Source of the DNA: Bdellovibrionales bacterium | Lineage (GTDB): Bacteria; Bdellovibrionota; Bdellovibrionia; Bdellovibrionales; JAKFYE01 | Reading direction: 5' to 3' | Assembly: GCA_965206675.1 (NCBI GenBank) | Contig: CBDBKL010000008.1 | Coordinates: 103,208-167,207 of the forward strand | Length of the DNA: 64,000 nucleotides | Part shown: piece after piece, positions 1-64,000 of the stretch | How positions within the stretch are numbered: the stretch's first letter is position 1 | Layout of the letters: each line of letters begins with the position of its first letter | Translations under genes and position numbers: made by a program | The notes under the pieces: model-generated | The model's database searches: none | Seen by the model: only the letters and a program-made list of their open reading frames with translations | Told to the model about the DNA's origin: nothing

Positions 1-12
1 GGGGGATATAAG

Positions 13-903
13 ATGCTTAGCGAAACTAACCAATTTACCTTCGAGGGGCTTCACCCTCCTCAATGCAAACCCTTTAAAAAGCAATTATTTAAATGGATTG
101 GCAATAAACAAAGGTTTGCTCATGAAATCATTAATCACTTTCCATTGAAATTTAATAGATATTTTGAACCCTTCTTAGGAAGTGGTGCCGTACTTGGCTC
201 CCTAGCCCCAAAAGAAGGTTACGCCTCTGATATTATAACACCCCTTATAGAAATATGGACCAACATTATAAAAAATCGAAATGAAGTTAAAAAATGGTAT
301 CGTGAACGTTATGAATTAATGAAAGAAATAGGAAAAGAAAAAGCATATTACTATATTCGAGAAAAATACAATAAGAAAGCAAACCCTCAAGATTTTCTTT
401 ATCTCTCTAGAACATGTTATGGAGGAGTCATTCGCTTTAGAAAAAAAGATGGATACATGAGTACACCCTGTGGTGTCCATAACCCCATTCAACCTCAAGC
501 TTTTGATGATAGAGTGGAGATTTGGGCAAGAAGAATCAAAAATTGCAAATTTTTTAACAAAGATTTTGAATTTTTATTTAATATGGCTCGAGAAGGTGAT
601 GTTATCTATTGCGACCCTCCCTATGTTACAAGTCAACAAATCGTTTATGGTGCTCAATCCTTTTTGTTAGAGCGTTTAATGACCTGTATTGAAAAAGCTA
701 AATCCAAAGGTGTATATATCCTCCTCTCTATTGATGGATCTAAAAAAAATGGAAAAGTCTTATGTGATATTCATTACCCTGATCACCTTTTTGAAAGAGA
801 AGTCTCTGTTAATTGTGGACGGAGTATGCTTCGAAGATTTCAAAAAGAAGGCGAAACTCTGGAAGATGAAGTTGTCTCAGACAGACTTCTCCTGACATAT
901 TAA
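13..903 (+). CDS. Dam-family (alpha-class) N6-adenine DNA methyltransferase
   Basis: 296-aa ORF. SAM motif I FEPFLGSGAV is followed roughly 140 aa later by catalytic motif IV DPPY (VIYCDPPYV), the I-then-IV order of Dam/D12 enzymes. A purine run GGGGGA lies 6 nt upstream of the ATG. Confidence 0.8.
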   Translation: MLSETNQFTFEGLHPPQCKPFKKQLFKWIGNKQRFAHEIINHFPLKFNRYFEPFLGSGAVLGSLAPKEGYASDIITPLIEIWTNIIKNRNEVKKWYRERYELMKEIGKEKAYYYIREKYNKKANPQDFLYLSRTCYGGVIRFRKKDGYMSTPCGVHNPIQPQAFDDRVEIWARRIKNCKFFNKDFEFLFNMAREGDVIYCDPPYVTSQQIVYGAQSFLLERLMTCIEKAKSKGVYILLSIDGSKKNGKVLCDIHYPDHLFEREVSVNCGRSMLRRFQKEGETLEDEVVSDRLLLTY

Positions 904-992
904 AAGCCCTAACCTACCTAATTTAATCAATTTCAAAAAATGAAAGAAATCTTTATCTGGATAACTCTTTGTAAGATAAACCAACCTGTAAT

Positions 993-1736
993 TTAATATA
1001 GACAACCCTTTGTTTCCTCTTCAATCTCATACGAAAACCGCAAACTTTCTGTCTTTGGCTCTAATTCAATATCAACTCCCGCTTCAAAAAGAAGTTCTTT
1101 TATTCGTCTGCGTCCGGCTTTAAATACGAAGCTGTCCACTACCAACTCTGTCATCCGCCTTGCGTCTTCTTTTGTCAGCCTTTTTACTTCTTTTCCTGTC
1201 ATCTTTTCCACTACTGTTCTGACAATACCTTTTCTACGACGGGCAGAGCGATTAAAAAGAGGTGCCACTCTCTTTTGCATCCTTTTGCGTACATCTTCTA
1301 ATTGCTCTTTAAAATCATTTAATCCCGCTGCCCTTTCTTCTTGAAGAACAAAATCTATCAATCGTTGCATTTCATCATTCCGTAAAGTCCCTAATCTTCC
1401 TCCAAAATCAACCACATCAACAACCCCCTCTTGAGAGAGAAAGTCCGCTATTCGCCCTTCCCCTTCTTTCACTACAGTACTTAACTCATTATCATTAAAA
1501 AGAGATCTTTCTTTACTTACAAAATCTATCAATCGCTCTCCATTTTCTCTACGTAAATCTTCTAGCCTCTTTTCAAAATCATTTACATTAACAACGCCTT
1601 CCTGAGAAAGAAATTCTCTTATTCGTTCCTCCCCCAACTCATATTCAGCTACCAATCTCTCATGAAAATCATCAGCATGAAGTTGATAAGAAAAACCCCA
1701 TACGAATAAGATCAAAACATATTTTGTTAATGCCAT
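993..1736 (-). CDS. secreted internal-repeat protein, unknown function
   Basis: The ORF is open to 1868, but the Met at 1736 opens a typical Sec signal peptide (MALTKYVLILFVWGFSYQLHA). Two internal repeats are visible (RIREFLSQEGVVNVNDFEKRLEDLRRENGERLIDFV / RIADFLSQEGVVDVVDFGGRLGTLRNDEMQRLIDFV). The protein ends ...KGCLY. Confidence 0.55.
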   Translation of the reverse strand: MALTKYVLILFVWGFSYQLHADDFHERLVAEYELGEERIREFLSQEGVVNVNDFEKRLEDLRRENGERLIDFVSKERSLFNDNELSTVVKEGEGRIADFLSQEGVVDVVDFGGRLGTLRNDEMQRLIDFVLQEERAAGLNDFKEQLEDVRKRMQKRVAPLFNRSARRRKGIVRTVVEKMTGKEVKRLTKEDARRMTELVVDSFVFKAGRRRIKELLFEAGVDIELEPKTESLRFSYEIEEETKGCLY

Positions 1737-1988
1737 AAAATCCTCTACAATCTTTATAAAAGTAGTTTCCAAAATAAAGGATTGGTTTATTTTCTGTAAG
1801 ATTTGTAGCCAGTTTAATGTCAATAAACCAACTGACATCCAATCTATCACCCCCTTTTGAGGTTTCAATCAAAAATTATGACACACAACGACCCCTATAA
1901 ACTTCCAAAAGCACTCTGGCTAAGTGTATTGACAATAGAACTAACTAGACAGCATCCTGAGAATTGAAAGACAAAAAGGAGACCTCCT

Positions 1989-3581
1989 ATGAAAATACTG
2001 ATTTTACTTTTTGTAGGTTGTTTAGATGTTATTGCTCAACCTCATGTGGGTGGCACAATATATTACAGACTACCGAATGCACCTAGCACGCTTCACCCCA
2101 CACGCTCCACAGATGCTTACGCCTCTCAAATTCACTCTTACACATTTGATGGTCTTTTAACTGTCAATATCGACACATATAAATTTGAACCTGGACTCGC
2201 TAAAGAATGGACAGTCTCTAAAGATGGCCAAGAGTTCACATTTACTTTGAGAGAAGATGCCAAATGGCATGACGGAAAACCCGTAACAGCAGAGGATGTC
2301 AAATTCAGTTTTGATATCATCTTTGATCCTAAACAAAAATCTCTCCACTTAAGATCTTATTTTGACAACATTGAAAGTGCACAGGTTTTAGGAAAAAACA
2401 AAATTAAATTCACAGCTAAAAAAAAGTATTTCAAAAACTTAGATATCTTAGGCAGCGGAGGCTTTCTCTCCATTATTCCTAAACATATTTACAATACAAA
2501 AAAGAAAATGAATAAAGACATAGTAGGCAGTGGCCCCTATAAACTCGCAAAGTATAAAAAAGGCCGACAAATAGAACTCACCAGAAATAAAAACTGGTGG
2601 GGCTTTAAAGAAAAACATCTTCAAGGGCAGTATAACTTTGAAAAAATCATTATGAGAATAGTCAAAGATGATAATGTCTCTTTAGAATATTTAAAAAAGG
2701 GACGGATCGACTTTCAAGCTCTATCTTCAGAAGATTATCACAAAAAAACTAAGGGAAAAATCTGGAAAACTGAAGTCATAAAAAATAGAGTTAAAAACCT
2801 CTCTCCAAAAGGCTATGGTTTTATTGGATGGAATTTTAGAAGAAAGGTTTTTCAGGACAAAAAGGTACGAATTGCTCTTTCACACCTGATGAATCGCAAA
2901 TTAATGAATAAAAAATTCCGATTTGGAGAATCTCTTTTAGCGACAGGCCCATGGCATCAAAAAAGTGAATATGCCGATAGCAGTATAAAGGCTATTACCT
3001 ATAACCCTGAAAAAGCCTTGAAACTGTTAAAACAAACAGGTTGGGATGATAAAGATAAGGACGGTATTCTTGAAAAAAACATACAGGGCAAGAAACAAAA
3101 TTTTGATATCACTATTTTATGCCCCAGCAAAGAATCTTTAAAATACCTCACAATGTTTAAAGAAGACGCTAAAAAAGTGGGTGTAAAAATTAATGTTAAA
3201 AGCGTTGAGTGGAACACCTTCTTAAAATTGATAGACGACGGAAAGTTTGATGGTGCTATGTTGGCTTGGGGTGGAGGTTCTATTAATCTAGATCCAAAAC
3301 AAATTTGGCACTCTGATGGAGCACGCCCCGGAGGATCTAACTTTATACACTATAAAAATCCTGAAGTAGATAAACTGATTATAAAAGCACAAGAAACTTT
3401 GGATAAAAAGAAAGGGATTAAAATTTTGCGAAAAGTTTATCGCATTATAGCTAAAGATGCTCCTTATTTATTTTTATTTAACGATGAATACAGTTTTTAT
3501 GCTCACAGAAGCAGGATAAAAAAGGAGAAAGACACCTATAAGTTTGGAATTGGTTCTGACTATTGGTGGCTACAAAAATAA
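1989..3581 (+). CDS. ABC transporter substrate-binding protein, family 5 (peptide/nickel, YejA/OppA-like)
   Basis: 530 aa with a signal peptide (MKILILLFVGCLDVIA). Size and composition fit family-5 binding proteins. AGGAG lies 7 nt upstream of the ATG, and two cognate permease genes follow. Confidence 0.75.
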   Translation: MKILILLFVGCLDVIAQPHVGGTIYYRLPNAPSTLHPTRSTDAYASQIHSYTFDGLLTVNIDTYKFEPGLAKEWTVSKDGQEFTFTLREDAKWHDGKPVTAEDVKFSFDIIFDPKQKSLHLRSYFDNIESAQVLGKNKIKFTAKKKYFKNLDILGSGGFLSIIPKHIYNTKKKMNKDIVGSGPYKLAKYKKGRQIELTRNKNWWGFKEKHLQGQYNFEKIIMRIVKDDNVSLEYLKKGRIDFQALSSEDYHKKTKGKIWKTEVIKNRVKNLSPKGYGFIGWNFRRKVFQDKKVRIALSHLMNRKLMNKKFRFGESLLATGPWHQKSEYADSSIKAITYNPEKALKLLKQTGWDDKDKDGILEKNIQGKKQNFDITILCPSKESLKYLTMFKEDAKKVGVKINVKSVEWNTFLKLIDDGKFDGAMLAWGGGSINLDPKQIWHSDGARPGGSNFIHYKNPEVDKLIIKAQETLDKKKGIKILRKVYRIIAKDAPYLFLFNDEYSFYAHRSRIKKEKDTYKFGIGSDYWWLQK

Positions 3582-3587
3582 CTTGTA

Positions 3588-4610
3588 ATGAATCATATAC
3601 AGTACTTCTTAAGGCGGCTTCTTTTAATCATTCCAACCCTCTTTGGAGTGACACTCATTAGTTTTTTTATAATGAATATGTGTCCCGGAGGGCCCATTGA
3701 GCAAAAGCTCCGACAAATGCGGTTTGGCCAAACATCTATCAGTGGAGGAATCGAACAACAAGAGATCTCCGAAGAAATGCTACAAGAATTAAAAAAACAA
3801 TATGGTTTTGATAAACCCCTTCATGAACAATACTGGCTCTGGTTAAAAAACCTTTCTGTCTTAGACTTTGGAGAATCTTTTACTTACGAAGAACCTGTTA
3901 TTGATGTGATAGTCAGTAAATTTCCCGTCTCTCTACAGTTTGGCATTGTGAGTTTTATTTTATCTTATTTAGTCTGTATCCCCCTTGGAATATTGAAAGC
4001 TCTCAAACAGGGGTCAACTTTTGACCTGAGTTCCAGTTTTTTACTGTTTATCATGTACTCTATCCCAGGGCTTATGTTGGGAATACTGGAAATCACATAC
4101 CTGGCTGGAGAAAGTGGACTGGGTCTTTTTCCCATTGGGGGATTGTACTCTGACAACTATGAAAATCTGAGCTTTATGGGAAAAGTTTGGGACCGTGTGT
4201 TTCATTTTATTCTACCCTTGAGTTGTTTCATGATTGGATCTTTTACGACATTAACTTTGTTAATGAAAAACTCACTCATAGAAGAAATTAAAAAAGATTA
4301 CATCCGTACAGCAAGGGCTAAGGGCTTAAGCGAAAAGGCTATATATTTAAAACACGCTTTAAGAAATGCTCTTATTCCTATTGCAACAGGTATTGGAAGT
4401 TTTATTTCCTTATTTTTTACAGGCTCTATTATCATTGAATCTATTTTTGAATTAGATGGCATGGGGCTGTTGAGTTTTAATTCTATTTTGGAAAGAGACT
4501 ATAATGTTTCAATGGGTCTTTTGTTTATAACAAGCCTTCTTATGATGTTGGGAAATATGATCAGTGATGTGGCTTACATTCTTATAGATCCAAGGATAGA
4601 TTTCAAATGA
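3588..4610 (+). CDS. yejB: ABC transporter permease, YejB/OppB-like
   Basis: 340 aa, multi-TM. It has a long periplasmic insert after TM1 (PGGPIEQKLRQMRFGQ...) and the conserved permease loop YIRTARAKGLSEKAIYLKHALRNALIP. Confidence 0.75.
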   Translation: MNHIQYFLRRLLLIIPTLFGVTLISFFIMNMCPGGPIEQKLRQMRFGQTSISGGIEQQEISEEMLQELKKQYGFDKPLHEQYWLWLKNLSVLDFGESFTYEEPVIDVIVSKFPVSLQFGIVSFILSYLVCIPLGILKALKQGSTFDLSSSFLLFIMYSIPGLMLGILEITYLAGESGLGLFPIGGLYSDNYENLSFMGKVWDRVFHFILPLSCFMIGSFTTLTLLMKNSLIEEIKKDYIRTARAKGLSEKAIYLKHALRNALIPIATGIGSFISLFFTGSIIIESIFELDGMGLLSFNSILERDYNVSMGLLFITSLLMMLGNMISDVAYILIDPRIDFK

Positions 4611-5620
4611 TTGAAAAATGGATGTCTTCTGAATTAACAATTAAACGCTGGAGACGATTTAAAAAAAACAAGTTTGCCGTTTATGCCTCCTTGCTTTTAA
4701 TTTTTATAACTACCATTAGCGTCACGGCAGAAATGTGGTCACATTCAAAGCCTATTGTCTTTAGTCATGATTCAAAAATTTATTTTCCTTTAATTAAGGA
4801 TTATCACCCCTCTGAGTTTGGATACGATGACATACTGGTTATGGACTACAGGCGTTTAGAAAATGATTTGGATTGGATTATATGGCCCTTGAATCAGTGG
4901 GACGCTTTTGAATCAAACAAAAGTGTAGATGAATACCCCAGTCCACCGACAAAAGAGAATGTTATGGGCACAGATGATCGGGGGAGAGATATTTTTGCAA
5001 GGCTACTGTATGGTTACCGCTACAGTATGGGTTACGCCCTTCTTGTCTGGTTGTTGTCTTTTATTGTGGGAATTATTTTGGGGGGGGTGATGGGTTATAT
5101 TGGCGGCAAGTTAGATCTTGTGGGTCAGCGTACAGTTGAAGTTTTTAGTGCTCTTCCGCAGTTTTATATTTTATTAATTATGATTTCTATTATTCAGCCG
5201 AACATTTGGTGGTTGATATTAATTTCAACTGTTTTTGGTTGGATAGGAATTAGTTATTATATTCGAGCAGAATTTTTAAAGCTGCGAAAGAAAGAATTTG
5301 TAGAGGCAGGTCGAGCATTGGGGGCACCTCATCGGCGTTTGATATTCAAACATATTCTTCCCAATGCTCTTGGGCCTATTATTACTTTTTCTCCCTTTGT
5401 GATTGCTGGAAATATAGCGGCTTTAGCTAGTCTAGATTATCTGGGCTTTGGACTAGTTCCTCCAACGCCCAGTTGGGGTGAGCTTTTAGCACAGGCCAAG
5501 CAGAATTTTGAAATTGCATGGTGGTTAGCTCTTTACCCTTCCTTAGCTCTCTTTTTAACACTGATTCTTTTTGCCATTGTGGGTGAAGGCGTACGAGACG
5601 CCTTTGACCCTAGAAAATAA
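4607..5620 (+). CDS. yejE: ABC transporter permease, YejE/OppC-like
   Basis: 337 aa. Its ATG overlaps the upstream stop (ATGA at 4607..4610). It carries the conserved loop FVEAGRALGAPHRRLIFKHILPNALGPI. Confidence 0.7.
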   Translation: MIEKWMSSELTIKRWRRFKKNKFAVYASLLLIFITTISVTAEMWSHSKPIVFSHDSKIYFPLIKDYHPSEFGYDDILVMDYRRLENDLDWIIWPLNQWDAFESNKSVDEYPSPPTKENVMGTDDRGRDIFARLLYGYRYSMGYALLVWLLSFIVGIILGGVMGYIGGKLDLVGQRTVEVFSALPQFYILLIMISIIQPNIWWLILISTVFGWIGISYYIRAEFLKLRKKEFVEAGRALGAPHRRLIFKHILPNALGPIITFSPFVIAGNIAALASLDYLGFGLVPPTPSWGELLAQAKQNFEIAWWLALYPSLALFLTLILFAIVGEGVRDAFDPRK

Positions 5621-5673
5621 CAATCCCTCAAATTTACTTTAAGATTCAGGACAAAAGTCTCGATAAAATATAT

Positions 5674-6990
5674 ATGCCTATTAGACACAATCACACCTAC
5701 ATACTGACTTTTTCAATAATTTTTCTTTTATTGAGTTGTAGCAAAGAAGACAAATCCGGTTCAACAAAGCAACCATCCACTCTACCGACAACGACGAGTA
5801 CCTCGACAACGCTCCTATCTACCACATCGTCAACAACGACAACGACTCTCTCGCCCATAACAACAAGTACGACTCTTTTACCTATAACAACGACAACAAC
5901 TCTGGTTCCTCCTACTACTACAACTACGACTCGCTCACGCACAACAACAACGACAACACTGACATCCTCTTGCTCAGTTCAAAAAGCATATCAAGCCGCT
6001 TCCGCTAATAATAACGATCATAAAAAATCAAGAGAGAACCATATATCGCAAAGTGCTAGTAGAGAGGTACCAAGGTGTGGGGGAGGTATTGTCCCTGATA
6101 TAACCCCCTCAGGTCCCCAATCTATAAAATCTTATTCCGCAAGTAACAAAGCCTCACCCCATCAAACTCACACCATTGATATTGCTTTTCTCATTTCACA
6201 AGACACTATAGACGACACAGGTTTACAGGAGATGCAGACATTTATTGAGGACGATGTTGTTCCATTAACAAATGCCATCTTTGAAAACTCTGGAGTCAAC
6301 GCTGAATTTAGAGTCGTAGCAGTCAAACCTTACACAGAGTATAAGCACCATTTGGCCTGTCCGTTAAATACTTTAGATGGGTTAAGCTCTGTAGATGGAT
6401 TAGAAGTTATTACTGAATTACTACCTCATGTACGAGAAGACCATGGAGCAGATCTTGTTTATGGGATTTTTGATTTTAAAGAATTTAATGTTTGTGGTGA
6501 AGCCTATATTAGATCAAGACAACTCACTAAGGCACAGGCGGCTAATAGGGTTGCTTCTGGTGTTATCAGCAATGGTTCCGGATGGTGCTATAGCAATGAC
6601 ATTTTTCCATGGGCCACCACTCTTGCTCACGAAATTGGACATAATTTAGGACTAAATCACGATAGAGAAACGCTAAACACACAAACAACCGAAACTTATT
6701 CTTTTAGATCATACGGATTAGGTTATAGAGGGAATACAGCAAGTAATAACACATACGGTACTGTTATGTCTTATTCACAATATGACGAACAACTCCCTGT
6801 TTTTAGTTCTGCAAAGACTGTTTCCAAATCAAACATTTGCACTTCTGAATTTTCCAATGCAGACAATGGATATTGTAAAGAGCACGTCAACTCATCTGAT
6901 GAAACGATTAAACTTGGAGCACGCAACGAAGCGAATGCTTCAGAGGCTTTACTTTATACCATTGAAGATGCATCTAACTATTCCCCATGA
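5674..6990 (+). CDS. metzincin (reprolysin/M12B-like) zinc metallopeptidase lipoprotein with a Thr-rich linker
   Basis: 438 aa. It has a lipobox LLSC after a hydrophobic leader, a Thr/Ser run of about 60 aa, and the zinc site HEIGHNLGLNHD (HExxHxxGxxHD). Confidence 0.65.
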   Translation: MPIRHNHTYILTFSIIFLLLSCSKEDKSGSTKQPSTLPTTTSTSTTLLSTTSSTTTTTLSPITTSTTLLPITTTTTLVPPTTTTTTRSRTTTTTTLTSSCSVQKAYQAASANNNDHKKSRENHISQSASREVPRCGGGIVPDITPSGPQSIKSYSASNKASPHQTHTIDIAFLISQDTIDDTGLQEMQTFIEDDVVPLTNAIFENSGVNAEFRVVAVKPYTEYKHHLACPLNTLDGLSSVDGLEVITELLPHVREDHGADLVYGIFDFKEFNVCGEAYIRSRQLTKAQAANRVASGVISNGSGWCYSNDIFPWATTLAHEIGHNLGLNHDRETLNTQTTETYSFRSYGLGYRGNTASNNTYGTVMSYSQYDEQLPVFSSAKTVSKSNICTSEFSNADNGYCKEHVNSSDETIKLGARNEANASEALLYTIEDASNYSP

Positions 6991-7035
6991 AAACACTTGC
7001 TAGTAACTGTCGGGGGGGCTAGGCTTATTGTAATA

Positions 7036-7557
7036 TTATGGAAAACAAGGAAGTGATGATGTTTGTTTACTCTGCACAGGTGGATCGCTTAGGAAATTGA
7101 CAACATTCTTAAAATCCCATCTCTTTGCTAAATCCAAAGCCATGTTCCCTTGTGCATCTCTAACTTCAAGATCTACACCCGCATCAATAAGAACCCTTGA
7201 AGCATTGAGATTATTCCCTAAAGCTGCTGAATGCAGAGCTGTAAACCCATACACAGTTTGAACCTTTAAATCAGCACCTCTTTCAATAAGAAGTTTCAAA
7301 ACATCTACATTCCATTTATCCAACGTAGACTCATGCAAAGCCGCCCTTCCAAAACGATTTTGGGCATCTATATCAACTCCCTCTTTTAAAAGTTGCTCAA
7401 TTTTTGGAATATCACCATCCCACACAGCTCTAAATAAATCTTGCTCTTGATAACTCAAACCAGTAAGTGCTTGTCGATTCAAACCAGCACTTAAAGGTTG
7501 AGAAAAAATCAAAGCCACTAAAAACGCGAATGAAAATGAACTCCCCAACAATCTCAT
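7036..7557 (-). CDS. secreted ankyrin-repeat protein
   Basis: 173 aa with a signal peptide (MRLLGSSFSFAFLVALIFSQPLSA). It has 3-4 ANK units (G..ALH.A....N..V.KLLIERGADL). The protein ends ...SSLPCFP. Confidence 0.85.
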   Translation of the reverse strand: MRLLGSSFSFAFLVALIFSQPLSAGLNRQALTGLSYQEQDLFRAVWDGDIPKIEQLLKEGVDIDAQNRFGRAALHESTLDKWNVDVLKLLIERGADLKVQTVYGFTALHSAALGNNLNASRVLIDAGVDLEVRDAQGNMALDLAKRWDFKNVVNFLSDPPVQSKQTSSLPCFP

Positions 7558-7783
7558 AAGACTTCCAGTTTACCAAAATTCAAATTAAGTGACTAAATGG
7601 GTTCTAGATTTTTGTCGGAGATTTATACAATAAAAAAGACCAAAGTCCACACCTAAATGTTTCACCTTGCAAAATGAAATCAAGCCGCAATTTATCTATT
7701 CCATAAGCAAAAACCCCTCAACTCAAACCTAGCGCATTAAAACTTGAAGATTTTTTATTTTTGATATATATTGGTATATACTT

Positions 7784-8251
7784 ATGTTTATCGAAAAGAT
7801 CATCTCCCAATTTACAAAACACAACATCCCCTATGCTATTGTTGGAGGTCATGCAATGGCTCTCCATGGAATTCTAAGAGGAACTGTTGATGTCGATCTT
7901 ATTATTAAATGGTCACTTAAAAATCTGAAATCCGTAGAACTAGCATTAAGTGAAATTGGTTTAAAACCTCACCTTCCTATTAAGGCAGAAGATTTATTTA
8001 AATACAGAGAAGAATATATTAAAAATAGAAACCTCATTGCATGGAATTTTATTAACCCCCATAATCCCTCCGAGATAGTTGATATTATCATTACTTGGAA
8101 TTTGAAAAACAATATGATTACGCAGATACATTTAAAAAATAAAAAAATTAATATTTTGTCCAAAAAACATTTAATATCTATGAAAAAATCCAGCCCACGA
8201 GAACAAGATTTTATAGATGCTAAAGCCTTGGAGCAAATTGATGAAAACTAA
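7784..8251 (+). CDS. minimal nucleotidyltransferase-fold protein (possible toxin-antitoxin component)
   Basis: 155 aa. It has the NTase signature IVGGHAMALHGILRGTVDVDLII (GG...DxD) and a C-terminal SPREQDFIDAKALE resembling the K.sgR.kD..D...L tail of small NTase families. Confidence 0.5.
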   Translation: MFIEKIISQFTKHNIPYAIVGGHAMALHGILRGTVDVDLIIKWSLKNLKSVELALSEIGLKPHLPIKAEDLFKYREEYIKNRNLIAWNFINPHNPSEIVDIIITWNLKNNMITQIHLKNKKINILSKKHLISMKKSSPREQDFIDAKALEQIDEN

Positions 8252-8507
8252 AGGCATTCAATTATTTTCCACCGACTATTTAAAAAAATGTAAACAAATG
8301 TCTGTTTATGAAAGATTGAAGTTTCTAGATGATTTTCGCCAGCTCCATACAATGACTACCCCATCAAAAAAATCTAAATTAATTAGCATAAAAGTTCCAG
8401 AAGACTTACTCTCTACGTTTCGTCAATGTGCCAAGTTGGAAGGAATACCCTATCAAACTAAAATTAAACTTTTAATGAAAGAATGGATAACCAATAAGGT
8501 TAAATAG
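8241..8507 (+). CDS. ribbon-helix-helix (CopG/BrnA-like) antitoxin-type protein
   Basis: The ATG at 8241 overlaps the upstream stop by 11 nt. The C-terminal segment KLISIKVPEDLLSTFRQCAKLEGIPYQTKIKLLMKEWI fits the RHH beta-strand plus two helices pattern. The ORF track starts it at 8217. Confidence 0.5.
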   Translation: MKTKGIQLFSTDYLKKCKQMSVYERLKFLDDFRQLHTMTTPSKKSKLISIKVPEDLLSTFRQCAKLEGIPYQTKIKLLMKEWITNKVK

Positions 8508-8657
8508 TACTGAACACCACTAACAGTATAATGTGTTATCCGGATTAAATGTCCGAATACCGACCACTTATTTCCTGAAAGTTCCTTATTTTGGTTTTCA
8601 GTAGGGCACTGACCTTGCTCTTATCCCCTCCTTTATCAACATAAGGAGATAGTGAAA

Positions 8658-9542
8658 ATGAAAAAACCACTGAACAAACCCTACATTAAACTGACTCAAG
8701 ATCTAATGTTTAAGGCCTACTTTATAAGAGACAAAAGTCTTCTTCGCTCTTTACTCAAAAGCTTTCTTCCACTTCCCTCAGATAAAGATATTGAAAAAAT
8801 TGATATCCTAAACCCCGAGATTCCTCCTGAAGCTAAAAAGAAAAAACAAATCATCTTAGATCTAAAACTGGAATTAAACACAGGTGAGAAAATCAACGTT
8901 GAAATGCAATCTGCCTACAAGAAAGGCTTTCTATCTAGAGTCCTGTTCTACTGGGCTAAACTCTACACCGACGGCTTTAAGCAAGGAGCAGAGTATGAAA
9001 CACTTCATCCCACCTACTCTTTGATCTTTACTGAATTTTCAGTGTTTAAAGAAACTAAAGACGTTGTCACTAGCTTTTCTTTACTCTCAGATAAAGAGCC
9101 ACATTTTTGTCTCAATAGGGATTTAAAGATAGTGTTTGTAGAACTTTCTAAGTTTAAAACAAGTCTAGAGGGTTTAATTGATTTAAGAGACCATTGGTGC
9201 TATATTATTAGGCATTCAAGTCAAATAAAAGAGAGTGAGTTAGAGCAGTTGGCTCAGAAAAACCAAGAGATGAGGAAAGCTATGGGACTTTTAAAGAATA
9301 TGTCGTTAGAAGATAAGTTGAGGTGGCAGGAAGAGGATCGTCTTAAAGCCATTAGTGATGAGAAAGCTGAAAAGGCTTGGGCCTATGATCAGGGATTAGA
9401 GAAAGGAATGGAGAAAGGTGAGCAAAAAAAACTTCAGCAAATCGTTTATAGAATGTTAAAAGAAAAAGCTGACCTTATTACAATTGAAAAATTCACGGGC
9501 CTATCTGAAGCTGAAATTAAAAAAATCCAAAAAAGAAAATAG
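8658..9542 (+). CDS. Rpn-family PD-(D/E)XK nuclease / putative transposase-like protein
   Basis: It has the N-terminal block DLMFKAYF...LLKSFLPLP and the nuclease core ILDLKLELNTGEKINVEMQ (D...ExQ). AAGGAGA lies 8 nt upstream of the ATG at 8658. A GTG at 8652 is an alternative start. Confidence 0.65.
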   Translation: MKKPLNKPYIKLTQDLMFKAYFIRDKSLLRSLLKSFLPLPSDKDIEKIDILNPEIPPEAKKKKQIILDLKLELNTGEKINVEMQSAYKKGFLSRVLFYWAKLYTDGFKQGAEYETLHPTYSLIFTEFSVFKETKDVVTSFSLLSDKEPHFCLNRDLKIVFVELSKFKTSLEGLIDLRDHWCYIIRHSSQIKESELEQLAQKNQEMRKAMGLLKNMSLEDKLRWQEEDRLKAISDEKAEKAWAYDQGLEKGMEKGEQKKLQQIVYRMLKEKADLITIEKFTGLSEAEIKKIQKRK

Positions 9543-9720
9543 GTGAAAATAGGTAAATTTGCCATAGTACGACAAATTGTTTTCATTTTATATGGGTTAT
9601 TGTTAAATAATTATTAGAAATAACTTCTGAGTTCGTCACAAAAAACTTAATTTTTAGGATGTAAAATCTGCGTTTCATATTTGACCGGACTCGATCTCTC
9701 CTGGTCTAAAAGTTGACATT

Positions 9721-11034
9721 TTACAGTCTTGTGGGATCCTCCATACCGTCTTCATCACTAATAGAAAGTTCTGAATCATCATCACGATCTTCAGGATATC
9801 GCATAAAGAGTTTTGCAAGGAACCTACTTAAAGATGGTGTCTCAGACACAATAATAAACAAAGCTGTCAAAACAATGGAAAAAGGAATGATGGCAAAAAT
9901 TGTATCTTGAATCCACAAACCCTGCTCCTCCATCATACCTCTCTGCAAAGGCAAAGTGGCTAAAACAGCGCACGCTAAACCTCGAGGTCCCATAGCTGTT
10001 ATTGCCATAGCATCTAAACGAGAAAACTTCGAAGGACGGAAGATAACTCTTACTGAAATATACCGAGTTACAAAAATCAAAAGCGAAATAATAACAGCTA
10101 TAACAACTTTATGAACACTTCCAAATTGAATTAACATTCCAAGGTAAATAAAAAACGTCGTCTTTAAAATAAAAACAATCTCCCCCAGAAGTTTCATCTC
10201 ACGATGATTAACAGCCTTTCGACTTAAAATAGAATCAAAAACTCTAGGAAATAAATCTAAATTCGCCAACGTAAAACCCAAGGCCAACACAGCCATAGCT
10301 CCATTAAATCCTAATAAATCCACAATCCCATAAACAAGAAAAGCAAAAGCCTCACCTGAAAAACGAAGATCTGTTAAAAATGAAAAACAACGCCTTAAAA
10401 AAGACCAAAGTAAACCACCCAGAACACCAAAAACCACAGCCTGAAGAGTTTTTGGCCCTACACCAATTAAAATATCATTAAAATCAAATTGGCCGGAAAG
10501 TGAAGAATCTAAAATCACTAAAAAAAGCACAATCGCTAAAATATCTGTAAAAGCAGACTCAAGTGATAAGATCGTCTTGGTTTTTTCTGTAATACTTAAG
10601 TGCTTCACCATAGGAATCACAACGGCACTTGATGTGCTCCCCACCCCCAAACCTACAAGAAGAGCCACAGACCAAGGCTGACCCCCAAAAACCTTAACGG
10701 CCATCGTTGCCAAGAAAATAATTAACCCTGCACCTAAAATCGAAATAGCTAAAGCCGGAAGACTGGAAGTTAAAAGATCCTTCGTTCTTAAACTCAATCC
10801 CCCTTCATAGAGAATAACAATTAACGCCATTGTGGAGAGAAAAGGACCAAACTGACCTAGATCATTAGAGTGAAGCACCCCTGTCATTGGACCTAAAACG
10901 TAACCAATCGCTACCAAAATAAGAAGATCAGGAACCTTTGTCTTAATAAAAAACCACTTTAAAGCATGGCCCAGAAAGAAAAGGACAGCTAAACCGATAA
11001 CAGCAACCGCCATATATCCCCCCCCTCTACTCAA
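9721..11034 (-). CDS. cation:proton antiporter (Na+/H+ exchanger family)
   Basis: 437 aa, strongly hydrophobic multi-TM protein with an acidic cytoplasmic tail. It lies 9 nt downstream of speA on the same strand. Confidence 0.7.
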   Translation of the reverse strand: MSRGGGYMAVAVIGLAVLFFLGHALKWFFIKTKVPDLLILVAIGYVLGPMTGVLHSNDLGQFGPFLSTMALIVILYEGGLSLRTKDLLTSSLPALAISILGAGLIIFLATMAVKVFGGQPWSVALLVGLGVGSTSSAVVIPMVKHLSITEKTKTILSLESAFTDILAIVLFLVILDSSLSGQFDFNDILIGVGPKTLQAVVFGVLGGLLWSFLRRCFSFLTDLRFSGEAFAFLVYGIVDLLGFNGAMAVLALGFTLANLDLFPRVFDSILSRKAVNHREMKLLGEIVFILKTTFFIYLGMLIQFGSVHKVVIAVIISLLIFVTRYISVRVIFRPSKFSRLDAMAITAMGPRGLACAVLATLPLQRGMMEEQGLWIQDTIFAIIPFSIVLTALFIIVSETPSLSRFLAKLFMRYPEDRDDDSELSISDEDGMEDPTRL

Positions 11035-11043
11035 ATTCTAAGA

Positions 11044-13002
11044 TTATTTTCTTTGATCTTCAAGATAAGTGTATCCAGCAAGCCCTTCTTCATAGTTTTT
11101 AAGAAGTAATCTTGCCTCATTCTTTTTTAAGATACCCTTTTGAATGGCCTGCTCAATACGCTCTCGAATATGATCTATCATTGAACCCCTATCATAAGCG
11201 ACGTAACTGAGAACTTCTGCCACTGTATCGCCCTCTTCCACATATTTAATGGCATATCCAGACGAATGAATTTCAACAACAACAGCATCCGTATCTCCAA
11301 ACAAATTGTGCAAATCACCCAAAGCCTCCTGATAAGCTCCTAAAAGAAAAACACCTATATAATAGGGCTCTTCCCTATTAAAAGAATGAATCGCAATATT
11401 GTTTGTAATCTCTCCCCACTGAGAGAATTTATCCAACCTCCCATCAGAATCACAGGTTAAATCGACAAGAACCGCTCTGTGATTGGGCATCTCCGTCAAT
11501 CTCTGTATAGGCATAATAGGAAACACCTGTTTGACAGCCCAGGCATCAGGCATAGATTGGAAAACAGAAAAGTTACAAAAAATCGTATCCGATAGCTCAT
11601 GTTCTAAATGATCTAACAATTCTTCAGTCGAATAATCTAAGGCTTCACTATTCTTCTGAAGAATATCACGCATCTTTGTAAGCCCGTACCATACCAATTC
11701 TTCAGCCTTTGCACGCTGAACTAAGGAAAAATATCCGTAAGAAAACAACTGAAGAATATCGTTCTTTAACTGAATAAGGTCATGATATGATTCGTGAATG
11801 TTTTCAATAACGATGTTCTGTGAAATATCATACAACTCCCTAATAATTCGATGTTCACTTTTCTCAGGTAACTCCGGATGAGGAAATCGAGAGACTTCAT
11901 TTTTTCCTAATGCATTAAAGATAAGGACCGAGTGATGTGCCACAAGTGACCTGCCTGATTCCGTAATAATAGTTGGATGAGGCACTCCTTTTTCTGTACA
12001 AATCACTTGTATGGTAAAGACCACATCATTGGCATACTCTTGCTCAGAATAATTTATAGAATTATCGCTCCCCTTGGTTCCATCATAATCAACACCCAAA
12101 CCTCCGCCCACATCAATATACTTAATGTTTGCACCCATTTTACAAACTTCAGTAAAAATCCGCGTCCCCTCTTTAAGAGAGGATTTTATGGATTGAATGG
12201 CATTAATTTGAGAACCAATATGAAAATGACAAAGCTCTAAAGCCTCTAACATCTTATTCTCTTTTAATATTTCAATGCCAGAAACAACTTCCTTTGGAGT
12301 CAGTCCAAATTTTGAACGAGCCCCCGATGAATCCACCCATTTTCCAGATCCCTTAGCATTTAACTTAAAACGAAAACCAATACTGGGAGTGATTCCCATT
12401 TCTTTTGCTTTCTCAATAATCATCCGAAGTTCTATAAAACGATCAATAACAACAATAATATTGTGACCCAACTTTTTAGCCAAAAGAGTTGTTTCAATAT
12501 ATTTCTCATCTTTAAAACCATTGCATATAATGAGAGCATCAGGGTCATTGGCTAAGGACAGGGCAACAAGTAACTCTGGCTTACTGCCACACTCTAACCC
12601 TATCCTTGCTACATTTTTCTGATTAATAATATTTTTCAGTAAATGCTTTTGTTGGTTAACCTTAACTGGATATACACCTTGGTAGCTTCCTTTATATTCA
12701 TACTCTTTGATAGCTCGTTCAAAACACTCTTTGAGTAAATTGATACGCGCTCTAACAATGTCAGGGAAACGAATCAAAATAGGAGATCGAATACCTCGAT
12801 CCTCTAAGTCTTCAACAAGCTCTCTTAAATCAACCGAAGATCCCTTCTGACCAAAGGGTGTTACATCAATGGTTCCCTTCTTGTTCACCCGAAAATAACT
12901 ATGCCCCCAGGAGTTGATCCCGTACAGCTCTTCGGTGTCTTGAGTGGTCCACTCTTGCGAGGAAATATTTCTTTTCTGGGGGGACTTCTCTAGTTCGTTC
13001 AT
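11044..13002 (-). CDS. speA: biosynthetic arginine decarboxylase
   Basis: 652 aa with PLP-lysine context VYPVKVNQQ. Length and the conserved blocks (GLECGSKPEL, HFHIGSQ, DVGGGLGVDY) are typical of SpeA. Confidence 0.9.
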   Translation of the reverse strand: MNELEKSPQKRNISSQEWTTQDTEELYGINSWGHSYFRVNKKGTIDVTPFGQKGSSVDLRELVEDLEDRGIRSPILIRFPDIVRARINLLKECFERAIKEYEYKGSYQGVYPVKVNQQKHLLKNIINQKNVARIGLECGSKPELLVALSLANDPDALIICNGFKDEKYIETTLLAKKLGHNIIVVIDRFIELRMIIEKAKEMGITPSIGFRFKLNAKGSGKWVDSSGARSKFGLTPKEVVSGIEILKENKMLEALELCHFHIGSQINAIQSIKSSLKEGTRIFTEVCKMGANIKYIDVGGGLGVDYDGTKGSDNSINYSEQEYANDVVFTIQVICTEKGVPHPTIITESGRSLVAHHSVLIFNALGKNEVSRFPHPELPEKSEHRIIRELYDISQNIVIENIHESYHDLIQLKNDILQLFSYGYFSLVQRAKAEELVWYGLTKMRDILQKNSEALDYSTEELLDHLEHELSDTIFCNFSVFQSMPDAWAVKQVFPIMPIQRLTEMPNHRAVLVDLTCDSDGRLDKFSQWGEITNNIAIHSFNREEPYYIGVFLLGAYQEALGDLHNLFGDTDAVVVEIHSSGYAIKYVEEGDTVAEVLSYVAYDRGSMIDHIRERIEQAIQKGILKKNEARLLLKNYEEGLAGYTYLEDQRK

Positions 13003-13041
13003 GAATTTTTATATGACACAAATTATAGTCAGTTCCAAAGG

Positions 13042-15426
13042 TTATTTAACAAGAATGCTAAAAACTTTTCCTGGCTTGTAGATTGTTTTAAAAATGCTCT
13101 TCTGATCTATAGCTTGTTGTACTCGCTTCAGCTCTTTAGCCGCTTGAAGTACAAAGTCTTCAGAGGCATCAACAGGAATATTTAATGTCCCTCGCATTTT
13201 TCCATTGACTTGCACAGCAAGAGTGACCTTTTCCTCCTTAACAAGAGCGGAGTCATACTCAGGCCATGGCGCAAGAGAAACCAACCCCTCACCGCCCAAA
13301 CCTTCCCATAGCTCTTCAGCTAAATGAGGAGCAAAAGGCATTAACAATTGGGTCAAAATCATCAATGTTTTTCTTGGCCTTTCATTGGCCTTGTAAAGAG
13401 CATTGGTGAAGATCATCATCTGACTAATAGCCGTGTTAAAATCAAATGTTTCAATGTCCGAAGAGACTTTTTGGATCGTTTTATGTAAAAGTTTTTGAGT
13501 CTCCAAGGAGGGCTCTTTATCTTGCACCCCTCCCAAACCCTCATCAAAACACAATCTCCACACACGATCTAAGAACCTTTTGACACCCTCTATGCCTGAG
13601 TCCTGCCAAGGTTTATCTTTTTCAAGAGGCCCCATAAACATTTCATAAACTCTTAAAGCATCAGCACCATATTTTTGTACAATATCATCAGGGTTAATAA
13701 TATTCCCCCTTGATTTTGACATCTTTTCATTATCTTTACCCAAAATCATGCCCTGATGAACGAGCTTCTGAAAAGGCTCATCATGAGAAACCAAGCCCGC
13801 ATCAAAAAGCACTTTTTGCCAAAAGCGCGAATACAAAAGATGTCCAACTGTGTGCTCTGGACCGCCAATGTAGAGGTCAACAGGCATCCAATACTGTTGA
13901 GCAGAAAAACTAACAGGCTCTTTATCATTATGAGGGTCGGTGTATCTTAAAAAATACCAAGATGATCCGGCCGAACCCGGCATGGTATCTGTTTCTCGCA
14001 CGCCTTCACCATCAGGAGCATTAAGCCACTCTTTATTTCTTGCCAGTGGACTCTCCCCTCTATCGGAAGGCTCAAAGTCTTTCACTTCAGGAAGCAAAAC
14101 AGGAAGCTCTTGAGAATCAACTAACTTTATATCCCCATTGGGATAATGTACAATAGGGAAAGGCTCTCCCCAATACCGTTGCCGACTGAAAAGCCAATCC
14201 CTTAATTTGTAATGAATCTCTCGTTTTCCCAAATCTTTACCTTCAAGATACTCAATCGCTTTTAAAAGAGCTTCCGAAGATGAAAGTCCATTTAAAAACT
14301 CAGAATTTACCATCACCCCTTCATTAATAAAGGGAAGCTCTCCCCCCTCTATGACTCTTTGAATGGGAATATTAAATTTACTGGCAAATTCAAAGTCACG
14401 TTCATCATGAGCGGGTACAGCCATAATAGCACCTGTCCCGTAACCCATTAAAACGTAGTCCGCTACCCAGATGGGAAGTTTTTTTTCATTCATAGGGTTA
14501 ATAGCATAGGCCCCAATAAAAACACCGGTCTTTTCCGTGAGCATTTGCCTATCTCTTTCGCTTTTAGCTTTTGCTGTACGAACATAAGAGTCCACTTCAC
14601 TTTCTTGTTCCCTCGTTTTTAGTTGATCCAATAAAGGATGTTCAGGGGCAACAACCATAAATGTGGCACCAAATAGAGTATCCGGTCTTGTCGTAAACAC
14701 AGATAAATGTTCATTAAGTCCAACTATGGGAAAATAAACGGACGCTCCCTCACTTTTGCCAATCCAATTCTTTTGAGCCTCTTTTGTTCTTGTTGGCCAA
14801 TCAATTTTATCTAAACCCTCTATAAGCCTTTCCGCATAAGATGTGATCTTTAACATCCACTGCTTCATAAAAACACGCTCAACAGGATGCCCTCCCCTTT
14901 CACTCTTTCCATCCACAACTTCTTCATTCGCCAAAACTGTTTTTAAAGCGGGGCACCAATTGACAGGAGCCTCTTTTTGATACGCCAATCCCTTTTCATA
15001 AAGTTTTTCAAATATAAATTGCGTCCATTTATAAAAACTTGGATCACATGTGCTAATCTCTCGACTCCAATCAAAACTAAAACCTAATGCTTTCAATTGT
15101 TTTTTAAAATTAGAAATAGATTGTGCCGTGGTGATCTCTGGGTGAATACCCGTTTGAATAGCATACTGCTCTGCTGGTAAACCAAAGGCATCCCAACCCA
15201 TGGGGTGTAAAACATTAAACCCCTTACAACGCTTATATCTAGAAATAATATCTGTAGCTGTATATCCCTCCGGATGACCCACATGAAGTCCCTGAGAGGA
15301 GGGGTAAGGGAACATATCTAAGACATAGTATTTGGGAAGATCTTTTTTTATTTCAACCTTAAAGACTTCCTTCTCATCCCAAACCTTTTGCCATTTTGTT
15401 TCGATTTCCAAATGCGAATACTTCAT
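13042..15426 (-). CDS. leuS: leucine--tRNA ligase
   Basis: 794 aa with a HIGH-type motif HVGHPEGY and a KMSKS motif (EKMSKSRGN). The N-terminus MKYSHLEIETKWQKVWDEK is typical of LeuS. Confidence 0.95.
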   Translation of the reverse strand: MKYSHLEIETKWQKVWDEKEVFKVEIKKDLPKYYVLDMFPYPSSQGLHVGHPEGYTATDIISRYKRCKGFNVLHPMGWDAFGLPAEQYAIQTGIHPEITTAQSISNFKKQLKALGFSFDWSREISTCDPSFYKWTQFIFEKLYEKGLAYQKEAPVNWCPALKTVLANEEVVDGKSERGGHPVERVFMKQWMLKITSYAERLIEGLDKIDWPTRTKEAQKNWIGKSEGASVYFPIVGLNEHLSVFTTRPDTLFGATFMVVAPEHPLLDQLKTREQESEVDSYVRTAKAKSERDRQMLTEKTGVFIGAYAINPMNEKKLPIWVADYVLMGYGTGAIMAVPAHDERDFEFASKFNIPIQRVIEGGELPFINEGVMVNSEFLNGLSSSEALLKAIEYLEGKDLGKREIHYKLRDWLFSRQRYWGEPFPIVHYPNGDIKLVDSQELPVLLPEVKDFEPSDRGESPLARNKEWLNAPDGEGVRETDTMPGSAGSSWYFLRYTDPHNDKEPVSFSAQQYWMPVDLYIGGPEHTVGHLLYSRFWQKVLFDAGLVSHDEPFQKLVHQGMILGKDNEKMSKSRGNIINPDDIVQKYGADALRVYEMFMGPLEKDKPWQDSGIEGVKRFLDRVWRLCFDEGLGGVQDKEPSLETQKLLHKTIQKVSSDIETFDFNTAISQMMIFTNALYKANERPRKTLMILTQLLMPFAPHLAEELWEGLGGEGLVSLAPWPEYDSALVKEEKVTLAVQVNGKMRGTLNIPVDASEDFVLQAAKELKRVQQAIDQKSIFKTIYKPGKVFSILVK

Positions 15427-15668
15427 GATATCAACCCTAACAGATTTTTTTCTCTCTCAAAACCATTCCCTTTAAAAAAGGATTTATAACAACTTTTCCC
15501 AAAGTCAACTCACTAGTTGGTCATCAATATTTTAAGATCCCTGTGCACTCATAACTCCTTTCAACATTAACATTGACTCCCAATAGGCTCTATATATACT
15601 CAAGATATCTAGACTGGTTTGAGATTATCTGTAGAATTGTTTAAGGCCTATAAAAAAGGGGAATTTTT

Positions 15669-16415
15669 ATGACACTCACCAAAAGTATTTTCTATATGAC
15701 CTTGTACGCAACCTTCTTTTCCTTTTTCCAAATAGCCTACGCTCATATATCAAACACTGAAACCCTAGAGGAAAACTACGTTAGAAGTATCGAGGCTCCC
15801 GCTGAAAAAGCCATGGTAGAAACATGGGAAAATCTTACCCTAGAATTAAAGAGAAAAGAGAAGTTCCTCTTTAAAGCCGCAGAAGAGAACGACGTCCTAA
15901 GCATAGAAACCCTTTTAAATGAAGGTGTTGATGTAGAAGCAAGAGACAGTAAAGGCAGGACAGCTTTACATATAGCTGCACAATCGAACAGCTCGGGGGC
16001 TATAGAAGCTCTTGAGAAAGCCGGGGCTGATTTAGAGGCCAGATATTTTGGAATGACACCTCTATTTTATTCTTCAGAAAGAGGCCATAAAGAAGCAACA
16101 AAGACTCTATTAAGATTGGGAGCCGATGTACATGCAAAATCTAGAAATCTTTCACCCGGAAGGACAGTTATGCATGGTGCTGCTCTGGATAGTAACTCTG
16201 AAATAATAAGAATTCTTTTAGAGGCAGGTGCTAATCTAGAAGCTCGAAATGATGACGGGGACACACCTTTAATCTATGTTGCAAGAAATGGGATGGGTCA
16301 GTATGAAATGATAAGAATCCTCATTAACTTCGGGGCTAACATAGAGGCAAGAAACAATGTTGGAAAGACAGCTCAAGATTATATTCTCACAAGCCTTAAA
16401 CTTGATGAAGAATAA
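15669..16415 (+). CDS. secreted ankyrin-repeat protein
   Basis: 248 aa with a hydrophobic leader ending AYA and at least 5 ANK units (GRTALHIAA...GADLEAR etc.). Confidence 0.85.
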   Translation: MTLTKSIFYMTLYATFFSFFQIAYAHISNTETLEENYVRSIEAPAEKAMVETWENLTLELKRKEKFLFKAAEENDVLSIETLLNEGVDVEARDSKGRTALHIAAQSNSSGAIEALEKAGADLEARYFGMTPLFYSSERGHKEATKTLLRLGADVHAKSRNLSPGRTVMHGAALDSNSEIIRILLEAGANLEARNDDGDTPLIYVARNGMGQYEMIRILINFGANIEARNNVGKTAQDYILTSLKLDEE

Positions 16416-16500
16416 AATCCATCAAATGACATAGAGAATACATTCACACTTTAAATTCCTTTAGCATCTGTGAGTAACGCCTACTTTAAGGCAAAATATA

Positions 16501-17319
16501 TTAATTATTTCGGGAAAAAACTCCGGAAAAAATAAAAAGTAGCAATGCAATACTAGAAATTGAAGCACTCACTGGCAGTGAATAATAACCTCCTACCAAA
16601 GATCCCAGAGAAACGAGTAAAATTCCCAACAAAGGAGATATCACAAGAAAAGACCGCGCAGATTGACTGAAACTATAAGCCAAAAGTGGTGGAGCGACAA
16701 ATAAAGATGTCACAAGCACCACTCCCATAATTTTAAGACAAATCACAACAGATAAGGCCGTTAAAATTAAAAAAATTAATTTATGCCTATCCGTTTGAAC
16801 ACCCTCTACTCGAGCCATATCTTCATTAAAAATAATCAATAAAAGTTTTTTTCGACATGTAAAAAGATAAATTACTGTTGTTATAGTTATCATTAAAAAG
16901 AGATAAAAATCGTGAAGTTTTAAATCTTTTACATTACCAAAGAGAAGATGAAGAAGATCTTTTGACCCCTCTCCCGTTATATGAAGAATAACCAATCCCA
17001 ATCCCATAAACCCTGAAAAGAGCATGGCTAAAATACCGTCAGTATCAAAGCTTTCTAATTTTTGAAAATGATAAATAAGAATAGCCAGTATAATAGAAAA
17101 TGGAACAAGTAGGGTCACTGGAGCAAGACCTGCTAAAAGAGCTAAGGCTGCAATAAAAAGCGAGGCATGAGCTACAGTATCTGTCATTAAACCCAATCTG
17201 TTCCATATAATATAAGGGCCTATAGCCCCTCCCAAGATACCCGCAATGAATAATGAGGCAGGCCATACCCAGTATGTTGCAAAATCAAGTGTGTGAACAT
17301 GCTCAGTGAGAGTGTTCAT
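16501..17319 (-). CDS. znuB: metal (Zn/Mn-type) ABC transporter permease
   Basis: The ORF is open to 17457, but the Met at 17319 (MNTLTEHVH...) gives a 272-aa multi-TM ABC-3 type permease. That start overlaps the upstream ATPase gene by 17 nt. Confidence 0.65.
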   Translation of the reverse strand: MNTLTEHVHTLDFATYWVWPASLFIAGILGGAIGPYIIWNRLGLMTDTVAHASLFIAALALLAGLAPVTLLVPFSIILAILIYHFQKLESFDTDGILAMLFSGFMGLGLVILHITGEGSKDLLHLLFGNVKDLKLHDFYLFLMITITTVIYLFTCRKKLLLIIFNEDMARVEGVQTDRHKLIFLILTALSVVICLKIMGVVLVTSLFVAPPLLAYSFSQSARSFLVISPLLGILLVSLGSLVGGYYSLPVSASISSIALLLFIFSGVFSRNN

Positions 17320-17989
17320 GAATGAAACTTTCCTTTCCATATATTTTGTGAAGACAAGAATGAAAATTTTCATCCTTAGGCGAACCATCAAAAAGCAATT
17401 CACCATGACCCAAACACACAGCTCGAGAAGCTTTCTTTGTAACTGCTGAAATATCATGCGTGATCACAACAGATGTCATCGCATTTTTAGCTCTTAGAGA
17501 GGATAACAGTTCGAAAAGTTGAACCTGCCCTGAGGAGTCTAATCCATCTGTCACTTCATCCAAAACTAAAAGATCAGGGGAAGATAGCAAAGCAAATGCT
17601 AAATAGATTTTTTGCATCCATCCAGGGGAAAGATCTTTAAGCCTCTTATCTTGAATGACATCATCAATTGACAAACTTTGTAGCACAGATGCCACATCTG
17701 ATGGGCTGGATTTCAAAGTTAAAAATTCTTTTACGCTAATGGGAAATGTTTTACTGGGTATTAAATTTTGAGGTACATACCCCATACGCACACCCTTTTT
17801 TACAGAAAGAGTCCCCGATCGTACCTTCATTAAATCTAAAATACACCTTGCAAGCGTTGACTTTCCCGAACCATTGGGACCAATAACAAAGAGAAACTCA
17901 CCCTTTTCAATAGAAAAATTAAGATTTTTAAAAAGAGTTTGAGATCCTCTTTGTACTTCAACGGACTTGAACTCAACCAGTGTATTCAT
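17303..17989 (-). CDS. znuC: metal ABC transporter ATP-binding protein
   Basis: 228 aa with Walker A GPNGSGKST, signature LSPGWMQK and Walker B LLVLDEV. It has a His-rich C-terminus (FHSCLHKIYGKESFIHEHSH). Confidence 0.65.
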   Translation of the reverse strand: MNTLVEFKSVEVQRGSQTLFKNLNFSIEKGEFLFVIGPNGSGKSTLARCILDLMKVRSGTLSVKKGVRMGYVPQNLIPSKTFPISVKEFLTLKSSPSDVASVLQSLSIDDVIQDKRLKDLSPGWMQKIYLAFALLSSPDLLVLDEVTDGLDSSGQVQLFELLSSLRAKNAMTSVVITHDISAVTKKASRAVCLGHGELLFDGSPKDENFHSCLHKIYGKESFIHEHSH

Positions 17990-18093
17990 CCCAACTCTTA
18001 TCTAGTATCTTTACGATATCGTCAAGTTGAACCACAAAGAAAACAGCAAGACTATTGAGTGGAAATTTTTACGCTATTGTGTAAAGCGGACAC

Positions 18094-19023
18094 CTATCTC
18101 ATACGAAAGTGGCGCGCACGAAAGAAAGAAGAGACAAGTCGATAACTTCCCTTCGGGATTTTAATACGATGACCCCTTATATGGGGAGGGATATAGCTCA
18201 CTTTTAATTCTGGGTTCAAGTTGGAAAGTGCTGTATGAGTAACACCTATATAATCTGCCAGAGATTTTAAATCCGTCCCCCCAGGAACAACAAAATGCTC
18301 AATCTCTAGAGGGCGTTGATAGTTAATTTTTCTAAATCCATAGAGATAGGGAGCCTTGGCTATCAGTGCTGCGGCAATCCACTGAGGAACATAGTTTTGT
18401 GTTTCCTTGTAAAGTGCATTATTTTTACTCAAAGTCCAAAAATTCTTTGTCTTATGTTTTTTGATCATTCTTTTAACAAGGTTCTCTCCAGAATTGTATC
18501 CGGCAGCAACCAAATACCAAGAACCAAACAATTTATAAAGATCCTTAAGATACCTGGCTGCAGCTTTTGTACTTTTGTCGAAATCGCGTCTTTCATCAAG
18601 CCACCAATTAACTTTAAGTCCATATCTCTCCGCCGTAGGCTTTATAAACTGCCAGGGACCTACGGCAGACGCTACACTTACTGCCTTTGGGGAAAAACCA
18701 CTTTCAATCATAGATAGATAAACCAGGTCTTTGGGAAGTTTCTCTCTCTCCAAAATGGATGTGATATGAGGTATATGCTTTGATGATCTTTGTAGCCATA
18801 TTTTAAATCTTTCATTTCCTTCTGTCTGAAAATAACGCATCCATTTTCGTACATATTTATTGTAGGCAATAGGTATATCAAAAACGACTAGTGAGTTATC
18901 ATTGTAAGACAAACGAAATGGTGATGTGTTAAACCCCTGCTTTTCAAAACGATAGCTCTCTATTGAGGCAAAAGTTTTTAAAGAAATAAAAAGTAATAAA
19001 ATTGACAAGAAGAATGTTCTCAT
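18094..19023 (-). CDS. lytic transglycosylase, MltD-like (SLT domain plus LysM)
   Basis: 309 aa with a signal peptide. The SLT catalytic block is LSMIESGFSPKAVSVASAVGPWQF, and a C-terminal LysM-like segment reads DLKSLADYIGVTHTALSNLNPEL...IKIP. Confidence 0.75.
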   Translation of the reverse strand: MRTFFLSILLLFISLKTFASIESYRFEKQGFNTSPFRLSYNDNSLVVFDIPIAYNKYVRKWMRYFQTEGNERFKIWLQRSSKHIPHITSILEREKLPKDLVYLSMIESGFSPKAVSVASAVGPWQFIKPTAERYGLKVNWWLDERRDFDKSTKAAARYLKDLYKLFGSWYLVAAGYNSGENLVKRMIKKHKTKNFWTLSKNNALYKETQNYVPQWIAAALIAKAPYLYGFRKINYQRPLEIEHFVVPGGTDLKSLADYIGVTHTALSNLNPELKVSYIPPHIRGHRIKIPKGSYRLVSSFFRARHFRMR

Positions 19024-19263
19024 GGTTCCATTATTTATTAGTTTCCAATGATTAGGAAATCATTTTTAGCAATGACTTCATTTTAATTTGCGAAACCTCT
19101 CTAAGACAAAAGTCTAGAGAGAGTAACTTTAACAAAGCGGGGGATTACTTTTTATAAGAAGTCAAACAGCAATACCAAAGAAGATAAAAACTTGAATGTG
19201 TTGCTGACAGAACTTTAATTTTTATAAAATCAAATTAACTCAATACAAGGATGTATTGAGTGG

Positions 19264-19304
19264 GGGGAGGCAGATGCCTACGGAAGGGCGGCTCCCCATT
19301 TTTT
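19264..19304 (+). terminator. orphan intrinsic-terminator-like hairpin in a divergent intergenic region
   Basis: GGGGAG (19264..19269) pairs with CTCCCC (19292..19297), with an inner GCC/GGC pairing, and is followed by six Ts. No + strand gene lies upstream. Confidence 0.35.
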
Positions 19305-19515
19305 ATCCCTGCTTTAAATAAAAAATGAATGCTCATAAAAAATAACAACTTAAAGATCTCTATCGAACCCTTGCGTATACGGCTTCTTATTATCTTAGAG
19401 CCCATCTATTAAAAGGAGAGTGCTCTCAGAAAGAACAATGAGCTTGCTCTTTCCAAAAAGTCATTGATCTAAAGAAATTTATGATGATACGCTGACGTTG
19501 TTATAGGGAGGTCTA

Positions 19516-19815
19516 TTGAAAACCGACTCTGATCTTCACCCCAGCACACCAGACATGAAACACTCTGATCCCCTGCCGAATACTTTAAAGACACGTATCT
19601 CTAACTCAAAAGAAGACACCTCAAACATCAAACGAAACCATCCCCAAAATATCAAAAAAAATATACGGTCAAAGCAAGAAGTTGATGGCTATCGTGTTGC
19701 CAAATATAGGACTCTTATTGAAAAGGGTTTATATAAAGTCGATTCAGAAAAAGTAGCTCAAAAAATCATTGAAGCTCATGACGAAAATGGAATTCTCACC
19801 CCGAAGAAAAGATAA
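19516..19815 (+). CDS. flgM: anti-sigma-28 factor FlgM-like protein
   Basis: 99 aa. The C-terminal block YRTLIEKGLYKVDSEKVAQKIIEAH matches the FlgM signature (I..G.Y.vd...vA.k). The start is a TTG with GGGAGG 4 nt upstream. An ATG at 19555 is an alternative start. Confidence 0.55.
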   Translation: MKTDSDLHPSTPDMKHSDPLPNTLKTRISNSKEDTSNIKRNHPQNIKKNIRSKQEVDGYRVAKYRTLIEKGLYKVDSEKVAQKIIEAHDENGILTPKKR

Positions 19816-20006
19816 TTTTCCCCTCTTCTACTTATTGACCGTTCTTATCATAGCCAAGCCATAAAAATTACAGGAAGACTTCTTTTTTAGAAAAAGATTC
19901 TATGTAAGTATTCCACCAGATTTTATTTCTATTCTCCGCTTATTAAAACTCTGCTTTATTGCACTAGAGTTTTTTAAGAAGCATGATCTATAAATACGGT
20001 ACTTTT

Positions 20007-22016
20007 ATGAAATCACTTGTAAATTCTCTTTGGACCATCATTATTTTATCCTTTTCATTACAAGCGATAAGCTCTGAGTGGTCTGAAGAACTCGAATGGG
20101 CCATCCGCACAGCTTACTTAGATAAAGTGAATAGACTCCTTGCCAATGAAAACCTGGATGTGAATGCCAGAAAAAAACCATTCAACCCCGATCACAAGCT
20201 GGGAAACACGTATTTAGGTATAGCCGTAGAACACATAAATGATGAAAGAATCGTAGGAGCACTTCTAAAAGCCGGTGCTGATGTCAATGCTGAACTAGAA
20301 TATAGCCCTTCTGTTTTATTTCACGCTTTAGACTATGTCAGAAATGAAAAAGTCATAGAGGTACTTCTGAAATTTGGGGCCGATACAAAGATGCTAAGAA
20401 ACAAAGGGGCAACGGGATATGGTGGGACAGTATTGCATGAGGCTGCAGAGTGGGGGCAAAATGAAAGAGTTGTCCAAATACTTCTAGATGACCCCAGCCT
20501 TACAACCGAGATCGTTAATGCAACAGATGCAGAGGGAAAAACAGCTTTGCAACGTGCAATGTATCAAAGCCAAATACAACATGATAAAGAAAGACACCAA
20601 AGGATTGTTGATACATTTTTAAACCACCCAAAGGTAAAGGTTGATGGTTTTGAATTATTTAAACTTGCTATAGATGCCAATGATCTTAACCGCATAAAAG
20701 AACTTATTGCAAATGAGAGAATCGATATAGACGCCAGAGGACCTTATAATAATACACCCCTGCAATATGCTGCAGAAAATGCAGAAGATGTAAGAGTCAT
20801 AAATGCCTTTCTAGAAGGTGGGGCTAATGTCAATGCCATATCTGATCATGGAAACACAACCATACATTATGCTTTAAAGAATACGAAAACGGCAGGGATT
20901 GTGACAGCACTACTTAGAGATCCCAATATGGATACGGAGGGAATAAAAGGGTTGGCAAATGATCTGCTAAGAAGCCTTATATTTATTATACATAATACTC
21001 TAGTGCCCCGATCCATAGATTTTAAAAATAACATAGAAGCTGTAAAAGAACTTTTTAGGGATAGAAAACTAAATCCCAATGAAACAGATGCAGAGGGAAG
21101 AACACTGTTACATCTTATAGCTAGAGGTTCTTCAAAAGGTTCCTTAGAGATCATGCAGGCACTGATTGAAGTCGGGGCTGATATACACGCAACAGACAAT
21201 CAGGGACGAACACCTCTTCATACGGCAGCAAATATAAAAAATGAAAAAGGAATAATAGTCCTTCTTGAAGCAGGCGCAGATGTGACAGTAACAGATAACG
21301 ACAAACGAACACCTTTGCACCTACTCGTTCGCTCAAGAGAGATGCCCTCTTGGAATATACTATCAGACAGCATAAGTCCAATAGCTGTACAAGCCATTCT
21401 GGAAAATCCCAATTTTAGCACTATAGTCGCCAATGTAAGAGACAAGTATGACATGACACCCTTAGAAACGGCTGTTCGAAATCCTCAGTTGAAAAACTGG
21501 AAAGCTATAAAAAAGCTTCTTGATGATCCTCATATTCGCCCTAATATGACAAATAAACATGGAGAAACAGCACTGCATTTGCTTGTGGAAAGTGCAAGGT
21601 CAGGCGTCCTTATAACACTGTTTATTAATCATGAAAGGGTTTTAAAAAATCCAACAGACAACGACGGCAATACCCCATTTCACTCGGCTGCAGCTTTTTC
21701 AAATAATCCGAAAATTATTCAGGCCTTTCTTGATATCCCAGAAGTTAATATACATGCTTTGAACGATAAGGGACTAACTCCTTTTCAAGAAGCTGAAAAC
21801 GCCATTGGTCAACGTCGATACATTCTTCAAGTCTTTCATAATCATCCTCGATTTAATAGATTTAAGGGTTCAGATACTGATACAGATCGTAAAGGTGATA
21901 AGAAAGCTAAGGAATCAAAACCTTGGCATTTGGAAGGCAACGTTATACGAGGGGCTTTTCCAAATGAAGAAATGGATACTCAAACCAATGAGGAAGAATT
22001 AAAACCTTGTTTTTAA
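20007..22016 (+). CDS. large secreted ankyrin-repeat protein
   Basis: The Met at 20007 opens a signal peptide (MKSLVNSLWTIIILSFSLQAISS); the ORF track starts at 19983. There are more than 12 ANK units. The protein ends ...EEELKPCF. Confidence 0.85.
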   Translation: MKSLVNSLWTIIILSFSLQAISSEWSEELEWAIRTAYLDKVNRLLANENLDVNARKKPFNPDHKLGNTYLGIAVEHINDERIVGALLKAGADVNAELEYSPSVLFHALDYVRNEKVIEVLLKFGADTKMLRNKGATGYGGTVLHEAAEWGQNERVVQILLDDPSLTTEIVNATDAEGKTALQRAMYQSQIQHDKERHQRIVDTFLNHPKVKVDGFELFKLAIDANDLNRIKELIANERIDIDARGPYNNTPLQYAAENAEDVRVINAFLEGGANVNAISDHGNTTIHYALKNTKTAGIVTALLRDPNMDTEGIKGLANDLLRSLIFIIHNTLVPRSIDFKNNIEAVKELFRDRKLNPNETDAEGRTLLHLIARGSSKGSLEIMQALIEVGADIHATDNQGRTPLHTAANIKNEKGIIVLLEAGADVTVTDNDKRTPLHLLVRSREMPSWNILSDSISPIAVQAILENPNFSTIVANVRDKYDMTPLETAVRNPQLKNWKAIKKLLDDPHIRPNMTNKHGETALHLLVESARSGVLITLFINHERVLKNPTDNDGNTPFHSAAAFSNNPKIIQAFLDIPEVNIHALNDKGLTPFQEAENAIGQRRYILQVFHNHPRFNRFKGSDTDTDRKGDKKAKESKPWHLEGNVIRGAFPNEEMDTQTNEEELKPCF

Positions 22017-22033
22017 ATAAATAGGAATTCAAT

Positions 22034-22110
22034 GGCCCCGTAGCTCAGTTGGATAGAGCACAAGTTTCCTAAACTTGGTGTCGCATGTTCGAATCATGCC
22101 GGGGTCACCA
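22034..22110 (+). tRNA. tRNA-Arg (anticodon CCT)
   Basis: 77-nt cloverleaf folded by hand. Acceptor stem is GGCCCCG/CGGGGTC, D arm GCTC-AGTTGGATA-GAGC, anticodon arm CAAGT-TTCCTAA-ACTTG, and T arm GCATG-TTCGAAT-CATGC. The CCA end is encoded. Confidence 0.95.
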
Positions 22111-22275
22111 TAACATACCTCTTTCTCGGGTCTTTGACAGAAACATTTTACAGCCCACTAGAACGTTTTGCGCTCAAACACATATCAAAACCAAAACAAC
22201 ACCCTGAAACAATCGGCTCTTAAATTGACTTAGAGAAAAGAACATTGTAGCACTTTTCTTATAAAGGATTTAATA

Positions 22276-22935
22276 ATGAACCTGTCCAATCGAAAACAAT
22301 TCGTCTTCACTGTATTAGGTGGGTTTTTTATATGTAACGCTATTCTGGCAGAGTTGATCGGCGGAAAAGTCGTAAGCGTTGGAGGTTTTTTTTCAGTCAG
22401 TGTGGGCATTATTCCGTGGCCTGTTGTCTTCCTCATGACAGATTTGATAAATGAATACTTTGGTAAAGAGGGAGTAAAAAAACTCACATTTTTAACCGTC
22501 GGTCTTATTATCTATACATTTCTCATTGTTTATATTGCTATGGGCATTCCCGCTGCTGAGTTTTCACCTGTAAAAGATGAGCCTTTTAGAACTGTCTTTG
22601 GCCAATCCCTATGGATTATTGTTGGAAGTATTACAGCCTTTCTTGTAAGCCAATTGGTTGATGTTTTTGTTTTCTGGTTTTTTCGAAACAAAACAGGAAA
22701 ACGAATGCTCTGGCTAAGAGCAACGGGTTCCACCGCTGTTTCCCAGCTGATCGACAGCTTTATTATTATTGGAATTGCCTTCTGGCTCCCTGGAAAATTC
22801 GATTTTTCCCAATACATACAAGTCTCTAGCTCCAGCTATGCTTATAAACTGGCGATAGCCATCGGTATCACACCGTTAATTTACCTTCTCCACGGCCTTA
22901 TAGATTGGTACTTAGCTAAGGATGATAGAAACTGA
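22276..22935 (+). CDS. yhhQ: queuosine-precursor transporter (YhhQ/VUT family)
   Basis: 219 aa, 6 TM, with the conserved block WPVVFLMTDLINEYFGK. Confidence 0.75.
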   Translation: MNLSNRKQFVFTVLGGFFICNAILAELIGGKVVSVGGFFSVSVGIIPWPVVFLMTDLINEYFGKEGVKKLTFLTVGLIIYTFLIVYIAMGIPAAEFSPVKDEPFRTVFGQSLWIIVGSITAFLVSQLVDVFVFWFFRNKTGKRMLWLRATGSTAVSQLIDSFIIIGIAFWLPGKFDFSQYIQVSSSSYAYKLAIAIGITPLIYLLHGLIDWYLAKDDRN

Positions 22936-22941
22936 TTTTTT

Positions 22942-23025
22942 CCTCTCTCTCCCACTTCCGTTCGGTATACGCCTTGCACTTTAGAGAACTGCGTTTTGAA
23001 ATCCTTGAGAAAAATTCTCTCTCTC
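22942..23025 (-). repeat. family C repeat, partial copy
   Basis: The reverse complement GAGAGAGAATTTTTCTCAAGGATTTCAAAACGCAG... matches 53385..53435. The inner CCGAACGGA module is shared with family B. Confidence 0.7.
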
Positions 23026-23292
23026 AATTCTACAAAATTAGATTTTATGCGACGCATAACAACAAGGGGTTATCTACTCCCAAGGTCTCAAGGAGAGCTT
23101 TACTTTTACATTTTCTCTATAGTAAGACAGTGACTTGTTATCAAAGCAAAGTATAACAACAAGACATAGAACAAAGAGAAAAAAATTTTCGACTGAATTG
23201 AAATAGTATCAGCGACTTAAAAAATACGATTAAAAGGAAAAGTGAGTTTGATCAGACATCTGGTCACAATATTTTTAAAAAAGGATATTTGA

Positions 23293-23928
23293 GTGAAAAA
23301 AAATAAACGTTTACGTTCACGGTTTAAAATTCAAAGAAAGTTAGGTATTGAATTGCCAGGTCTTGGAAAACCAGGCTCTTTAGAGAGAAAACCTTATCCC
23401 CCAGGGCAGCATGGAAATAAAAGAAGAAAGTACTCAGACTACTCTATTCAATTGGAAGAAAAGCAAAAAATCCTCTTTAACTACTGGCTGCGAGAGGAAC
23501 AGCTACGTCGATTTATCAGACAATCTAAAAGTGGAACAGAAACAAACTGGGTCAACACGCTTATTGGAAGATTAGAGTGCCGCTTGGACAATGTTTTATT
23601 TCGTATGGGTTTTGCCCCTAGTATATTAGCCGCACGACAAATGATTTCTCATGGGCATGTAAAAGTAAACGATCAAAAAGTGAGTATTGGGTCACAAGTT
23701 TTAAAAGTAGGAGATACAGTTGAACTCACAGAAAAAATGTATCAAGGCCAAACTTTCTTGCAGGCACAACAAAGCCCAAGATTAGAGCCCGTTGATTGGT
23801 TAGAGGTTATCGAAAAAGAAAAGGGTAAGAAAACGGGTACCGTAAAACAGGTCCCTGGATTAGAAGCCGTTCCCTTTCCTTTTTCTTCAGGGGTTTTTGC
23901 GGAATATTATGCCCAAAGAAGTGTTTAA
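23293..23928 (+). CDS. rpsD: 30S ribosomal protein S4
   Basis: 211 aa with a GTG start. Conserved blocks are PGQHG, RLDNVLFRMGFA, ARQMISHGHVKVN and a C-terminal ...EYY motif. Confidence 0.85.
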   Translation: MKKNKRLRSRFKIQRKLGIELPGLGKPGSLERKPYPPGQHGNKRRKYSDYSIQLEEKQKILFNYWLREEQLRRFIRQSKSGTETNWVNTLIGRLECRLDNVLFRMGFAPSILAARQMISHGHVKVNDQKVSIGSQVLKVGDTVELTEKMYQGQTFLQAQQSPRLEPVDWLEVIEKEKGKKTGTVKQVPGLEAVPFPFSSGVFAEYYAQRSV

Positions 23929-23948
23929 AATAAGCAGGATTTAAAAAA

Positions 23949-24203
23949 ATGAAAAAAGATATTCATCCCAAAATGAGAGAAGTTGTTTTCAAAGACGTAT
24001 CCTGTGACAAAGGCTTTGTTGCCCTTTCAACAATTAACACCTCAGATACTATTACCTGGGAAGACGGCAAGGAGTATCCTCTCGTGAAACTGGATATTTC
24101 CTCCTACTCACACCCCTTCTACACAGGAACACAGAGGCTTGTTGACACAGAGGGCCGACTTGAGCGGTTCAATAAAAAATATTCTAAATTTAAGAAAAAA
24201 TAG
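23949..24203 (+). CDS. rpmE: 50S ribosomal protein L31, type B (no CxxC zinc site)
   Basis: 84 aa with MKKDIHPK... and ...[10 protein letters not shown]. It lacks the paired cysteines. It starts 20 nt after rpsD. Confidence 0.85.
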
Positions 24204-24206
24204 GTC

Positions 24207-24512
24207 TTACCAAGAAGATTTTGTAACCCCCGGGATCAGGCCATGATTAGCTGCTTCCCGAAAGGCAATTCTGGACATTGCAAACTTACGAAGATATCCG
24301 CGAGGACGCCCTGTCACCCGACATCGACGACTCAATCGCGTTTCAATTGAAAGCCGTGGCAGTTTATTTAGGGCAATCCGAGCCACCTCTCGTTGCTCGT
24401 CAGTAAGGCTCATATCTTTTATTTGATTCCTCAACTCAAGCCTGCGCGCCCTATATTTTTCGATCACAACCTCTCTACGCTTCCAACTTGCAATTTTACT
24501 CGTTTTTGCCAC
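24207..24512 (-). CDS. rpsN: 30S ribosomal protein S14, long non-zinc form
   Basis: 101 aa, MAKTSKIA...[15 protein letters not shown]...GVTKSSW, with a single Cys only. It is convergent with rpmE with 3 nt between the stop codons. Confidence 0.85.
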
Positions 24513-24611
24513 AAATGACTCCTTCTCTTTGAAGTGCTATAGTTGTCATTAATTCTTTAAATTAGCAAGAAGATAATTCCCTCTGGGACTAACCAAAAAG
24601 GAGAAAACAGA

Positions 24612-25595
24612 ATGGGAGACCAACAGTTACAATCTCTGTCACTCTTTATATTAGCAGCTATAGCTGTGGTTATGGCACTTATCTATACCCAACCTGTTAT
24701 GGTCCCTCTTGTTTTTGCTCTCTTTCTCTATTCGTTCACAAGCCCTCTTATTAATACCATCTCTTCGAAAATCCCAAGAGCCCTTTCTATTGCAGCACTC
24801 ATGCTCTTTGTCTTCCTCATAGTCGGCGGAGGTTTTTTCTTTATCTCACTTTCTATAGATAACTTTATTCAAAACCTCCCTCTATATAAAGAGCAACTCT
24901 ATTCTCTTACTTTTGACATATTAGCTTTTTTAGAATCTATGAGCATAGAAGTAAATCAAGACAACATAAGAGAAGGTATAAAAAACTTACCTTTCATCAG
25001 CTATCTTAAAAAGTTTTCTGCCGGAATATTCTCTATTATTGGCAATAGTCTATTAATTGTAATTATGCTGTCTTTTTTACTCCTTGGAGAGCCCAAGAAA
25101 CAAAGTGCATCCTTAAAAACCATTCAAAAACAAATTTCCTATTATATAGGAATAAAACTCTCTATCTCATTATTAACAGGACTCCTTGTAGGGTGTGTTC
25201 TTATGCTATTTAGAATTGATCTTGCGCTCATGTTTGCAGTCCTTACTTTTATGTTAAACTTTATTCCCAGTATTGGATCCATTATTGCCACCCTACTTCC
25301 CATACCTTTAATTCTCATAAAATTCGGACTTGGCTGGCAAACAATGTTATGCATTGGGCTGATGACACTAATACAAATCACTATCGGTCAATTTATTGAA
25401 CCGCGTCTTATGGGAAACACTCTCAACTTACATCCTGTCACCATGTTGGTTTTTCTTATCTTCTGGGGATTGGTTTGGGGTATTCCAGGAATGTTTATGG
25501 CCGTCCCAATGACAGCAGCTTTAAAATTAATATTAGAAAATATAAAGCCCGCTCAAAAAATGGCAAAGTTACTTGAAGGGGAATGGGTTTTTTAA
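24612..25595 (+). CDS. AI-2E (PerM/UPF0118) family transporter
   Basis: 327 aa, 7-8 TM, with family-typical C-terminal blocks (NFIPSIGSIIA, GLVWGIPGMFMAVPM). Confidence 0.7.
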   Translation: MGDQQLQSLSLFILAAIAVVMALIYTQPVMVPLVFALFLYSFTSPLINTISSKIPRALSIAALMLFVFLIVGGGFFFISLSIDNFIQNLPLYKEQLYSLTFDILAFLESMSIEVNQDNIREGIKNLPFISYLKKFSAGIFSIIGNSLLIVIMLSFLLLGEPKKQSASLKTIQKQISYYIGIKLSISLLTGLLVGCVLMLFRIDLALMFAVLTFMLNFIPSIGSIIATLLPIPLILIKFGLGWQTMLCIGLMTLIQITIGQFIEPRLMGNTLNLHPVTMLVFLIFWGLVWGIPGMFMAVPMTAALKLILENIKPAQKMAKLLEGEWVF

Positions 25596-26371
25596 ATAAT
25601 AAGTTTTACTGAAACGGTATGCTCTTGATTTCCATTCTGATATTTATAATTTAATCCCAGCATAGAAAGAACCCACCAGTTAACTTCTCCATGAAAATCG
25701 CTAAATGCCTTTAACGAAGGCCCAGACACACGAATCATATACCCGACTCCAATTGTAAGATACTCCGTCCATTCCAAAGTCGCCATGGGGTCAATATAAA
25801 TAATATCATCAAAATTCCCTTCTTCAGCGGGATGAAAAACAATATCTGCTGCAAAAAGAAATTTTCCTGGCTCCCTATAGCCCACCCCTAGGGCCCATGA
25901 ACGAGCCGAATTATGCAGTAACCCTGAAACAGTCAAACCTGCGGCAAAACTTTCTCGCCATCCCCAATGAACTCCTAAGTCTAACTCAGCCGTCTTTGTC
26001 ACATCACTGTAAAGAACACCAGCTCCAACACCAAAAGAAATAAATCTAAATCCCACTCCCCCTGAGAGGAAAAACTGACCCTCTGCTTCGTCTATGTTAT
26101 TGACTCCCCCACCAATATAGTAACCTAAAATATCCAAACTCCCTGTATATATAGCTTCTCCCTCAATCGCGTCATGTCCAAATCCCGATCTTATATCGAG
26201 AGTACTGATAGCATCTTTCAAGGCTCCAGGGTTTCCCCTTCCATATATAGCTGCAGAGTTGTAATTAGCATCTGCAGGAAAAGATACCCCTGAGTTAACG
26301 TTGATACGTTCAGTAGAGGTTGCTGATAAAAATAACGGGCACAATAAAATCAGAGCGAAACCAATCCTCAT
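25592..26371 (-). CDS. putative outer-membrane beta-barrel protein
   Basis: The Met at 26371 opens a signal peptide (MRIGFALILLCPLFLSATS). The rest is Gly/aromatic-rich with an alternating-strand pattern. No family was recognised. Confidence 0.4.
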   Translation of the reverse strand: MRIGFALILLCPLFLSATSTERINVNSGVSFPADANYNSAAIYGRGNPGALKDAISTLDIRSGFGHDAIEGEAIYTGSLDILGYYIGGGVNNIDEAEGQFFLSGGVGFRFISFGVGAGVLYSDVTKTAELDLGVHWGWRESFAAGLTVSGLLHNSARSWALGVGYREPGKFLFAADIVFHPAEEGNFDDIIYIDPMATLEWTEYLTIGVGYMIRVSGPSLKAFSDFHGEVNWWVLSMLGLNYKYQNGNQEHTVSVKLII

Positions 26372-26557
26372 AAAATGTTTTAAATGGAAGATTTTAAAAT
26401 CCTGCAAGATAGGCTCTCCTTTTTCATACACCATTTTATTCTTCCTTATGGAGCTAGATCAACAAAAATTCTTAACTTAAAAGTGATTCTTTCCTATGTT
26501 CATGTTATGAAATATGGGCATTTTTTGAACATCTAAAAGGCAATAGGTGATATATTT

Positions 26558-27139
26558 ATGTATATTTCTATAGTTTGTGGTAGCCATAGACAAAACTCAA
26601 ATTCCTTAAAAGTTGCAAACTATGTTCAATCTTATTTGCAAACCATAAAAGCAGAAACTTTTCTTCTAGATCTCGGCGAACGCCCTCTCGATTTATGGGA
26701 TGAAACTGTATGGTCTGGCGATAAAAAGTGGGAAAAACAATGGAAGCCTATTGAAAAACATTTTGAAAAAAGTGATGCTTTTGTTCTGATTTCACCTGAA
26801 TACGCAGGTATGGCTTCTCCCACCTTAAAAAATCTTTTTCTCTTCTGTGGTTCAACCCTGCGCCATAAACCAGGATTACTTGTAGGTGTTTCAAGTTCTA
26901 GAAATGGAGCCTATCCGATTGCAGAATTAAGAATGAGTAGTCACAAAAACTCTCACATCATTTATATTCCAGAACATGTTATTATTCGCGATGTTGAAGA
27001 TTTTGGAAAAAATAAAGAGGGCTATATTGAGCAGCGCATGAATTATTCTTTGAACTTATTACCTACCTATGCAAAGGCTTTTGCTAAGATTAGAGGCTCA
27101 GGCCTCCTAAAGCCTGATATGTACGATTTTGGAATGTAA
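26558..27139 (+). CDS. NAD(P)H-dependent FMN reductase-like oxidoreductase
   Basis: 193 aa with flavodoxin-like N-terminus ISIVCGSHRQNSNS and an SPEYAG motif. Confidence 0.65.
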   Translation: MYISIVCGSHRQNSNSLKVANYVQSYLQTIKAETFLLDLGERPLDLWDETVWSGDKKWEKQWKPIEKHFEKSDAFVLISPEYAGMASPTLKNLFLFCGSTLRHKPGLLVGVSSSRNGAYPIAELRMSSHKNSHIIYIPEHVIIRDVEDFGKNKEGYIEQRMNYSLNLLPTYAKAFAKIRGSGLLKPDMYDFGM

Positions 27140-27283
27140 AAATAAGTATTTTAATATATGATTCTGAAGGTATTATAATAACTCATTTTTACAAGTAATG
27201 TTGCTATAACAAGAGGAGAAAGTATTTGGATGACCAATCCATTAACATAGGGACTTGTAACCCCACTCCAAGAGGTCATAACA

Positions 27284-29827
27284 GTGATATCTAAAGTGTT
27301 CATATTATCTATTTTAATCACCCCACATCTTCTCTTTGCTAGCAAAACAATTAGTGTGGACCTTCAACCCATCTTATACTCACAAATGCGGCTCCGCTCA
27401 GAATACTCTGACATCTATGAAAAATACCTGAAATCTAAATCCTCAAAAACCTCTAACTACCCTCACTTTAAAAATTACTCTTCAATAGCCAAACACAAAT
27501 TAAGCCGTTACTTTAAAGAACTCGTTTTTAGAGCTGCCTTTTCAGAGATAGCATGGAATCAATTTTTACCCCAAATGAATAGACAACAATTAGACGAAGA
27601 TATGTTGTCTTTATTAGAGCACTACCTCCATCGAAAACTTCTTTATTTTAAAGAAATAAATGACGACCCCAGAACATCCGTTAAAATAAGAGAAGCATTA
27701 GCTAGTTTCTTGTGGTCAATGGGAGAATCATCCAGCAACACTCATAAAAGTGAAAGTAATGTTGCTTTTAGGTTCTTTAAAAATTTTGAACAAGTAAAGA
27801 TTTGTTATAGAAATAAAGTAAAACACCCTCCATCAAATCTTAATTTTAATAACACAGAGGACATTTTTTTGGCTTTCTGGAGACTACTCGTTTTTAATAG
27901 AAACTCCAATAGACATCAAATAAAAGCATTAAATAGTTTAGAACAGATGATTTCATGTGCCGAAATGAATCTGCCCACAATTTCTTTTCTAACTTCAACA
28001 AAGCTTTGGGAAAAATTAAATAGAAATCAGTTATACAGTTTTTTAGAATTTGAGCCTCACAAAATAGACGCGACTCTTTCCACAGAACTCATTTCCACCA
28101 CCGGTTTTATAGATGGCAACAATATTCAAGTTTTAAGAGCCAATGGCCTCCCTACAGATGAAACTGATTTTATAGCATATTATGAAAAACTAAAGGCTAT
28201 AGAAAGCACTGTCTTTGAAAAGAACCTTCAGGAACAATGGGGATCTAAAGATGATTTTACTATGATACAAGATATGTTCCTGGCTCTTCAAGAAGCAGAG
28301 GACCTTGGCGTTAATCCTATCAAGCATGTATTTCAATTAACAGATCACATTATTTATGAAGATGAAGAGACAACATTAACTGAAAGCGATCTTTTACATT
28401 TTAAGGACCACCCTCTTTACAAGCAATATTCTCCATCCCCCCAAAACACAATACAAAATAATAATACTCCAGATCTCTGGTATGGGCTTTATGCCGTACC
28501 CTCAACAAGAGGTAGGGTTCGAACTCCAAAAGCAGCTCCTCAATTTCAATCCCAACAGATTTTTAGAAAAGTAATGTCGGCATTGGATGGGGCACCACTT
28601 TTGGCTCTTATAGATCCCTTCTTTTTCAAAGGAACAACGGGACTTTCCATCATCCACCGCCTAATTTCTAGACTGAATTTTACAGGAGCTCAATTTAAAC
28701 TCATTGTTCTTGAGAGAGATAGAGGTTTTTCTCGGAGGAACCCAAAAGTAAGAATTCTATTTAACTTCATGAGAGCCTATATGGCTCTAAAACCTGATCG
28801 CGTTTTAGCGTTACCCTCACCTATCAGAGAAAAACCCTCTGATAGTTGGAAACATCTTATTCTAAATCCTCAAAAAGAAAGAGGAGAGAAATTCTTCTTT
28901 ATTAATTCAGAGGACTGGACTGAGATATCAGATTATCCTGCTCACTATACTAAAAGTTTATCACTAAATGGTCCCATTGTTACGGTTGCATTTAATGAGT
29001 ATTATGATTTGATTTCTAGTGCATTGAAACATGATTGGGAAACTTCTCTAAATGAAGGACATAACATGGAATATCGAAACTTCCTATCTAACGTGTATGA
29101 AAACGTTGCCTTAAACTGGGCCCAGCACTGTGATATTGAAACCACTGAATATATGAATCTAGAAGAAAAAATAAAATCTACACTGTGCTCAATAGATCTT
29201 ATACAAAGATATAAAAATATACCTCTTACAAATTTCTCTGAGTATGAAGCTCTTGAAGGTGTAGATCTTAAAAAAATAAAAACTTTTCCAAGCTCTACTT
29301 CTCATCTGCCCTCACCACCTCAAAAAATTCAACTGACAACAAATCATTTAAAAAATTCACACAATGAGTACCTAGAGCAAATTCTAACCTCTATTTCAAA
29401 AGCACGGAGTCAAATCCTCATTCAAGGTAATGTTCTAAACAGTCCCCAAATCGTTGAATCTTTGGTTCAAAAGAAAAAGCAAGGTATTAATATCTTTATC
29501 CTGTTTAACGCCCCCAAATATGAAGAGTTAAATGACACTGCCCAAGCATCATATTCTCAACTCCAAAGAGCAGATATTCCTATAAAGCCAGAACCTCACT
29601 TTAACAATAGTCACCTTGAGAAAATTAAAAAAAGAAAAAATAGAACATTATCTATTGATGGTTTTAACTCCAGAAACGAATCATTACCTGGAACATCTGT
29701 ATATATTATGGGCTTTTCTAATCTCCTATCTTCTCCTCAAAAATTCCAAATGCTAACCTTTGATGAAGTGAATGTCGCCACTCATGATAGTCATTTTTGG
29801 TTTCTCTGGGCAAAAAGATCTCATTAA
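27284..29827 (+). CDS. large secreted protein, unknown function (possible degenerate PLD-like C-terminal domain)
   Basis: 847 aa with a GTG start and signal peptide (ISKVFILSILITPHLLFA). The C-terminal segment ARSQILIQGNVLNSPQIVESLVQKKKQGINIFILFN ... SHLEKIKK...SIDG...YIMGFSNL resembles a PLD-superfamily domain without an intact HxK. Confidence 0.4.
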   Translation: MISKVFILSILITPHLLFASKTISVDLQPILYSQMRLRSEYSDIYEKYLKSKSSKTSNYPHFKNYSSIAKHKLSRYFKELVFRAAFSEIAWNQFLPQMNRQQLDEDMLSLLEHYLHRKLLYFKEINDDPRTSVKIREALASFLWSMGESSSNTHKSESNVAFRFFKNFEQVKICYRNKVKHPPSNLNFNNTEDIFLAFWRLLVFNRNSNRHQIKALNSLEQMISCAEMNLPTISFLTSTKLWEKLNRNQLYSFLEFEPHKIDATLSTELISTTGFIDGNNIQVLRANGLPTDETDFIAYYEKLKAIESTVFEKNLQEQWGSKDDFTMIQDMFLALQEAEDLGVNPIKHVFQLTDHIIYEDEETTLTESDLLHFKDHPLYKQYSPSPQNTIQNNNTPDLWYGLYAVPSTRGRVRTPKAAPQFQSQQIFRKVMSALDGAPLLALIDPFFFKGTTGLSIIHRLISRLNFTGAQFKLIVLERDRGFSRRNPKVRILFNFMRAYMALKPDRVLALPSPIREKPSDSWKHLILNPQKERGEKFFFINSEDWTEISDYPAHYTKSLSLNGPIVTVAFNEYYDLISSALKHDWETSLNEGHNMEYRNFLSNVYENVALNWAQHCDIETTEYMNLEEKIKSTLCSIDLIQRYKNIPLTNFSEYEALEGVDLKKIKTFPSSTSHLPSPPQKIQLTTNHLKNSHNEYLEQILTSISKARSQILIQGNVLNSPQIVESLVQKKKQGINIFILFNAPKYEELNDTAQASYSQLQRADIPIKPEPHFNNSHLEKIKKRKNRTLSIDGFNSRNESLPGTSVYIMGFSNLLSSPQKFQMLTFDEVNVATHDSHFWFLWAKRSH

Positions 29828-29870
29828 ATAACGATCTGTTCACAAACTAAAAACGAAAGACAATACCGTT

Positions 29871-31088
29871 ATGAACTTTTCTGAAATAGAAAAAACTCTC
29901 ACAGAAATTGTACCTTCAGAAGGTTATGGCATTGATCGCTTTTATCAAGTGTTAAAAAATTATCCAGATCTAATTACCTTAAAACCCTCCAATATTATCC
30001 TCGTTGCAGGAACAAACGGTAAGGGAACAGTTTCTTCATTGATAACCCATGGACTAACAGAGGCTGGAAAAAAAGTGGGACTATTCACCTCCCCACATCT
30101 TATCCACCCTAATGAAAGAATCCGCAGAGGCCTTACTCCAATAGACGAAAATGAATACATTGAAGCTTTTAACGCCAACATTTCACTCATTAACCATCAC
30201 AAACTGAGCCACTTTGAATCACACCTTCTAATGGCTCTTTGGTGTTTCCGCCATAACATTGATGACTTGGTATTAGAAGTTGGATTAGGCGGAACTTATG
30301 ATGCCACAAACGCCATACCGCATAGTTATTGTGTTTTTACAGAATTTGGAATCGATCATCAAAACATACTGGGGTCTTCTTTATCGGAAATAATAGACAC
30401 CAAAATGGGAATCATCGACCAATCAATAAATCCAATCGTTATTTCCTACCCCTTACCCAAAGAGGGAATACCTCTTGTCACACAAAATACGAAGCGAAAA
30501 AACGCTAAATATATTTTCACAAAAAATCATACCTCTATCAACACAGATTGGAAAAACAACAAACAAACCATTGAGTGGGATGGGCAGACCTATTTTTTAC
30601 CCAATGCCACCACAACATATACAAAATGTGTTCAGTTAGCACTTCAAGTTTTAAAAGTATTAAAAGTGAAAACACATCCCAACACTTTTATTTCCTACGA
30701 CTGGCCAGGAAGATTTGAAAAGTTAGAAGTTCAAGAAAAAACAATCATCCTTGATATTGCTCACAACGAACAGGCCATTAAAAACCTAGCTCTTAATTTA
30801 AAATCTTTTTGTTCCAAAAAACCCTTGGGTGTTGTGGCTTTTTCAAAAGGGAAGGATGTTGAAAAATTATTAAAAATACTAAAACCCATGTGTTCAAATA
30901 TTATTCTCACCCCATCTCCATTTAAACCTCAAAAATACCAAACATATAATGACATTGCATATGTTGAAACACCTGAGAAGGCCTTCCAATTGGCTCTGCA
31001 AAAAGATAATTTTATACTGATTACAGGTTCATCTTTTCTAGTTGGAGCATTTAAAAAATGGAGAAATCATAGAGACGCTGTTATATAA
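29871..31088 (+). CDS. folC: folylpolyglutamate synthase / dihydrofolate synthase
   Basis: 405 aa with Mur-ligase P-loop VAGTNGKGTV, and a FolC-typical layout and length. Confidence 0.8.
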   Translation: MNFSEIEKTLTEIVPSEGYGIDRFYQVLKNYPDLITLKPSNIILVAGTNGKGTVSSLITHGLTEAGKKVGLFTSPHLIHPNERIRRGLTPIDENEYIEAFNANISLINHHKLSHFESHLLMALWCFRHNIDDLVLEVGLGGTYDATNAIPHSYCVFTEFGIDHQNILGSSLSEIIDTKMGIIDQSINPIVISYPLPKEGIPLVTQNTKRKNAKYIFTKNHTSINTDWKNNKQTIEWDGQTYFLPNATTTYTKCVQLALQVLKVLKVKTHPNTFISYDWPGRFEKLEVQEKTIILDIAHNEQAIKNLALNLKSFCSKKPLGVVAFSKGKDVEKLLKILKPMCSNIILTPSPFKPQKYQTYNDIAYVETPEKAFQLALQKDNFILITGSSFLVGAFKKWRNHRDAVI

Positions 31089-31185
31089 ATTCTTTTCTCT
31101 AAAGCTGACTTCTTTAATAGAAGTGTTATTTATGACTTTACCAAAATAAATTAAAGTGTGGGGGCAGGAATCACCATCACTGCTT

Positions 31186-32325
31186 CTAAAAATTTCCCAC
31201 CTTTTCTTCCCATCCGAGCTCTTCTTTTAATTTCTCCCACCGATTTTTTGCATCCTTTAAAGACTCCAGAAATTCTCCACCTCTTCTTTCAGCATAAAAC
31301 AGTGGCGTTCGTCCCTCTTCATCTTCAGCATAAATATCTGCGTCGAACCTAATGAGAGCTTTGACAACTTCAAAAGTGCCAACTCTTGCCGCTTCATGAA
31401 GCGGAGTCCTCCCCCTATTGTCTCTTGCATTAGCATCTGGATCGTAATTAATAATCATTCCTGCATTATCTAGAGTTCCATGCATTGCAGCCCAATGAAG
31501 TGGCGTCCTTCCCCTCTTATCCACGGCATGAACGTCTGCTCCTACTCTAACAAGATGATAAATAACATGCGAAGAATTCCAAAACCGTGTTGCCGCTCTA
31601 AAAAGTGGGGTAAGCCCTTCCTTAGTTCTTGCATGAACATCTGCTCCTGCATCTAAAAGAACTTGTATTTCATCTGGAGTTCGAGCCTCCGCCGCAAAAT
31701 GTAGAAGAGTGCTTCCCGAATTATCTTCTAAATTTATATCAGCACCATTTTGAAGAAATAAATGCACTAAAGTTAAAAACTCCTGAGTTGTACTCCCATA
31801 TTCTTCCCTGCTGAGTCTATCTGCACCTACAAACAAAGGCACTCGCCCTTGCCAATCTCTCGCATTGACATCTGCACCCAGAGAAATAAGAGTTTCTACA
31901 TTCTTTATCTTTATATTTTTAGCTGATATAGCCGTGTGTAATGGTACCCTGAGTAAATCATTTCTTATATTAACATCTGTACCTGAAGTTATAAAAGCTT
32001 CTATGTGCTCTGGTGTTCCATATATTGCAGCAATATGCAGTGGCGTTTGTCTCCAGTAACGATCAGCTACAGTGACATCTGCACCTAAAGAAATAAGAGT
32101 TTTTATCTGCTCCGGAGTCCCATATCTTGCAGCATAATGTAAGGCTGTTTGCCCTGAGTACATATCTCTGGAATTAACATCTGCACCCAATGCCACCGCA
32201 ACAATAAGAGCACCCACTTCCTTTGCATTATCAGCTTTAAAGGCTCTATCATCTGTCGCATACACATCAAATGAAAAACAAAATAGTAAAGCGACAGTAA
32301 ATAATTGTATTATTATTGATTTCAT
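31186..32325 (-). CDS. secreted ankyrin-repeat protein
   Basis: 379 aa with a signal peptide (MKSIIIQLFTVALLFCFSFDVYA) and about 9 ANK units (TPLH.AA..G....I..LI..GADVN). Confidence 0.85.
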   Translation of the reverse strand: MKSIIIQLFTVALLFCFSFDVYATDDRAFKADNAKEVGALIVAVALGADVNSRDMYSGQTALHYAARYGTPEQIKTLISLGADVTVADRYWRQTPLHIAAIYGTPEHIEAFITSGTDVNIRNDLLRVPLHTAISAKNIKIKNVETLISLGADVNARDWQGRVPLFVGADRLSREEYGSTTQEFLTLVHLFLQNGADINLEDNSGSTLLHFAAEARTPDEIQVLLDAGADVHARTKEGLTPLFRAATRFWNSSHVIYHLVRVGADVHAVDKRGRTPLHWAAMHGTLDNAGMIINYDPDANARDNRGRTPLHEAARVGTFEVVKALIRFDADIYAEDEEGRTPLFYAERRGGEFLESLKDAKNRWEKLKEELGWEEKVGNF

Positions 32326-32516
32326 GGAATCACCTCACTCTAAGGCACTCAACCTACCAAAAAATCCCCCTCTTCGTCACTATTGTTTTTTCATAATAAT
32401 TACATACACTTAAAATATCCCTTTATATGAACAATTCACTTCATCTTGCCCTCTCTTTTGGATTTATATAATATAAAGATAGAATTTAATCTTTATGAAT
32501 TCACCCTTGAGTAACT

Positions 32517-32921
32517 ATGGAAAAAAAAACCTCTGAACCTATACTTTTTTTTGATGGAATTTGCGGATTCTGCAACGCCACTGTGACCTGTCTTTTAAAA
32601 TGCGATACAAATCATGTTATCAAGTTTGCAACTCTACAGGGTCCAACAGCGAAAAAATATCTTCCAACATCAGACACTCAAAGTCTCACATCAATCGTAC
32701 TGCTGGATAATGACACCATCTATAGAGAATCTGATGCATTCCTTCAGATTTGTAAACACCTTGGGGGTTTTTGGAAGTGCCTACTTATATTCAAAATCGT
32801 TCCCCCCTCTATAAGAAATGCTATTTATAATTTTATAGCCAAACACAGACGAAAAATTTTGGGTGTTAAAGAAACATGTTATGTCCCGAAAAAAGATGTC
32901 CGTCCCTATTTCTTAGATTAA
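32517..32921 (+). CDS. DCC-family (DUF393) thiol-disulfide oxidoreductase
   Basis: 134 aa with the N-terminal signature FFDGICGFCN. Confidence 0.75.
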   Translation: MEKKTSEPILFFDGICGFCNATVTCLLKCDTNHVIKFATLQGPTAKKYLPTSDTQSLTSIVLLDNDTIYRESDAFLQICKHLGGFWKCLLIFKIVPPSIRNAIYNFIAKHRRKILGVKETCYVPKKDVRPYFLD

Positions 32922-32933
32922 TACTAGAGTAAA

Positions 32934-33839
32934 CTATATGACAGTTTTTCTTACCGACTGAATAAAAGCCTCTTCGACACCTATCTCACTTCCACCATGT
33001 GCAGCATCAGGCAAAAAGATCAATTCCGATTGAGGGAGAGCTTTGTGTAACTCCCAAGCTGCTCGTGATGGACAAACCAAATCCCTGCGACCTTGAATAA
33101 GAATAACCGGCTTTGATCTTAACTTTGAAATATTTTTTAAAATAAAATCATCGTATTCTAAAAAACAATTTTTTAGAAAATAGTAAATTTCAAACTTAAC
33201 AATGTTCTTTTCAATAGGATTTAACTCTAAGTTGTCTAGTTCTTCAAAATCAATATGAAAGGATGCATTGAGCATCTCCCACCGACTCCAAGACAAATAG
33301 AGAGGTTCCTTCTCACCAGCTTCGTTTAATCGTTTCCAGTACCCTTTTAACGGATGATCCCTTTCATCTTTATCTAAAACGCTTAAAAACTTTTCATATT
33401 CATCTGGGTAAATTGCGCTCGCTCCCCCTGGAAAATAGAGCCAATCTATCTCCCTCTTCTGCCCTAGAAAAATTCCACTCAGTATCAATCCCTTCACAAT
33501 TTCAGGATAGTGAATGGCATAATAAAGAGCGAGAAAGGTTCCCCAACTCGCCCCTGCCACATACCATGTTTTAATGCCTAAAGTATTTCTCAGTTTTTCT
33601 ATATCAGAGATAAGATCTTGCGTGCTATTGTCTTTCAACTCTCCAAAGGGGGTGCTTTTGGAACAGCCTCTTTGATCAAAGAAGATCACTCTATGTTTAT
33701 CTGGATCAAAGAATCTTTTATCTTTTTCTCTAACGCCAGCTCCTGGTCCACCATGCAGATACAAACAACAGGGTTTTGAAGGATTGCCCCAATCCTCATA
33801 ATAGATTGTGTGAAGTTCACTGACTTGAAGATATGGCAT
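32934..33839 (-). CDS. pip: prolyl aminopeptidase (alpha/beta hydrolase)
   Basis: 301 aa with HGGPGAG, the nucleophile elbow GASWG, and a C-terminal AHGG. Confidence 0.75.
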   Translation of the reverse strand: MPYLQVSELHTIYYEDWGNPSKPCCLYLHGGPGAGVREKDKRFFDPDKHRVIFFDQRGCSKSTPFGELKDNSTQDLISDIEKLRNTLGIKTWYVAGASWGTFLALYYAIHYPEIVKGLILSGIFLGQKREIDWLYFPGGASAIYPDEYEKFLSVLDKDERDHPLKGYWKRLNEAGEKEPLYLSWSRWEMLNASFHIDFEELDNLELNPIEKNIVKFEIYYFLKNCFLEYDDFILKNISKLRSKPVILIQGRRDLVCPSRAAWELHKALPQSELIFLPDAAHGGSEIGVEEAFIQSVRKTVI

Positions 33840-33965
33840 AACTCTTAGCTCTCAACTGAGTTCTTTTTTACATCAGAATAAAACCAAATACTAGCTGGAA
33901 AATAAATTCTCATAAAAAATAACAATGTCATTTTGAATAAAGGAAGGGATATTACCCTAAAGCGA

Positions 33966-33989
33966 ACACTGCTCTCTATAGGGCAGTGT
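33966..33989 (-). terminator. hairpin downstream of the lipoprotein gene 34016..35689
   Basis: ACACTGC/GCAGTGT forms a 7-bp stem with a 10-nt loop, 27 nt past the stop. The T-tract is weak. Confidence 0.35.
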
Positions 33990-34015
33990 ATTTACATGAA
34001 GATATTTCGTATATG

Positions 34016-35689
34016 TTATTGTTGTTTCCTAGATTCCTGTTCTTTCAAAATATCCTCAACAGACCGAGGAAGTGGACTCGTGTCTCTCAAAAACTGTTGC
34101 CATCTCTGAGAATGCTCTCTGTACTTGGCATCAGTAAATCCAGAGGCTTCCATCGATTTTGTTTGAATAGATTTCAGAACATCATCTCTCGATTGAGATG
34201 GATCATCAACTTTCATCCAATAGATATGGTGCCAAGCGCGATACCATACAGATTCACCTGTCTCTTTATCCACAAAGAGACCTTTTCTAACCAAATTGAT
34301 TTCTCCATTTTGATCTTCTTTTTCTGCTTCATTCAAATGCAGACCAAAGCCATTCCATGCATACTCTCTAAACTCACAAGGCTCTCCAGAATAGGATTCT
34401 CCATCTGCACACTTATTACCGTCAAAGTTTTTAATTGTCATATGCCTTCCTAAATCACAAGCTATGACCTTACCTTCATATTTATCTATATGAACCTCGT
34501 CACTACCAGAAGATTGAGTCACCTTTGTACCAATAGCCGTTCGGATATCTCCCGATGGATTAGAGAAAGAAAAGCGAGAAATAGATGACCTACGTAATCT
34601 TTCAAACATTTTCATTTTCATTTCTCTAGATGTTTGATCCATAACAGACTGCCCATCATCATCTAAAATATCGAAACCATAAAGCCTGGAATAAGAAGCA
34701 ATAGATTGATCATTTGTAAGAACATAGTCATGTATGTCCTTTAAAGAGAAACACTCTGATACATCAGCTGTCCCTTCTTCAACTTTAATAGGAACATCTG
34801 ATGGCTCTGTTGCTTCATCTACTTTAACAACCGAGTCAGGAGTTAGAGTTTTCGGAAGCGTTCCAGTCTCAGAAACATCTGTTGTTTCATCTACCTTAGA
34901 AACCGTCTCTCCCACTTCTTGGGAAGGTTTTTTTGCTGCCGTTCCCACAGGGTCACTTTTTATTTTAGACTGCTGAACTGGACTTTGCTTTGTAACAACT
35001 TTTGTAGCTTGCTGTTCCGGTTTCTCCAATAAAGGGGTCCAACCCACACCTTTTTCAAAACACTCTACATTATAGTTACGAGCATGCTCTCGAGCATCCT
35101 CTTCATCTCGGAAATACTTATCCATTTTATCAGTAACAGGGTTCCGTGATGGCATTATCTTACGGCATTTGTTCATATCTAGTACAACCCCATCTGATTC
35201 AGATCTTTTCCTATTCGCTTGTTTCTCTTCTCTATCTCTACGCCTTTCTGCTCTCTTAGATGTACCTTCTTTTTTATCTCTAGCCTTTTTGGCTCTCTTA
35301 GATGCCTTACTTGCCTTTCCATTGGAACTTCGAGAGTTACAGGCCATGCCATGCCACCATACCGCAAAAGGTCCCCAGCCCCTCACACACAGCCGTGGGT
35401 GAGCCACTCTGGTATGATGAAATTGTCCTATATATTGCTGACAGAATCTTTGAAGCTGCATCTGCCGTTCATGCTGATGACATTGAATAGAACCAGGAGA
35501 CATCAACCATTGACAATAGGCATACGACCCATGCCCCATACCTCTGGGAGGAAAACATCCATGGCGACCATATCCCCCAAATCCTCCAGTGGCATAAGGA
35601 GTATTGTAAAAACCATTTCTCCTGAATTGATTATTTTTCCCACAACTCGTAAAGACTATGGCTATTAGTAAGATAAAAGGATATTTCAA
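34016..35689 (-). CDS. lipoprotein, unknown family (basic-linker paralogue)
   Basis: 557 aa with a TTG start and lipobox FTSC. It has a Gly/His/Cys/Trp-rich N-terminal region and a Lys/Arg-rich linker. It shares four conserved blocks with the neighbouring gene 35747..37249. Confidence 0.7.
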   Translation of the reverse strand: MKYPFILLIAIVFTSCGKNNQFRRNGFYNTPYATGGFGGYGRHGCFPPRGMGHGSYAYCQWLMSPGSIQCHQHERQMQLQRFCQQYIGQFHHTRVAHPRLCVRGWGPFAVWWHGMACNSRSSNGKASKASKRAKKARDKKEGTSKRAERRRDREEKQANRKRSESDGVVLDMNKCRKIMPSRNPVTDKMDKYFRDEEDAREHARNYNVECFEKGVGWTPLLEKPEQQATKVVTKQSPVQQSKIKSDPVGTAAKKPSQEVGETVSKVDETTDVSETGTLPKTLTPDSVVKVDEATEPSDVPIKVEEGTADVSECFSLKDIHDYVLTNDQSIASYSRLYGFDILDDDGQSVMDQTSREMKMKMFERLRRSSISRFSFSNPSGDIRTAIGTKVTQSSGSDEVHIDKYEGKVIACDLGRHMTIKNFDGNKCADGESYSGEPCEFREYAWNGFGLHLNEAEKEDQNGEINLVRKGLFVDKETGESVWYRAWHHIYWMKVDDPSQSRDDVLKSIQTKSMEASGFTDAKYREHSQRWQQFLRDTSPLPRSVEDILKEQESRKQQ

Positions 35690-35746
35690 ATACTTAATAA
35701 AATTTCTCCCTTTTACTGGTGATATCTACCTACGTACGTTAACGGT

Positions 35747-37249
35747 TTAAATCCCCTTTTGCTCTCTGTATTCTTCAGCCGCTTTCTGCTGAGCCTTGCG
35801 CTCTTCTCGAATTTCCTCAGGAGCCCTCATTTCATTTGGATTTGTAGCCCTCAAGAAATCTTGCCATTTCTTAGAATGCTCTTGGTAATTCCCATCACCG
35901 TCCTCAGCAGCACTTTGGGCTTTTGATAGAAGGGCCGCCGCATCATTGGATGGATCATTTTTTGTCCAATAAACATAATGCCAAGCCTTATACCATGCAG
36001 ATTCTTTCGCCTCTTCATTTGAAACAAAACGGCCTTTTCTAACCAGCATGATTCTTCCATCTTCACCCTCTTCTTCATGCAAATTTAAACCATGACCATT
36101 CCAGTGATACTCTCTAACCTCACAAGCATTCTTTATCTTATTACCCTCATAAACCTCACACTGATCACCGCTGAAATCTCCATAAAAGTTCTTTACTATC
36201 ATCTTTCTTTTGGATTCACAGGAGACAATCCGTCCTACAAATTCATCAAGTTGAACCAAAGTATCACTCTCAGGCTGAACGACTAGTGCTCCAACATCAG
36301 AAGACTGATCCACATCTGTTCCAATAGGCGTCTCTGCACTTCTTAACCAACGACTTATGGCTGTACTTGATGCCATCCCAGCATCCAATTTCTTCATCAT
36401 TTCTTTAGTTGCTTGATCCAGAATAGGTTTTCGTTCCTCATCCAAAAGAAGAGATTTCCCTTGCTCATTTAAGATAAGAGATTGCCCTTGATCACTCAAA
36501 ACATCAAAGCCATACAACTTGGAGTGACCAGCTATAGATTGACGATTTTCAAGTACATAATCATGTATATGTTTTAAAGAAAAACATTCTGATACATCAA
36601 TATCCTTAACCTGAATGGTAACTTTTGTATCTTCTGCAGCTTCTTGCTCCGGCTGAGAAGATTCAGTAGAATCCGCACCTTTCTCACGTTTTGGACAATC
36701 CCACTTCAATTCTTTACCTTTAGGAGTTGGCCTTAAATGCTTCCAAGTACCTTTTTCTCCATCAACACCTTTGTGGAAACATTCCACATTATACTCATGA
36801 GCATGCTCTAAAGCCTCTTCAGCATTTCTAAAGTATTTAGTCATTTTATAAGTAGCGACAGGATCGTTTGTTGGACATATTTTACGGCAATTCTGCATAT
36901 TTAATTCAATGTTACCTGATTTAGGCATTTCTTCTGCAGCGTCCTTATTTGCAGCATCCTTACCTTCTTCACCTGTAGATGCTTCCTTTTCAACAGACTC
37001 ATCTGTCTTCTCTAAATTCTCATCATCATCTCCAGCTTTCTCAGAATTTTCCTCGCCAGTGACTTTCTCTTCATTGAGTACATCAGAATTACAGGCTTCA
37101 CCGTACAGAGTCACAATATGAGGTCCAAACTTTACATCACAAGAATCAACATATGGTCTAACAACAGTAGACCTTCTCTCTTGATGACTTCCAGTACAGC
37201 CCATAAAGACTGCAACCATTAAAAAAGCAAAATATAAATTTAGGTTCAT
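35747..37249 (-). CDS. lipoprotein, unknown family (acidic-linker paralogue)
   Basis: 500 aa with lipobox FMGC and a Glu/Asp-rich linker. Blocks shared with 34016..35689 include MQNCRKICPTNDPV...KYFRNAEEALEHAHEYNVECFHKG, DVSECFSLKHIHDYVL, CEVREYHWNGHGLNL and WYKAWHYVYW. Confidence 0.7.
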   Translation of the reverse strand: MNLNLYFAFLMVAVFMGCTGSHQERRSTVVRPYVDSCDVKFGPHIVTLYGEACNSDVLNEEKVTGEENSEKAGDDDENLEKTDESVEKEASTGEEGKDAANKDAAEEMPKSGNIELNMQNCRKICPTNDPVATYKMTKYFRNAEEALEHAHEYNVECFHKGVDGEKGTWKHLRPTPKGKELKWDCPKREKGADSTESSQPEQEAAEDTKVTIQVKDIDVSECFSLKHIHDYVLENRQSIAGHSKLYGFDVLSDQGQSLILNEQGKSLLLDEERKPILDQATKEMMKKLDAGMASSTAISRWLRSAETPIGTDVDQSSDVGALVVQPESDTLVQLDEFVGRIVSCESKRKMIVKNFYGDFSGDQCEVYEGNKIKNACEVREYHWNGHGLNLHEEEGEDGRIMLVRKGRFVSNEEAKESAWYKAWHYVYWTKNDPSNDAAALLSKAQSAAEDGDGNYQEHSKKWQDFLRATNPNEMRAPEEIREERKAQQKAAEEYREQKGI

Positions 37250-37479
37250 GGCTCTCTTCTCCCTTTATGTAGAATAATATACACCCTCATAACGGTTTAA
37301 TGTTCAATATTCTTTAAATATTCTTCTACAAAAATAGAACTCCAATATGTTTATAGCCATCTAGACTAAGATCTAGGAGACTCATCAATTATAATAAAAA
37401 AGTAGCCATCTATTTTAGATGATCATCTCAAATTAAAAGCACTACAGAGCGATCTGTTTCATAATGAAACATTCATAGA

Positions 37480-37666
37480 CTTAGAGCCTATCCCAAAACC
37501 AACTTCTATTACAAACGGCTACAATTGCGCTCGGCTTTGTCTTCAAGCAAAAAATGGCCTTCAACGTGCTTCAAGCCACGCCTTCAGGCATTTTTTACTT
37601 TCATCCTTGCGGAGCACAATCTCGCTCGTTTTCATCACGAAGTTGGTTTTGGGATAGGCTCTTAAG
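37480..37666. repeat. family A palindromic element, long copy (about 187 nt)
   Basis: 24-nt terminal inverted repeats AGAGCCTATCCCAAAACCAACTTC / GAAGTTGGTTTTGGGATAGGCTCT. The whole unit is an imperfect hairpin centred on CGTG-CTTCAAGC-CACG. A second copy lies at 60866..61014. Confidence 0.8.
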
Positions 37667-37718
37667 AAATAATCACTTTGAAAACATAAACCATTCCTTG
37701 TTAAAGTTTTAAAAGACC

Positions 37719-38582
37719 ATGACTAAAATTAACAATATCTTATTAGATGTTTTCTTATTTGCCACAGGGGCCATGGCGGCCAGCTTTGGCCTAAAAGGTT
37801 TTCTGCTTCCCAATCAATTCATTGATGGAGGAGCAACTGGGATTTCTTTAATTATCAACCACATAACACACATCCCTCTTTCCGTACTCATTATTTTAGT
37901 CAATCTACCCTTTCTCTTTCTGGCTTATATGCAAATGGGAAGACAATTTGCGATAAAAAGTGTTCTGGCCATTGTCGCCCTAGCTGCAGCCGTTCAATTT
38001 ATTCCCTATCCCCCCATCACTTCTGACAAACTCCTTATATCTGTCTTTGGAGGTTTTTTCCTCGGATTAGGAATTGGAATGGCTGTCCGAGGAGGAGCTG
38101 TTTTAGACGGCACAGAGGTTTTAGCTATATTTATAGGTAAACGTTCAAAACTCTCTATTGGTGATGTTATTTTATTATTTAATATTATTATCTTTAGCGT
38201 TGGTGCCTATGTACTCTCTATAGAAATAGCACTTTACGCCATACTAACGTATATTGTCGCCTCACGAACTGTAGACTTTATTATCACCGGTATAGAGGAG
38301 TATAGAAGTGTAACGATTATTTCCTCACACAGTGAGGAGATTCGAACAATGATGATTAAAAAACTTGGACTGGGTGTTACGATTTACCAAGGCAAGGGAG
38401 GGTTTTCGAAAGAAAATCAAAAACTAAACTCCTATGACATTCTTTACACAATCACTACACGCTTAGAGGTGGCAAACCTGGAAAGAGAGATTGAAGATAT
38501 AGATCCCCAAGCTTTTATTGTTGTAAGTAGTGTTAAAGATGCACATGGAGGATTGATAAGAAAACGGGCTCATCCATTATGA
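37719..38582 (+). CDS. YitT-family membrane protein (DUF2179 C-terminal domain)
   Basis: 287 aa with 5 TM followed by a soluble C-terminal domain. Typical blocks are DGGATGISL and GGAVLDGTEV. Confidence 0.7.
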   Translation: MTKINNILLDVFLFATGAMAASFGLKGFLLPNQFIDGGATGISLIINHITHIPLSVLIILVNLPFLFLAYMQMGRQFAIKSVLAIVALAAAVQFIPYPPITSDKLLISVFGGFFLGLGIGMAVRGGAVLDGTEVLAIFIGKRSKLSIGDVILLFNIIIFSVGAYVLSIEIALYAILTYIVASRTVDFIITGIEEYRSVTIISSHSEEIRTMMIKKLGLGVTIYQGKGGFSKENQKLNSYDILYTITTRLEVANLEREIEDIDPQAFIVVSSVKDAHGGLIRKRAHPL

Positions 38583-39007
38583 GTAATATCTTAGAAAAAC
38601 AAAAACTATTAACAGAAATGTATCATTCGGCACCTATTGCTAAAACAACAGGTATCACCTTAGAGTACAATGAACTTCATCAAGCCGTTTTTTATTTGAA
38701 ATATAATTCTAAGTTAGATCATGGAATGGGAGGAATCTTTGGCGGCACTTTGGCAACCCTTATTGATTTGGCAGCATGGTTTACAGCAGCTCCACAGTTC
38801 GATCATTGGATTTTAACTGTAGAGTACACAACCCGTATAGTCAGGGAATCTTCTCAAATAGACCTCTGGGCAAGGGGTATAAATAGAAAGATTGGAAGAA
38901 AGACAGCCTTTACGGATGTAGAAGTCACAGATAAAGAGAAAAAACTTATAGCCTATGGATCTGGAACATTCCGCAGCACTAATCGCACGATTAAGAAAAT
39001 ATATTAG
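38579..39007 (+). CDS. PaaI-type hotdog-fold thioesterase
   Basis: 142 aa. Its start overlaps the yitT-like stop (ATGA). Size and the GG..GG..ATLID pattern fit PaaI/YigI-like thioesterases. Confidence 0.55.
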   Translation: MSNILEKQKLLTEMYHSAPIAKTTGITLEYNELHQAVFYLKYNSKLDHGMGGIFGGTLATLIDLAAWFTAAPQFDHWILTVEYTTRIVRESSQIDLWARGINRKIGRKTAFTDVEVTDKEKKLIAYGSGTFRSTNRTIKKIY

Positions 39008-39134
39008 GGGCTTTTGAAAAAGCGTTATCTACTTCGTTGCAATCACTCAAACACTCACTCCGACGTAGGAAAAACTACGCCTCCGTTCGGTTTGAGCTTG
39101 AACGCCTCGTATCTAACATTTTTTCAAAAGCCCC
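39007..39134 (-). repeat. family B palindromic element, copy B1 (128 nt, inverted orientation)
   Basis: The closing stem is GGGGCTTTTGAAAAA / TTTTTCAAAAGCCCC. The core is the reverse complement of the B2/B4/B6 core (…GGCGTAGTTTTTCCTACGTCGGAGTGA…). It starts on the last base of the upstream stop codon. Confidence 0.85.
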
Positions 39135-39256
39135 ATGGTTTTGCACAATTTTCTTTTTTACGTTTGATTGAGAACTTAACGAGAGACCTTGCACACACTG
39201 TCTCTAATTTAAGAACTGTAACTGCACTTTAAAAAGAGGGCACAAAAACAGATACA

Positions 39257-39274
39257 TAAGGCATATATGCCTTA
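39257..39274 (-). terminator. palindromic hairpin downstream of the cold-shock gene
   Basis: TAAGGCATATATGCCTTA is a perfect palindrome. On the minus strand it is followed by TGTATCTGTTTTTGTG, about 40 nt past the csp stop. Confidence 0.5.
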
Positions 39275-39311
39275 CATAAAATCTTGTGAATTGTTTAAAG
39301 ATATAAAGTAC

Positions 39312-39509
39312 TTATTCAGAAGAAACTTTTACTTTAACAGCGCAAGGACCTTTTCTACCCTCACCCACTTCAAACTCCACTTTATCACCATCTTGGGGCT
39401 CTGGCCCTTGAATTTCCGAAACATGGAAAAATAGATCTTTTCCATCGTCTTGAGTGATAAAACCAAACCCTTTTCCTGTATTAAAAAACTTTACTGTACC
39501 CTTACTCAT
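39312..39509 (-). CDS. cspA: cold-shock protein, CspA family
   Basis: 65 aa: [33 protein letters not shown], with RNP1 KGFGFI and an RNP2-like FFHVS. A 244-nt upstream gap is compatible with a long csp-type leader. Confidence 0.9.
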
Positions 39510-39753
39510 TGATCCTTACTCCGTACTCACTTAAAAGATTAATAATCCGGTATTTGTAAAGTCCCCAGCACATAAAAACAATGAAAAAGATCTTATGGCT
39601 TCATTTTTTTCTCTCCACATCCAATATACGAGAACCCCAATCTTTTCGGTGCTTTATTTTCAACGAAGTGCATTATAATAATACAGAATAAAGATTGATA
39701 CTTTTTAAAAATACTTTGTTATTAAAATATGAAGAGGTAGGGGGGTTTATTTT

Positions 39754-40251
39754 ATGACAAAAATTATCATCGCAGGTATTGTCATCGCTCTTTCGGGATT
39801 TTTTTTCTTAGGTTCTGATGACGAAGCCGCTGTTCGTAAAGTTCTTACTGAGATTGAAGAGTTAGCAGAATTTGAGCAACCCTTGACCCAAATAAATACA
39901 GCTGTACGTTTAGGTAAATTGGAAAAGCAATTGACCAACACAATTGACATTAGAGCTTTTAGCAACAAAAGCGACTGGCAACATCAAATAACAAGTATAG
40001 ATCAACTCAAATCTACTGCTTTCCTTGGTGCACGGGCAGCCCAAAGCCATGCGGTTGTTTTAGATCAAATGAGTATTTCTATTGACTCCGATAAAGCCAA
40101 TGCCAACTTTCAAGTGATCTCAGAAGGAATGGCAGAAAGAGGACGTTTTAAAAATATTCTTTCTGTAAGAGTGAATTTAGAAAAGTCAGAAGGCGGAGAT
40201 TGGTTAGTCTCTTCAGCACAAGGAGAATTTGTAACTCCAGATTATCAATAG
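39754..40251 (+). CDS. membrane-anchored hypothetical protein
   Basis: 165 aa with a single N-terminal TM (IIIAGIVIALSGFFFLG). No family was recognised. Confidence 0.45.
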   Translation: MTKIIIAGIVIALSGFFFLGSDDEAAVRKVLTEIEELAEFEQPLTQINTAVRLGKLEKQLTNTIDIRAFSNKSDWQHQITSIDQLKSTAFLGARAAQSHAVVLDQMSISIDSDKANANFQVISEGMAERGRFKNILSVRVNLEKSEGGDWLVSSAQGEFVTPDYQ

Positions 40252-40272
40252 CCTTTGAATGCCACATTATCC

Positions 40273-40296
40273 AAAACCCCCTTTCGTACAAGGGGG
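40273..40296 (-). terminator. intrinsic terminator between convergent genes
   Basis: CCCCCTT-TCGTAC-AAGGGGG is a 7-bp GC-rich stem. On the minus strand it is followed by TTTTGG, 25 nt past the stop of 40321..40761. Confidence 0.6.
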
Positions 40297-40320
40297 CAGT
40301 TTAAATGCTTTCTTCGCTCT

Positions 40321-40761
40321 CTATTCGCAGGTGATAATAGAAGTGTCGTAACGACTAATGCGATAAGTGAAAAGGCAGTTTCCCGTCGCATTCATTCTTT
40401 GTAAGAGTTCTTTACCGTATAAAGTGAAGATAGAACCTCGTACCATTTCCCCTTGGATATGTTGATCCAATATATAGGTGTAGGTGTTCATTAGAGAAGA
40501 CGGAGAAGAGTTGCTTCGAATCGCAGTGAGTGCAATCTGAAGTTTGTTCCCATCTTTTGAGCACGTCACATCATTTAAAGTGACTCCTTCAATGGCTGAA
40601 GAGAGACCCCACGTAAAGTTTTCGGCAGACTCGCAGGCACTGGACTCCGGAGAGGAAGAAGGAATTGTAAAGTTGATTTCTTCCGCTGAGAATGCATGGG
40701 CCGAAAAACTAAAAATTTGAAGAGTTAAAAATCCGATCATCGTCATAATTGCTGTATTCAT
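40321..40761 (-). CDS. secreted hypothetical protein
   Basis: 146 aa with a signal peptide (MNTAIMTMIGFLTLQIFSFSAHA). No family was recognised. Confidence 0.45.
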   Translation of the reverse strand: MNTAIMTMIGFLTLQIFSFSAHAFSAEEINFTIPSSSPESSACESAENFTWGLSSAIEGVTLNDVTCSKDGNKLQIALTAIRSNSSPSSLMNTYTYILDQHIQGEMVRGSIFTLYGKELLQRMNATGNCLFTYRISRYDTSIITCE

Positions 40762-41281
40762 TCTTATTTCTCCTTATTTAGTTTACTAGTTTATGGTAGA
40801 TCACAATTCCGTTGTATTTAATTTCAATAAGTATAGTTCATTTTAAATTAAAATCAAAGGGGGATGTAGTTTTTTCAAAATCCTCTGCCTTTTCCATGGG
40901 CACCGAACCCGACGAGAAGGTTTGTGATGGGTTCAATTTTTGATATTATTAAAGAGTTTTCCTGGCCATCGCTTTAAAGACTCATCCAGCTATCATTTTA
41001 TTTCCTGATTTTGACTTAGCCACAGTTGCCTCTTAGATTTGACATTGAACCAGCCAAGAAAGATTCCTCATCGAAAAGAGTTTTTTTATGATAAAGACGA
41101 ATAACTGGTCTATCAAATAGATAGCTATAAAAAATCAAATTATCTGACTTTATTTTTTAAGATTTTTAAGATAAGTTAAAACAAGATATTTTTTTAGAAA
41201 AAACTCTATCGCTAAAGGGAACATCTTTTTCTTTATAATATAAAATAGGATTTCAAGAATATAGGTGATATTGGAATAACG

Positions 41282-42124
41282 ATGATGATGAATACATCAG
41301 AAAAAGTAGAAAATAAAAAAGCCAACCTCTTTAGCCTGTTTCAAACCCAGCGCAAAGATCAGTGGTGGGTAGGGCCGCTTCTTACTTTTATGGGACTATC
41401 AGCCTTTGGAATTTACACGACATGGGCAGCCTTTCAGGGAAATCATTATTTTCATGGCTCCTACTTATCTCCCCTGTACTCCCCCGTACTCTTTACATTT
41501 TTAGAAGCCCCCGGTGCTGCCCCTTTAGAACATGCATGGCTGGGGCTCTGGCCCCAATGGTGGCCCGGCTTTCTTCCCTCTTCCCCTGCTCTTCTTATTT
41601 TAGCTTTTCCCCTCTCTTTTCGCGCCACTTGTTACTATTATAGAAAAGCCTACTACCGATCCTTTTTTGCCACCCCACCTGCTTGCGCTGTAGATGGCCT
41701 TCCTTTAAAAAATTACAAAGGGGAAACCGCCCTTCTTCTCATTCAAAATTTTCATCGCTATGCCATGTATATCGCTTTGGCTTTCATTGGAATTCTCTAT
41801 TACGATGCCTTTATTTCCTTCTTTAGAAATGGTGAATTTGGCATAGGTGTGGGTAGCGTTGTCTTACTTATCAATGCCACCCTACTTGGTCTTTACACTA
41901 CAGGTTGCCACTCTTTCAGACATGTTATCGGTGGACGTCTCAACAGTTTTTCCTGTGGAAGTTGCGCCAAAGTTAGTCACGGACTGTGGTCAAAGGTTTC
42001 GTTTCTAAACGCTCGTCATATGCAATTTGCATGGGTCAGTCTTTTTTGGGTAGGCTTTACCGATCTCTATGTCCGACTTGTCTCTATGGGAATTATCACT
42101 GACTACAACACCTGGGGTTATTAA
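41282..42124 (+). CDS. putative succinate dehydrogenase/fumarate reductase membrane-anchor subunit
   Basis: 280 aa, multi-TM, rich in Trp/His/Tyr. It immediately precedes the flavoprotein gene and overlaps it by 1 nt. The call rests mainly on synteny; size and order are recalled as similar to the Rv0249c-type anchor of three-gene Sdh operons. Confidence 0.5.
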   Translation: MMMNTSEKVENKKANLFSLFQTQRKDQWWVGPLLTFMGLSAFGIYTTWAAFQGNHYFHGSYLSPLYSPVLFTFLEAPGAAPLEHAWLGLWPQWWPGFLPSSPALLILAFPLSFRATCYYYRKAYYRSFFATPPACAVDGLPLKNYKGETALLLIQNFHRYAMYIALAFIGILYYDAFISFFRNGEFGIGVGSVVLLINATLLGLYTTGCHSFRHVIGGRLNSFSCGSCAKVSHGLWSKVSFLNARHMQFAWVSLFWVGFTDLYVRLVSMGIITDYNTWGY

Positions 42125-43971
42125 TGTATTCCGATATTAACCAAATTGAACATGATGTTGTTGTTATTGGTGCCGGAGGAGCGGGACTGAGAGCCGCTAT
42201 TGAATGTTCAGCCCAGGGACTCAATACAGGAGTCGTCAGTAAATCCTTACTTGGTAAAGCACACACCGTAATGGCTGAGGGGGGTATGGCCGCAGCATTG
42301 GGTAATGCTGATGAACGCGATCATTGGAAAATTCACTTCAGAGATACTATGCGAGGGGGAAAGTTTTTAAATCAGTGGCGTATGGCAGAAATCCACGCCA
42401 AGGAAGCTCCCGAAAGAGTCAGAGAATTGGAAGATTGGGGAGCTGTTTTTGATCGCACTCGCACAGGACTCATTAATCAAAGAAATTTTGGTGGTCATCG
42501 TTTTCCAAGATTAGCACATGTTGGAGATCGTACAGGCTTAGAATTAATCCGAACACTTCAAGATCATGGGATTCATCAGGGTTTTACCGCCCATCAAGAG
42601 TGTACGGCTTTAAAACTTTTAAAAGATGGTGAAAGAATTTCTGGCGTACTCGCCTATTGGAGAGAAACGGGCCGATTTGTTATTTTCAAAACGAAGGCTG
42701 TTATTTTAGCCACAGGGGGCGGCGGTAAAGCCTGGCGAGTCACATCTAATTCCTGGGAATACACAGGTGATGGTTTAGCTATGGGCTATGAGGCTGGGGC
42801 GGAATTAATGGACATGGAGTTTGTGCAATTTCATCCTACGGGAATGGTATGGCCCCCTTCGGTTAAGGGAACACTGGTCACAGAAGGCGTCCGAGGAGAT
42901 GGCGGTATATTGTTAAACAACAAAAAAGAACGTTTTATGTTCAACAACATTCCGGAAAAATTTGCACCTGAAACAGCAGACACGGAAGAAGAAGCTAACC
43001 GTTGGTTAGCAGGAGATAAATCAGCTCGTCGTCCACCAGAGCTTCTCACTCGTGATGTTGTTGCCAAAGCCATCATAGCTGAAGTCAAAGCCGGTAGAGG
43101 CTCTCCAAATGGAGGCGTTTTCTTAGATATTGCTTCACGAGTTCCAGCAGAAGTGATTAAGAAAAAACTTCCCTCTATGTATCATCAATTCAAAGAACTT
43201 GCTGAAGTGGACATTACAAAAGAGCCCATGCAAGTTGGTCCTACAACACATTATTTTATGGGGGGGCTAAGGGTCGATCATGACACGCAGGCTACAAAAG
43301 TTCCCGGCCTATTTGCCTGTGGTGAATGTGCAGCAGGACTGCATGGAGCTAATAGATTAGGGGGCAATTCACTTTCGGATCTTATTGTCTTTGGAAAACG
43401 TGCCGGCTTTGGTGCCAGTGAATACATAAAAAATCTATCCAACACACCCAGCATTTTACAAGAACTTGTCGATGAAGGTATTCGTGAAACCACTGCCTGT
43501 TTAAAACGAGAGAATGGCAATAATCCGTATCTCATTCATGAAGACATTCAAAAAACCATGGATCAATATGTCGGTATTGTTCGTAACAAAGAAGACCTGG
43601 GAAAAGGAATTAAAGAGCTACAAACCCTTTGTGAAACAGCAAAAGAGGTTAAAGCCCATGGATCATCTCAATACAATCCTGGATGGCATGAAGCTCTTGA
43701 TTTAAAAAACCTTCTTATCACTTCAGAGGCGGTCGCAAAGTCAGCTCTACTCAGAGAAGAAAGTCGAGGTGGTCACACGCGCACCGACTTTCCTAATGAA
43801 AGAGAGGAAGGACTTGGTTATAATATCATCATTCATAAGTCAGCAGATGGAATGAGTGTAAGAAAAGAAAACCGCACAGAGCCAGATGCAGAATTAAAAC
43901 GAATTGCCCTTTCAAAAATTGAAGATTTGGAATCAGAAGTGGCTAAGGAGAAATCAAATGGCTCTGCGTAA
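42124..43971 (+). CDS. sdhA: succinate dehydrogenase/fumarate reductase flavoprotein subunit
   Basis: 615 aa with FAD fingerprint VVVIGAGGAGLRAA, FVQFHPTG, and active-site block ESRGGHTRTDF. Confidence 0.9.
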   Translation: MYSDINQIEHDVVVIGAGGAGLRAAIECSAQGLNTGVVSKSLLGKAHTVMAEGGMAAALGNADERDHWKIHFRDTMRGGKFLNQWRMAEIHAKEAPERVRELEDWGAVFDRTRTGLINQRNFGGHRFPRLAHVGDRTGLELIRTLQDHGIHQGFTAHQECTALKLLKDGERISGVLAYWRETGRFVIFKTKAVILATGGGGKAWRVTSNSWEYTGDGLAMGYEAGAELMDMEFVQFHPTGMVWPPSVKGTLVTEGVRGDGGILLNNKKERFMFNNIPEKFAPETADTEEEANRWLAGDKSARRPPELLTRDVVAKAIIAEVKAGRGSPNGGVFLDIASRVPAEVIKKKLPSMYHQFKELAEVDITKEPMQVGPTTHYFMGGLRVDHDTQATKVPGLFACGECAAGLHGANRLGGNSLSDLIVFGKRAGFGASEYIKNLSNTPSILQELVDEGIRETTACLKRENGNNPYLIHEDIQKTMDQYVGIVRNKEDLGKGIKELQTLCETAKEVKAHGSSQYNPGWHEALDLKNLLITSEAVAKSALLREESRGGHTRTDFPNEREEGLGYNIIIHKSADGMSVRKENRTEPDAELKRIALSKIEDLESEVAKEKSNGSA

Positions 43972-44827
43972 AATACGAATTTGGCGTTCCGAAGATAGCA
44001 AAACCGCAAATCATAAAAATGGAAATTTACCTAATAAAACCGAAGGTAATCAAAACCCGATCTCAACCAATGAAACCAAAAATCCTTCCTTAAACTACGA
44101 TCAAAAGAAAGGAACATTTAAAGACTATGAAGTTGAGGTCAGTACAGGAATGGTTGTTTTAGATGTTATACATTTGATTCAAGCGCAACAAGCACCTGAT
44201 TTAGCTGTTCGTTGGAATTGTAAGGCGGGAAAATGCGGATCTTGCAGTATGGAAATCAATGGAAAACCTCGCTTAGGATGTATGACTCGTATGAACACTT
44301 TTGCAGAACATGAGACCATAACCATTCAACCTCTTAAGTCCTTCCCAGTGATAAAAGATCTCGTAACAGATGTTTCATGGAATTATGAACAAAATAAAAA
44401 AATTGCAAAGTTTAAACCCCGCCCTCGAGATAAAGATGGTAAGCACCGTATGTATCAAAATGATGTGGATAGAGTGCAAGAGTTTCGGAAATGCATAGAG
44501 TGTTATCTTTGCCAAAACGTCTGTCATGTATTGAGAGATCACGATAAAAAAGATAAGTTTATTGGCCCTCGGTTTATGATACGAGTGGCAGGACTTGAAA
44601 TGCACCCTTTAGATACAGAGGACCGTATCCCTAAATTAAAGGAAGAGTATGGTTCTGGGATGTGTAATATCACTCGCTGTTGTACGGAAGTGTGTCCCGA
44701 ACACATTGGCATTACCGACAACGGAATTATTCCTATGAAGGAACGTGTAGTGGACCGATATTATGACCCCATATTATGGTTAAAACGCAAAATATTCGGT
44801 GATTCTAAAAAGAAAACAAACACATAA
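43958..44827 (+). CDS. sdhB: succinate dehydrogenase/fumarate reductase iron-sulfur subunit
   Basis: The ATG at 43958 has AAGGAG 7 nt upstream and overlaps the sdhA stop by 14 nt. The 2Fe-2S motif is CKAGKCGSCSMEINGKPRLGC. The other clusters are CIECYLCQNVC and CNITRCCTEVCP. Confidence 0.85.
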   Translation: MALRKIRIWRSEDSKTANHKNGNLPNKTEGNQNPISTNETKNPSLNYDQKKGTFKDYEVEVSTGMVVLDVIHLIQAQQAPDLAVRWNCKAGKCGSCSMEINGKPRLGCMTRMNTFAEHETITIQPLKSFPVIKDLVTDVSWNYEQNKKIAKFKPRPRDKDGKHRMYQNDVDRVQEFRKCIECYLCQNVCHVLRDHDKKDKFIGPRFMIRVAGLEMHPLDTEDRIPKLKEEYGSGMCNITRCCTEVCPEHIGITDNGIIPMKERVVDRYYDPILWLKRKIFGDSKKKTNT

Positions 44828-45011
44828 GAACTTCATTCTCTCATAAACCCAAAGACAGCAACTAAGAGTATAAATTAATTTCAATATGAAAGGGTAACCT
44901 TTTCACTGCTTTTGGACTCATTCGAGTTTTATAGATCAATAGATTATAATGAGCCGGAAATAAAACCACTTAGGGAGTTTATAGTTCAGCACTAAAACTG
45001 TATTGAAATCT

Positions 45012-47954
45012 ATGAATTTGTCATTTTTCTTTTCTATAAAATTATTATTTTTCACGACTCTATTGGGATTCTCTTCTCCCCTTCTCTACGCTCAAACTGA
45101 GAACAGTTTTGAACAATTAATCCCTACACTTTCTCAGGGAGAGCAGTTTCCCTACATGACAGAGCAGGTCTTAATGTCGCCTCCACAGCTCATCCAAGCT
45201 AATAATACAAAACTTGTTGAAGCATTAGAAAACAATGACCTCTATCGACAACTTATCGAAAACCACTCTCCCCTATTGACTCTAGAAATAAGCTCCGACA
45301 TAAAAACCGGAGGATTTGTTCAATTTAAAGTTGTTAAAGAGAGCTTTATTTCTAATTGGGGTCAGGAACTTTCAGCTTTTGCTTCAGAGAATAAATTCAA
45401 TAGCTCTCATCAAGTTTTACAAGAAATCTCTAGGTTGTTATCAGAGAGGCCTTATCTGGCCGCTACCCCTCATGATTTTGTCTCCGCCTTCAGTCAAACC
45501 TTAGATAGGAGTGTGGATCGAGAAGAAATTTTTCGAGCTCTTGAGCATGATGATATTTCAATATTGGAGAGGGTTCTTGATCCTTACCCAGAAGCAAGAG
45601 GGTTTAAACCGATGGCTTTTGCCTTAGAGTCAGATAGAGAAAAGGAATACTATTTAGATGCTTTAAGAGAAATGATGGAAGCTAACGAGAGGATGAACCA
45701 ACTTTTTGTGACTTATATGCTAGCTTGGCAAAAGGAAGCAGAAAATGTAAAAGGAAGTTTAGAAAAATATTTAATAGAACTCACTGAAGAAAAATTAGTT
45801 TGGTTAAGAGAATCTGGTTTACAAAAAGGTTATATAAAGCGCATTACAAATGCTGCTCAAGAAATAAAGGCCATTCGCAGAAGAATATTCGTTCGCATTA
45901 AAAGTATAGAAAGAGAGATTGGGCGTCACCAAGACGTTGTAACAGAGCATGTTCAAACAAGTAAAAATAGTCTAACATTAGTAGAGGTTCATCCTTCCAT
46001 TGGTATTTTTCGAGGCTACATAGGTGGAGATTGTTCGAGCAGTACATGCTTTGGTTACCCCTACAGTTCTGAAGAAAGGGTTTTCTTTATACTTAACAAG
46101 CGAGGAGAGGATGTCGGTTACTTAAATGGGGCTATGGTCAATACCCTTGATGGAAAAAGAGCCTTTCTCGTCAATGGCCTTGCCGGCGCAAGGATATCTA
46201 AAGAGATGACAACAATTATATTTGCTGCTCTAAGCAAAAGTCGCAGGGAATTAGGTGTAGAAAAAGTGCTTCTTCTAGGCCGACAAAGCCATTTACCAAA
46301 TCTTGACTACACGGAAATTAGACGAGCCTTTGATAGTCATGCTGGAGCTGACGTTCCTATTATTTTTTTAGATCAAGATTTTCGAAAGATTATTGATATA
46401 TATTCTACAATTACTAGATATGATAGTCCCAACAGACTGTCGATGGGTCATCAAATCGAAAACATCGAAGAAATCCGAGAAAGCACACGTGTGATAACTT
46501 CGGAACGACCATTTGCCCCGCCTCAATTATCAGACTTTAACCCCTCAGACCTCCAACCAAGGCAAAAGTTTTTGATTAATTTATACCACCCTCATATTGC
46601 TGAAGAGTTTGGAATAGATGCCTTAAAAAATCCTGAATATGCTGAAAAGGCAGGAGTGAATTTAGTCGAAGGTAGAAACTTATTGGACATCGTTCAAAAT
46701 AACGACAGACTTCAAAATTTTCAATATATGCTAAGGTTGGAATCTATACTGAATGATTTCTCCTTTTCTCTGGAAGAAACGGCTCCATTCATAATGTTTC
46801 AGTATATAAGGGGCCTTGTCAGTGCTCCAGATTTTTTTAAAACTCCTATTTATGAGAAAGTCATAGAAACTCTTGAGCAAGCCATTGCAAAAGCAAAAAG
46901 CCCTGAAGATTTAAGAGGATATATCACCGAAGTTTTCCCTTATGTTCGCGGCAAAAGAATGGGGGAAATCGTTGAAAGAGTTTTAGATTTTGTCATTGAA
47001 AGTAAAAATGCTGACTTACTTGAACAGTTTGCTCATGAGGTTTTCCCTCGTGCTCGTATCCCTAATAAAGCCGAGATGATTAAAAAAACTCTCAGAGCTG
47101 CAAGAGCACTAACAGAAAAAAATAGAATATTAGTTTCTTTAGCTGCTAGAACCTTACCTCGAATACGGTTAGTTCAAAGAAAAAGTCTCATTGAACACGT
47201 TAGATCTACCGCCATTGCATTAAAAGATAGGGATAGTTTGTTTTGGTTAGGTTTTTATAACAACTTTGGTAATGAGAAGGGGTGGCAATTAATGAGACAA
47301 ATTACTCAAATTATTCAAAAAATGCCACCACATCCATATCTATTTTCGTTTCCATTTTTTAACCCCAATCGCCTCACAACTCAGGACTATGAACAGCAGC
47401 TTGAGATGCTTAAAGATTATTTTTCCCTTACCCCCAAACAATTCTTTGATCTATTTTTTGTCGATGAAATAGTAGGCCGAATATTAGCAAGCGATGCCGA
47501 TCTAGAGTCAAATAAGAAAACAGTTCTCAAACTTATTAAAGAATTTACTGAGAGTAATATGGTCCCCATATTTTTAGAACGATTAGATCAAATGATACTC
47601 TCTAATCCCCTGACAGATGGTATACAGAAAGTGTGGACAAATGACATGTGGAAAATTTGGGTAGATGGTATGTGGAAAATGGTAAAGAGAACTATAGAAG
47701 TGGCAATTGAACTTCAAGATCACAAAACTATTGAGACACTTGAGAAAGAATTCTTTTCCAAGGTTACACTCGAAATTGAAGAGTACAAACATGAGTTTTC
47801 GATTACCAGGGATGCCATCCGTACATTCGGCCATGATAAGAATTGGGAAACATTAGAAAACAAACTTCAAACTACTAATAATAACCGTTCGAAAAGGTCA
47901 GACAATCAACCTGTTGTACGTAAATCCTCTGACCTACCTTGTTTTGCCCCATGA
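45012..47954 (+). CDS. large secreted protein, unknown function
   Basis: About 980 aa with a signal peptide (MNLSFFFSIKLLFFTTLLGFSSPLLYA). A TTG at 45003 is an alternative start. The C-terminal half is helical-repeat-like. The protein ends ...SSDLPCFAP. Confidence 0.6.
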   Translation: MNLSFFFSIKLLFFTTLLGFSSPLLYAQTENSFEQLIPTLSQGEQFPYMTEQVLMSPPQLIQANNTKLVEALENNDLYRQLIENHSPLLTLEISSDIKTGGFVQFKVVKESFISNWGQELSAFASENKFNSSHQVLQEISRLLSERPYLAATPHDFVSAFSQTLDRSVDREEIFRALEHDDISILERVLDPYPEARGFKPMAFALESDREKEYYLDALREMMEANERMNQLFVTYMLAWQKEAENVKGSLEKYLIELTEEKLVWLRESGLQKGYIKRITNAAQEIKAIRRRIFVRIKSIEREIGRHQDVVTEHVQTSKNSLTLVEVHPSIGIFRGYIGGDCSSSTCFGYPYSSEERVFFILNKRGEDVGYLNGAMVNTLDGKRAFLVNGLAGARISKEMTTIIFAALSKSRRELGVEKVLLLGRQSHLPNLDYTEIRRAFDSHAGADVPIIFLDQDFRKIIDIYSTITRYDSPNRLSMGHQIENIEEIRESTRVITSERPFAPPQLSDFNPSDLQPRQKFLINLYHPHIAEEFGIDALKNPEYAEKAGVNLVEGRNLLDIVQNNDRLQNFQYMLRLESILNDFSFSLEETAPFIMFQYIRGLVSAPDFFKTPIYEKVIETLEQAIAKAKSPEDLRGYITEVFPYVRGKRMGEIVERVLDFVIESKNADLLEQFAHEVFPRARIPNKAEMIKKTLRAARALTEKNRILVSLAARTLPRIRLVQRKSLIEHVRSTAIALKDRDSLFWLGFYNNFGNEKGWQLMRQITQIIQKMPPHPYLFSFPFFNPNRLTTQDYEQQLEMLKDYFSLTPKQFFDLFFVDEIVGRILASDADLESNKKTVLKLIKEFTESNMVPIFLERLDQMILSNPLTDGIQKVWTNDMWKIWVDGMWKMVKRTIEVAIELQDHKTIETLEKEFFSKVTLEIEEYKHEFSITRDAIRTFGHDKNWETLENKLQTTNNNRSKRSDNQPVVRKSSDLPCFAP

Positions 47955-48004
47955 TTTGTGTGATTGCAACAAAATCGGTAACACTTCTTCATTTGCAATT
48001 AGAC

Positions 48005-48130
48005 GGACTGTTGAAAAAGTGTTAGATACGAGACGTTCAAGCTCAAGCCGAACGCAGGCGTAGTTTTTCCTACGTCGGAGTGAAGGCTTGAGTGATTGCA
48101 ACGAAGTAGATGACGCTTTTTCAACAGTCC
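48005..48130 (+). repeat. family B palindromic element, copy B2 (126 nt)
   Basis: The closing stem is GGACTGTTGAAAAAG / CTTTTTCAACAGTCC around the conserved core. It ends 11 nt before the ATG of the next gene. Confidence 0.85.
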
Positions 48131-48141
48131 AAAGGAAAATT

Positions 48142-49104
48142 ATGAATAATTTGTTTTTAGAACATTTTCCAATAAAGTATCCCATCATAGGCGCACCGAT
48201 GTTTCTCGTCAGTGATGGAAACTTAGTAACAGCCGTTTCCGAAGCTGGAGGGTTAGGAGCTTTTCCAGCTCTAAACTACAGACCTATTTCTAAATACCGA
48301 GAAGCGATACAAGAGATAAAAAAGAGAACCGATAAACCCTTTGGAATTAATATTATTGCTCAAAACTCCAATAAATATCGTGATGAACAATTAGACATTG
48401 CCTTGGAAGAAGATGTTTCATTAATTATTACATCTTTGGGTGCTCCTGGTAATATGATTCGCAGAATTCATCAGACAAACACCAAGGTTTATTGTGATGT
48501 TATTAGTTTAAGGCACGCACAAAAAGTGGCAGATGCTGGTGCTGATGGGTTAATTGCTATTTCTAGCGGAGCCGGCGGTCATGCGGGAAACATTTCACCC
48601 TTTGCATTGATTCCCTATTTAAAACATCACACACAACTACCTATTGTTGCAGCAGGAAGTATTGTTGACGGTAAGGGAATGCTAGCCGCTTTAGCATTGG
48701 GTGCATCGGCAGTCTATATGGGCACACGCTTTATTGCTTCAAAGGAATCCTGTGTTTCTGAAGACTATAAACAAGCTATTTTAAAAGCACGATGTGAAGA
48801 CATTGTGAACACAGAACGTGTGGATGGTTTTCCGGGAAATTTTATTCTTACCGATCGTCTTAAAAAAGTGGGCATAGAAGCCGGATTTATAGAATCTATA
48901 TTAAATCGTATCCCTAAATTTAAGAAAACTTTGGCTCTATTGAGAGCTGGAAAAGTTTTATTTGAAAAACCCAAAGGGAAAATATCTTACCAAAAGATTT
49001 TCTCTGCAGGACAGGGAGTTGGAAATATTAATGAAATACTTTCTGCTAAAGAAATTATTATGCAAACCATAGATGAATATGAAAATATAAAACAAAACCT
49101 TTAA
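48142..49104 (+). CDS. NAD(P)H-dependent flavin oxidoreductase (nitronate monooxygenase / FabK-like)
   Basis: The Met at 48142 (MNNLFLEHFPIKYPIIGAPM) gives the family-typical N-terminus. The ORF-track extension from 48088 lies inside repeat B2. The motif GAGGHAG is present. Confidence 0.75.
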   Translation: MNNLFLEHFPIKYPIIGAPMFLVSDGNLVTAVSEAGGLGAFPALNYRPISKYREAIQEIKKRTDKPFGINIIAQNSNKYRDEQLDIALEEDVSLIITSLGAPGNMIRRIHQTNTKVYCDVISLRHAQKVADAGADGLIAISSGAGGHAGNISPFALIPYLKHHTQLPIVAAGSIVDGKGMLAALALGASAVYMGTRFIASKESCVSEDYKQAILKARCEDIVNTERVDGFPGNFILTDRLKKVGIEAGFIESILNRIPKFKKTLALLRAGKVLFEKPKGKISYQKIFSAGQGVGNINEILSAKEIIMQTIDEYENIKQNL

Positions 49105-49109
49105 AGATT

Positions 49110-49796
49110 TTAACGCCGATAGCCTGGGAATGTCTCTTGTACTTTTTCTTGAACATTAATTCTTATAAAGCCCCACTTCCCTTTTGATTTAGCAGCAGCT
49201 AATCCATCACGAAAATGTAAAAGGCTCTCAAACCGTGGGCTGACAATAACATGTCCCCTTTTATTAACAACTCCCCACTTTTCTCCTTCCTGAAAAACAG
49301 ACAGTCCTTGATAGAAATCTAGAGAGTCATAAGTGGGATCTTTATTCTCATCTTCATTTTCTTTTTTTTCTTCTTCCTTTGTAACAAGGCGTTTGATTTC
49401 AATTCCAAAACCATCCCGTTCTTCATCTATATCACGTGTATCATGAAATACTTCTGGATGTTTATACTGTAATATTCCCGGTTGAAGACCTGTTCTTTTT
49501 TCATAGAACTCTTGTGCAGAATCAATATCCGTTAGAGGGAGAACAAAATTTCCTGTTGTATCTATAACACCTAGTTGTTGCCCCTGTTGAACAAGAGCTA
49601 AACCTTTATAAAAACCCCAAGCGGAAGTTTTTCCTTTTTGATCAAATCCCCAGATATAATCAAATTGTGGTGGAACAACAAACTCATGGCGACAATCGTA
49701 TTTAGTACCACAGTCTTCATAATTGATAAGCGGTCGTTCTGCCTCTGCTGAATTTGAAAAGAAAATAAAAAATAAAGCAAAACAGGATGTTTTCAT
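49110..49796 (-). CDS. secreted WG/KWG-repeat protein
   Basis: The Met at 49796 opens a signal peptide (MKTSCFALFFIFFSNSAEA). The motif recurs as in KWGVVNKRGHVIVSPRFESLLHFRDGLAAAKSKGKWGFI. Confidence 0.55.
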   Translation of the reverse strand: MKTSCFALFFIFFSNSAEAERPLINYEDCGTKYDCRHEFVVPPQFDYIWGFDQKGKTSAWGFYKGLALVQQGQQLGVIDTTGNFVLPLTDIDSAQEFYEKRTGLQPGILQYKHPEVFHDTRDIDEERDGFGIEIKRLVTKEEEKKENEDENKDPTYDSLDFYQGLSVFQEGEKWGVVNKRGHVIVSPRFESLLHFRDGLAAAKSKGKWGFIRINVQEKVQETFPGYRR

Positions 49797-49992
49797 AATT
49801 TTTTCCCAGAGCTCCAAACAAAGAGGTTTACCTACTTAGACCATCGTCTTGCTTTTATCTTTTCTTTAACTATAAAATACGATTGAGTATGAGTGACTCA
49901 TATTGAAACAATTCTTTTTCTAAGAAGTACTTTTTAACATCTATATATCATTCAAGGGAGCAGAACATATTTGATCACATGAAAACTTGTCA

Positions 49993-51111
49993 TTATGGCA
50001 TATTCAATTTTTTGCAAAAACTCTCAAAAGGCAAAACATCAATATTTTTATCTTTATAGGTTTCTTTTTGTAGATGAACTTGGTAATAATGAGGGATATT
50101 AGTCCTTTTTTTAAAATAATGAATGTTTTTTGAAATTTCTCTTTCTCCCCTTTTGCATTCTACAGCAAAGAGAGGTTTTTTATTTTTTAAAACAACAAAA
50201 TCAATTTCTCTATTGTCAACATCTTTCAAATATTGCAGCTCCATTTTATGCCCATAAACATCTTCTTCAAAATGGCAGAACTTTAACAATTGATTAGCTA
50301 CAAGATTTTCAAATGCCTTTCCTTCAGAAATCACTTCTGACCAATCCCATAGATAGAGCTTTTGAGCTTTTTTAATAGATCGAATTTTTGAAGACCCAAA
50401 AGGACTGATGCGATAACAATAGTAAGTCTGTTCAAGGATCTCTATCCATCGTGAAATAGTATTAGGTGAAACCTGCAGATCTTCACTTAGACTTTTAATA
50501 GAGAGTTGAGAGGCTGCTCTTTCAGGAAGTGCATCAACAAGTAATTCAATAAGCCCAATTTCTTTTAAATTGTGTAAATCCCTAATATCTTGATAAATAA
50601 CTCGACTTAAACGCTCTTTCTGCCACCTTCGATGAAAAGTTTTAGATTTTTTAAGAAAAGGCTCAGGGAAACCTCCAAATTTTAACAAATTTTCCATAGG
50701 ATTTTTAATAGAACTTGGAATTTCATTGAACGATAGTGGATGAAGCCTATAGTAAAAAAACCGTCCAAATAAAGAATCACCTCCTTTACGAAAGTGATCT
50801 AACTTAGCAGAGCCCGTTACTATAATTTTCATTGATCCTTTGTATTTATCATAGAACCCTTTGATGAGGCCTCGCCATCGAGGGTATTTATGAATTTCAT
50901 CAAGTACTACAACTTTAAGAGAGGGATCAATCCTATGTCTTTTTATTTTTTCTCTATCTTCAAGAAAATCCCAGTTAAAGTACTGATTCCGATTTGAAAT
51001 AAATGTTTGAGCAAAAGTCGTTTTTCCAACTTGCCTTGGACCTCCAATCATAACAATCTTTTCTCTGAGATCAGATTTAACAGACTTAGATAGATTACGA
51101 GTAATTTTCAT
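49993..51111 (-). CDS. AAA-type ATPase with DUF4143-like C-terminal domain
   Basis: 372 aa with Walker A GPRQVGKTT and Walker B VVVLDEIH. The layout is that of COG1373-type ATPases. Confidence 0.65.
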   Translation of the reverse strand: MKITRNLSKSVKSDLREKIVMIGGPRQVGKTTFAQTFISNRNQYFNWDFLEDREKIKRHRIDPSLKVVVLDEIHKYPRWRGLIKGFYDKYKGSMKIIVTGSAKLDHFRKGGDSLFGRFFYYRLHPLSFNEIPSSIKNPMENLLKFGGFPEPFLKKSKTFHRRWQKERLSRVIYQDIRDLHNLKEIGLIELLVDALPERAASQLSIKSLSEDLQVSPNTISRWIEILEQTYYCYRISPFGSSKIRSIKKAQKLYLWDWSEVISEGKAFENLVANQLLKFCHFEEDVYGHKMELQYLKDVDNREIDFVVLKNKKPLFAVECKRGEREISKNIHYFKKRTNIPHYYQVHLQKETYKDKNIDVLPFESFCKKLNMP

Positions 51112-51385
51112 ATCACTATATTATACTCGCAATTATAATTCAATCAAGTGAATTATAGTTGTATTTTAAAGAGACAGGGTTCGCCGCTTTCCCCCTTTGG
51201 GCTTTTAAACTTCGCTCTCGATGACTTCAGGCGTTGTCCAGTCAACCGCTTTGGTTTTGAAAAAAATTCTCGCTTGAACCTTTCCAGAACGAGCATTCTG
51301 AGTCATCACGATTTTATTTATAATGACGTTTATCTTTACCTTTGTTACTAACACTCTGATGCAAATCTTAAAGGAGTCTTACATT

Positions 51386-52519
51386 ATGTTCGCAAAATTA
51401 ATTCTAACAGCCCTTATAGCCATTTTTGTCTTCTCTGAATCGCTTTATGCTACAGATGGTAAAGCGGATACAGATATAGCACTTCAAGTAGAAAAACACC
51501 TTGATAAAAAATCTATAGAAGCCCTACCAACTCTCACTGAGAGGAAAAAGAAAAAACAGTGGTTTGACGCTGCTAAAACGGGAAATCTACTGCGTCTAGA
51601 GCAACTGCATAAATTCGTTAATATGAATGGAAGGCATTATAGAACCGGACGGGCAGTGTCTCATATGGCTGTAATACATAGACAATATAAGGCTCTAAAA
51701 AAATTTAAAGAGCTGGGGGGAGATTATCTCATTAGACAAGCCAGAGATAACCAAGGAAGAGCACCAATCCACTATGCTGCATCATTTGGAGACTCTACCG
51801 CTATAAGAACTCTGTTTAATGAGGGAGCTGACTTGGAAGTCAGGAGCAAAGATGGACTGACACCTCTATTGGAGGTTCTAATTTTCGGAGGTTGGAATGT
51901 TTCCCAAGCACAAGAAGCCTTTAATACGCTTGTTGAACTAGGAGCCAATTTAAATGCAGAAGATAACAATGGTGTGAGGGCCTCAGAGTTAGCACTGGAC
52001 AAGGGATGGATAAAAGAAATACCAGATAACAGCGTAGATAAAAATGCTGAGGCACAAACTGAAAGTCTACAAGAACACATCCGTGGTACCGCAAAGAAAA
52101 AAATGTGGTTTGAAGCTGCTAAAGCCGGCTTTGCACCCCTTCTAGAAGAATTACATGAAACGATGATGATTGATATAAATGCACAAGATTCCCGGGGAAA
52201 CACAGCGGCCCATTTAGCTGTGATATTTCGTCAATATGATGTTCTAAGAACACTTAAAGATTTAGGTGGGGACTATCTTCTTGGGTATGCAAGAATGTCT
52301 GGTGGATTAGCACCATTACATGCCGCTGCCATAAATGGTGACCTTATAGCTATACGAACTCTATTTGATCTAGGGGCTTACTTAGAAGTCAAGGACAGTC
52401 GAGGGATGACGCCTCTATCTTGGACTCTAGCTGCTGGAAGACAAGAAGCCTTTAATACCCTTGTTGAGCTAGGAGCAAATACAGATGTAGAATATCTAAA
52501 TTCGGAAGAGGCAGCTTAG
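51386..52519 (+). CDS. secreted ankyrin-repeat protein with internal duplication
   Basis: The Met at 51386 has AAGGAG upstream and opens a signal peptide (MFAKLILTALIAIFVFSESLYA). Two homologous halves are present. A conserved tail continues out of frame to 52578. Confidence 0.8.
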   Translation: MFAKLILTALIAIFVFSESLYATDGKADTDIALQVEKHLDKKSIEALPTLTERKKKKQWFDAAKTGNLLRLEQLHKFVNMNGRHYRTGRAVSHMAVIHRQYKALKKFKELGGDYLIRQARDNQGRAPIHYAASFGDSTAIRTLFNEGADLEVRSKDGLTPLLEVLIFGGWNVSQAQEAFNTLVELGANLNAEDNNGVRASELALDKGWIKEIPDNSVDKNAEAQTESLQEHIRGTAKKKMWFEAAKAGFAPLLEELHETMMIDINAQDSRGNTAAHLAVIFRQYDVLRTLKDLGGDYLLGYARMSGGLAPLHAAAINGDLIAIRTLFDLGAYLEVKDSRGMTPLSWTLAAGRQEAFNTLVELGANTDVEYLNSEEAA

Positions 52520-52710
52520 AGCTAGCACGAGAACGGGGATGGTTACCAGAGGCATCAGAAAAAGGTCCCTGCTATTGATCCCCATATAAAAACAGAGAGA
52601 GCATTTTTCAGAACTTGTGCAGACAAAAATTAGAAAAAAACAAGCTTACACTTTTAGTAGCATTGTAATGAACAACACTCATTCTTCATTATCAATTTAG
52701 CAAGTTCTTG

Positions 52711-53241
52711 TCACTCTAACCATATACCAAGATCTGCAAATGATGCCTCAAAATCATTAAGACTATACCTGTAGCCGGCGATATCTTCACCTTCACTCTC
52801 ACAATTCAATGCAAATAGATTTTTCTTTACAATATCGGCAGAGATTTGACATTTAATATCAATCGATGCTCTCCACCTTCTATCAACAGTATGTATAGGG
52901 AATTGAGTATAGTAATAAGTTCCTGTGACATTAGGGATAGCAGATTCTCTCTTTGTAATGGAAATGTCATCACCGTCACGGTATACTGCGTACCTACTAA
53001 CAGGAAATCCTCTTCTTTTACCATTAACCTTATACACTCGATTGGAAATAAATCTTCTCAATGCATTTAACGAAATAAATACTTTTTTATCTCCACTAGA
53101 CAGAAAAATACTATTATTCAACACTTCATCTCCTCTATCACTGACACCCTGAGGAGTTCGACTCTCATTTTTGTTTTGCAAAGAAGTACAAGAAGAAACA
53201 AGTAGTAATAAAAAAACATTGGCTAATAATATACGCATCAT
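52711..53241 (-). CDS. lipoprotein, unknown function
   Basis: 176 aa with lipobox VSSC after a hydrophobic leader. Confidence 0.55.
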   Translation of the reverse strand: MMRILLANVFLLLLVSSCTSLQNKNESRTPQGVSDRGDEVLNNSIFLSSGDKKVFISLNALRRFISNRVYKVNGKRRGFPVSRYAVYRDGDDISITKRESAIPNVTGTYYYTQFPIHTVDRRWRASIDIKCQISADIVKKNLFALNCESEGEDIAGYRYSLNDFEASFADLGIWLE

Positions 53242-53384
53242 AATAATCCCCCTAAAAAAACTTTGTCTTAAAAAATAGGTATTTACTATTCTACCCCCCC
53301 CCTATCTCATTTAAAGTTTTTTCTAAAACTAGACCAATTTGGATAAAGCCAACTCGCCAATACATATTATTTCCTAGACAAAAG

Positions 53385-53789
53385 GAGAGAGAATTTTTCT
53401 CAAGGATTTCAAAACGCAGCTCTTTGAAGCACAAGATATTATTATTTAAATCTTAATATTATACGAAGAGATGGTTTTTATTTCCTTTCAAAGTGCAGGG
53501 CGTATTGTGATGAGGGACATATTTATACTTTTAGGATATTTCAGAGGGAATTTTTCTCAGGAGGGTTCAAAATGAGTTTTCTGAGGCGCAGAGTATTTTT
53601 TCTTTCCGGAGCGCAGGTCGTACCGTGATGAAGACCGCATTTATATTTTTAGGATATTTCAGGAGGGAATTTTTCTCAAGAGGGTTCAAAACGAGTTTTC
53701 TGAGGCGCAGGGCGTATCTCCCAAAGGGAGAGACGAGCTGCGGCCCTCAGAACTGTCTGAGCTTTTGAACTCTCTTGAGAAAAATTCCC
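53385..53789 (+). repeat. family C mosaic: half-unit, two ~97-nt direct repeats and a 125-nt palindromic unit
   Basis: The half-unit is 53385..53435. The direct repeats are 53495..53591 and 53613..53710. The palindrome 53665..53789 runs GGGAATTTTTCTCAAGAGGGTTCAAAA ... TTTTGAACTCTCTTGAGAAAAATTCCC. Confidence 0.8.
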
Positions 53790-53823
53790 AATCAAACGTA
53801 AAAAAGAAAACTATGTAAAGAGC

Positions 53824-53910
53824 CAGATACAAACCGAAGCGACATAGGCGTAGTTTTTCCTACGTCGGAGTGAGTGTTTGAGTGATTATAGTCAAGTCGA
53901 TGACATTTTC
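53824..53910 (+). repeat. family B element, internally deleted copy B3
   Basis: CAGATAC-[deletion]-AAACCGAAGCGACATAGGCGTAGTTTTTCCTACGTCGGAGTGAGTGTTTGAGTGATT... matches the B core. Confidence 0.7.
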
Positions 53911-53926
53911 TTGATTCGTATTAGGA

Positions 53927-54052
53927 GGACTGTCGAAAAGATATCAGATACGAGGCGTTCAAGCTCAAACCGAACGGAGGCGTAGTTTTTCCTACGTCAG
54001 AGTGAGTGTTTGAGTGATTGCAACGAAGTAGATGATACCTTTTCGACAGTCC
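53927..54052 (+). repeat. family B palindromic element, copy B4 (126 nt)
   Basis: The closing stem is GGACTGTCGAAAAG.TATC / GATA.CTTTTCGACAGTCC. It abuts the ctaA stop codon at 54053. Confidence 0.85.
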
Positions 54053-54967
54053 TTAGGAGTATGACAGATAAATGCCCTTAATCACATTAACCCAAATCAA
54101 CGTAGCCAGAGCCAAATGCATCACTGTAATAACAGGAGGGATTTGAAGTAACACATTCATTACTCCCACAACGATTTGAAGAAATACTAATACAACTAAC
54201 ATACCCGTAACATTAAACAGTTTCTTTGATACCCACTCTTCATTTTTATGTCGAGATACAACAAGATAAACTGAACTAAGAGTAATCACAGTTAAATAAG
54301 CTCCCAGTCTATGTAAAACCTGTAGTCCCACATTTCCTTTCAAAGTGGGGATTAACTCTCCATTACAAAAAGGAAAGTCAGCACAAGCTAAACCTGCATA
54401 GTTAGAAGATACTAGTCCTCCCAATATAATTTGTCCCAAAACAACAATTAATGAAAAAATAAAAAGATGAAAGATCTGCCTTGGGACTTTTATTTTATCC
54501 ACTCCAGAAGAATCTTGAATCAACAACTTTACCCAAAATAATAATCCTAAGAAAACCAAACCAAAAACAAGGTGGGTTGTTACGACTCCAAAATGAAGAA
54601 GTTTTAAAACCGTTAACCCACCTAAAACAATTTGAGCTACAAGAACACATAAGGCTAAAAGAAAAGTCCATTTTATTGCAAGAATGCGCTGAGGAGAAAA
54701 AGAATTTTCTTGAAAAATTCTAGAACCTTTCAATAAATTGCAACCCAAAATCACAAACAAAATACTAATTACGCCTGCGAAAACTCTATGCGTCCATTCA
54801 AAATAAACTTGTATTTGAAATTCAGGAATGAGTTTTCCAAAACACAGAGGCCAATCCGGACAAGCTAACCCCGCATTCATAGCCCGAACCGCTCCACCAA
54901 GAGCTATTAAGATAAATGTCCCTAACATTAAACTCGTCAATAAATAAGATATTCCCCTTTTACCCAT
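54053..54967 (-). CDS. ctaA: heme A synthase (COX15/CtaA family)
   Basis: 304 aa, 8 TM, with conserved His-containing helices (EWTHRVFAG, LQVLHRLGA). It is the last gene of the oxidase operon. Confidence 0.8.
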   Translation of the reverse strand: MGKRGISYLLTSLMLGTFILIALGGAVRAMNAGLACPDWPLCFGKLIPEFQIQVYFEWTHRVFAGVISILFVILGCNLLKGSRIFQENSFSPQRILAIKWTFLLALCVLVAQIVLGGLTVLKLLHFGVVTTHLVFGLVFLGLLFWVKLLIQDSSGVDKIKVPRQIFHLFIFSLIVVLGQIILGGLVSSNYAGLACADFPFCNGELIPTLKGNVGLQVLHRLGAYLTVITLSSVYLVVSRHKNEEWVSKKLFNVTGMLVVLVFLQIVVGVMNVLLQIPPVITVMHLALATLIWVNVIKGIYLSYS

Positions 54968-55859
54968 AGTAATAAACTCCCCAAATGTATGGAGTCCATT
55001 TTTCTATAAGAGGAACACAGAGGTAAATAAGCATACTCAGATTCACCCATAAGAAAAAAGGGAGCCAATTTTTTTCAGCCCTATGTTTGGAATAACAATA
55101 AAACTCCCACACCACTTTTAAAGAAAAGGGAATAACAAGAAGCAAATATAATATCCCCGTTTCAACAAACCAAGGGGATGTCATAGCCAGAGTCACATAG
55201 GATAAAACATAAAACCCCATATGAAAGAGTGTTTTATCAATCCCAAAAATACGCGGTAAAACAGGTATATCTCCTTGAGCATAATCTTTTTGATACCTTA
55301 TGGCTAACGACCAAAAATGCGGCATTTGCCATAAGAACATAATTAAAAAAACATAGAGAGCTTCAAGGGTAAAAATATCAGAATTGATAGCCGCATATCC
55401 AATCACGACCGGCATAGCCCCAGGCAAAGCACCCGGTATGGCTCCAAAAGCCATCCGCTTCTTCCAATACAAGGTATAAAAGCCATTATAAAAAATAAGA
55501 GTTCCCAGCGATAACCAAAAGGCAAATTCAGAAGTAAAAAGAAGACCAATAGATCCCATAATAAGAAGTAGTCCTGCTATGATAAAGGCTGTTTGAGGTT
55601 TTATTTTTCCTTGAGGAATAGGGCGAAACTTTGTTCTATCCATTTGACTATCCAGCTTCCACTCTTGAGCTTGGTTTAAAGCGAAGCTGCCAGCCGTAAA
55701 CAATATAAAACTCATTTGAAATAAAATAAAATGAGCCACATTAAGAGAAATTTCTATACGGTAACCCAGTCCATAGCCAATAAAACTACTTAAAGCTACA
55801 AATACAAGTATCCCCGGTTTAAAAAGTTCTAATTTCGAAGAGCGACGTTTTCTGGATAT
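54960..55859 (-). CDS. ctaB: protoheme IX farnesyltransferase (heme O synthase)
   Basis: UbiA-family blocks ALNQAQEWKLDSQMDRTKFRPIPQGKI are present. The conserved N-terminal helix LELFKPGILVFVALSSFIGYGLG lies in frame upstream of the first canonical start (GTG 55739). An ATA at 55859 sits 6 nt after a perfect AGGAGG. The resulting 299 aa is the normal length. Confidence 0.75.
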   Translation of the reverse strand: MSRKRRSSKLELFKPGILVFVALSSFIGYGLGYRIEISLNVAHFILFQMSFILFTAGSFALNQAQEWKLDSQMDRTKFRPIPQGKIKPQTAFIIAGLLLIMGSIGLLFTSEFAFWLSLGTLIFYNGFYTLYWKKRMAFGAIPGALPGAMPVVIGYAAINSDIFTLEALYVFLIMFLWQMPHFWSLAIRYQKDYAQGDIPVLPRIFGIDKTLFHMGFYVLSYVTLAMTSPWFVETGILYLLLVIPFSLKVVWEFYCYSKHRAEKNWLPFFLWVNLSMLIYLCVPLIEKWTPYIWGVYYYG

Positions 55860-55884
55860 GCCCCACCTCCTAAACTATTCCTTA

Positions 55885-56208
55885 CTATTCATTTTGAGAG
55901 CCATAGTTGAGATCATAAAAATCAGTACGCGTAAAAAGATCTGCAGCCGTTAACCCAAAGAATATAAGTAGAAATACAAACCCCGATACAAATATCAATC
56001 TATTTAAATGACCCTCATGATTCTGGTGCATAAACCACCAAACAACAAGTGAAGCCTTTCCTGTTGCAATCAACATTGCAATAAAAGTATTCAAATGACC
56101 AACATCAAATTGAGGAAGAGAAGCCACAACAGTAACAACTGTCAACGCAATTAACGCTCCGAAGACTTTATAATATGTCACTCTCGGTGTTATATGATGC
56201 TTATCCAT
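55885..56208 (-). CDS. cytochrome c oxidase subunit IV (bacterial CoxD/CtaF-like)
   Basis: 107 aa with 3 TM, in the position expected between subunit III and ctaB. Confidence 0.7.
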   Translation of the reverse strand: MDKHHITPRVTYYKVFGALIALTVVTVVASLPQFDVGHLNTFIAMLIATGKASLVVWWFMHQNHEGHLNRLIFVSGFVFLLIFFGLTAADLFTRTDFYDLNYGSQNE

Positions 56209-56218
56209 ACCTTACTCC

Positions 56219-56881
56219 TTAAGTCACTAAATACATCAGTGGAAATAAATAAATCCAAATCAAATCCACAAGGTGCCAATACAATCCCACACCCTCGACC
56301 GCCGTATATTTATGGGGTGTAAAGTCACCGCGCTTGTTTCTAAGAATAAGCCAATAAATCAGTCCCATGCCCACAAGAACATGCAGACCATGAAGACCTG
56401 TCATTACGAAGTAAAGACCATAAAACATGGCAACGTTCTTTGGAATACCTTCAGTCAGTAACTCAGAATTAAAAAAGTTATTGGGTAGTGTCCCCACATG
56501 AATTTTATGTTGATATTCAAAATATTTGACGACCATAAAACCACAGGCACAGAGAAGAGTTAACCAAAGATTAATTTGAGCTTTTCGACGTTCACCATTT
56601 TGCAAATAATTAATGGAAAGAGCCATTGTTAAAGAACTCGTCAATAAAACAACAGTATTAAATCCCCCCAGCCACTTATTTAAAGAGCGAGATCCCTCTA
56701 AGAAAATATCCGGATAGAGATTTTTAAATATGGCATAGGCCACAAATAGCCCACCAAACATTAAAATCTCAGTAGCTAAGAAAAGCCAAACCCCTTCTTT
56801 AGAAGTTTTATACTCATGCTCTGCACTTTCAAAATGGCTGGCATAAGCTGTTCCATTAGAATCTGTATTAACGGTAGTCAT
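56219..56881 (-). CDS. coxC: cytochrome c oxidase subunit III
   Basis: 220 aa, multi-TM, with blocks typical of subunit III ([34 protein letters not shown]). Confidence 0.9.
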
Positions 56882-58457
56882 AAGGATCCACCTTTATATT
56901 TGGTATTGTTTCAAAATTTGTATGGATAGGAGGAGAGGATATCATCCATTCCATTGAGCGTGCTCCCCAAGGGTTATCACTGGCTTTCCGGCCTTTTAAC
57001 ATACCATGAACAACTGCATATAAAGCAACAAGAAAACCTACCCCAATTAACCATGAACCCATTGTGGAAATTTTATTTAAAAGCTCAAATTCCGGAACAT
57101 AGTCATGATATCTTCGTGGCATACCTAGATTCCCTAAGATAAACTGAGGGAAAAACGTAACATTAAAACCAACAAAAACGAAAAGCCAAGAAACCTTAGA
57201 GAGAAAGTCATTGTGCATTTTTCCAAACATTTTCGGAAACCAATAAAACAATCCTCCCATTAATGCCATAAGTGTACCGCCCACCATCACATAGTGAAAA
57301 TGGGCTACAACAAAGTATGTATCATGGAGATGCACATCTGTTGCAAGCGTTGCCAGAAAAATACCCGTAACTCCACCAATAGTAAAAATAAACATAAAGC
57401 CAATAGCCCAGAGCATAGGAGAGTCTAACTGAATACTCCCCTTGTACATTGTGGCCACCCAGTTGAAAAGTTTAATCGCCGTTGGGACCCCAACCAGCAT
57501 AGTGATAACAGAGAAAAGCATACCTGCAAAGTCAGACTGCCCTGAAACAAACATGTGATGTCCCCAAACAACGAAACTCACAGCCGCAATGGCCACAGAA
57601 GAATAGGCAATGGCTTTATACCCGAAAATTGTTTTTCTAGAAAATGCAGCAATTAATTCACTAATAACTCCCATCGCAGGTAACACCATAATATAAACGG
57701 CTGGGTGAGAGTAAAACCAAAAGAAGTGTTGAAAAAGAACAGGATCTCCACCCAACTCTGGCGTAAAGAATCCTACACCCAAAACTTTTTCAGCCACCAA
57801 CAAGAGAAGCGTGATGGCCAAAACAGGGGTTGCAAGCACCTGAATAATAGCTGTGGAATAAAGCCCCCATACAAAAAGAGGCATTTTCATCATGGTCATT
57901 CCTGGGGCTCTTAATTTATGAACTGTAGCGATAAAATTTAACCCTGTAAGAATAGAAGAAAAACCCAATATAAATGCCCCCAGCACCATATTGATAACCC
58001 CCCAACTGGTACCAACACTGTAAGGGGTATAAAACGTCCATCCCGTATCGACTCCTCCAAACAAAACGGCTGATGCCGCCACAACACATCCCAAAATATA
58101 TATATAGTAACTGAGTAAATTTAATCTTGGAAAAGCGACATCCTTAGCTCCAATCATAATGGGAAGAAAGAAGTTTCCAAGAAATGCTGGAATACCAGGA
58201 ATAATAACCATAAAGACCATTATGGCACCATGAAGGGTCATCATTTGATTATATTGATCTTGATTTAACGAAAACACTCCCCCTTCCACTGTTCCCGGTG
58301 CAAACAGTTCCATTCGCAACAGAAGTGCAGCCATCCCTCCGACAAAAAAGAAGAAAAAGATAGAAAAGAAATACATAAGTGCAATACGTTTATGATCTAG
58401 CGTCGTTAGCCAAGACCAAATCCCTTTTTCATGTTTAATATAATCTACGTGAGACAT
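56868..58457 (-). CDS. coxA: cytochrome c oxidase subunit I
   Basis: 529 aa with [21 protein letters not shown] and VAHFHYV. Confidence 0.95.
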
Positions 58458-58470
58458 AAATTTACCACTC

Positions 58471-59394
58471 CTATTTTATCGTCTTCATATATTCAATAAT
58501 TTGTTGAATTTGAATATCAGTTATACGCCCTTGATAGGGAGGCATTGAAGGCGGATAACCTTTAACAATTTCCTTTAATGGGTTTAAAATAGATTCTTTA
58601 ATATAGGCTTCATCAACCACTACAGTTTTTCCACTCTCTAAATTTTGCGTTCTACCCCAAAGTCCTTTAAATGATGGCCCCAAAACTTTAGAGCCATCTA
58701 ATGAATGACATGTAAAACAAACTTGAGTTTTATAGAGTTTTTCACCTTTTTGTACATCTGTTAAGTTGGTCACATTAGACTCTTCTTCAAGCCATTCTTC
58801 ATATTCATCTTCTTCTAACACATGAACCTTCCCTATCATTGTAGAATGCTGAGTTCCACAATACTCCGTACAGAAAATATGAAACTCCCCTGTTTGCGTT
58901 GCTTCAAACCACAAACGAGATCTTTTTCCCGGCACAGCATCTTGCTTGACCCGAAAGCTGGGTATGTAAAAAGAATGGAGTACATCATCAGAGGTTAAAT
59001 TGATAACGACAGCTTTATTGACAGGGACATAAAGCTCATTCACCAAAGAGAAACCCTCTTTATAATTAATTTGCCAAGCCCATTTTTTCCCGACAACTTC
59101 TATTTGCAGTGCATCTGTTGGGAAAGTTCTTTGCACTTTATAAACTTTCCAGCCCACATAAAAAATAATCATAAATAAAACAAAGGGGATAAAACTCCAA
59201 AGAAACTCAGCAAAATAATTGTGAGTAATGTGTGGTGTTTTATCCTGGTCTGTACGACGACGATATTTGATAATAAAATACGTCATCCCCCCCATAAGCA
59301 GAAGGAAAGAGAGCACAGAACATGCAAGTATAAAGTAATAGACAGCATCCACTGATCCCGCAACTGTCGATGCCTTGACGGGCATTAAATCCAT
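58471..59394 (-). CDS. coxB: cytochrome c oxidase subunit II with fused cytochrome c domain (caa3 type)
   Basis: 307 aa with CuA site [12 protein letters not shown] and a C-terminal haem c motif CFTCHS. Confidence 0.9.
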
Positions 59395-59428
59395 ATTCTC
59401 TCCTGTTGTCTCTTCACAATCTCAAACT

Positions 59429-60277
59429 TCACGCTTTGTCTCCCCGATTCCCCTGCAATTTCTCTCGACGTTGTTTCATCCAAAAGGGAACAAGAAAAAA
59501 AGCCATTGCCAAAGCCATCAACCCCATACTGGCTCTCATGATATTGTACGCATAAAAAGCATAAGTTTTTCTTTCAGGATCATATTGAAAACAATAGAGT
59601 ATCAATCGATCAATGACATCACCTAGTTTTCCCTGTGCTGCTTCCAATAGGCCAATCGTTAATTTTTTTTGATCAAATTCAATCCCATAGAGATATCTCG
59701 AAATCACACCTTCTGGCGTTAGCATGATCACGGCTGAAGAATGCGCCCATTGTTTGGTCTCTTTGTCCCAACGGTATTTAAAACCCACAGCCTCTGCTAA
59801 AGTAGAAATCTGTTCTTGAGATCCTGTTAAAAAATGCCAACCCCCTTCAGCTCCTTCACGATTGTAAACTTTTAAATAATTTTTCTTTTTGGCTTCAGCC
59901 AAAGAAGAAGTTTCCTTGGGGTCAATACTAACAACAACCATTTCAAACTCTTGACCTAATGTCCACTTGACGGACTTTAAACCTTCCGTCACTCCATTGA
60001 GGTGGAAATTACATAAATGAGGACAACTATAATAAACTAAAGAAAGCATTATAGGTTTATCCCCATTTATATATTTCCCTAGGGTGACTTCTTCTCCCTT
60101 GTCATTTTTAAATTTTAAACTTGGATCTAATTTTCTACCAAGATGCTCCGTAATACCTACAGTTGCTAACTCCGGAGGCACATCAGAGGCTGCCAATCCA
60201 TTCGGCCTCCATGGGCGACTATTACTCATCACAGGAAGTGCGAAACAAAAAATAAAAAGAACAGAAAAAAACTTCAT
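59429..60277 (-). CDS. SCO1/SenC-family copper chaperone with C-terminal membrane extension
   Basis: The Met at 60277 opens a signal/anchor sequence and forms an ATGA overlap with the upstream stop. A thioredoxin-fold CPHLC motif is present. An extra C-terminal TM segment reads MGLMALAMAFFLVPFW. Confidence 0.8.
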   Translation of the reverse strand: MKFFSVLFIFCFALPVMSNSRPWRPNGLAASDVPPELATVGITEHLGRKLDPSLKFKNDKGEEVTLGKYINGDKPIMLSLVYYSCPHLCNFHLNGVTEGLKSVKWTLGQEFEMVVVSIDPKETSSLAEAKKKNYLKVYNREGAEGGWHFLTGSQEQISTLAEAVGFKYRWDKETKQWAHSSAVIMLTPEGVISRYLYGIEFDQKKLTIGLLEAAQGKLGDVIDRLILYCFQYDPERKTYAFYAYNIMRASMGLMALAMAFFLVPFWMKQRREKLQGNRGDKA

Positions 60278-60738
60278 TGCCCCTCTACAAATTTCATCCA
60301 TGTATCTTTAGGTTCTGCTGGCGGCGAAGCCATTTGAGAACGCAAATAACTAATAATAGAAAGTTTTATACTCTTTGGTAAATGCGAAAAATTATGTTCA
60401 CCATTTATTCCATCTTGTAGAGATGCATACAAACTCTGACTTGTTCTTCCTTCAGAGATTCGAGAAAGAATATCATCTTTTCCAGAGGACGAATGACAAA
60501 AAACACAATGTACCTGATACAGCTTTTCCCCTTGTTGTGTTTGTGAGAGCCAAACCTGTACACGCTTCTCAGCTTCACTTGTTTTAAACTGAGGAATCAC
60601 ATATGAAAGTTGTTTATCAAGAGCCCCTGGATTGAGAAGAATAACAATTCCAAAAAACAATAAGGTGAAAAGAAAAGCTCCTCCAAAAAAAAACATTCCA
60701 GTAAATTTACCTGACGACATAACCCTTATCCTGCTCAA
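60274..60738 (-). CDS. membrane-anchored mono-haem cytochrome c
   Basis: 154 aa with an N-terminal TM and the CVFCHS haem-binding motif. It is the first gene of the oxidase operon. Confidence 0.75.
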   Translation of the reverse strand: MSRIRVMSSGKFTGMFFFGGAFLFTLLFFGIVILLNPGALDKQLSYVIPQFKTSEAEKRVQVWLSQTQQGEKLYQVHCVFCHSSSGKDDILSRISEGRTSQSLYASLQDGINGEHNFSHLPKSIKLSIISYLRSQMASPPAEPKDTWMKFVEGQ

Positions 60739-60865
60739 TTATGCGAAATGTTAAACTCACGTTTTATCCCTTTCTGGAAACATTTCAAGAGAGTTTGCGT
60801 TGCAATAAAGTACACCCCGAGGGAGAAGACTTCACTCTGTTACAGAGTCTTCATTTATTTTTTTA

Positions 60866-61014
60866 TTAAGAGCCTATCCACTATAAACGGCTGCGACTGC
60901 ACCCGGCTTTGTTTTTAAGCAAAAAACGCCCTCAATGGCCCTAAGCACGCCCCTTGGCATTTTTTATCCCTGCCGAACCAAGTTTTCATCACAAAGTTTG
61001 GATAGGCTTCTAAG
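60866..61014. repeat. family A palindromic element, short copy (about 149 nt)
   Basis: The termini are TTAAGAGCCTATCCA / TGGATAGGCTTCTAAG. The core GGCTTTGTTTTTAAGCAAAAAACGCC...GGCATTTTTTAT aligns with 37480..37666. Confidence 0.8.
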
Positions 61015-61096
61015 CCTTTATCAAAAAAGCCCACACACATTGCAACGCACAACTTAAATCTTGATTCTACCCAGTAAGAATAGATAGAGTGCCATT

Positions 61097-61192
61097 GGTC
61101 GGGTCCCATACAATAGAGCTTTTTGTGAATCCCGTCAGATCTGGAAAGAAGCAGCGGTAACTTGAGATCTATGTGATATGGGGTGCCTGACC
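61097..61192 (+). ncRNA. ffs: signal recognition particle RNA (small 4.5S type)
   Basis: GTCAGATCTGGAAAGAAGCAGCGG matches the domain IV consensus of E. coli 4.5S RNA (GUCAGGUCCGGAAGGAAGCAGCC), including the GGAA tetraloop and AGCA loop. The terminal helix is GGTCGGGTCCC / GGGGTGCCTGACC. Its position just upstream of dnaX matches Bacillus. The ends are approximate. Confidence 0.75.
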
Positions 61193-61223
61193 ATTAACCA
61201 TCTTTCTGAAAGGATAAAAGACT

Positions 61224-62996
61224 CTGACCTATCAAGTTATTGCTCGCAAATGGCGGCCAAAAAATTTCAATGAAGTTGTGGGACAGGGCCATGTTTCACA
61301 GACATTACAAAATGCATTGAAAAACGGACGCCTCCCCCATGCGCTTTTATTCAGTGGCCCCCGCGGTGTTGGAAAAACATCTTCGGCTCGTATATTAGCA
61401 AAGAGTTTACGCTGCTCTCGCGCAAAGACCTTTGTTCCCTGTAACAAATGTACCACTTGTGAAGACATTGCAATGGGAAGTCACATAGACGTGATAGAAA
61501 TTGATGGAGCCAGCAACAATGGAGTTGATGCGATCAGAGAACTCCGAGAGACAGTTGGATATATGCCCTCTTCTGGAAAATACAAAATTTATATTATAGA
61601 TGAAGTGCACATGCTTTCGACAAGTGCCTTTAACGCCTTGTTAAAAACTCTAGAGGAGCCCCCTGAACATGTTGTTTTTATATTTGCAACGACAGAGCCA
61701 CAAAAAATTCCCCCCACGGTCCTCTCTCGCTGCCAACGCTTTGATTTTCGAAGAATCTCCACTCGAGATATCGTGAGTCACCTATTAAAAATCTGCAAAC
61801 AAGAAAGTGTAAAGACTCAAGAGGAAGCTCTATGGATGATTGCTCGGCAATCAGATGGAGCCATGAGAGATAGTCAAAGTCTCTTAGATCAAGCCATTAC
61901 ATTTTCAAATGGCACACTCACACCTGAAAAATTGTCAGATATCTTTGGCCTCACCCACCGCCAACTTTTAATGGACACTCTAAAAGCTTTTACAGAACGG
62001 AACGAAACATTAGCTCTTAAGACCATAGAAGATCTTTTCAAAGCGGGCCACAGTGCCAATCAATTTATCCAAGATCTTCTGGAAGAACTCAGGCACTTAT
62101 TGATGGTCAAATTAGAACCTAAAGCTCTCTCTCATCTCGTTGATCTCCCAGATAGTGAAATTGCCTTTTTACAAAGTATTTCAGAACATCTCACCTCAGA
62201 GGATATTCAAGCTCTTTTTGATATGGGTCTTAAGGGTGCAAATGATATTTTAAGGGCTTCAAATCCACATATAGTTTTAGAAATGTTAATTATTCGTATG
62301 ACACGAGCACCTCGTATTATTGAAATTGAAAGTCTTCTAAAAAAAAAAGAAATAACAAATAATTCCCTCTCCCCTGAAAACAAAGTTAGATCTTTTAATG
62401 GGAATTCCCATTCCCTGAAGACATCAAATGACACGCTTACTTCGACACCTCCCAAAAATACAAAAACCCCATCTGTCGATGACACCTCTAAAAACCCTAT
62501 ACGGCTCAATAAATCCAAATCAAAGACAACGGAAAGCAACAAAAAGTTAAATAAGACCAAAACGAAACTATTAAACAGAGAAACAAATTACGCAGTAGAA
62601 AGAAATCTTCAATATAATTGGGAACAATTTATTCAAACGATAAAAAAACATAATGTATCTATGGGTGCGAAGTTAGAACATGCGGCCCTTATATCTATAG
62701 ATAAAGGAAAGGCCATCATACAGATTAGCTCTTCTGACAAATTCCTTTATGAGCAAATCAAAGAAAACAAATTCCTAAAAGAACTCGGGTCTCTATTTCA
62801 ATCTGTATGGGGTTTGGAGTTAGAACCCACCATTGCTCTCACAGACAAACCCTCAGAGCTGAGCCCAAGGAAAAGATTAGAGGAATTAAATAAACATAAG
62901 ATAGACAATCTTAAGATTGAGGTTGAAAATCATCCTATGGTAAAAAAACTAAAGGATACTTTTAAGGGGGACATTCACATAGAGGATTGTGATTAA
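61224..62996 (+). CDS. dnaX: DNA polymerase III subunit tau (and possibly gamma)
   Basis: Walker A GPRGVGKTS, zinc module CNKCTTCEDI, IIDEVHMLS and VLSRCQRF are present. The conserved N-terminus TYQVIARKWRPKNFNEVVGQ lies in frame upstream of the first canonical start (GTG 61278). Only a CTG at 61224 (GAAAGGA 9 nt upstream) can include it. Confidence 0.85.
   Translation: MTYQVIARKWRPKNFNEVVGQGHVSQTLQNALKNGRLPHALLFSGPRGVGKTSSARILAKSLRCSRAKTFVPCNKCTTCEDIAMGSHIDVIEIDGASNNGVDAIRELRETVGYMPSSGKYKIYIIDEVHMLSTSAFNALLKTLEEPPEHVVFIFATTEPQKIPPTVLSRCQRFDFRRISTRDIVSHLLKICKQESVKTQEEALWMIARQSDGAMRDSQSLLDQAITFSNGTLTPEKLSDIFGLTHRQLLMDTLKAFTERNETLALKTIEDLFKAGHSANQFIQDLLEELRHLLMVKLEPKALSHLVDLPDSEIAFLQSISEHLTSEDIQALFDMGLKGANDILRASNPHIVLEMLIIRMTRAPRIIEIESLLKKKEITNNSLSPENKVRSFNGNSHSLKTSNDTLTSTPPKNTKTPSVDDTSKNPIRLNKSKSKTTESNKKLNKTKTKLLNRETNYAVERNLQYNWEQFIQTIKKHNVSMGAKLEHAALISIDKGKAIIQISSSDKFLYEQIKENKFLKELGSLFQSVWGLELEPTIALTDKPSELSPRKRLEELNKHKIDNLKIEVENHPMVKKLKDTFKGDIHIEDCD
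62339..62348 (+). promoter_or_regulatory. A10 tract, candidate frameshift / transcriptional-slippage site in dnaX
   Basis: The sequence is CTA AAA AAA AAA GAA in frame. The -1 frame stops after 4 codons (62360..62362) and the +1 frame after 1 codon (62353..62355). The tract sits after about residue 375 of 590. Confidence 0.35.
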
Positions 62997-63062
62997 GAGA
63001 GAGGGGGCTAAAGAAAATTCCCCACTCAGCGATAAAAAAGAAAGTTAAACGAAAAACTAGGA

Positions 63063-63115
63063 GGGCTTTTGAAAAAGTGTTTGAGTGATTGCAACGAAGT
63101 AGATGACACTTTCGC
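63063..63115 (+). repeat. family B element, centre-deleted copy B5
   Basis: GGGCTTTTGAAAAAGTG is joined directly to TTTGAGTGATTGCAACGAAGTAGATGACAC, that is, the left terminus plus the right arm. Confidence 0.7.
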
Positions 63116-63122
63116 ATTAGGA

Positions 63123-63248
63123 GGACTGTCGAAAAGGTGTCAGATACGAGGCGTTCAAGCTCAAACCGAACGGAGGCGTAGTTTTTCCTACGTCGGAGTG
63201 AAGGTTTGAGTGATTGCAACGAAGTAGATGACACCTTTTCGACAGTCC
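63123..63248 (+). repeat. family B palindromic element, copy B6 (126 nt)
   Basis: It has a perfect 19-bp closing stem GGACTGTCGAAAAGGTGTC / GACACCTTTTCGACAGTCC. It lies inside the dnaX-ybaB spacer and ends 23 nt before the ybaB ATG. Confidence 0.9.
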
Positions 63249-63271
63249 CACAGATAGAGATAGGAGTTAAC

Positions 63272-63595
63272 ATGAAAGGTTTTCCAGGGGGCATACAGAA
63301 TTTTTTAATGCAGGCTCAACAAATGCAAGCAAAAGTGGGTGAAATTCAAAGAGAATTAGAGAATCAAACATTTGAAGGAAGCTCTGGCGGAGGGGTTGTC
63401 ACAGTTACCGTAACAGGTGCGAACATTCTTAAAAAAGTAAAAATCAAACCTGAAGTCATAGATTCTAAAGACATAGAAATGCTTGAAGATCTTGTATTAG
63501 CAGCAACAAATGATGCTCTAAAAACGGCGAAAGACACTTTGAACAAAGAAATGCAAAAAGTAACTGGCGGTATGAACATACCAGGGCTTATGTAA
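63272..63595 (+). CDS. ybaB: YbaB/EbfC-family nucleoid-associated protein
   Basis: The Met at 63272 has TAGGAG 5 nt upstream. The 107-aa product reads MKGFPGGIQNFLMQAQQMQAK...GGGVVTVTVTG...MNIPGLM. The ORF-track extension from 63206 lies in repeat B6. Confidence 0.85.
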   Translation: MKGFPGGIQNFLMQAQQMQAKVGEIQRELENQTFEGSSGGGVVTVTVTGANILKKVKIKPEVIDSKDIEMLEDLVLAATNDALKTAKDTLNKEMQKVTGGMNIPGLM

Positions 63596-64000
63596 ATGAA
63601 AATCCCATCCCTTGACCAACTCATTCATAGCTTCACAAAGCTTCCTGGAATTGGGGAAAAAACAGCTCAAAGACTTTCCTATTATGTTCTGAAACATTCA
63701 TCTTCTTATATTCCTGAATTGTTAAAAGCTCTTCAAAAGGTTGAAAGTTCTATTCTGAGTTGTAAGCACTGCTTTGCTTATACAGAAAATTCAGATATTT
63801 GCACTATCTGTGAGGCAACAACCCGAGATTCCCACCTGATTTGTGTCGTAGAAGATCCTGCTGATATTTTAAAAATAGAAGCTGCTAGAGTTTTTCAAGG
63901 ACGTTACCATGTCCTCCATGGTGCTCTCTCCCCACTTGATGGCATTCTCCCTGAAGATCTCAAAATAAAAGAGCTTATTGAGCGTATAAAGTCTGAAAAA
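63596..64000 (+). CDS. recR: recombination protein RecR (3' end beyond the window)
   Basis: This ORF is not in the ORF track because no stop is reached. The ATG lies immediately after the ybaB stop. The translation is MKIPSLDQLIHSFTKLPGIGEKTAQRL (HhH), then CKHCFAYTENSDICTIC (Cys4), then ICVVEDPADI (Toprim). Confidence 0.9.
   Translation, partial: MKIPSLDQLIHSFTKLPGIGEKTAQRLSYYVLKHSSSYIPELLKALQKVESSILSCKHCFAYTENSDICTICEATTRDSHLICVVEDPADILKIEAARVFQGRYHVLHGALSPLDGILPEDLKIKELIERIKSEK

Follow-up and report, generated by a model that had tools for sequence, protein, structure and literature searches.

Do the short cysteine-containing ends shared by several predicted exported proteins of this locus constitute a signal, and if so, which kind of signal could it be? 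The locus was analysed as a stretch of 64,000 nucleotides, referred to as the window, and its source organism is a reduced-genome Bdellovibrionales lineage. Originally, five such ends had been predicted, each on a protein opening with a signal peptide and each preceded by a polar low-complexity linker. Indeed, all five tails are present (Table 1), and a polar, unstructured linker precedes the tail in each protein. The N-termini of all five likewise exhibit Sec-type signals with n-h-c layout and an L-x-A cleavage site of the signal peptidase I (SPase I) type, as called by eye and by a hydrophobicity scan rather than by a dedicated predictor. By inspection, cleavage would occur between MALTKYVLILFVWGFSYQLHA and DD in 993..1736, and between ...SQPLSA and GL in 7036..7557.

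Table 1. Genes with the C-terminal cysteine tail, their tails, and tail-less comparators in the window.
Feature	Position	Strand	Description
Helical-repeat protein	993..1736	-	247 aa, exported (predicted); end ...EEETKGCLY; no family match
Tail G-C-L-Y	996-1007	-	in 993..1736; Cys codon 1002-1004 (C245, sole Cys)
Ankyrin-repeat protein	7036..7557	-	173 aa, exported (predicted); end ...TSSLPCFP
Tail P-C-F-P	7039-7050	-	in 7036..7557; Cys codon 7045-7047 (C171, sole Cys)
Ankyrin comparator	15669..16415	+	248 aa, signal peptide, tail-less; end ...KLDEE; zero Cys
Ankyrin-repeat protein (ank669)	20007..22016	+	669 aa, exported (predicted); linker ~55 aa; end ...EELKPCF
Tail P-C-F	22005-22013	+	in 20007..22016; Cys codon 22008-22010 (C668, sole Cys)
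Ankyrin comparator	31186..32325	-	379 aa, signal peptide; end ...EEKVGNF, aromatic without Cys; mature part Cys-free
Large protein (p980)	45012..47954	+	980 aa, exported (predicted); end ...SDLPCFAP
Tail P-C-F-A-P	47937-47951	+	in 45012..47954; Cys codon 47940-47942 (C977)
Ankyrin-repeat gene	51386..52578	+	exported (predicted); broken near 3' end
2-nt 'AT' insertion	about 52492-52493	+	relative to L001 orthologue
Tail G-P-C-Y	52564-52575	+	in 51386..52578, ancestral frame; Cys codon 52570-52572

The fifth tail lies out of frame. The annotated frame 51386..52519 ends in ...NSEEAA, while the neighbouring frame 52513..52578 encodes SLELARERGWLPEASEKGPCY. An intact orthologue at locus L001, which is 70% identical, ends in ...WLPEASENPCY, and alignment with it revealed an insertion of 'AT' in the window gene (GTAGAATATCTAAAT in the window versus GTAGA--ATCTAAAT in L001), shifting the frame 22 codons ahead of the tail. 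Deletion of 'AT' in silico restored the ...SLELARERGWLPEASEKGPCY end. The intact orthologue and the insertion together therefore identify the out-of-frame tail as the ancestral end of 51386..52578, and the suspected affiliation of 52513..52578 with the ankyrin gene is shown by this alignment. Either the assembly is wrong at this point, or the gene has acquired a pseudogenising mutation very recently.

As the tails comprise just 2–5 residues, they might lack any function and result from chance, from a repeated DNA element or terminator, from an alternative genetic code or from recent common descent of 3' ends. In favour of such an origin, AT-rich codon bias promotes the string CCT TGT TTT/TAT TAA, a dispersed repeat adjoins one of the gene ends, and the clade sampled is narrow. 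However, the numbers argue against chance. The pattern [PG]C[FYL] occurs 6 times within the 18,378 residues of the 56 window proteins, and 4 of these occurrences fall into the last 3 residues. In total, 4–5 C-terminal tails are seen in the window versus 0.03 expected from composition, corresponding to a Poisson probability of about 5e-8 (P(>=4) = 4.5e-8; P(>=5) = 2.9e-10). Moreover, 5 of the 17 signal-peptide proteins in the window carry the tail versus none of the 39 others (Fisher P = 0.0016). Alternative decoding is countered by the fact that TGA is a genuine stop codon in 9 of the 56 window genes, conserved ones included, and a shared DNA element or common descent by the observation that different families have unrelated DNA 3' of their stop codons, the stop codons differ, and the Pro, Cys and Tyr/Phe codons of the tails vary synonymously.

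Control sets point in the same direction. The tail was seen neither in 119 unrelated long ankyrin proteins nor in ~140 distant homologues of p980; p980 homologues at <=30% identity are without it. When the pattern was relaxed, 2.3 Mb of DNA from other bacteria yielded 4 matching ORFs among 3,050, and the focal loci yielded 12 among 79, the latter figure being inflated since the loci of the relatives had been found through tagged proteins.

Further evidence comes from orthologues, which were found for four of the five window families at 54–81% identity; for the 173-residue ankyrin protein a search recovered none. The original prediction had made conservation of the terminal residues a check, and in every orthologue found the tail Cys and the following hydrophobic residue are kept while the linker has diverged. 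In the p980 family (54–81% identity) the ends are PCFAP, PCF (three times), PCFY and SCF, the orthologues reading GLPCF, EQPCFY, DRPCF, DPPCF and DTSCF. The orthologue of ank669 (P0009, locus L083; 78% identical) ends in ...NEEELKPCF, both proteins thus having PCF, and that of 993..1736 (P0130, locus L085; 71% identical) ends in ...KIKSCIY behind a wholly different linker. In the family of 51386..52578 (ank377/ank400), GPCY faces NPCY at 70% identity. The 15–25 residues preceding the tail Cys are unalignable in each of these four families, whereas Cys and aromatic residue remain unchanged even at 54–56% identity. Taken together with the absence of the tail from the control proteins and its near absence from the control DNA, this largely refutes the idea of a tail without function, which we consider very improbable.

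Two more tagged ankyrin families were recovered, ending in ELCY (L002, ank149) and KTCGY (L085, ank187). The resulting 15 tails from 7 families conform to the consensus x-[P>S,G,T,L]-C-[F>Y>L,I,G]-(nothing, Y, P or AP)-COOH. Cys is the sole invariant residue (15/15), located at position -2 in 9 tails, -3 in 5 and -4 in 1. It is preceded by Pro in 10 of the 15, and Phe or Tyr is the last residue in 13. In 6 of the 7 families the tail Cys is also the only Cys of the mature protein. For instance, ~6 Cys residues would be expected in the 669 residues of ank669 and 1 is found. The exception is p980, a helical protein with a central, weakly GNAT-like beta region, which has a conserved pair (C341/C346) in addition to C977. 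Tail and linker are predicted to be unstructured, as the last 16 residues of 7036..7557 and residues 957–980 of p980 have pLDDT values below 50 and no secondary structure in AF2 models.

The cargo of the tail is an ankyrin protein in five families, a helical-repeat protein in one and the large p980 in another. The five window proteins had been described as otherwise unrelated, which needs qualification: three of them share the ankyrin fold, but they are only 25–35% identical, i.e. at the level of generic repeats, and are not paralogous copies. Because the seven families are either unrelated or linked merely by generic ankyrin repeats, the tail is a portable unit and not a relic of shared ancestry, in line with the original proposal. 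That the tail is selected at the protein level is supported by the unrelated 3' DNA and by the synonymous codon variation.

We next compared the tail with known C-terminal signals. No model in Pfam or NCBIfam matches it and no published description of such a tail was found, which agrees with the initial impression that this form is undescribed among bacterial signals. The closest parallel is provided by Myxococcota, in which Cys-dependent C-terminal tags occur on surface proteins routed through the T2SS (10.1101/2023.06.07.544157; PMC11980579). These MYXO-CTERM-type tags likewise mark dozens of Sec-exported proteins that are otherwise unrelated and belong to one lineage, a lineage once placed with Bdellovibrio in Deltaproteobacteria, and contain an invariant Cys in a short C-terminal signature, as do all 15 tails studied here, whose carriers all possess N-terminal signals. 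The Cys is believed to be lipidated, leading to anchoring at the cell surface. However, MYXO-CTERM-type tags span ~30 residues and always include a TM helix and an Arg-rich cluster, which keep them in the inner membrane, where an intramembrane protease can act on them. In the present tails, neither a helix nor a basic cluster follows the Cys, the proteins end in F, Y or P, and no NCBIfam sorting domain matches. The reported lack of a trailing TM helix thereby holds, with about 1–3 residues between Cys and stop. A Pfam scan detected no gene for a CPBP-family protease among the window proteins.

The CaaX box is a very short C-terminal Cys motif without TM segment that terminates a flexible region; its Cys becomes lipidated while the later residues are dispensable. 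Bacterial effectors, often of the ankyrin type, mimic it, e.g. Legionella AnkB. The tail resembles CaaX boxes in all these respects of length, context and cargo, but a CaaX box requires Cys exactly at -4, followed by two aliphatic residues and X, and acts in the eukaryotic cytosol, whereas here Cys is mostly at -2, often with Pro before and an aromatic residue after it, on proteins with Sec signals. As had been stated, the tail is not a CaaX box: CFAP alone (1 of 15) has the spacing, and its orthologues end in CF or CFY. The Sec/SPase I-type signals seen by inspection on all carriers also disagree with exposure to a cytosolic prenyltransferase.

Sortase-type, lipobox, T9SS and OMP signals were dismissed as well. 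For sortase (LPXTG), exosortase (PEP-CTERM) and rhombosortase (GlyGly-CTERM) there is no motif, helix or matching C-terminal domain in NCBIfam/Pfam. The Lgt/Lsp lipobox, [LVI][ASTVI][GAS]-C, is excluded as the Cys is C-terminal, Pro, which the lipobox does not admit, occupies -1 in 10 of 15 tails, and the N-terminal signals have L-x-A. A T9SS CTD would form a beta-sandwich of ~70–100 aa, while the C-terminal 16–24 residues are unstructured with low pLDDT here and match no CTD family. The terminal F/Y of 13 of the 15 tails recalls the OMP beta-signal, whose aromatic residue ends the last strand of a beta-barrel, yet here a disordered linker precedes the tail and the cargo is of ankyrin or helical type. 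For the Dot/Icm (T4BSS) translocation signal, a Glu-rich E-block within the last ~20 residues of proteins that lack a Sec signal, in organisms with a Dot/Icm system, the picture is mixed: Glu runs precede three of the five window tails but not the other two, while Sec signals are present on all five proteins. Ankyrin matches to T4SS effector models scored far under the cut-off and are due to generic repeats. Judged by its sequence, the tail falls outside the MYXO-CTERM-type, sortase-type, CaaX, lipobox and T9SS signals, and for a Pro-Cys-Phe/Tyr tail on predicted exported, mostly ankyrin proteins we found no matching described sorting or modification signal.

Which role could the tail then have? 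Mature domains otherwise free of Cys, joined through a flexible linker to a single terminal Cys, suggest a role in sorting, covalent attachment or lipid/thiol modification. Our preferred reading, to which we tentatively assign not quite an even chance, is a lineage-specific C-terminal tag that provides Sec-exported proteins with a thiol handle for covalent tethering or coupling after export. The N-terminal signal would direct the protein to Sec and be cleaved by signal peptidase I at L-x-A. The folded cargo (ankyrin stack, helical repeat or the protein with a putative enzyme domain) would be followed by a polar, fast-evolving flexible linker of 15–55 residues, presenting at its tip a single free thiol flanked by Pro and an aromatic residue as a recognisable shape. 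This thiol may form an intermolecular disulfide with a dedicated envelope or surface partner or with another tagged protein, or it may carry an S-linked lipid. A stalk would thereby hold the cargo at the cell envelope or surface; alternatively, the cargo would be coupled into complexes. We infer from sequence that the proteins are exported, that covalent chemistry takes place, that a partner or enzyme exists and that tethering results.

Precedents for parts of this scheme exist. The secretory tailpiece of IgM/IgA, an 18-residue conserved segment of one protein family, ends in ...GTCY-COOH, similar to the ...PCY, ...LCY and ...CGY tails, and its unpaired near-terminal Cys forms intermolecular disulfides governing assembly or tethering of an exported protein; however, there is no homology, and the tail described here moves between folds. 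Salmonella LppB uses a penultimate Cys for intermolecular disulfides that control assembly or tethering (10.1101/2025.11.13.688167), but this Cys resides in a coiled coil beside a Lys cross-linked to peptidoglycan, again without homology. Regarding the cargo, Sec-signal periplasmic ankyrin-repeat proteins are known from Bdellovibrio (Bd3460; PMC4686830) and Rickettsia (RARP-1; 10.1101/2022.02.23.481736), the former within the same phylum. They match in protein class and compartment, but a C-terminal Cys tag was not found described in those reports, so that the likeness concerns the cargo and not the tail. Several points speak against the thiol handle. Known Cys-bearing sorting signals depend on a TM helix for presentation to an intramembrane enzyme, a route that is closed to this tail, and two predicted exported ankyrins of the window manage without the tail. 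The 22 kb available for OZ220494.1, the nearest named relative (LeuRS 88% identical), contain no tagged gene. Beside the tagged genes, a Pfam scan of the window detected neither a CPBP protease nor an acyl- or prenyl-transferase nor a dedicated thioredoxin-fold protein as a candidate enzyme. The about 1–3 residues allowed after Cys and G/S/T/L allowed before it suggest loose recognition.

Alternatively, the Pro-Cys-aromatic C-terminus may be read non-covalently by a periplasmic or outer-membrane receptor, with the Cys merely being part of the epitope. Such a signal might serve a second secretion step by which periplasmic proteins reach the surface, prey or host, engage a PDZ protease or chaperone (Prc/Ctp/DegS), or be recognised in a BAM-like manner through the terminal aromatic residue. 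The prevalence of terminal Phe/Tyr, as in OMP beta-signals and PDZ ligands, the extreme C-terminal position behind a flexible linker and the effector-like cargoes (ankyrins, and p980 with its enzyme-like domain) are compatible with this idea, and protein delivery beyond the periplasm in Bdellovibrionota is, to our knowledge, poorly understood. Nevertheless, we regard it as rather unlikely. That Cys alone is invariant and otherwise excluded from the mature domains favours thiol chemistry over shape, in PCFP and PCFAP further residues separate the aromatic residue from the free carboxylate required by PDZ and beta-signal readers, and Pro occupies -3 where Y-x-F-type signals have Tyr or a hydrophobic residue.

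Finally, the tail could act in a eukaryotic host, where host enzymes would lipidate the C-terminal Cys by S-acylation or non-canonical prenylation and bring ankyrin effectors to host membranes or complexes, or where the Cys would engage host thiol-retention or disulfide machinery like the penultimate Cys of the IgM/IgA tailpiece, whose ...GTCY end the ...PCY and ...LCY tails resemble. Ankyrin repeats are classic host-interaction modules, the lineage has a reduced genome (the relative's chromosome has 1.8 Mb), and one window tail (CFAP) has CaaX spacing. The family's peptide patterns did not retrieve the closest genomes from the GTDB species representatives, and the metagenome collection yielded no close relative. 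Comparable MAGs of sponge-associated Bdellovibrionota are rich in ankyrins (PMC9944714). Still, we consider a host-directed motif improbable. As Cys occupies -4 in a single tail out of 15 and its orthologues have -2, the CaaX rule is not the conserved property, and the CFAP extension is found where a dispersed repeat has been inserted directly behind the stop codon. Moreover, the proteins carry Sec signals and not signals for injection into the host cytosol, and both Bdellovibrio and Rickettsia are known to have periplasmic ankyrins that are not effectors (PMC4686830; 10.1101/2022.02.23.481736).

Two observations concern genes in the neighbourhood. A DCC1-like thiol-disulfide oxidoreductase, for which a tie to the tail is not indicated, is encoded at 32517..32921 and adjoins a tail-less ankyrin gene. 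A tRNA-Arg gene is located immediately 3' of ank669.

Translation of the five stretches reproduced each of the C-terminal tails named in the original prediction, i.e. short ends of the type x-[P/G]-C-[F/Y/L] followed by zero to two residues. In all five carriers, a basic n-region at the N-terminus is followed by a hydrophobic core that leads to a cleavage site of the L-x-A type (predicted sites: LHA/DD, LSA/GL, LQA/IS, LYA/QT and LYA/TD), whereby signal peptides were called by eye and by a hydrophobicity scan rather than by a dedicated predictor. In one ankyrin gene the tail lies out of frame: the gene stops prematurely and the neighbouring frame encodes the tail. An intact orthologue on the syntenic related contig L001 has the C-terminus ...SLEIAREWGWLPEASENPCY, and alignment of the DNA of window and L001 revealed two extra bases in the window, which cut the gene 22 codons early and leave the downstream frame intact and conserved. 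Removal of these bases yields a 396-aa protein ending in GPCY. As the L001 orthologue is intact and the removal restores this protein, the out-of-frame tail is the true ancestral gene end; as the frame behind the insertion has stayed open and conserved, the two bases are due either to an error of the assembly or to a frameshift that arose very recently and led to loss of the tail.

Tail carriers and further features of the window
Feature	Position	Strand	Remark
Repeat protein	993..1736	(-)	ends ...EIEEETKGCLY
Ankyrin protein	7036..7557	(-)	ends ...KQTSSLPCFP
Toxin-antitoxin-like pair	7784..8507
PD-(D/E)XK transposase-like gene	8652..9542
Sec-signal ankyrin	15669-16415	(+)	no Cys tail
669-aa ankyrin protein	20007..22016	(+)	ends ...NEEELKPCF
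tRNA-Arg	22034-22110
Relative of tandem array	22967-23023		inverted
Sec-signal ankyrin	31186-32325	(-)	no Cys tail
DCC1-like thiol-disulfide oxidoreductase gene	32517-32921	(+)
Dispersed repeat	39000-39133		inverted
Exported 146-aa protein	40321..40761	(-)	ends ...SIITCE
980-aa protein	45012..47954	(+)	ends ...RKSSDLPCFAP
Dispersed repeat	47955-48166	(+)
Ankyrin gene, as it stands	51386..52519	(+)	stops ...NSEEAA
Ankyrin gene, AT taken out	51386..52578	(+)	396 aa
AT insertion	~52492-52493
Neighbouring frame with tail	52513..52578	(+)	SLELARERGWLPEASEKGPCY
Lipoprotein gene	52711..53241
Tandem array	53385-53717		period ~118 nt
Dispersed repeat	53877-54088	(+)
Small SRP RNA gene	61097-61195	(+)
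dnaX	61278..62996
Dispersed repeat	63073-63284	(+)

The tail is a real, statistically robust and evolutionarily conserved feature. Among the 56 probable window proteins (18,378 residues) there are six instances of the tripeptide [PG]-C-[FYL], four of them within the last three residues of a protein, while 0.03 tails are expected from composition (Poisson P = 4.5e-8 for at least four and 2.9e-10 for at least five). Carriers are confined to proteins with a signal peptide, i.e. 5 of 17 such proteins versus none of the 39 others in the window (Fisher P = 0.0016). A relaxed tail pattern was met in 4 of 3,050 ORFs of at least 140 aa in a control set of 160 loci of other bacteria (2.3 Mb), as compared to 12 of 79 ORFs in the focal loci; the latter frequency is inflated, since tagged proteins served to locate the relatives' loci, and the window by itself contributes 4-5 of 56. 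That the tail lacks any function is exceedingly improbable.

Four of the five families yielded orthologues, which according to the original prediction should keep the tail, and all of these orthologues carry it. The 980-aa protein family (54-81% identity) ends in PCFAP, GLPCF, EQPCFY, DRPCF and DPPCF, with an additional fragment ending in DTSCF, and the 669-aa ankyrin and its orthologue (78% identity) both end in LKPCF. The corresponding pairs are TKGCLY/IKSCIY for the repeat protein (71% identity) and KGPCY/ENPCY for the frameshifted ankyrin (70% identity). In the alignment of the 980-aa family, P976, C977 and F978 are invariant among five full-length orthologues and the residues ahead are unalignable; likewise, the 20 residues ahead of the cysteine are wholly dissimilar in the repeat protein pair. 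Two more ankyrin families with Sec-type leaders and tails are present on relatives' contigs (...PPELCY on L002 and ...KKKTCGY on L085), which brings the tally to 15 tails in 7 families, all from metagenome-type assemblies of a narrow clade. Cysteine is invariant throughout. It is preceded by P in 10 tails, S in 2 and G, T and L in 1 each, and followed by F in 9, Y in 3 and L, I and G in 1 each; the last residue is F or Y in 13 tails and P in 2. The terminal aromatic residue would suit a rival reading in which the tail is recognised non-covalently, either for a second step of secretion or by a PDZ/BAM-type reader. The invariance of the cysteine and the PCFP and PCFAP variants weaken this reading, which we consider rather improbable.

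No tail is present on those homologues of the 980-aa protein whose identity to it is 30% or less. Inheritance as a trait of the superfamily of this protein is ruled out, the tail being absent from ~140 distant representatives, and so is a general property of ankyrins, as none of 119 unrelated long ankyrins carries it. The tag is specific to the lineage rather than a property of the folds.

An origin at the DNA level, with the tail encoded by a terminator, a MITE or a cassette boundary common to the genes, is ruled out by unrelated 3' DNA, differing stops and synonymous changes: the 70 bases downstream of the stop codons are unrelated between families, all three types of stop codon are used, and the Pro (CCT/CCC), Cys (TGT/TGC) and flanking codons vary synonymously. 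The tail is thus conserved at the protein level. An alternative genetic code or read-through is also ruled out, as TGA terminates 9 of the 56 window genes, conserved ones included. The window contains four copies of a dispersed intergenic repeat of ~130-210 nt, which includes direct repeats and a core resembling a hairpin; one copy begins right behind the stop codon with which the 980-aa gene ends. At the orthologous locus L084, which is free of the repeat, the 980-aa gene ends in PCF-TAG, and for this reason the odd 'AP' extension of the window's PCFAP may be a by-product of the repeat insertion. A separate tandem array lies downstream of a lipoprotein gene; an inverted relative of it is found near tRNA-Arg, and a resembling sequence is located behind the ankyrin gene in L001 (about 11600-11758).

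The tail is portable between cargoes. According to Pfam, three of the five window carriers contain ankyrin repeats and the other two have no match; an NCBIfam search of the carriers added nothing. Pairwise BLAST bore out the initial view of 'otherwise unrelated' proteins for the two non-ankyrin carriers, neither of which matched another protein in the set, but showed it to be overstated for the three ankyrins. The latter share generic repeat-level similarity only (25-35%), and among the ankyrins, similarity is equal whether or not the tag is present. A PDB sequence search with the repeat protein gave no match. AF2 modelling of the 980-aa protein from 8 sequences (pLDDT 66) gave a largely helical structure that has a beta region at its centre. 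The weak GNAT-like Foldseek matches of the beta region (E 0.01-0.1) were obtained with a model of low confidence and are only a hint of such a fold. Residues ~307-500 contain the conserved motif GIFRGYIGGDCS..CFGY..ERVFFILN..GYLNG in this region. The central module recurs in 364 cluster representatives, many of them fused to ankyrin or other repeats, and its family is widespread, uncharacterised and exported.

In both AF2 models made, the last 16-24 residues have pLDDT values below 50 and no secondary structure, which fits with the polar low-complexity linkers of 15-55 residues ahead of the tails. The tail cysteine is the sole cysteine of the mature protein in six of the seven families; the 980-aa family has an extra conserved CxxxxC pair. 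For instance, at the Cys content of the window proteome (0.95%), the 669-aa ankyrin should have ~6 cysteines, but it has one. Two further Sec-signal ankyrins, one of which ends in ...EEKVGNF and thus in an aromatic residue without Cys, are tail-less and, in their mature parts, free of cysteine. Thus, the tag brings exactly one unpaired thiol, at the tip of a flexible linker, to otherwise thiol-free proteins. Thiols are normally oxidised in the compartment reached after Sec export. An exported 146-aa protein was excluded as a carrier, as it has four cysteines, probably an internal disulfide, and no aromatic residue after the cysteine; its penultimate cysteine is conserved in the L001 orthologue (...SVITCR).

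Among known signals, MYXO-CTERM-type sequences, which are cut by CPBP/Rce1-like myxosortases and whose cysteine is thought to be lipidated (10.1101/2023.06.07.544157; PMC11980579), resemble the tail in their invariant cysteine, the N-terminal signal and their presence on many unrelated proteins of one lineage. However, the tail is not a member of this type because it lacks the class-defining transmembrane helix and Arg cluster. In the literature searched, the described tags LPXTG, PEP-CTERM, GlyGly-CTERM, PGF-CTERM, MYXO-CTERM and relatives all rely on a TM helix presenting the tag to a membrane enzyme; a conserved Cys tail of 2-5 residues on exported proteins would demand other recognition and other chemistry. 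The tail likewise fails the tests for a lipobox, LPXTG, PEP-CTERM, GlyGly-CTERM, a T9SS CTD and the OMP beta-signal, and no Pfam or NCBIfam model matches any tail. In a comparison with the Dot/Icm signal, Glu runs are seen ahead of three of the five window tails but not of the other two, and all five carriers have Sec signals. The eukaryotic CaaX box is similarly short and TM-less, but 14 of the 15 tails fail its spacing rule and the tails sit on exported proteins. A penultimate cysteine is also found in the IgM/IgA tailpiece, where it acts via intermolecular disulfides. The penultimate cysteine of Salmonella LppB acts in the same manner (10.1101/2025.11.13.688167). No description of the tail was found in the literature on C-terminal or penultimate cysteines in connection with Bdellovibrio, the periplasm, or ankyrins with signal peptides.

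With somewhat less than even confidence, we propose that the tail is a handle for covalent chemistry after Sec export, by which cargo is tethered or coupled. This reading rests on the anatomy of the carriers, i.e. a folded cargo that is preceded by a Sec signal and followed by a flexible, rapidly evolving stalk, and a single cysteine between proline and an aromatic residue. The Sec signal would export the folded cargo borne on its stalk, and the reactive cysteine, framed by Pro and the aromatic residue, would then form a covalent bond. This bond may be a disulfide that links the carrier to a dedicated partner at the envelope or surface, or to another tagged protein, or else the bond to an S-linked lipid; in either case the cargo would be tethered or coupled. 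There is a fair, though clearly less than even, chance that the tail defines a new class of bacterial signals acting after export, namely a minimal 'Cys-aromatic' tag at the C-terminus that needs no TM helix and is read by putative dedicated machinery in the periplasm or outer membrane. This machinery would covalently lipidate or cross-link the lone thiol and thereby display an ankyrin-type effector repertoire at the surface of the bacterium, which is probably host- or prey-associated. If true, CaaX processing would have a prokaryotic counterpart outside the cytoplasm. The spread of the tail and a co-occurring gene could be found by a simple regular expression combined with a signal-peptide filter, and a portable tag as short as this one would be useful in protein display.

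The LeuRS encoded in the window (G+C ~37%) shares 88% identity with its counterpart in OZ220494.1 ('MAG: Bdellovibrionales bacterium', 1.82-Mb chromosome) and 57-65% with those of other Bdellovibrionia MAGs. Peptide patterns of the 980-aa family retrieved no relative among 185,579 GTDB species genomes, and a scan of a metagenome collection yielded no LeuRS closer than 55%; apart from one other NCBI/ENA contig, all relatives came from the Logan assemblies of two sequencing runs. The lineage is a reduced-genome, ankyrin-rich one within the Bdellovibrionales. Comparable small, ankyrin-rich Bdellovibrionota MAGs have been described from a glass sponge (PMC9944714). Ankyrin cargo and a reduced genome would also agree with a host-directed motif serving lipidation or thiol-mediated retention in a eukaryotic host, an option that appears distinctly unlikely in view of the Sec signals, the non-CaaX spacing and the periplasmic ankyrins already documented (PMC4686830; 10.1101/2022.02.23.481736). 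For this uncultured lineage, which may live as predator, symbiont or both, the tail would readily single out proteins of the envelope or surface, or effectors.

No tagged gene is present in the single 22-kb locus of OZ220494.1, and the ankyrin genes flanking LeuRS in the window (7036-22016) are missing from this syntenic region, which places the tagged genes in the variable part of the genome. A tRNA-Arg gene, a transposase-like gene and a toxin-antitoxin-like pair are located near these ankyrins. No candidate tail-processing enzyme was found beside the tagged genes within the window. The gene for a DCC1-like thiol-disulfide oxidoreductase adjoins one of the tail-less ankyrins (31186..32325). 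In an ordinary arrangement, dnaX is preceded by the gene for the small SRP RNA.

Follow-up and report, generated by a model that had tools for sequence, protein, structure and literature searches.

A tandem pair of predicted lipoprotein genes from a rare Bdellovibrionales family, with a probable relic of promoter duplication

Introduction

Prothymosin-alpha and histone H1, two disordered proteins of opposite charge, form a high-affinity complex. In Bdellovibrio bacteriovorus, the sigma factor FliA drives about two-thirds of attack-phase promoters, those of cell-surface proteins included, and the attack-phase FliA consensus is TTAAG-N16-CCGATA (Karunker et al. 2013, PMC3627812).

Both systems bear on the locus described here, two adjacent genes (A and B) in a 64 kb stretch of DNA that was analyzed as a whole (the window). 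The products of A and B are predicted lipoproteins with first linkers of opposite charge, and the upstream gene follows a candidate sigma-28 promoter. It represents a lipoprotein duplication of an ordinary, lineage-specific sort, with a few tidy evolutionary details. Our preferred reading, to which we assign a probability of about 0.55, is that A and B are the products of tandem duplication of one promoter-plus-gene unit and have since diverged in promoter, start codon, N-terminal module and linker charge.

Results

Two paralogous genes of a rare family

Genes A and B are open reading frames on the minus strand, at the coordinates that the sequence-only reading had given for a tandem pair of paralogues (Table 1). 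Their products are 36% identical over about 500 aligned positions (BLASTP, E 4e-82). The spacer between the TTG of B at 35689 and position 35747 measures 57 nt. Gene A starts with a canonical ATG behind a good Shine-Dalgarno sequence, and its reading frame is intact in three genomes. For gene B, codon-for-codon alignment with the orthologue P0005 from a related MAG puts an in-frame ATT at 35698 opposite the ATG (Met1) of P0005. This ATT lies 7 nt downstream of a GGGAG, compared to 16 nt for the TTG at 35689, so that the real start of B, ATT or TTG, is uncertain.

Table 1. Features of the A/B locus in window coordinates
Feature	Coordinates	Strand	Description
Gene A	35747..37249	minus	500 aa; acidic paralogue, mature pI 5.0; lipobox VFMGC
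Gene B	34016..35689 (TTG) or 34016..35698 (ATT)	minus	557 or 560 aa; basic, mature pI 8.5; lipobox VFTSC; architecture probably ancestral
Candidate sigma-28 (FliA)-like promoter of A	37290..37316	minus	TAAAG-N16-CCGTTA; 11-mer at 37290..37300 forms the last 5 nt of the spacer and the -10 hexamer
Probable relic of duplicated promoter	35740..35776	minus	GAAGAATA...TTAAACCGTTA; within the 3' end of A and the A-B spacer; -35 degraded to GAGAG
Acidic linker 1 of A	36905..37090	minus	Residues 54-115; net -15; AF2 pLDDT 21-30, no secondary structure; omega 0.42
Basic linker 1 of B	35183..35338	minus	Residues 118-169; net +12; omega 0.71
N-terminal Gly/Tyr-rich stretch and 6-Cys/Trp module of B	35339..35641	minus	YCQWL..C..R..L..FCQQY..C..GWGP..C; common to remote homologues; mostly deleted in A; omega 0.18
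C-terminal alpha/beta domain of B, then helical tail	34019..34792	minus	Residues 300-557; omega 0.11-0.23
C-terminal domain of A	35750..36619	minus	Residues 211-500; homologous to that of B

The family is very small. Three close and seven remote cluster representatives were found among 1.84 billion, and the family locus was present in one of 185,579 species genomes. Single-sequence and profile searches of Pfam, NCBIfam and PDB sequences gave no match above threshold for the window proteins, consistent with the earlier failure to recognize the family. A word-indexed search with an 11-sequence profile returned no homologue beyond the five known close members, scans of JGI metagenomes with close-family and remote-family alignments returned none, and species-genome and cluster searches found no B. 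bacteriovorus homologue of the A and B proteins. A TerB_C match in B (E 0.011), which lay over the basic linker, was set aside as a low-complexity artefact.

The gene occupies the same genomic position in a Bdellovibrionales MAG (L002) and in two Logan contigs. Three closely related loci carry A and B in tandem. In the syntenic MAG, a single B-type gene stands without an acidic partner, and the remote homologues with known context are single-copy in all three cases. The existence of single genes without an acidic partner, in the MAG and at the three remote loci, suggests that B-type proteins work alone. A neighbor-joining (NJ) tree joins B with the MAG gene and leaves A outside, with 100% support from 500 bootstraps. 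Faster evolution of A, and not an old duplication, could be the cause of this topology. Because remote homologues share both the N-terminal module and the C-terminal domain, and because B groups with the MAG gene, the B-type architecture appears to be the ancestral one.

Domain architecture and lipoprotein signals

The four conserved blocks described as common to A and B are present in both proteins. In a 5-sequence alignment, the lipid Cys (C18 in A numbering) and seven more cysteines (C37, C53, C121, C157, C222, C344 and C376) are invariant. The Gly/His/Cys/Trp-rich segment that had been noticed at the N-terminus of B spans residues 17-117, and remote family members carry a homologue of it as their N-terminal module; residues 1-110 of P0006 and P0010 match the MAG gene with E of about 1e-7 (tblastn). 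Protein A is missing the 4-Cys part of this module. The C-terminal domain contains two cysteines that are invariant family-wide (C14 and C112 in the A6 alignment), and its AF2 model from an 11-sequence alignment is confident (pLDDT 82, pTM 0.79). A full-length AF2 model of A, made from 5 sequences, was unusable (pLDDT 34).

The ancestral B-type protein would, as part of our preferred reading, run from a lipid anchor through a Gly/Tyr-rich stretch, the 6-Cys/Trp module and a highly charged, probably disordered linker to a 2-Cys mini-domain, a second disordered linker, and an alpha/beta domain of about 250 aa with a helical tail.

Both proteins contain the lipoboxes ascribed to them. By inspection, each fits the PROSITE PS51257-type pattern, in which [LIVMFWSTAG](2)-[LIVMFYSTAGCQ]-[AGS]-C comes after a hydrophobic h-region and the Cys falls at position 15-35: A reads ...AFLMVAVFMG-C18 and B reads ...LLIAIVFTS-C16 (C19 if the ATT is the start). 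The lipid Cys and the Phe three residues before it are invariant in 11/11 family members, and the B orthologue in the related locus L001 has Asn at lipobox position -1. When the first 7 residues are inspected for K or R, the n-region of window A (MNLNLYF) has neither, A orthologues begin MKYLNF, and B has K2, or K2 and K5 with the ATT start. The n-region of window A and the Asn of the L001 orthologue count against lipidation; we infer that A and B may be lipidated and located in the cell envelope.

Gene A evolves quickly with constrained folded blocks

Gene A evolves faster than B and the neighboring genes. Whole-gene dN/dS is 0.445 for A (against its orthologue in the related locus L003) and 0.273 for B, and falls at 0.06-0.07 for four neighbor genes. 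The folded blocks are under purifying selection. Omega is 0.10-0.24 in the conserved blocks, 0.20-0.24 in the folded blocks of A, and 0.42-0.99 in the linkers, with linker 2 and the middle region of A close to 1.

One way to read these rates is that A is redundant, has relaxed constraint and is drifting to loss, in which case the charge inversion and the N-terminal deletion would be by-products of decay and not adaptations. The dN/dS of A, the highest in the neighborhood, fits this reading, as do the nearly neutral regions, the loss of the N-terminal module, the window A n-region without K or R, and the absence of the A type from the MAG. However, the intact reading frame in three genomes and the low omega of the folded blocks count against drift to loss, and it is A that has the only intact promoter of the locus in addition to its canonical ATG and good Shine-Dalgarno sequence. 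The acidic sign of its linker is also kept in all three orthologues. We consider decay of A unlikely.

Linker charge and the pairing of A with B

The first linkers are indeed of opposite charge, -15 in A and +12 in B, at coordinates close to those first reported, and the signs are kept at the three related loci. About 45-55% of the residues in the two linkers are charged. The two A orthologues have net charges of -10 and -9 and the two B orthologues +10 and +10 (L003 and L001). The linker of the single MAG homologue is at +9, and those of remote homologues range from -5 to +7. The linker sequences are nearly neutral in their evolution, with the sign of the charge retained.

The sequence-only reading had proposed an electrostatically paired heterodimer. 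In its full form, this would be an obligate A-B heterodimer held by the oppositely charged linkers, with the tandem arrangement serving co-production of the subunits. The charges are roughly complementary in the window and at L003 and L001, their signs persist despite the almost neutral evolution of the sequences, the genes are adjacent and probably co-transcribed, and tight binding of oppositely charged disordered proteins is possible as a general matter. The distribution of the family argues the other way. A basic linker is present in the MAG with no acidic partner at all, and the remote homologues are single-copy with linkers of either sign. In addition, the start codon of B is degraded, which makes stoichiometric co-production with A unlikely. 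Surveyed for co-occurrence of basic and acidic members, the three close loci are tandem, the MAG and the three remote loci have one gene each, and pairing as the reason for the tandem arrangement finds no support. An obligate heterodimer is, on balance, quite improbable.

A related scenario is confined to the tandem lineage. Here, acidic A would be a dedicated partner or antagonist of B, with its anionic linker binding or masking the cationic linker of B, which would otherwise be meant for an anionic envelope or host polymer. The two would then make up a charge-zipped two-lipoprotein surface module of eukaryote-associated Bdellovibrionales, switched on by a motility or transmission sigma factor. 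We offer this as speculation, and as something of a long shot.

A candidate promoter before A and its probable relic before B

The window contains exactly two copies of an 11-mer that reads TTAAACCGTTA on the coding strand. They are located at 35740..35750 and 37290..37300, and each copy lies 40-50 nt before a start codon, as the earlier reading had it. We estimate the chance probability of an exact 11-mer common to two 60-100 nt regions of such composition at about 0.001-0.004. Ungapped local alignment lengthens the match to 37 nt (p about 0.009 in comparison with shuffles).

The copy before A belongs to a TAAAG-N16-CCGTTA motif that has its sole intergenic match in the window at this site. 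Both elements, TAAAG and CCGTTA, are unchanged across the window, L001, L003 and the MAG, although the intergenic sequence of the MAG is otherwise divergent. The block TAAAGAATATTGAnnATTAA[A/G]CCGTTAT is kept in L001 and L003 and also in this divergent MAG. TAAAG is the -35 element of E. coli sigma-28. Compared to the Bdellovibrio consensus, the motif matches at 4/5 positions of the -35 and 5/6 of the -10, and the spacing is exact. The A-to-T change in CCGTTA falls at a -10 position that we take to be important. No match to the sigma-70 consensus was found on the coding strand upstream of A, and the 64 kb window holds no flagellar or fliA genes with which to calibrate the sigma-28 motif of this organism. 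We infer that the promoter of A may be sigma-28 dependent. An ECF-type promoter (AAC...CGT) was also considered and rejected by eye for a spacing misfit in all four loci.

The copy before B sits in a different setting. The 37-nt segment around it covers the last 11 or so codons and the stop of A, and the TAA of A falls inside the 11-mer. This segment and the A promoter are also followed by a common Shine-Dalgarno sequence and common start-proximal codons. The 11-mer is mutated to TTAAACTGTTA in L003 (1 mismatch) and to TTAAATTATTA in L001 (3 mismatches), and the rest of the spacer is about 95% identical. Copying of the promoter along with the gene in a tandem duplication accounts for the shared 11-mer; the B-side copy appears to be the decaying relic of that duplicated promoter. 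The idea of a regulatory element common to both genes does not survive: the B copy is without a -35, lies inside the 3' end of A and is mutated in both relatives, while the A copy is one part of a conserved promoter. An operator, at which a transcription factor would control two independent promoters, one for A and one for B, could explain two exact copies at similar distances from start codons but is highly improbable for an 11-mer that is not palindromic, whose B copy is unconserved and overlaps the coding sequence and stop codon of A, and whose A copy is exactly at the expected -10 of the TAAAG-N16 promoter.

Discussion

Duplication of a promoter-plus-gene unit would bring these observations together as follows. 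The ancestral unit would have belonged to a Bdellovibrionales-like bacterium with a small, low-GC genome and encoded a modular lipoprotein of the cell envelope, specific to this lineage and containing disulfides. After tandem duplication, the upstream copy, A, would have kept the working promoter, apparently of the sigma-28/FliA type, and lost most of the N-terminal module. Its linker would have turned negative where those of B and the MAG homologue are positive. The reading frame of A probably lengthened into the second copy of the promoter, the one before B, which decayed, and the ATG of B may have become ATT. With its own promoter decayed and that of A intact, B is most probably transcribed by read-through from the A promoter, in an A-B operon, and its translation would begin at a weak start.

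The most likely functional reading is that A and B are tethered to the envelope or the cell surface, where flexible, charged spacers would keep the folded C-terminal domain at a distance from the membrane. The ancestral function would stay with B; A would be a derivative that evolves faster and has been sub- or neo-functionalized.

No known open question rests on the A/B locus. Its value lies in documenting a lipoprotein family that is unnamed and very rare, with about ten cluster representatives in 1.84 billion. The modular architecture of this family is defined, and its C-terminal domain has a confident model with no clear relative among known structures. The locus is also a clean small example of how tandem duplication can reshape regulation, in that a promoter copy was apparently absorbed into the end of the upstream gene, a start codon degraded, a module lost and a linker charge changed.

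Comparison with known systems

The C-terminal domain offers two leads to known folds. Nearly all top Foldseek PDB matches of its model are SRPBCC proteins (Bet v 1 / START / PYR-PYL helix-grip), and the predicted order of a strand, a helix, antiparallel strands and long C-terminal helices is compatible with that fold. However, the best E is 7.5e-4, the TM-scores of 0.12-0.25 fall short of the value of about 0.5 that marks an SRPBCC or Bet v 1-like fold, the rmsd is 13-19 A, and no sequence-profile match accompanies them. Foldseek gave no trustworthy structural neighbor, and the SRPBCC link is a lead and not a classification. The second lead is Pfam DUF1579 (PF07617), which the remote member P0012 matches in its C-terminal half, over the beta-rich part, with E 7.6e-4. 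This match scores 19.8 bits against a gathering threshold of 25.2, involves 1/11 members, and is shared by neither window protein. A literature search found no papers on DUF1579.

Like prothymosin-alpha and histone H1, the linkers of A and B are highly charged and opposite in net charge. Those two are separate soluble proteins with a demonstrated interaction, whereas the A and B segments are internal linkers of predicted membrane-anchored paralogues, and the basic one is probably the older.

The FliA-driven attack-phase proteins of B. bacteriovorus are the other point of reference. The candidate promoter of A differs from theirs by one mismatch per element (TAAAG/CCGTTA versus TTAAG/CCGATA). 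The present organism has many ankyrin proteins and a relative with a small genome, and so may not live as a classical predator; a literature search for ankyrin-bearing Bdellovibrionota symbionts gave only general sponge and coral MAG surveys. The likenesses are the common order-level lineage, the pentamer-N16-CCGxTA geometry, and a position ahead of a non-flagellar secreted or envelope protein. If the sigma-28 link is true, A and B are part of the surface of the motile or transmissive stage in a Bdellovibrionales lineage that is poorly known and probably associated with hosts.

A tandem pair of lipoprotein paralogues

Genes A and B lie in tandem and their products align at 36% identity across ~500 positions (BLASTP, E 4e-82). 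Each protein begins with a hydrophobic signal sequence closing in a lipobox (VFMGC in A, VFTSC in B), and a five-sequence family alignment holds eight invariant Cys, the lipid Cys included, which confirms that these are tandem lipoprotein paralogues with conserved-Cys blocks, as the sequence-only reading had described. That reading had also reported opposite charges in linker 1, the segment after a shared ACNS anchor, and an identical 11-mer ahead of each gene. Both observations were confirmed: A's linker 1 has a net charge of -15 and B's one of +12 (mature-protein pI 5.0 and 8.5), and the window contains the 11-mer TTAAACCGTTA (coding strand) at exactly two sites, which lie 40 and 50 nt 5' of the annotated starts. 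The best-supported account is an ordinary event: an envelope lipoprotein gene specific to this lineage was duplicated in tandem, and the two copies then diverged asymmetrically.

Features of the window discussed in the text
Feature	Position	Strand	Remark
Gene A	35747..37249	-	500 aa, ATG start
Gene B	34016..35689	-	557 aa counted from TTG
ATT codon of B	35698..35696	-	7 nt past GGGAG, in frame
TTG codon of B	35689..35687	-	16 nt past GGGAG
11-mer upstream of A	37290..37300
11-mer upstream of B	35740..35750
B-abhydrolase spacer	33840..34015		176 nt
Palindromic insertion	37483..37662		180 nt
Ankyrin-repeat protein	15669..16415	+
Ankyrin-repeat protein	19983..22016	+
Ankyrin-repeat protein	31186..32325	-
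Ankyrin-repeat protein	51323..52519	+
983-aa ORF	45003..47954	+	no Pfam match at E <= 1e-5
PD-(D/E)XK-family transposase-like gene	8652..9542	+
Dam-type methyltransferase gene	13..903

Only three proteins besides the two in the window, all close relatives, emerged from word-indexed searches of 5.8 billion clusters: P0002 (63% identity to A), P0004 (82% identity to B) and P0005 (49% identity to B), the single B-type gene of a related MAG. Searching 1.84 billion representatives exhaustively with a HMMER profile gave seven more matches, all remote (E 1.7e-8 to 4.4e-4). The six retrieved (P0006-P0010 and P0012) are all metagenomic lipoproteins, unnamed or labelled 'hypothetical protein'; the seventh is P0011 (1428 aa). 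Scanning one genome per species across 185,579 species gave one locus only, in MAG OZ220494.1 ('Bdellovibrionales bacterium'), and neither of two scans of JGI metagenomes found a family member. Single-sequence and profile queries matched nothing in Pfam, NCBIfam or PDB sequences, so the family is as unrecognised as it first appeared.

B, P0005 and the remote homologues share a lipobox, a Gly/Tyr/Pro-rich stretch and a multi-Cys/Trp module (YC.WL..DGE..C....R..F...CQ....NYC), followed by linkers of variable, low-complexity sequence, a short segment with 2 Cys and a C-terminal domain in which two Cys are invariant. Similarity to the MAG gene was independently confirmed by tblastn at both ends (N-terminal E ~1e-7, C-terminal 1e-8 to 1e-10). 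In A, the N-terminal module is without its first four Cys. By this distribution of parts, the architecture of B is the ancestral one and A is a derived, truncated copy.

A full-length model of A from five sequences was unusable (pLDDT 34). The C-terminal 258 residues of B, modelled with an 11-sequence alignment (pLDDT 82, pTM 0.79), form an alpha/beta domain of about eight strands and three C-terminal helices. Almost all top Foldseek matches in the PDB are Bet v 1, PYL or START (SRPBCC) proteins, with weak figures (best E 7.5e-4, TM-scores 0.12-0.25, rmsd 13-19 A), and one remote member has a sub-threshold match to Pfam DUF1579 across the beta-rich part. A helix-grip, ligand-binding fold is a lead only.

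Loci with one gene or two

The A-B pair also occurs, with synteny unchanged, on Logan contigs L001 and L003, where the upstream genes are a divergent YitT gene and one of 142 aa. Abhydrolase and DCC1 genes follow the pair in L003; the L001 contig stops inside gene B. Synteny between MAG and window spans ~20 kb (amino-acid identity: YitT 89%, SdhA 90%, abhydrolase 79%, FolC 69%), and the MAG lacks an A-type gene; its one B-type gene comes right after the YitT intergenic region. In a neighbour-joining tree of the C-terminal domain, B and the MAG gene group to the exclusion of A in 500/500 bootstraps. Either the duplication preceded the split and A was lost in the MAG, or A accelerated after duplication; whichever holds, B-type proteins function without an acidic partner.

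The junction of B and the abhydrolase gene, which resembles a proline iminopeptidase, is a variable spot. The spacer measures 176 nt in the window and 5 nt in L003 (4786..4790), and in the MAG a HiPIP gene in opposite orientation occupies the junction.

A probable promoter relic upstream of B

The 11-mer had been flagged as a sequence shared by both upstream regions; comparison of the loci speaks against a regulatory element common to the two genes. The copy upstream of B overlaps the stop codon of A (GGG ATT TAA ACC GTT A), its -35 TAAAG has become GAGAG, and it is altered to TTAAACTGTTA in L003 and TTAAATTATTA in L001, despite ~95% identity in the rest of the A-B spacer. Similarity extends past the 11-mer: GAAGAATA lies 18 nt upstream in both copies, the upstream regions of A and B align without gaps over 37 nt (p ~0.009 against shuffles), and the downstream layout is alike, AAGGGAGAA following after ~25 nt and the start codon after that. 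These likenesses suggest that the duplicated unit included the promoter, and the copy upstream of B appears to be a decaying relic of it. The relic encodes A's final eleven codons (AAEEYREQKGI), which are absent from B. A tandem duplication would have copied the promoter with the gene, the reading frame of A would later have lengthened into the duplicate promoter, which now lies within the 3' end of A and would be decaying.

The start codon of B has also changed. Its ATT pairs codon for codon with the MAG ATG (ATT AAG TAT TTG AAA TAT against ATG AAG TGT TTG AGA TAT), the tblastn alignment of P0005 begins at 35698, and ATT replaces the ancestral ATG in L003 and L001 as well. TTG, three codons downstream, has poor Shine-Dalgarno spacing. 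B would therefore now have a weak start, either the rare ATT or the downstream TTG, and since it lacks a promoter of its own, it probably depends on read-through from A. The B orthologue in L001 (about 8036..8060) departs from the usual [AGS]-C rule: its lipobox, FVNC, carries Asn at position -1, perhaps a genuine variant, perhaps a fault of assembly.

Selection and linker charge

Compared with their L003 orthologues, A has a dN/dS of 0.445 and B one of 0.273; in four neighbouring genes of similar dS it is 0.06-0.07. By region, omega is 0.10-0.24 in the folded blocks and 0.42-0.99 in the linkers. By these values both genes are functional yet fast-evolving, A faster than B, with almost neutral turnover of linker sequence. 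That A is a relaxed, decaying copy is unlikely, as its ORF is intact in three genomes, its conserved blocks are under constraint, and the only intact promoter and ATG of the pair belong to it.

Linker-1 charge is kept in sign and size (A -15, -10, -9; B +12, +10, +10; MAG gene +9). The equivalent segment of the remote homologues ranges from -5 to +7, so a basic linker characterises the close B and MAG group and does not extend to the family at large. Complementary charges of conserved sign are the sole support for the earlier proposal that A and B form an electrostatically paired heterodimer. For the tandem lineage we consider it more doubtful still: nothing observed needs it as an explanation, the weak start and read-through of B argue against stoichiometric co-production, and it is weakened by the B-type relatives without an acidic partner, the MAG and all three remote loci with readable contigs carrying one gene each.

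The putative promoter of A

Between the promoter of A and the divergent YitT gene lies a palindromic insertion with perfect 24-nt terminal inverted repeats AGAGCCTATCCCAAAACCAACTTC. Its full length folds into a single hairpin (RNA MFE -96.7 kcal/mol, z = -11.5). The insertion is missing at the orthologous sites of L001, L003 and the MAG; TAAG stands on both its flanks and once at the empty site. It occurs only once in the window, matches nothing in Rfam and looks like a MITE-type mobile element.

In an alignment of the intergenic region upstream of A from four orthologous loci (window, L001, L003 and MAG), little of the distal part is alignable against the divergent MAG. The best-conserved part is promoter-proximal, around TAAAGAATATTGAnnATTAA[A/G]CCGTTAT, followed by a Shine-Dalgarno sequence. 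The conserved block is TAAAG-N16-CCGTTA, found at the same position in all four loci and as the sole intergenic, gene-proximal instance within the 64 kb window; the 11-mer comprises its final five spacer bases and the -10 hexamer. No sigma-70 consensus was found upstream of A, and the window holds no flagellar genes or fliA to calibrate the motif. The block is probably a sigma-28-type promoter, from which A and B would probably be expressed as an operon.

Similar motifs lie just 5' of two remote family members, on the opposite strand: TTAAG-N16-CCGATA in L005 (7732..7758, -), facing a divergent 309-aa gene, and TAAAG-N16-CCGATA in L006 (1771..1797, -), with no ORF of at least 100 aa downstream. 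Both motifs fall in a conserved stretch that the two loci have in common, TTGTTGTCTnATTATTGTATCGG, and a shared inverted repeat, CTATGTAA...TTACA(n)ATAG, lies nearer to the family gene.

Of the 140 attack-phase promoters that Karunker et al. mapped in B. bacteriovorus, 66%, surface-protein promoters included, carry the FliA/sigma-28 site TTAAG-N16-CCGATA (PMC3627812). An 'attack-phase' reading of the A promoter is tempered by the possibility of eukaryote association, which is raised by the four ankyrin-repeat proteins in 64 kb (one of them encoded two genes away from the pair), the small 1.82 Mb chromosome of the related MAG and a GC content of ~37%. The window also encodes aerobic respiratory chain subunits. 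The lifestyle may be eukaryote-associated and not that of a classical Bdellovibrio predator. Set against the B. bacteriovorus FliA consensus, the window motif has equal spacing and one mismatch per element, its -10 being CCGTTA in place of CCGATA.

Follow-up and report, generated by a model that had tools for sequence, protein, structure and literature searches.

REP sequences, together with BIMEs, REPINs and their RAYT enzymes, are extragenic palindromes that are read as folded single strands, have compensatory changes in their stems, occur in mosaic or dimeric clusters and leave no target duplication, and in all of these respects they resemble the family of repeats described here. In E. coli, numerous REPs are found no more than 15 nt from a stop codon. 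The Correia (NEMIS) elements of Neisseria share with the family a high copy number, a length of ~100–150 nt, inverted ends at gene boundaries, co-transcription with neighbouring genes and presence or absence between strains; their terminal repeats are fixed and 26 bp long, and they also possess an IHF site and a TA duplication. The attC sites of integrons, such as the Vibrio cholerae repeats, are imperfect palindromes located directly after a stop codon that fold on the strand opposite the coding strand, with the core order RYYYAAC...GTTRRRY; the family has a similar length, the same position and the same bottom-strand folding. The ERIC (IRU, RU-1) elements of enterobacteria are, like the family, imperfect palindromes (~126–127 nt) with a stable stem-loop. 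In both cases copies occupy transcribed intergenic DNA at the ends of genes and are sometimes fused to the upstream reading frame, and the elements are common to many genera at very different copy numbers. The termini of ERIC elements are TA, and a TA target site becomes duplicated (PMC2759123).

The family is a ~125-nt hairpin-forming mobile element, non-coding and non-autonomous, of the REP/ERIC/Correia kind and so far uncatalogued. It differs from each of the systems above. Whereas a REP is a 20–40-nt hairpin with a conserved 5ʹ GTAG, the unit here is a 125-nt rod with three conserved internal loops; GTAG is confined to the apical stem in the copies of this genome, and most other genera have GTAC. 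There is no cognate RAYT in the genome and no flanking association with one elsewhere, and dimers are head-to-tail, not inverted. Unlike Correia elements, the family has ends that co-vary, lacks the duplication and has a fixed orientation relative to the gene. Unlike attC sites, it forms no cassette arrays, has no R''/R' core sites in the order that attC needs, and is inserted by itself. We know of no ERIC feature that corresponds to fixed-orientation anchoring at stop codons. A blastn search in “distant” mode of 5,426 complete E. coli genomes, made for similarity to ERIC, gave no match to the family. The family has neither the TA ends nor the target duplication of ERIC, and anchoring of this kind is not found among the ERIC features in PMC2759123.

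Copies in the window and in the genome

The window is the whole 64-kb stretch of DNA that was analysed. An earlier note on it had described six repeats, four full and two deleted, and all six are real family members at the positions claimed (nhmmer family profile, E-values from 1e-7 to 7e-43). Two of the full copies are in the canonical position. B1 (39007..39134, minus strand; nhmmer 39008–39133, 135 bits, model positions 1–126) has the 3ʹ end of its folding strand touching the TAG stop (39005–39007) of a 4HBT thioesterase gene (38579–39007, plus strand), and the stop overlaps the first G of B1. B4 (53927..54052, plus strand; nhmmer match), a full terminal (type-T) unit, has its 3ʹ end abutting the TAA stop of ctaA/COX15 (54053–54055, minus strand). 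At the B4 site of a same-genus relative (G001, ~80% identical), the ctaA/COX15 gene is present, a family match is absent and the alignment ends at the 3ʹ end of the gene; the family is wholly absent from that genome. The other two full copies are in non-canonical positions. B2 (48005..48130, plus strand; nhmmer match) lies 50 nt past the stop of a same-strand 983-aa ORF and is followed after 11 nt by the ATG (48142) of a gene in the nitronate-monooxygenase family. B6 (63123..63248, plus strand; 146 bits), a full terminal unit, occupies the gap that separates the stop of dnaX (62996) from the ATG of ybaB (63272), is on the same strand as both genes, and ends 23 nt short of that ATG. The closing stems had been quoted correctly as GGACTGTCGAAAAGGTGTC/GACACCTTTTCGACAGTCC, GGACTGTTGAAAAAG/CTTTTTCAACAGTCC and GGGGCTTTTGAAAAA/TTTTTCAAAAGCCCC.

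The two copies described as deleted, B3 and B5, are present as stated and are better regarded as upstream units of head-to-tail dimers. Such type-I units have a distinct 3ʹ arm, ...GATTATAATCAAGTCGATGACACTTTCTTGATTCGTATTAGGA. In B3 (53824..53926, plus strand; nhmmer 53828–53913, model positions 38–119) the 5ʹ arm is deleted or replaced and the 3ʹ arm terminates in ...GACATTTTCTTGATTCGTATTAGGA. B5 (63063..63122, plus strand; nhmmer 63074–63115, model positions 77–118) has an internal deletion that fuses the 5ʹ arm, GGGCTTTTGAAAAAG, to the portion of the 3ʹ arm that starts at model position 77; its tail is ...CTTTCGCATTAGGA. A further 5ʹ-truncated type-I unit, GTGATTGCAACAAAATCGGTAACACTTCTTCATTTGCAATTAGAC, is probably present directly 5ʹ of B2 (47960..48004, plus strand); this assignment is tentative, being a match by eye to type-I 3ʹ arms that falls under the nhmmer threshold. 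In an Rfam search of the window, the gathering threshold was reached only by a tRNA and SRP RNA and by no repeat copy, and a search of 53780–54080 gave no match at E ≤ 1.

In the genome as a whole, which is small, nhmmer identified 143 non-overlapping copies (89 full-length, 37 5ʹ-truncated with an intact 3ʹ end, and 3 truly 3ʹ-truncated), dispersed on all eight contigs beside housekeeping genes, with upstream units in both dimers and trimers. With this number of copies and a consensus that folds at −64.4 kcal/mol, the repeats are far beyond chance. The excess of 5ʹ truncation could partly reflect selection, since deletion of the 3ʹ end would also take the neighbour’s stop codon. Nearest-neighbour identity among the copies has a median of 94%; they are old, and activity in this genome is therefore historical. 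The family itself is spread across the phylum. Within the order, a covariance model matched 48 of 151 genomes, from 24 of 69 genera; in the search of the phylum it matched 42 of 151, from 31 of 100 genera, every match covering the whole model.

Anchoring at stop codons and insertion sites

The earlier note placed every copy at a gene boundary. This holds in the window, where B1 and B4 are at stops and B2 and B6 are just before an ATG; across the genome it narrows to a 3ʹ end adjoining a stop codon, for about half of the copies. We called a copy anchored when an ORF on the opposite strand ends −12 to +15 nt from its 3ʹ end, using ORFs of at least 120 codons from simple long-ORF calls rather than a trained gene finder. 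By this measure 43 of 89 full copies (48%) and 17 of 37 5ʹ-truncated copies are anchored, and 3.3% is expected by chance. Roughly half of all copies show no such anchoring: in around six, it is the 5ʹ end that adjoins a stop, and eight terminate shortly before a start codon. In other genera the stop end of a gene faces the 3ʹ end in 23 of ~30 copies, ~17 of these being within 7 nt; outside the order this is so for one of three copies checked. With respect to replication, anchored copies divide 41/17, against a gene background that is 62% co-directional, and unanchored copies divide 34/33. Hence, orientation is set by the neighbouring gene and not by replication.

Four orthologous sites, all in genus g31 and none from the window’s own lineage, are informative filled/empty comparisons. 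The first is filled in G046 and empty in G058 and G066, with 31 additional nt at the 5ʹ junction. The second, an operon junction of the form TAA-4 nt-ATG, is filled in G140 and G062 and empty in the alignment in G118, G070 and G137; G098 is also without the element, as judged by match coordinates, and the 5ʹ junction has 16 additional nt. At the third, filled in G058 and G046 and empty in G066, G102 and G082, the 5ʹ junction is a 29-nt replacement. The fourth is filled in G118 and empty in four genomes, and its 5ʹ side is not alignable. At all four sites the 3ʹ junction is 0–4 nt from the stop, and at the three where it is readable the 5ʹ junction is ragged. Comparison with the empty sites shows that the element was inserted alone, with no accompanying gene. 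No target duplication is seen at these sites or in 77 flank pairs from the window’s genome. The element is mobile: copies have been gained or lost between genomes that are 95% identical, and recent insertions lie in intervals of 4 nt, from a stop to the next start or from a stop to the neighbour’s terminator. The precise 3ʹ junction, ragged 5ʹ junction and 5ʹ truncation are an anatomy of retroelement type, and the insertion mechanism of the family fits no known transposon type.

Fold, covariation and strand asymmetry

The consensus fold has invariant loops, CAGATGCGAGGCG, GGCGTAC..GTACGYCGGAG and CAACGAAGCAGATG, and the element ends are GTTGAAAA...TTTTCAAC. Variation in the closing stems had led the earlier note to propose selection on the hairpin rather than on a fixed transposase-binding end, and to suggest a covariation analysis. 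That proposal is supported by compensatory double changes, by the lack of target duplication and by the lack of a parent IS with matching ends. In this genome and three relatives, double changes occur in 30 of 43 pairs, and 98.3% of cells pair compared with 90.5% in shuffles (0/500). Across genera, double changes occur in 42 of 43 pairs and pairing is 93.8%, compared with 67.9% in shuffles, none of 500 reaching the observed value. The stems reflect selection on one folded strand and not mere copying.

The pattern of mismatches differs between the strands. At pair 17–110 the counts are GC 34, AT 26, GT 12 and AC 2, and recombinant combinations of arms yield G·T and almost never A·C; the overall ratio of G·U to A·C is 240:81 in the genome and 111:12 across genera. 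Predicted RNA folding energies for the two strands are −57.5 and −44.8 kcal/mol, with the same strand better in 74 of 77 copies; in a second set they are −63.4 and −50.4 kcal/mol, with the better strand the same in 32 of 33. DNA folding parameters favour the same strand, and the RNA difference is ~13 kcal/mol. In anchored copies the better-folding strand is antisense to the gene at the 3ʹ end of the element, and the mRNA-sense strand folds worse.

Possible modes of spread

How does the element come to lie immediately past stop codons? The best explanation, with a probability of about 0.6, is a directional, stop-anchored, copy-and-insert spread of a folded single strand, as read from the anatomy of the junctions. 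The substrate would be one folded single strand: a long, rod-like hairpin in which three purine-rich internal loops and the apical stem are fixed, closed by a stem of A-tract and T-tract. Insertion would place the 3ʹ end of this strand 0–4 nt (0–15 nt for old copies) downstream of the stop, antisense to the gene. Imprecise joining at the 5ʹ end could then produce extra bases, small deletions, 5ʹ-truncated copies or co-carried upstream units that appear as dimers. If the machinery reads shape and the fixed loops, stem mutations would survive only if compensated, or as G·T on the folding strand; the closing stems would look compensatory because uncompensated stem changes, save for G·T wobbles, fail. 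Once inserted, the element would sit in the 3ʹ untranslated region as A-tract, hairpin and T-tract, where it is probably a dispensable terminator or 3ʹ-end hairpin.

We tested four candidate mobilisers (RAYT, reverse transcriptase, IS1595 and a PD-(D/E)XK nuclease) and found support for none. One speculative possibility is that none of the four is needed, and that the family is a phylum-wide “stop-codon-homing” element inserted by a mechanism not described to date, one that recognises the ends of translation or transcription units. Such homing might consist of a host-templated or enzyme-driven, 3ʹ-anchored copying-in of the folded strand just past the terminating ribosome.

Stop-codon placement could alternatively arise by selection rather than targeting, if the element acted mainly in cis, as a portable terminator active in both directions, a stabiliser of mRNA 3ʹ ends or a hairpin tuning translation termination. 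The architecture A4–6/hairpin/T4–6 is conserved across the phylum, and in relatives one of the sites is occupied by another sequence, a perfect palindrome of 78 nt, as though the nature of the hairpin did not matter. Canonical terminator-like sites in the window number 21, versus 14.8±4.3, which is no clear enrichment in a scan that cannot score such long stems. E. coli REPs ≤15 nt from a stop reportedly reduce translation of the upstream gene, according to 2015 work by Liang, Rudd and Deutscher. However, recent insertions are already in the 4-nt intervals, and selection on random hits would rarely give such placement. Moreover, it is the mRNA-sense strand that folds worse, copies come and go among close relatives, and G001 manages without the family. 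We consider this explanation doubtful as a whole; a cis function is compatible with mobility, and would have to be secondary, acquired by exaptation.

A REP/REPIN-type element, moved in trans as folded single-stranded DNA by a RAYT (a Y1 HUH transposase) that was lost from this genome after an old burst, is unlikely. The substrate does resemble a hairpin on one strand, the filled/empty sites show no target duplication, Y1_Tnp genes occur in 117 of 151 genomes of the order, often as multicopy ORFs of 200–260 aa, and the old copies in the window’s genome fit a lost enzyme. Nevertheless, the RAYT search suggested by the earlier note lent the idea no support: PF01797 gave no match in this genome (92% complete), nor is there a Y1 gene in G078, whose sequence is complete and contains at least 22 copies. 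Of 48 genomes with the element 41 have a Y1 gene, as do 76 of 103 without it, so there is no real association. Only one of 20 Y1 neighbourhoods in element-bearing genomes (±1.5 kb) contains a copy, 1.3 kb away; hence, the genes are not flanked by elements. The size and several conserved loops of the element, and the lack of a replication-strand bias, also argue against a REP.

Even less probable is a SINE-like retroelement, in which a folding-strand transcript ending at its own hairpin and U-tract would be reverse-transcribed from the 3ʹ end at a nick beside the stop, with copying often incomplete or from read-in transcripts. This would account for the junctions, the absence of a fixed target duplication, the 37 5ʹ-truncated versus 3 3ʹ-truncated copies, the upstream units carried along as dimers and trimers, the tolerance of G·U on one strand and the terminator-like T-tract at the 3ʹ boundary. 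The enzyme is the difficulty. Across the order, just 53 of 151 genomes have an RVT_1 match. Three complete genomes that each carry a private insertion (G046, G118 and G098) gave none, and neither did G078; the window’s genome has no reverse transcriptase apart from a truncated DGR enzyme and one of the AbiP2 defence type. Furthermore, ~40% of contexts lack a promoter for the folding strand because both neighbouring genes read the other way.

A classical MITE, an IS deletion derivative moved by cut-and-paste by a DDE transposase that binds terminal inverted repeats, as for Correia and ERIC, would fit the size, the terminal inverted repeats, the interspersion of copies between genes and their presence or absence among close relatives. 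It is largely refuted, and very improbable, given the lack of target duplication at four of four filled/empty sites, imprecise 5ʹ junctions at the three readable ones, and terminal repeats that co-vary freely rather than being fixed. There is also no parent IS: no pair of ends 0.5–6 kb apart encloses a transposase gene, and the only multi-copy IS, IS1595, begins GGTTCATGACACTTTAAGTTGAC, unrelated to the element ends. Orientation, too, is fixed relative to the neighbouring gene. Finally, an attC-like site, the folded bottom-strand substrate of a tyrosine recombinase as in integron cassettes, would match the size range, the imperfect palindrome, the position directly after a stop and the folding strand, but is hardly credible, since the copies are scattered on all eight contigs with no co-oriented cassette array, empty sites show insertion of the element and not of a gene plus site, and the ends are in the reverse of the attC order.

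Copies, fold and folding strand

Family B, a hairpin-forming repeat of about 125–126 nt, is present in 143 non-overlapping copies in the genome under study (G000; 1.87 Mb, 37% G+C, 8 contigs), and every contig is represented. The window corresponds to positions 103208-167207 of contig C8. These copies come from a family profile search, which confirmed the positions that the earlier note gives for four full copies in the window (39007–39134, 48005–48130, 53927–54052 and 63123–63248; here B1, B2, B4 and B6) and for two partial ones (53824–53910 and 63063–63115; B3 and B5). On re-reading, the core and the apex (CGTAG-TTTTTC-CTACG) quoted there were correct, as were all three variants of the closing stem. 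The entire model is covered by 89 of the 143 copies. A further 37 lack the 5ʹ part and have an intact 3ʹ end, while genuine 3ʹ cuts account for only three. The 126-nt consensus (GGACTGTTGAAAAGGTGTCAGATACGAGGCGTTCAAGCTCAAACCGAACGGAGGCGTAGTTTTTCCTACGTCGGAGTGAGTGTTTGAGTGATTGCAACGAAGTAGATGATACCTTTTCAACAGTCC) folds as a single rod hairpin with an energy of -64.4 kcal/mol. The G000 copies are old, with a mean pairwise identity of 85% and a median identity to the nearest neighbour of 94%; just one pair reaches 99%. About 18 head-to-tail dimers and trimers have an upstream (type-I) unit with its own 3ʹ arm (...GATTATAATCAAGTCGATGACACTTTCTTGATTCGTATTAGGA), followed by a terminal unit. B3 and B5 are type-I units of such dimers.

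Two alignments show that pairing is retained while sequence changes. Among 36 diverse G000 copies and three relatives, double-sided changes occur at 30 of 43 predicted pairs, and 98.3% of paired cells are complementary versus 90.5% after shuffling; the observed values were reached by none of 500 shuffles. A covariance model was built from this alignment, and 34 copies from different genera were fitted to it, a procedure that somewhat favours the structure. In this cross-genus set double changes affect 42 of the 43 pairs, and 93.8% of paired cells are complementary versus 67.9% (a level not attained in any of 500 shuffles). It is the loops, not the stems, that are fixed across genera: an element in the 5ʹ arm (...TCAAAAAGG-nn-CAGATGCGAGGCGG), the tip (GGCGTAC-loop-GTACGYCGGAG) and an element in the 3ʹ arm (CAACGAAGCAGATG-nn-CCTTTTTCA). 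In the modelled fold, the opposed CAGATG blocks would form two tandem G·A pairs flanked by Watson-Crick pairs, beyond which lie a GA/GAA loop and then a GC/AA loop.

The two strands are not equivalent. In the orientation of the model, the ratio of G·U pairs to A·C mismatches is 240:81 within G000 and 111:12 across genera. Mixed arm haplotypes often give G·T and hardly ever A·C; the counts at pair 17-110 are GC 34, AT 26, GT 12 and AC 2. Using RNA parameters, the strand in model orientation (hereafter the folding strand, whose 3ʹ end we take as that of the element) has an energy of -57.5 kcal/mol versus -44.8 kcal/mol for the other strand in G000, and is the stabler in 74 of 77 copies. The corresponding values across genera are -63.4 and -50.4 kcal/mol (32 of 33 copies), and those for G000 with DNA parameters are -28.0 and -23.8 kcal/mol (75 of 77). 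Since the folding strand is the stabler in nearly every copy, selection acts on the hairpin of one particular strand. Thus, the proposal that the hairpin itself is selected holds, and is sharpened to a single strand by the folding energies and the G·U:A·C asymmetry.

Position behind stop codons and insertion

With genes defined as long-ORF calls, 57 of 77 full G000 copies have the folding strand's 3ʹ end facing a stop codon, that of a gene on the opposite strand. Frames with 120 codons or more terminate between -12 and +15 nt from the 3ʹ end at 43 of 89 full copies, and at 17 of 37 copies truncated on the 5ʹ side; random oriented intergenic insertion would place 3.3% there. Two copies of the window occupy this canonical position: B1, which follows a thioesterase gene, and B4, which follows ctaA. 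The other two full copies, B2 and B6, are in a minority group, about eight in number, with the 3ʹ end just upstream of a same-strand start codon. For six to seven further genes, the frame enters the element and ends at the element's own TGA (GGACTGTTGA). The adjacent stop codons are TAA in 21 cases, TAG in 11 and TGA in about two, versus 57%, 20% and 23.5% genome-wide. TGA is under-represented among stops preceding the element (~2 of 34 versus 23.5% of all genes), and this shortage may be a clue to targeting. In other genera, a stop codon faces the 3ʹ end in 23 of about 30 copies, at a distance of 7 nt or less in about 17; outside the order, one of three copies checked is anchored in the same way.

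Family B orientation tracks the gene rather than replication. Stop-anchored copies divide 41/17 relative to the leading strand, where the gene background is 62% co-directional, and unanchored copies divide 34/33. Targeting of a replication strand, as for IS200/IS605 elements, was rejected because family B shows no bias.

No family B copies were found in the same-genus relative G001, in which the ctaA gene is only ~80% identical to that of G000. Filled and empty sites were instead taken from g31, a genus with many complete genomes, roughly 20 in all, which provided four informative sites and one with a different palindrome; another (site 5, L033) was excluded because its flanks are too diverged. 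Site 1 is filled in G046 and empty in G058 and G066 (flanks 95% identical). The insertion, 124 nt long with a further 31 nt on its 5ʹ side, lies between the terminator of the neighbour and the CTA of the convergent gene, with the 3ʹ junction 4 nt from the stop. A 27-nt extra 5ʹ sequence here is unique in G046 and missing from four relatives; because it is found nowhere else in G046, no donor origin can be demonstrated for it, and transduction of a donor flank has no support. Site 2 is filled in G140 and G062, and empty in G118, G070 and G137 (aligned) and G098 (by coordinates). Empty genomes have an operon junction here, ...GCTTAA-TAA-ATG, and filled ones read GCTT-AGGCTGTTG...CAACCT-AGAGTAAAGTTGCATT-ATG, so that the stop becomes TAG using the element's own bases. 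At site 3 (filled in G058 and G046; empty in G066, G102 and G082), 29 nt are replaced by the element, whose 3ʹ end lies 1 nt away from TTA. The same 1-nt distance from TTA is seen at site 4 (filled in G118; empty in G062, G140, G098 and G137), where the 5ʹ side is not alignable, leaving 5ʹ junctions readable at three sites. At site 6, G098 has a family-B-type element (L027:1501-1624), and G062, G118 and G140 (L075-L077) have an unrelated, perfect 78-nt palindrome (AGGTACCTGCTTCCCTTTGTGTCGATTCGG...CCGAATCGACACAAAGGGAAGCAGGTACCT) in the same slot. At this one gene end, different hairpin elements appear able to take each other's place.

All of the filled/empty sites have a sharp 3ʹ junction, the three readable 5ʹ junctions are ragged, and none of the sites compared in g31 has a target duplication. 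This asymmetry is echoed in G000, where 5ʹ truncations far outnumber 3ʹ truncations and dimers and trimers also occur. The best-supported reading is that family B is a non-autonomous mobile hairpin. We propose that its folded single strand would be the substrate of the mobilising machinery, and that the element may be copied in from its 3ʹ end, beside stop codons and antisense to the gene. The compensated stems would then be the trace left by shape-dependent propagation. The conserved A-tract/hairpin/T-tract makes it plausible that the element has a secondary role, as a terminator or 3ʹ-end hairpin.

Candidate mobilising enzymes

What could mobilise family B? The earlier note suggested a search for the gene of a cognate REP-associated tyrosine transposase (RAYT); such genes are counted here as Y1 genes. 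Y1 genes are present in 41 of 48 element-bearing genomes versus 76 of 103 element-free genomes, which amounts to no association across the 151, and only one of 20 Y1 neighbourhoods holds a family B copy. None was found in G000, nor in G078, whose genome is complete and contains 22 or more copies. RAYT was rejected on all three counts: absence from G000, lack of association and lack of flanking elements. Reverse transcriptase genes occur in 53 of 151 genomes, and none was found in the complete genomes with private insertions. Of the two in G000, one is a truncated DGR enzyme and the other an AbiP2 defence enzyme; the identity of this pair and the negative result in the complete genomes with private insertions led to the rejection of this class. 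The AbiP2 enzyme (C6:147146-148606; L064:1171-2631) has 486 aa and matches its family with 632 bits.

A PD-(D/E)XK "transposase" (PF12784, Rpn/YhgA-like) is encoded by 14 genes in G000 versus one in G001. The G000 paralogues (C5:21834-22880 and 13 other loci, none in the window) are diverged, with 56–93% identity, plus one remnant. This nuclease was rejected since its genes are not beside family B copies and no more than 8 of the 151 genomes sampled in the order have any member of the family. IS1595, the only multi-copy IS in G000, was rejected as a parent element with a DDE transposase because its ends are unrelated to family B, and no pair of family B ends encloses a gene.

Distribution, relationships and other features

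A covariance-model search, of the kind that the earlier note had advised, was run over the order and the phylum and found full-length relatives in many genera. Within the order, 48 of the 151 genomes sampled have full-length matches, as do 24 of the 69 genera, with per-genome copy numbers being lower bounds (up to 23 matches listed per genome). The phylum sample has matches in 42 of its 151 genomes and in 31 of its 100 genera. Exact-word scans for the 20-nt apex GGCGTAGTTTTTCCTACGTC gave one match in a genome collection (L007:7673-7791, 33.7 bits with the model, on a contig carrying the label of a Chitinophaga pinensis MAG) and one in a metagenome collection (L008:132-250, 62.9 bits, on an unlabelled contig). 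Both are the tip of a similar hairpin of ~120 nt; either the family extends beyond the phylum or a contig is mis-binned.

No Rfam family matches family B, and full-text searches on Bdellovibrio repeats turned up no published description. Plasmids, phages and E. coli genomes contain nothing similar; hence, family B is not ERIC by sequence. By kind, it belongs with REP, ERIC and Correia elements, but it lacks the traits that define each of these: a duplicated TA, fixed ends, a cognate RAYT and similarity in sequence. It is an uncatalogued, structurally conserved 125-nt element in about one third of the sampled genera of the phylum, unnamed by annotation pipelines or Rfam. Among the bacterial repeats compared, it is unusual both in being anchored 0–4 nt behind stop codons in one orientation and in its one-sided junction, which shows no duplication and is sharp at the 3ʹ end and ragged at the other. 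Should the targeting be mechanistic, it would represent a new route by which mobile DNA reaches harmless landing sites, and could be a natural means of placing sequence exactly behind a reading frame. The covariance model can be used to mask or annotate copies, and the filled/empty sites in g31 are ready natural experiments on 3ʹ-UTR hairpins.

The only Rfam matches in the window are a bacterial small SRP RNA (61097-61195), just upstream of dnaX, and one tRNA (22034-22107). Directly upstream of B3, positions 53495-53790 hold a different repeat, composed of two direct repeats of ~97 nt and a unit of ~125 nt. It has ~96 matching sites in G001, a genome without family B, so that each of the two sister genomes has amplified a different family of hairpins or repeats. 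Elsewhere in G000, C6:168600-174950 contains internal repeats over more than 6 kb, with self-matches of ~76–81% identity at offsets of 270 nt and multiples thereof, and is probably a giant repeat-protein gene.
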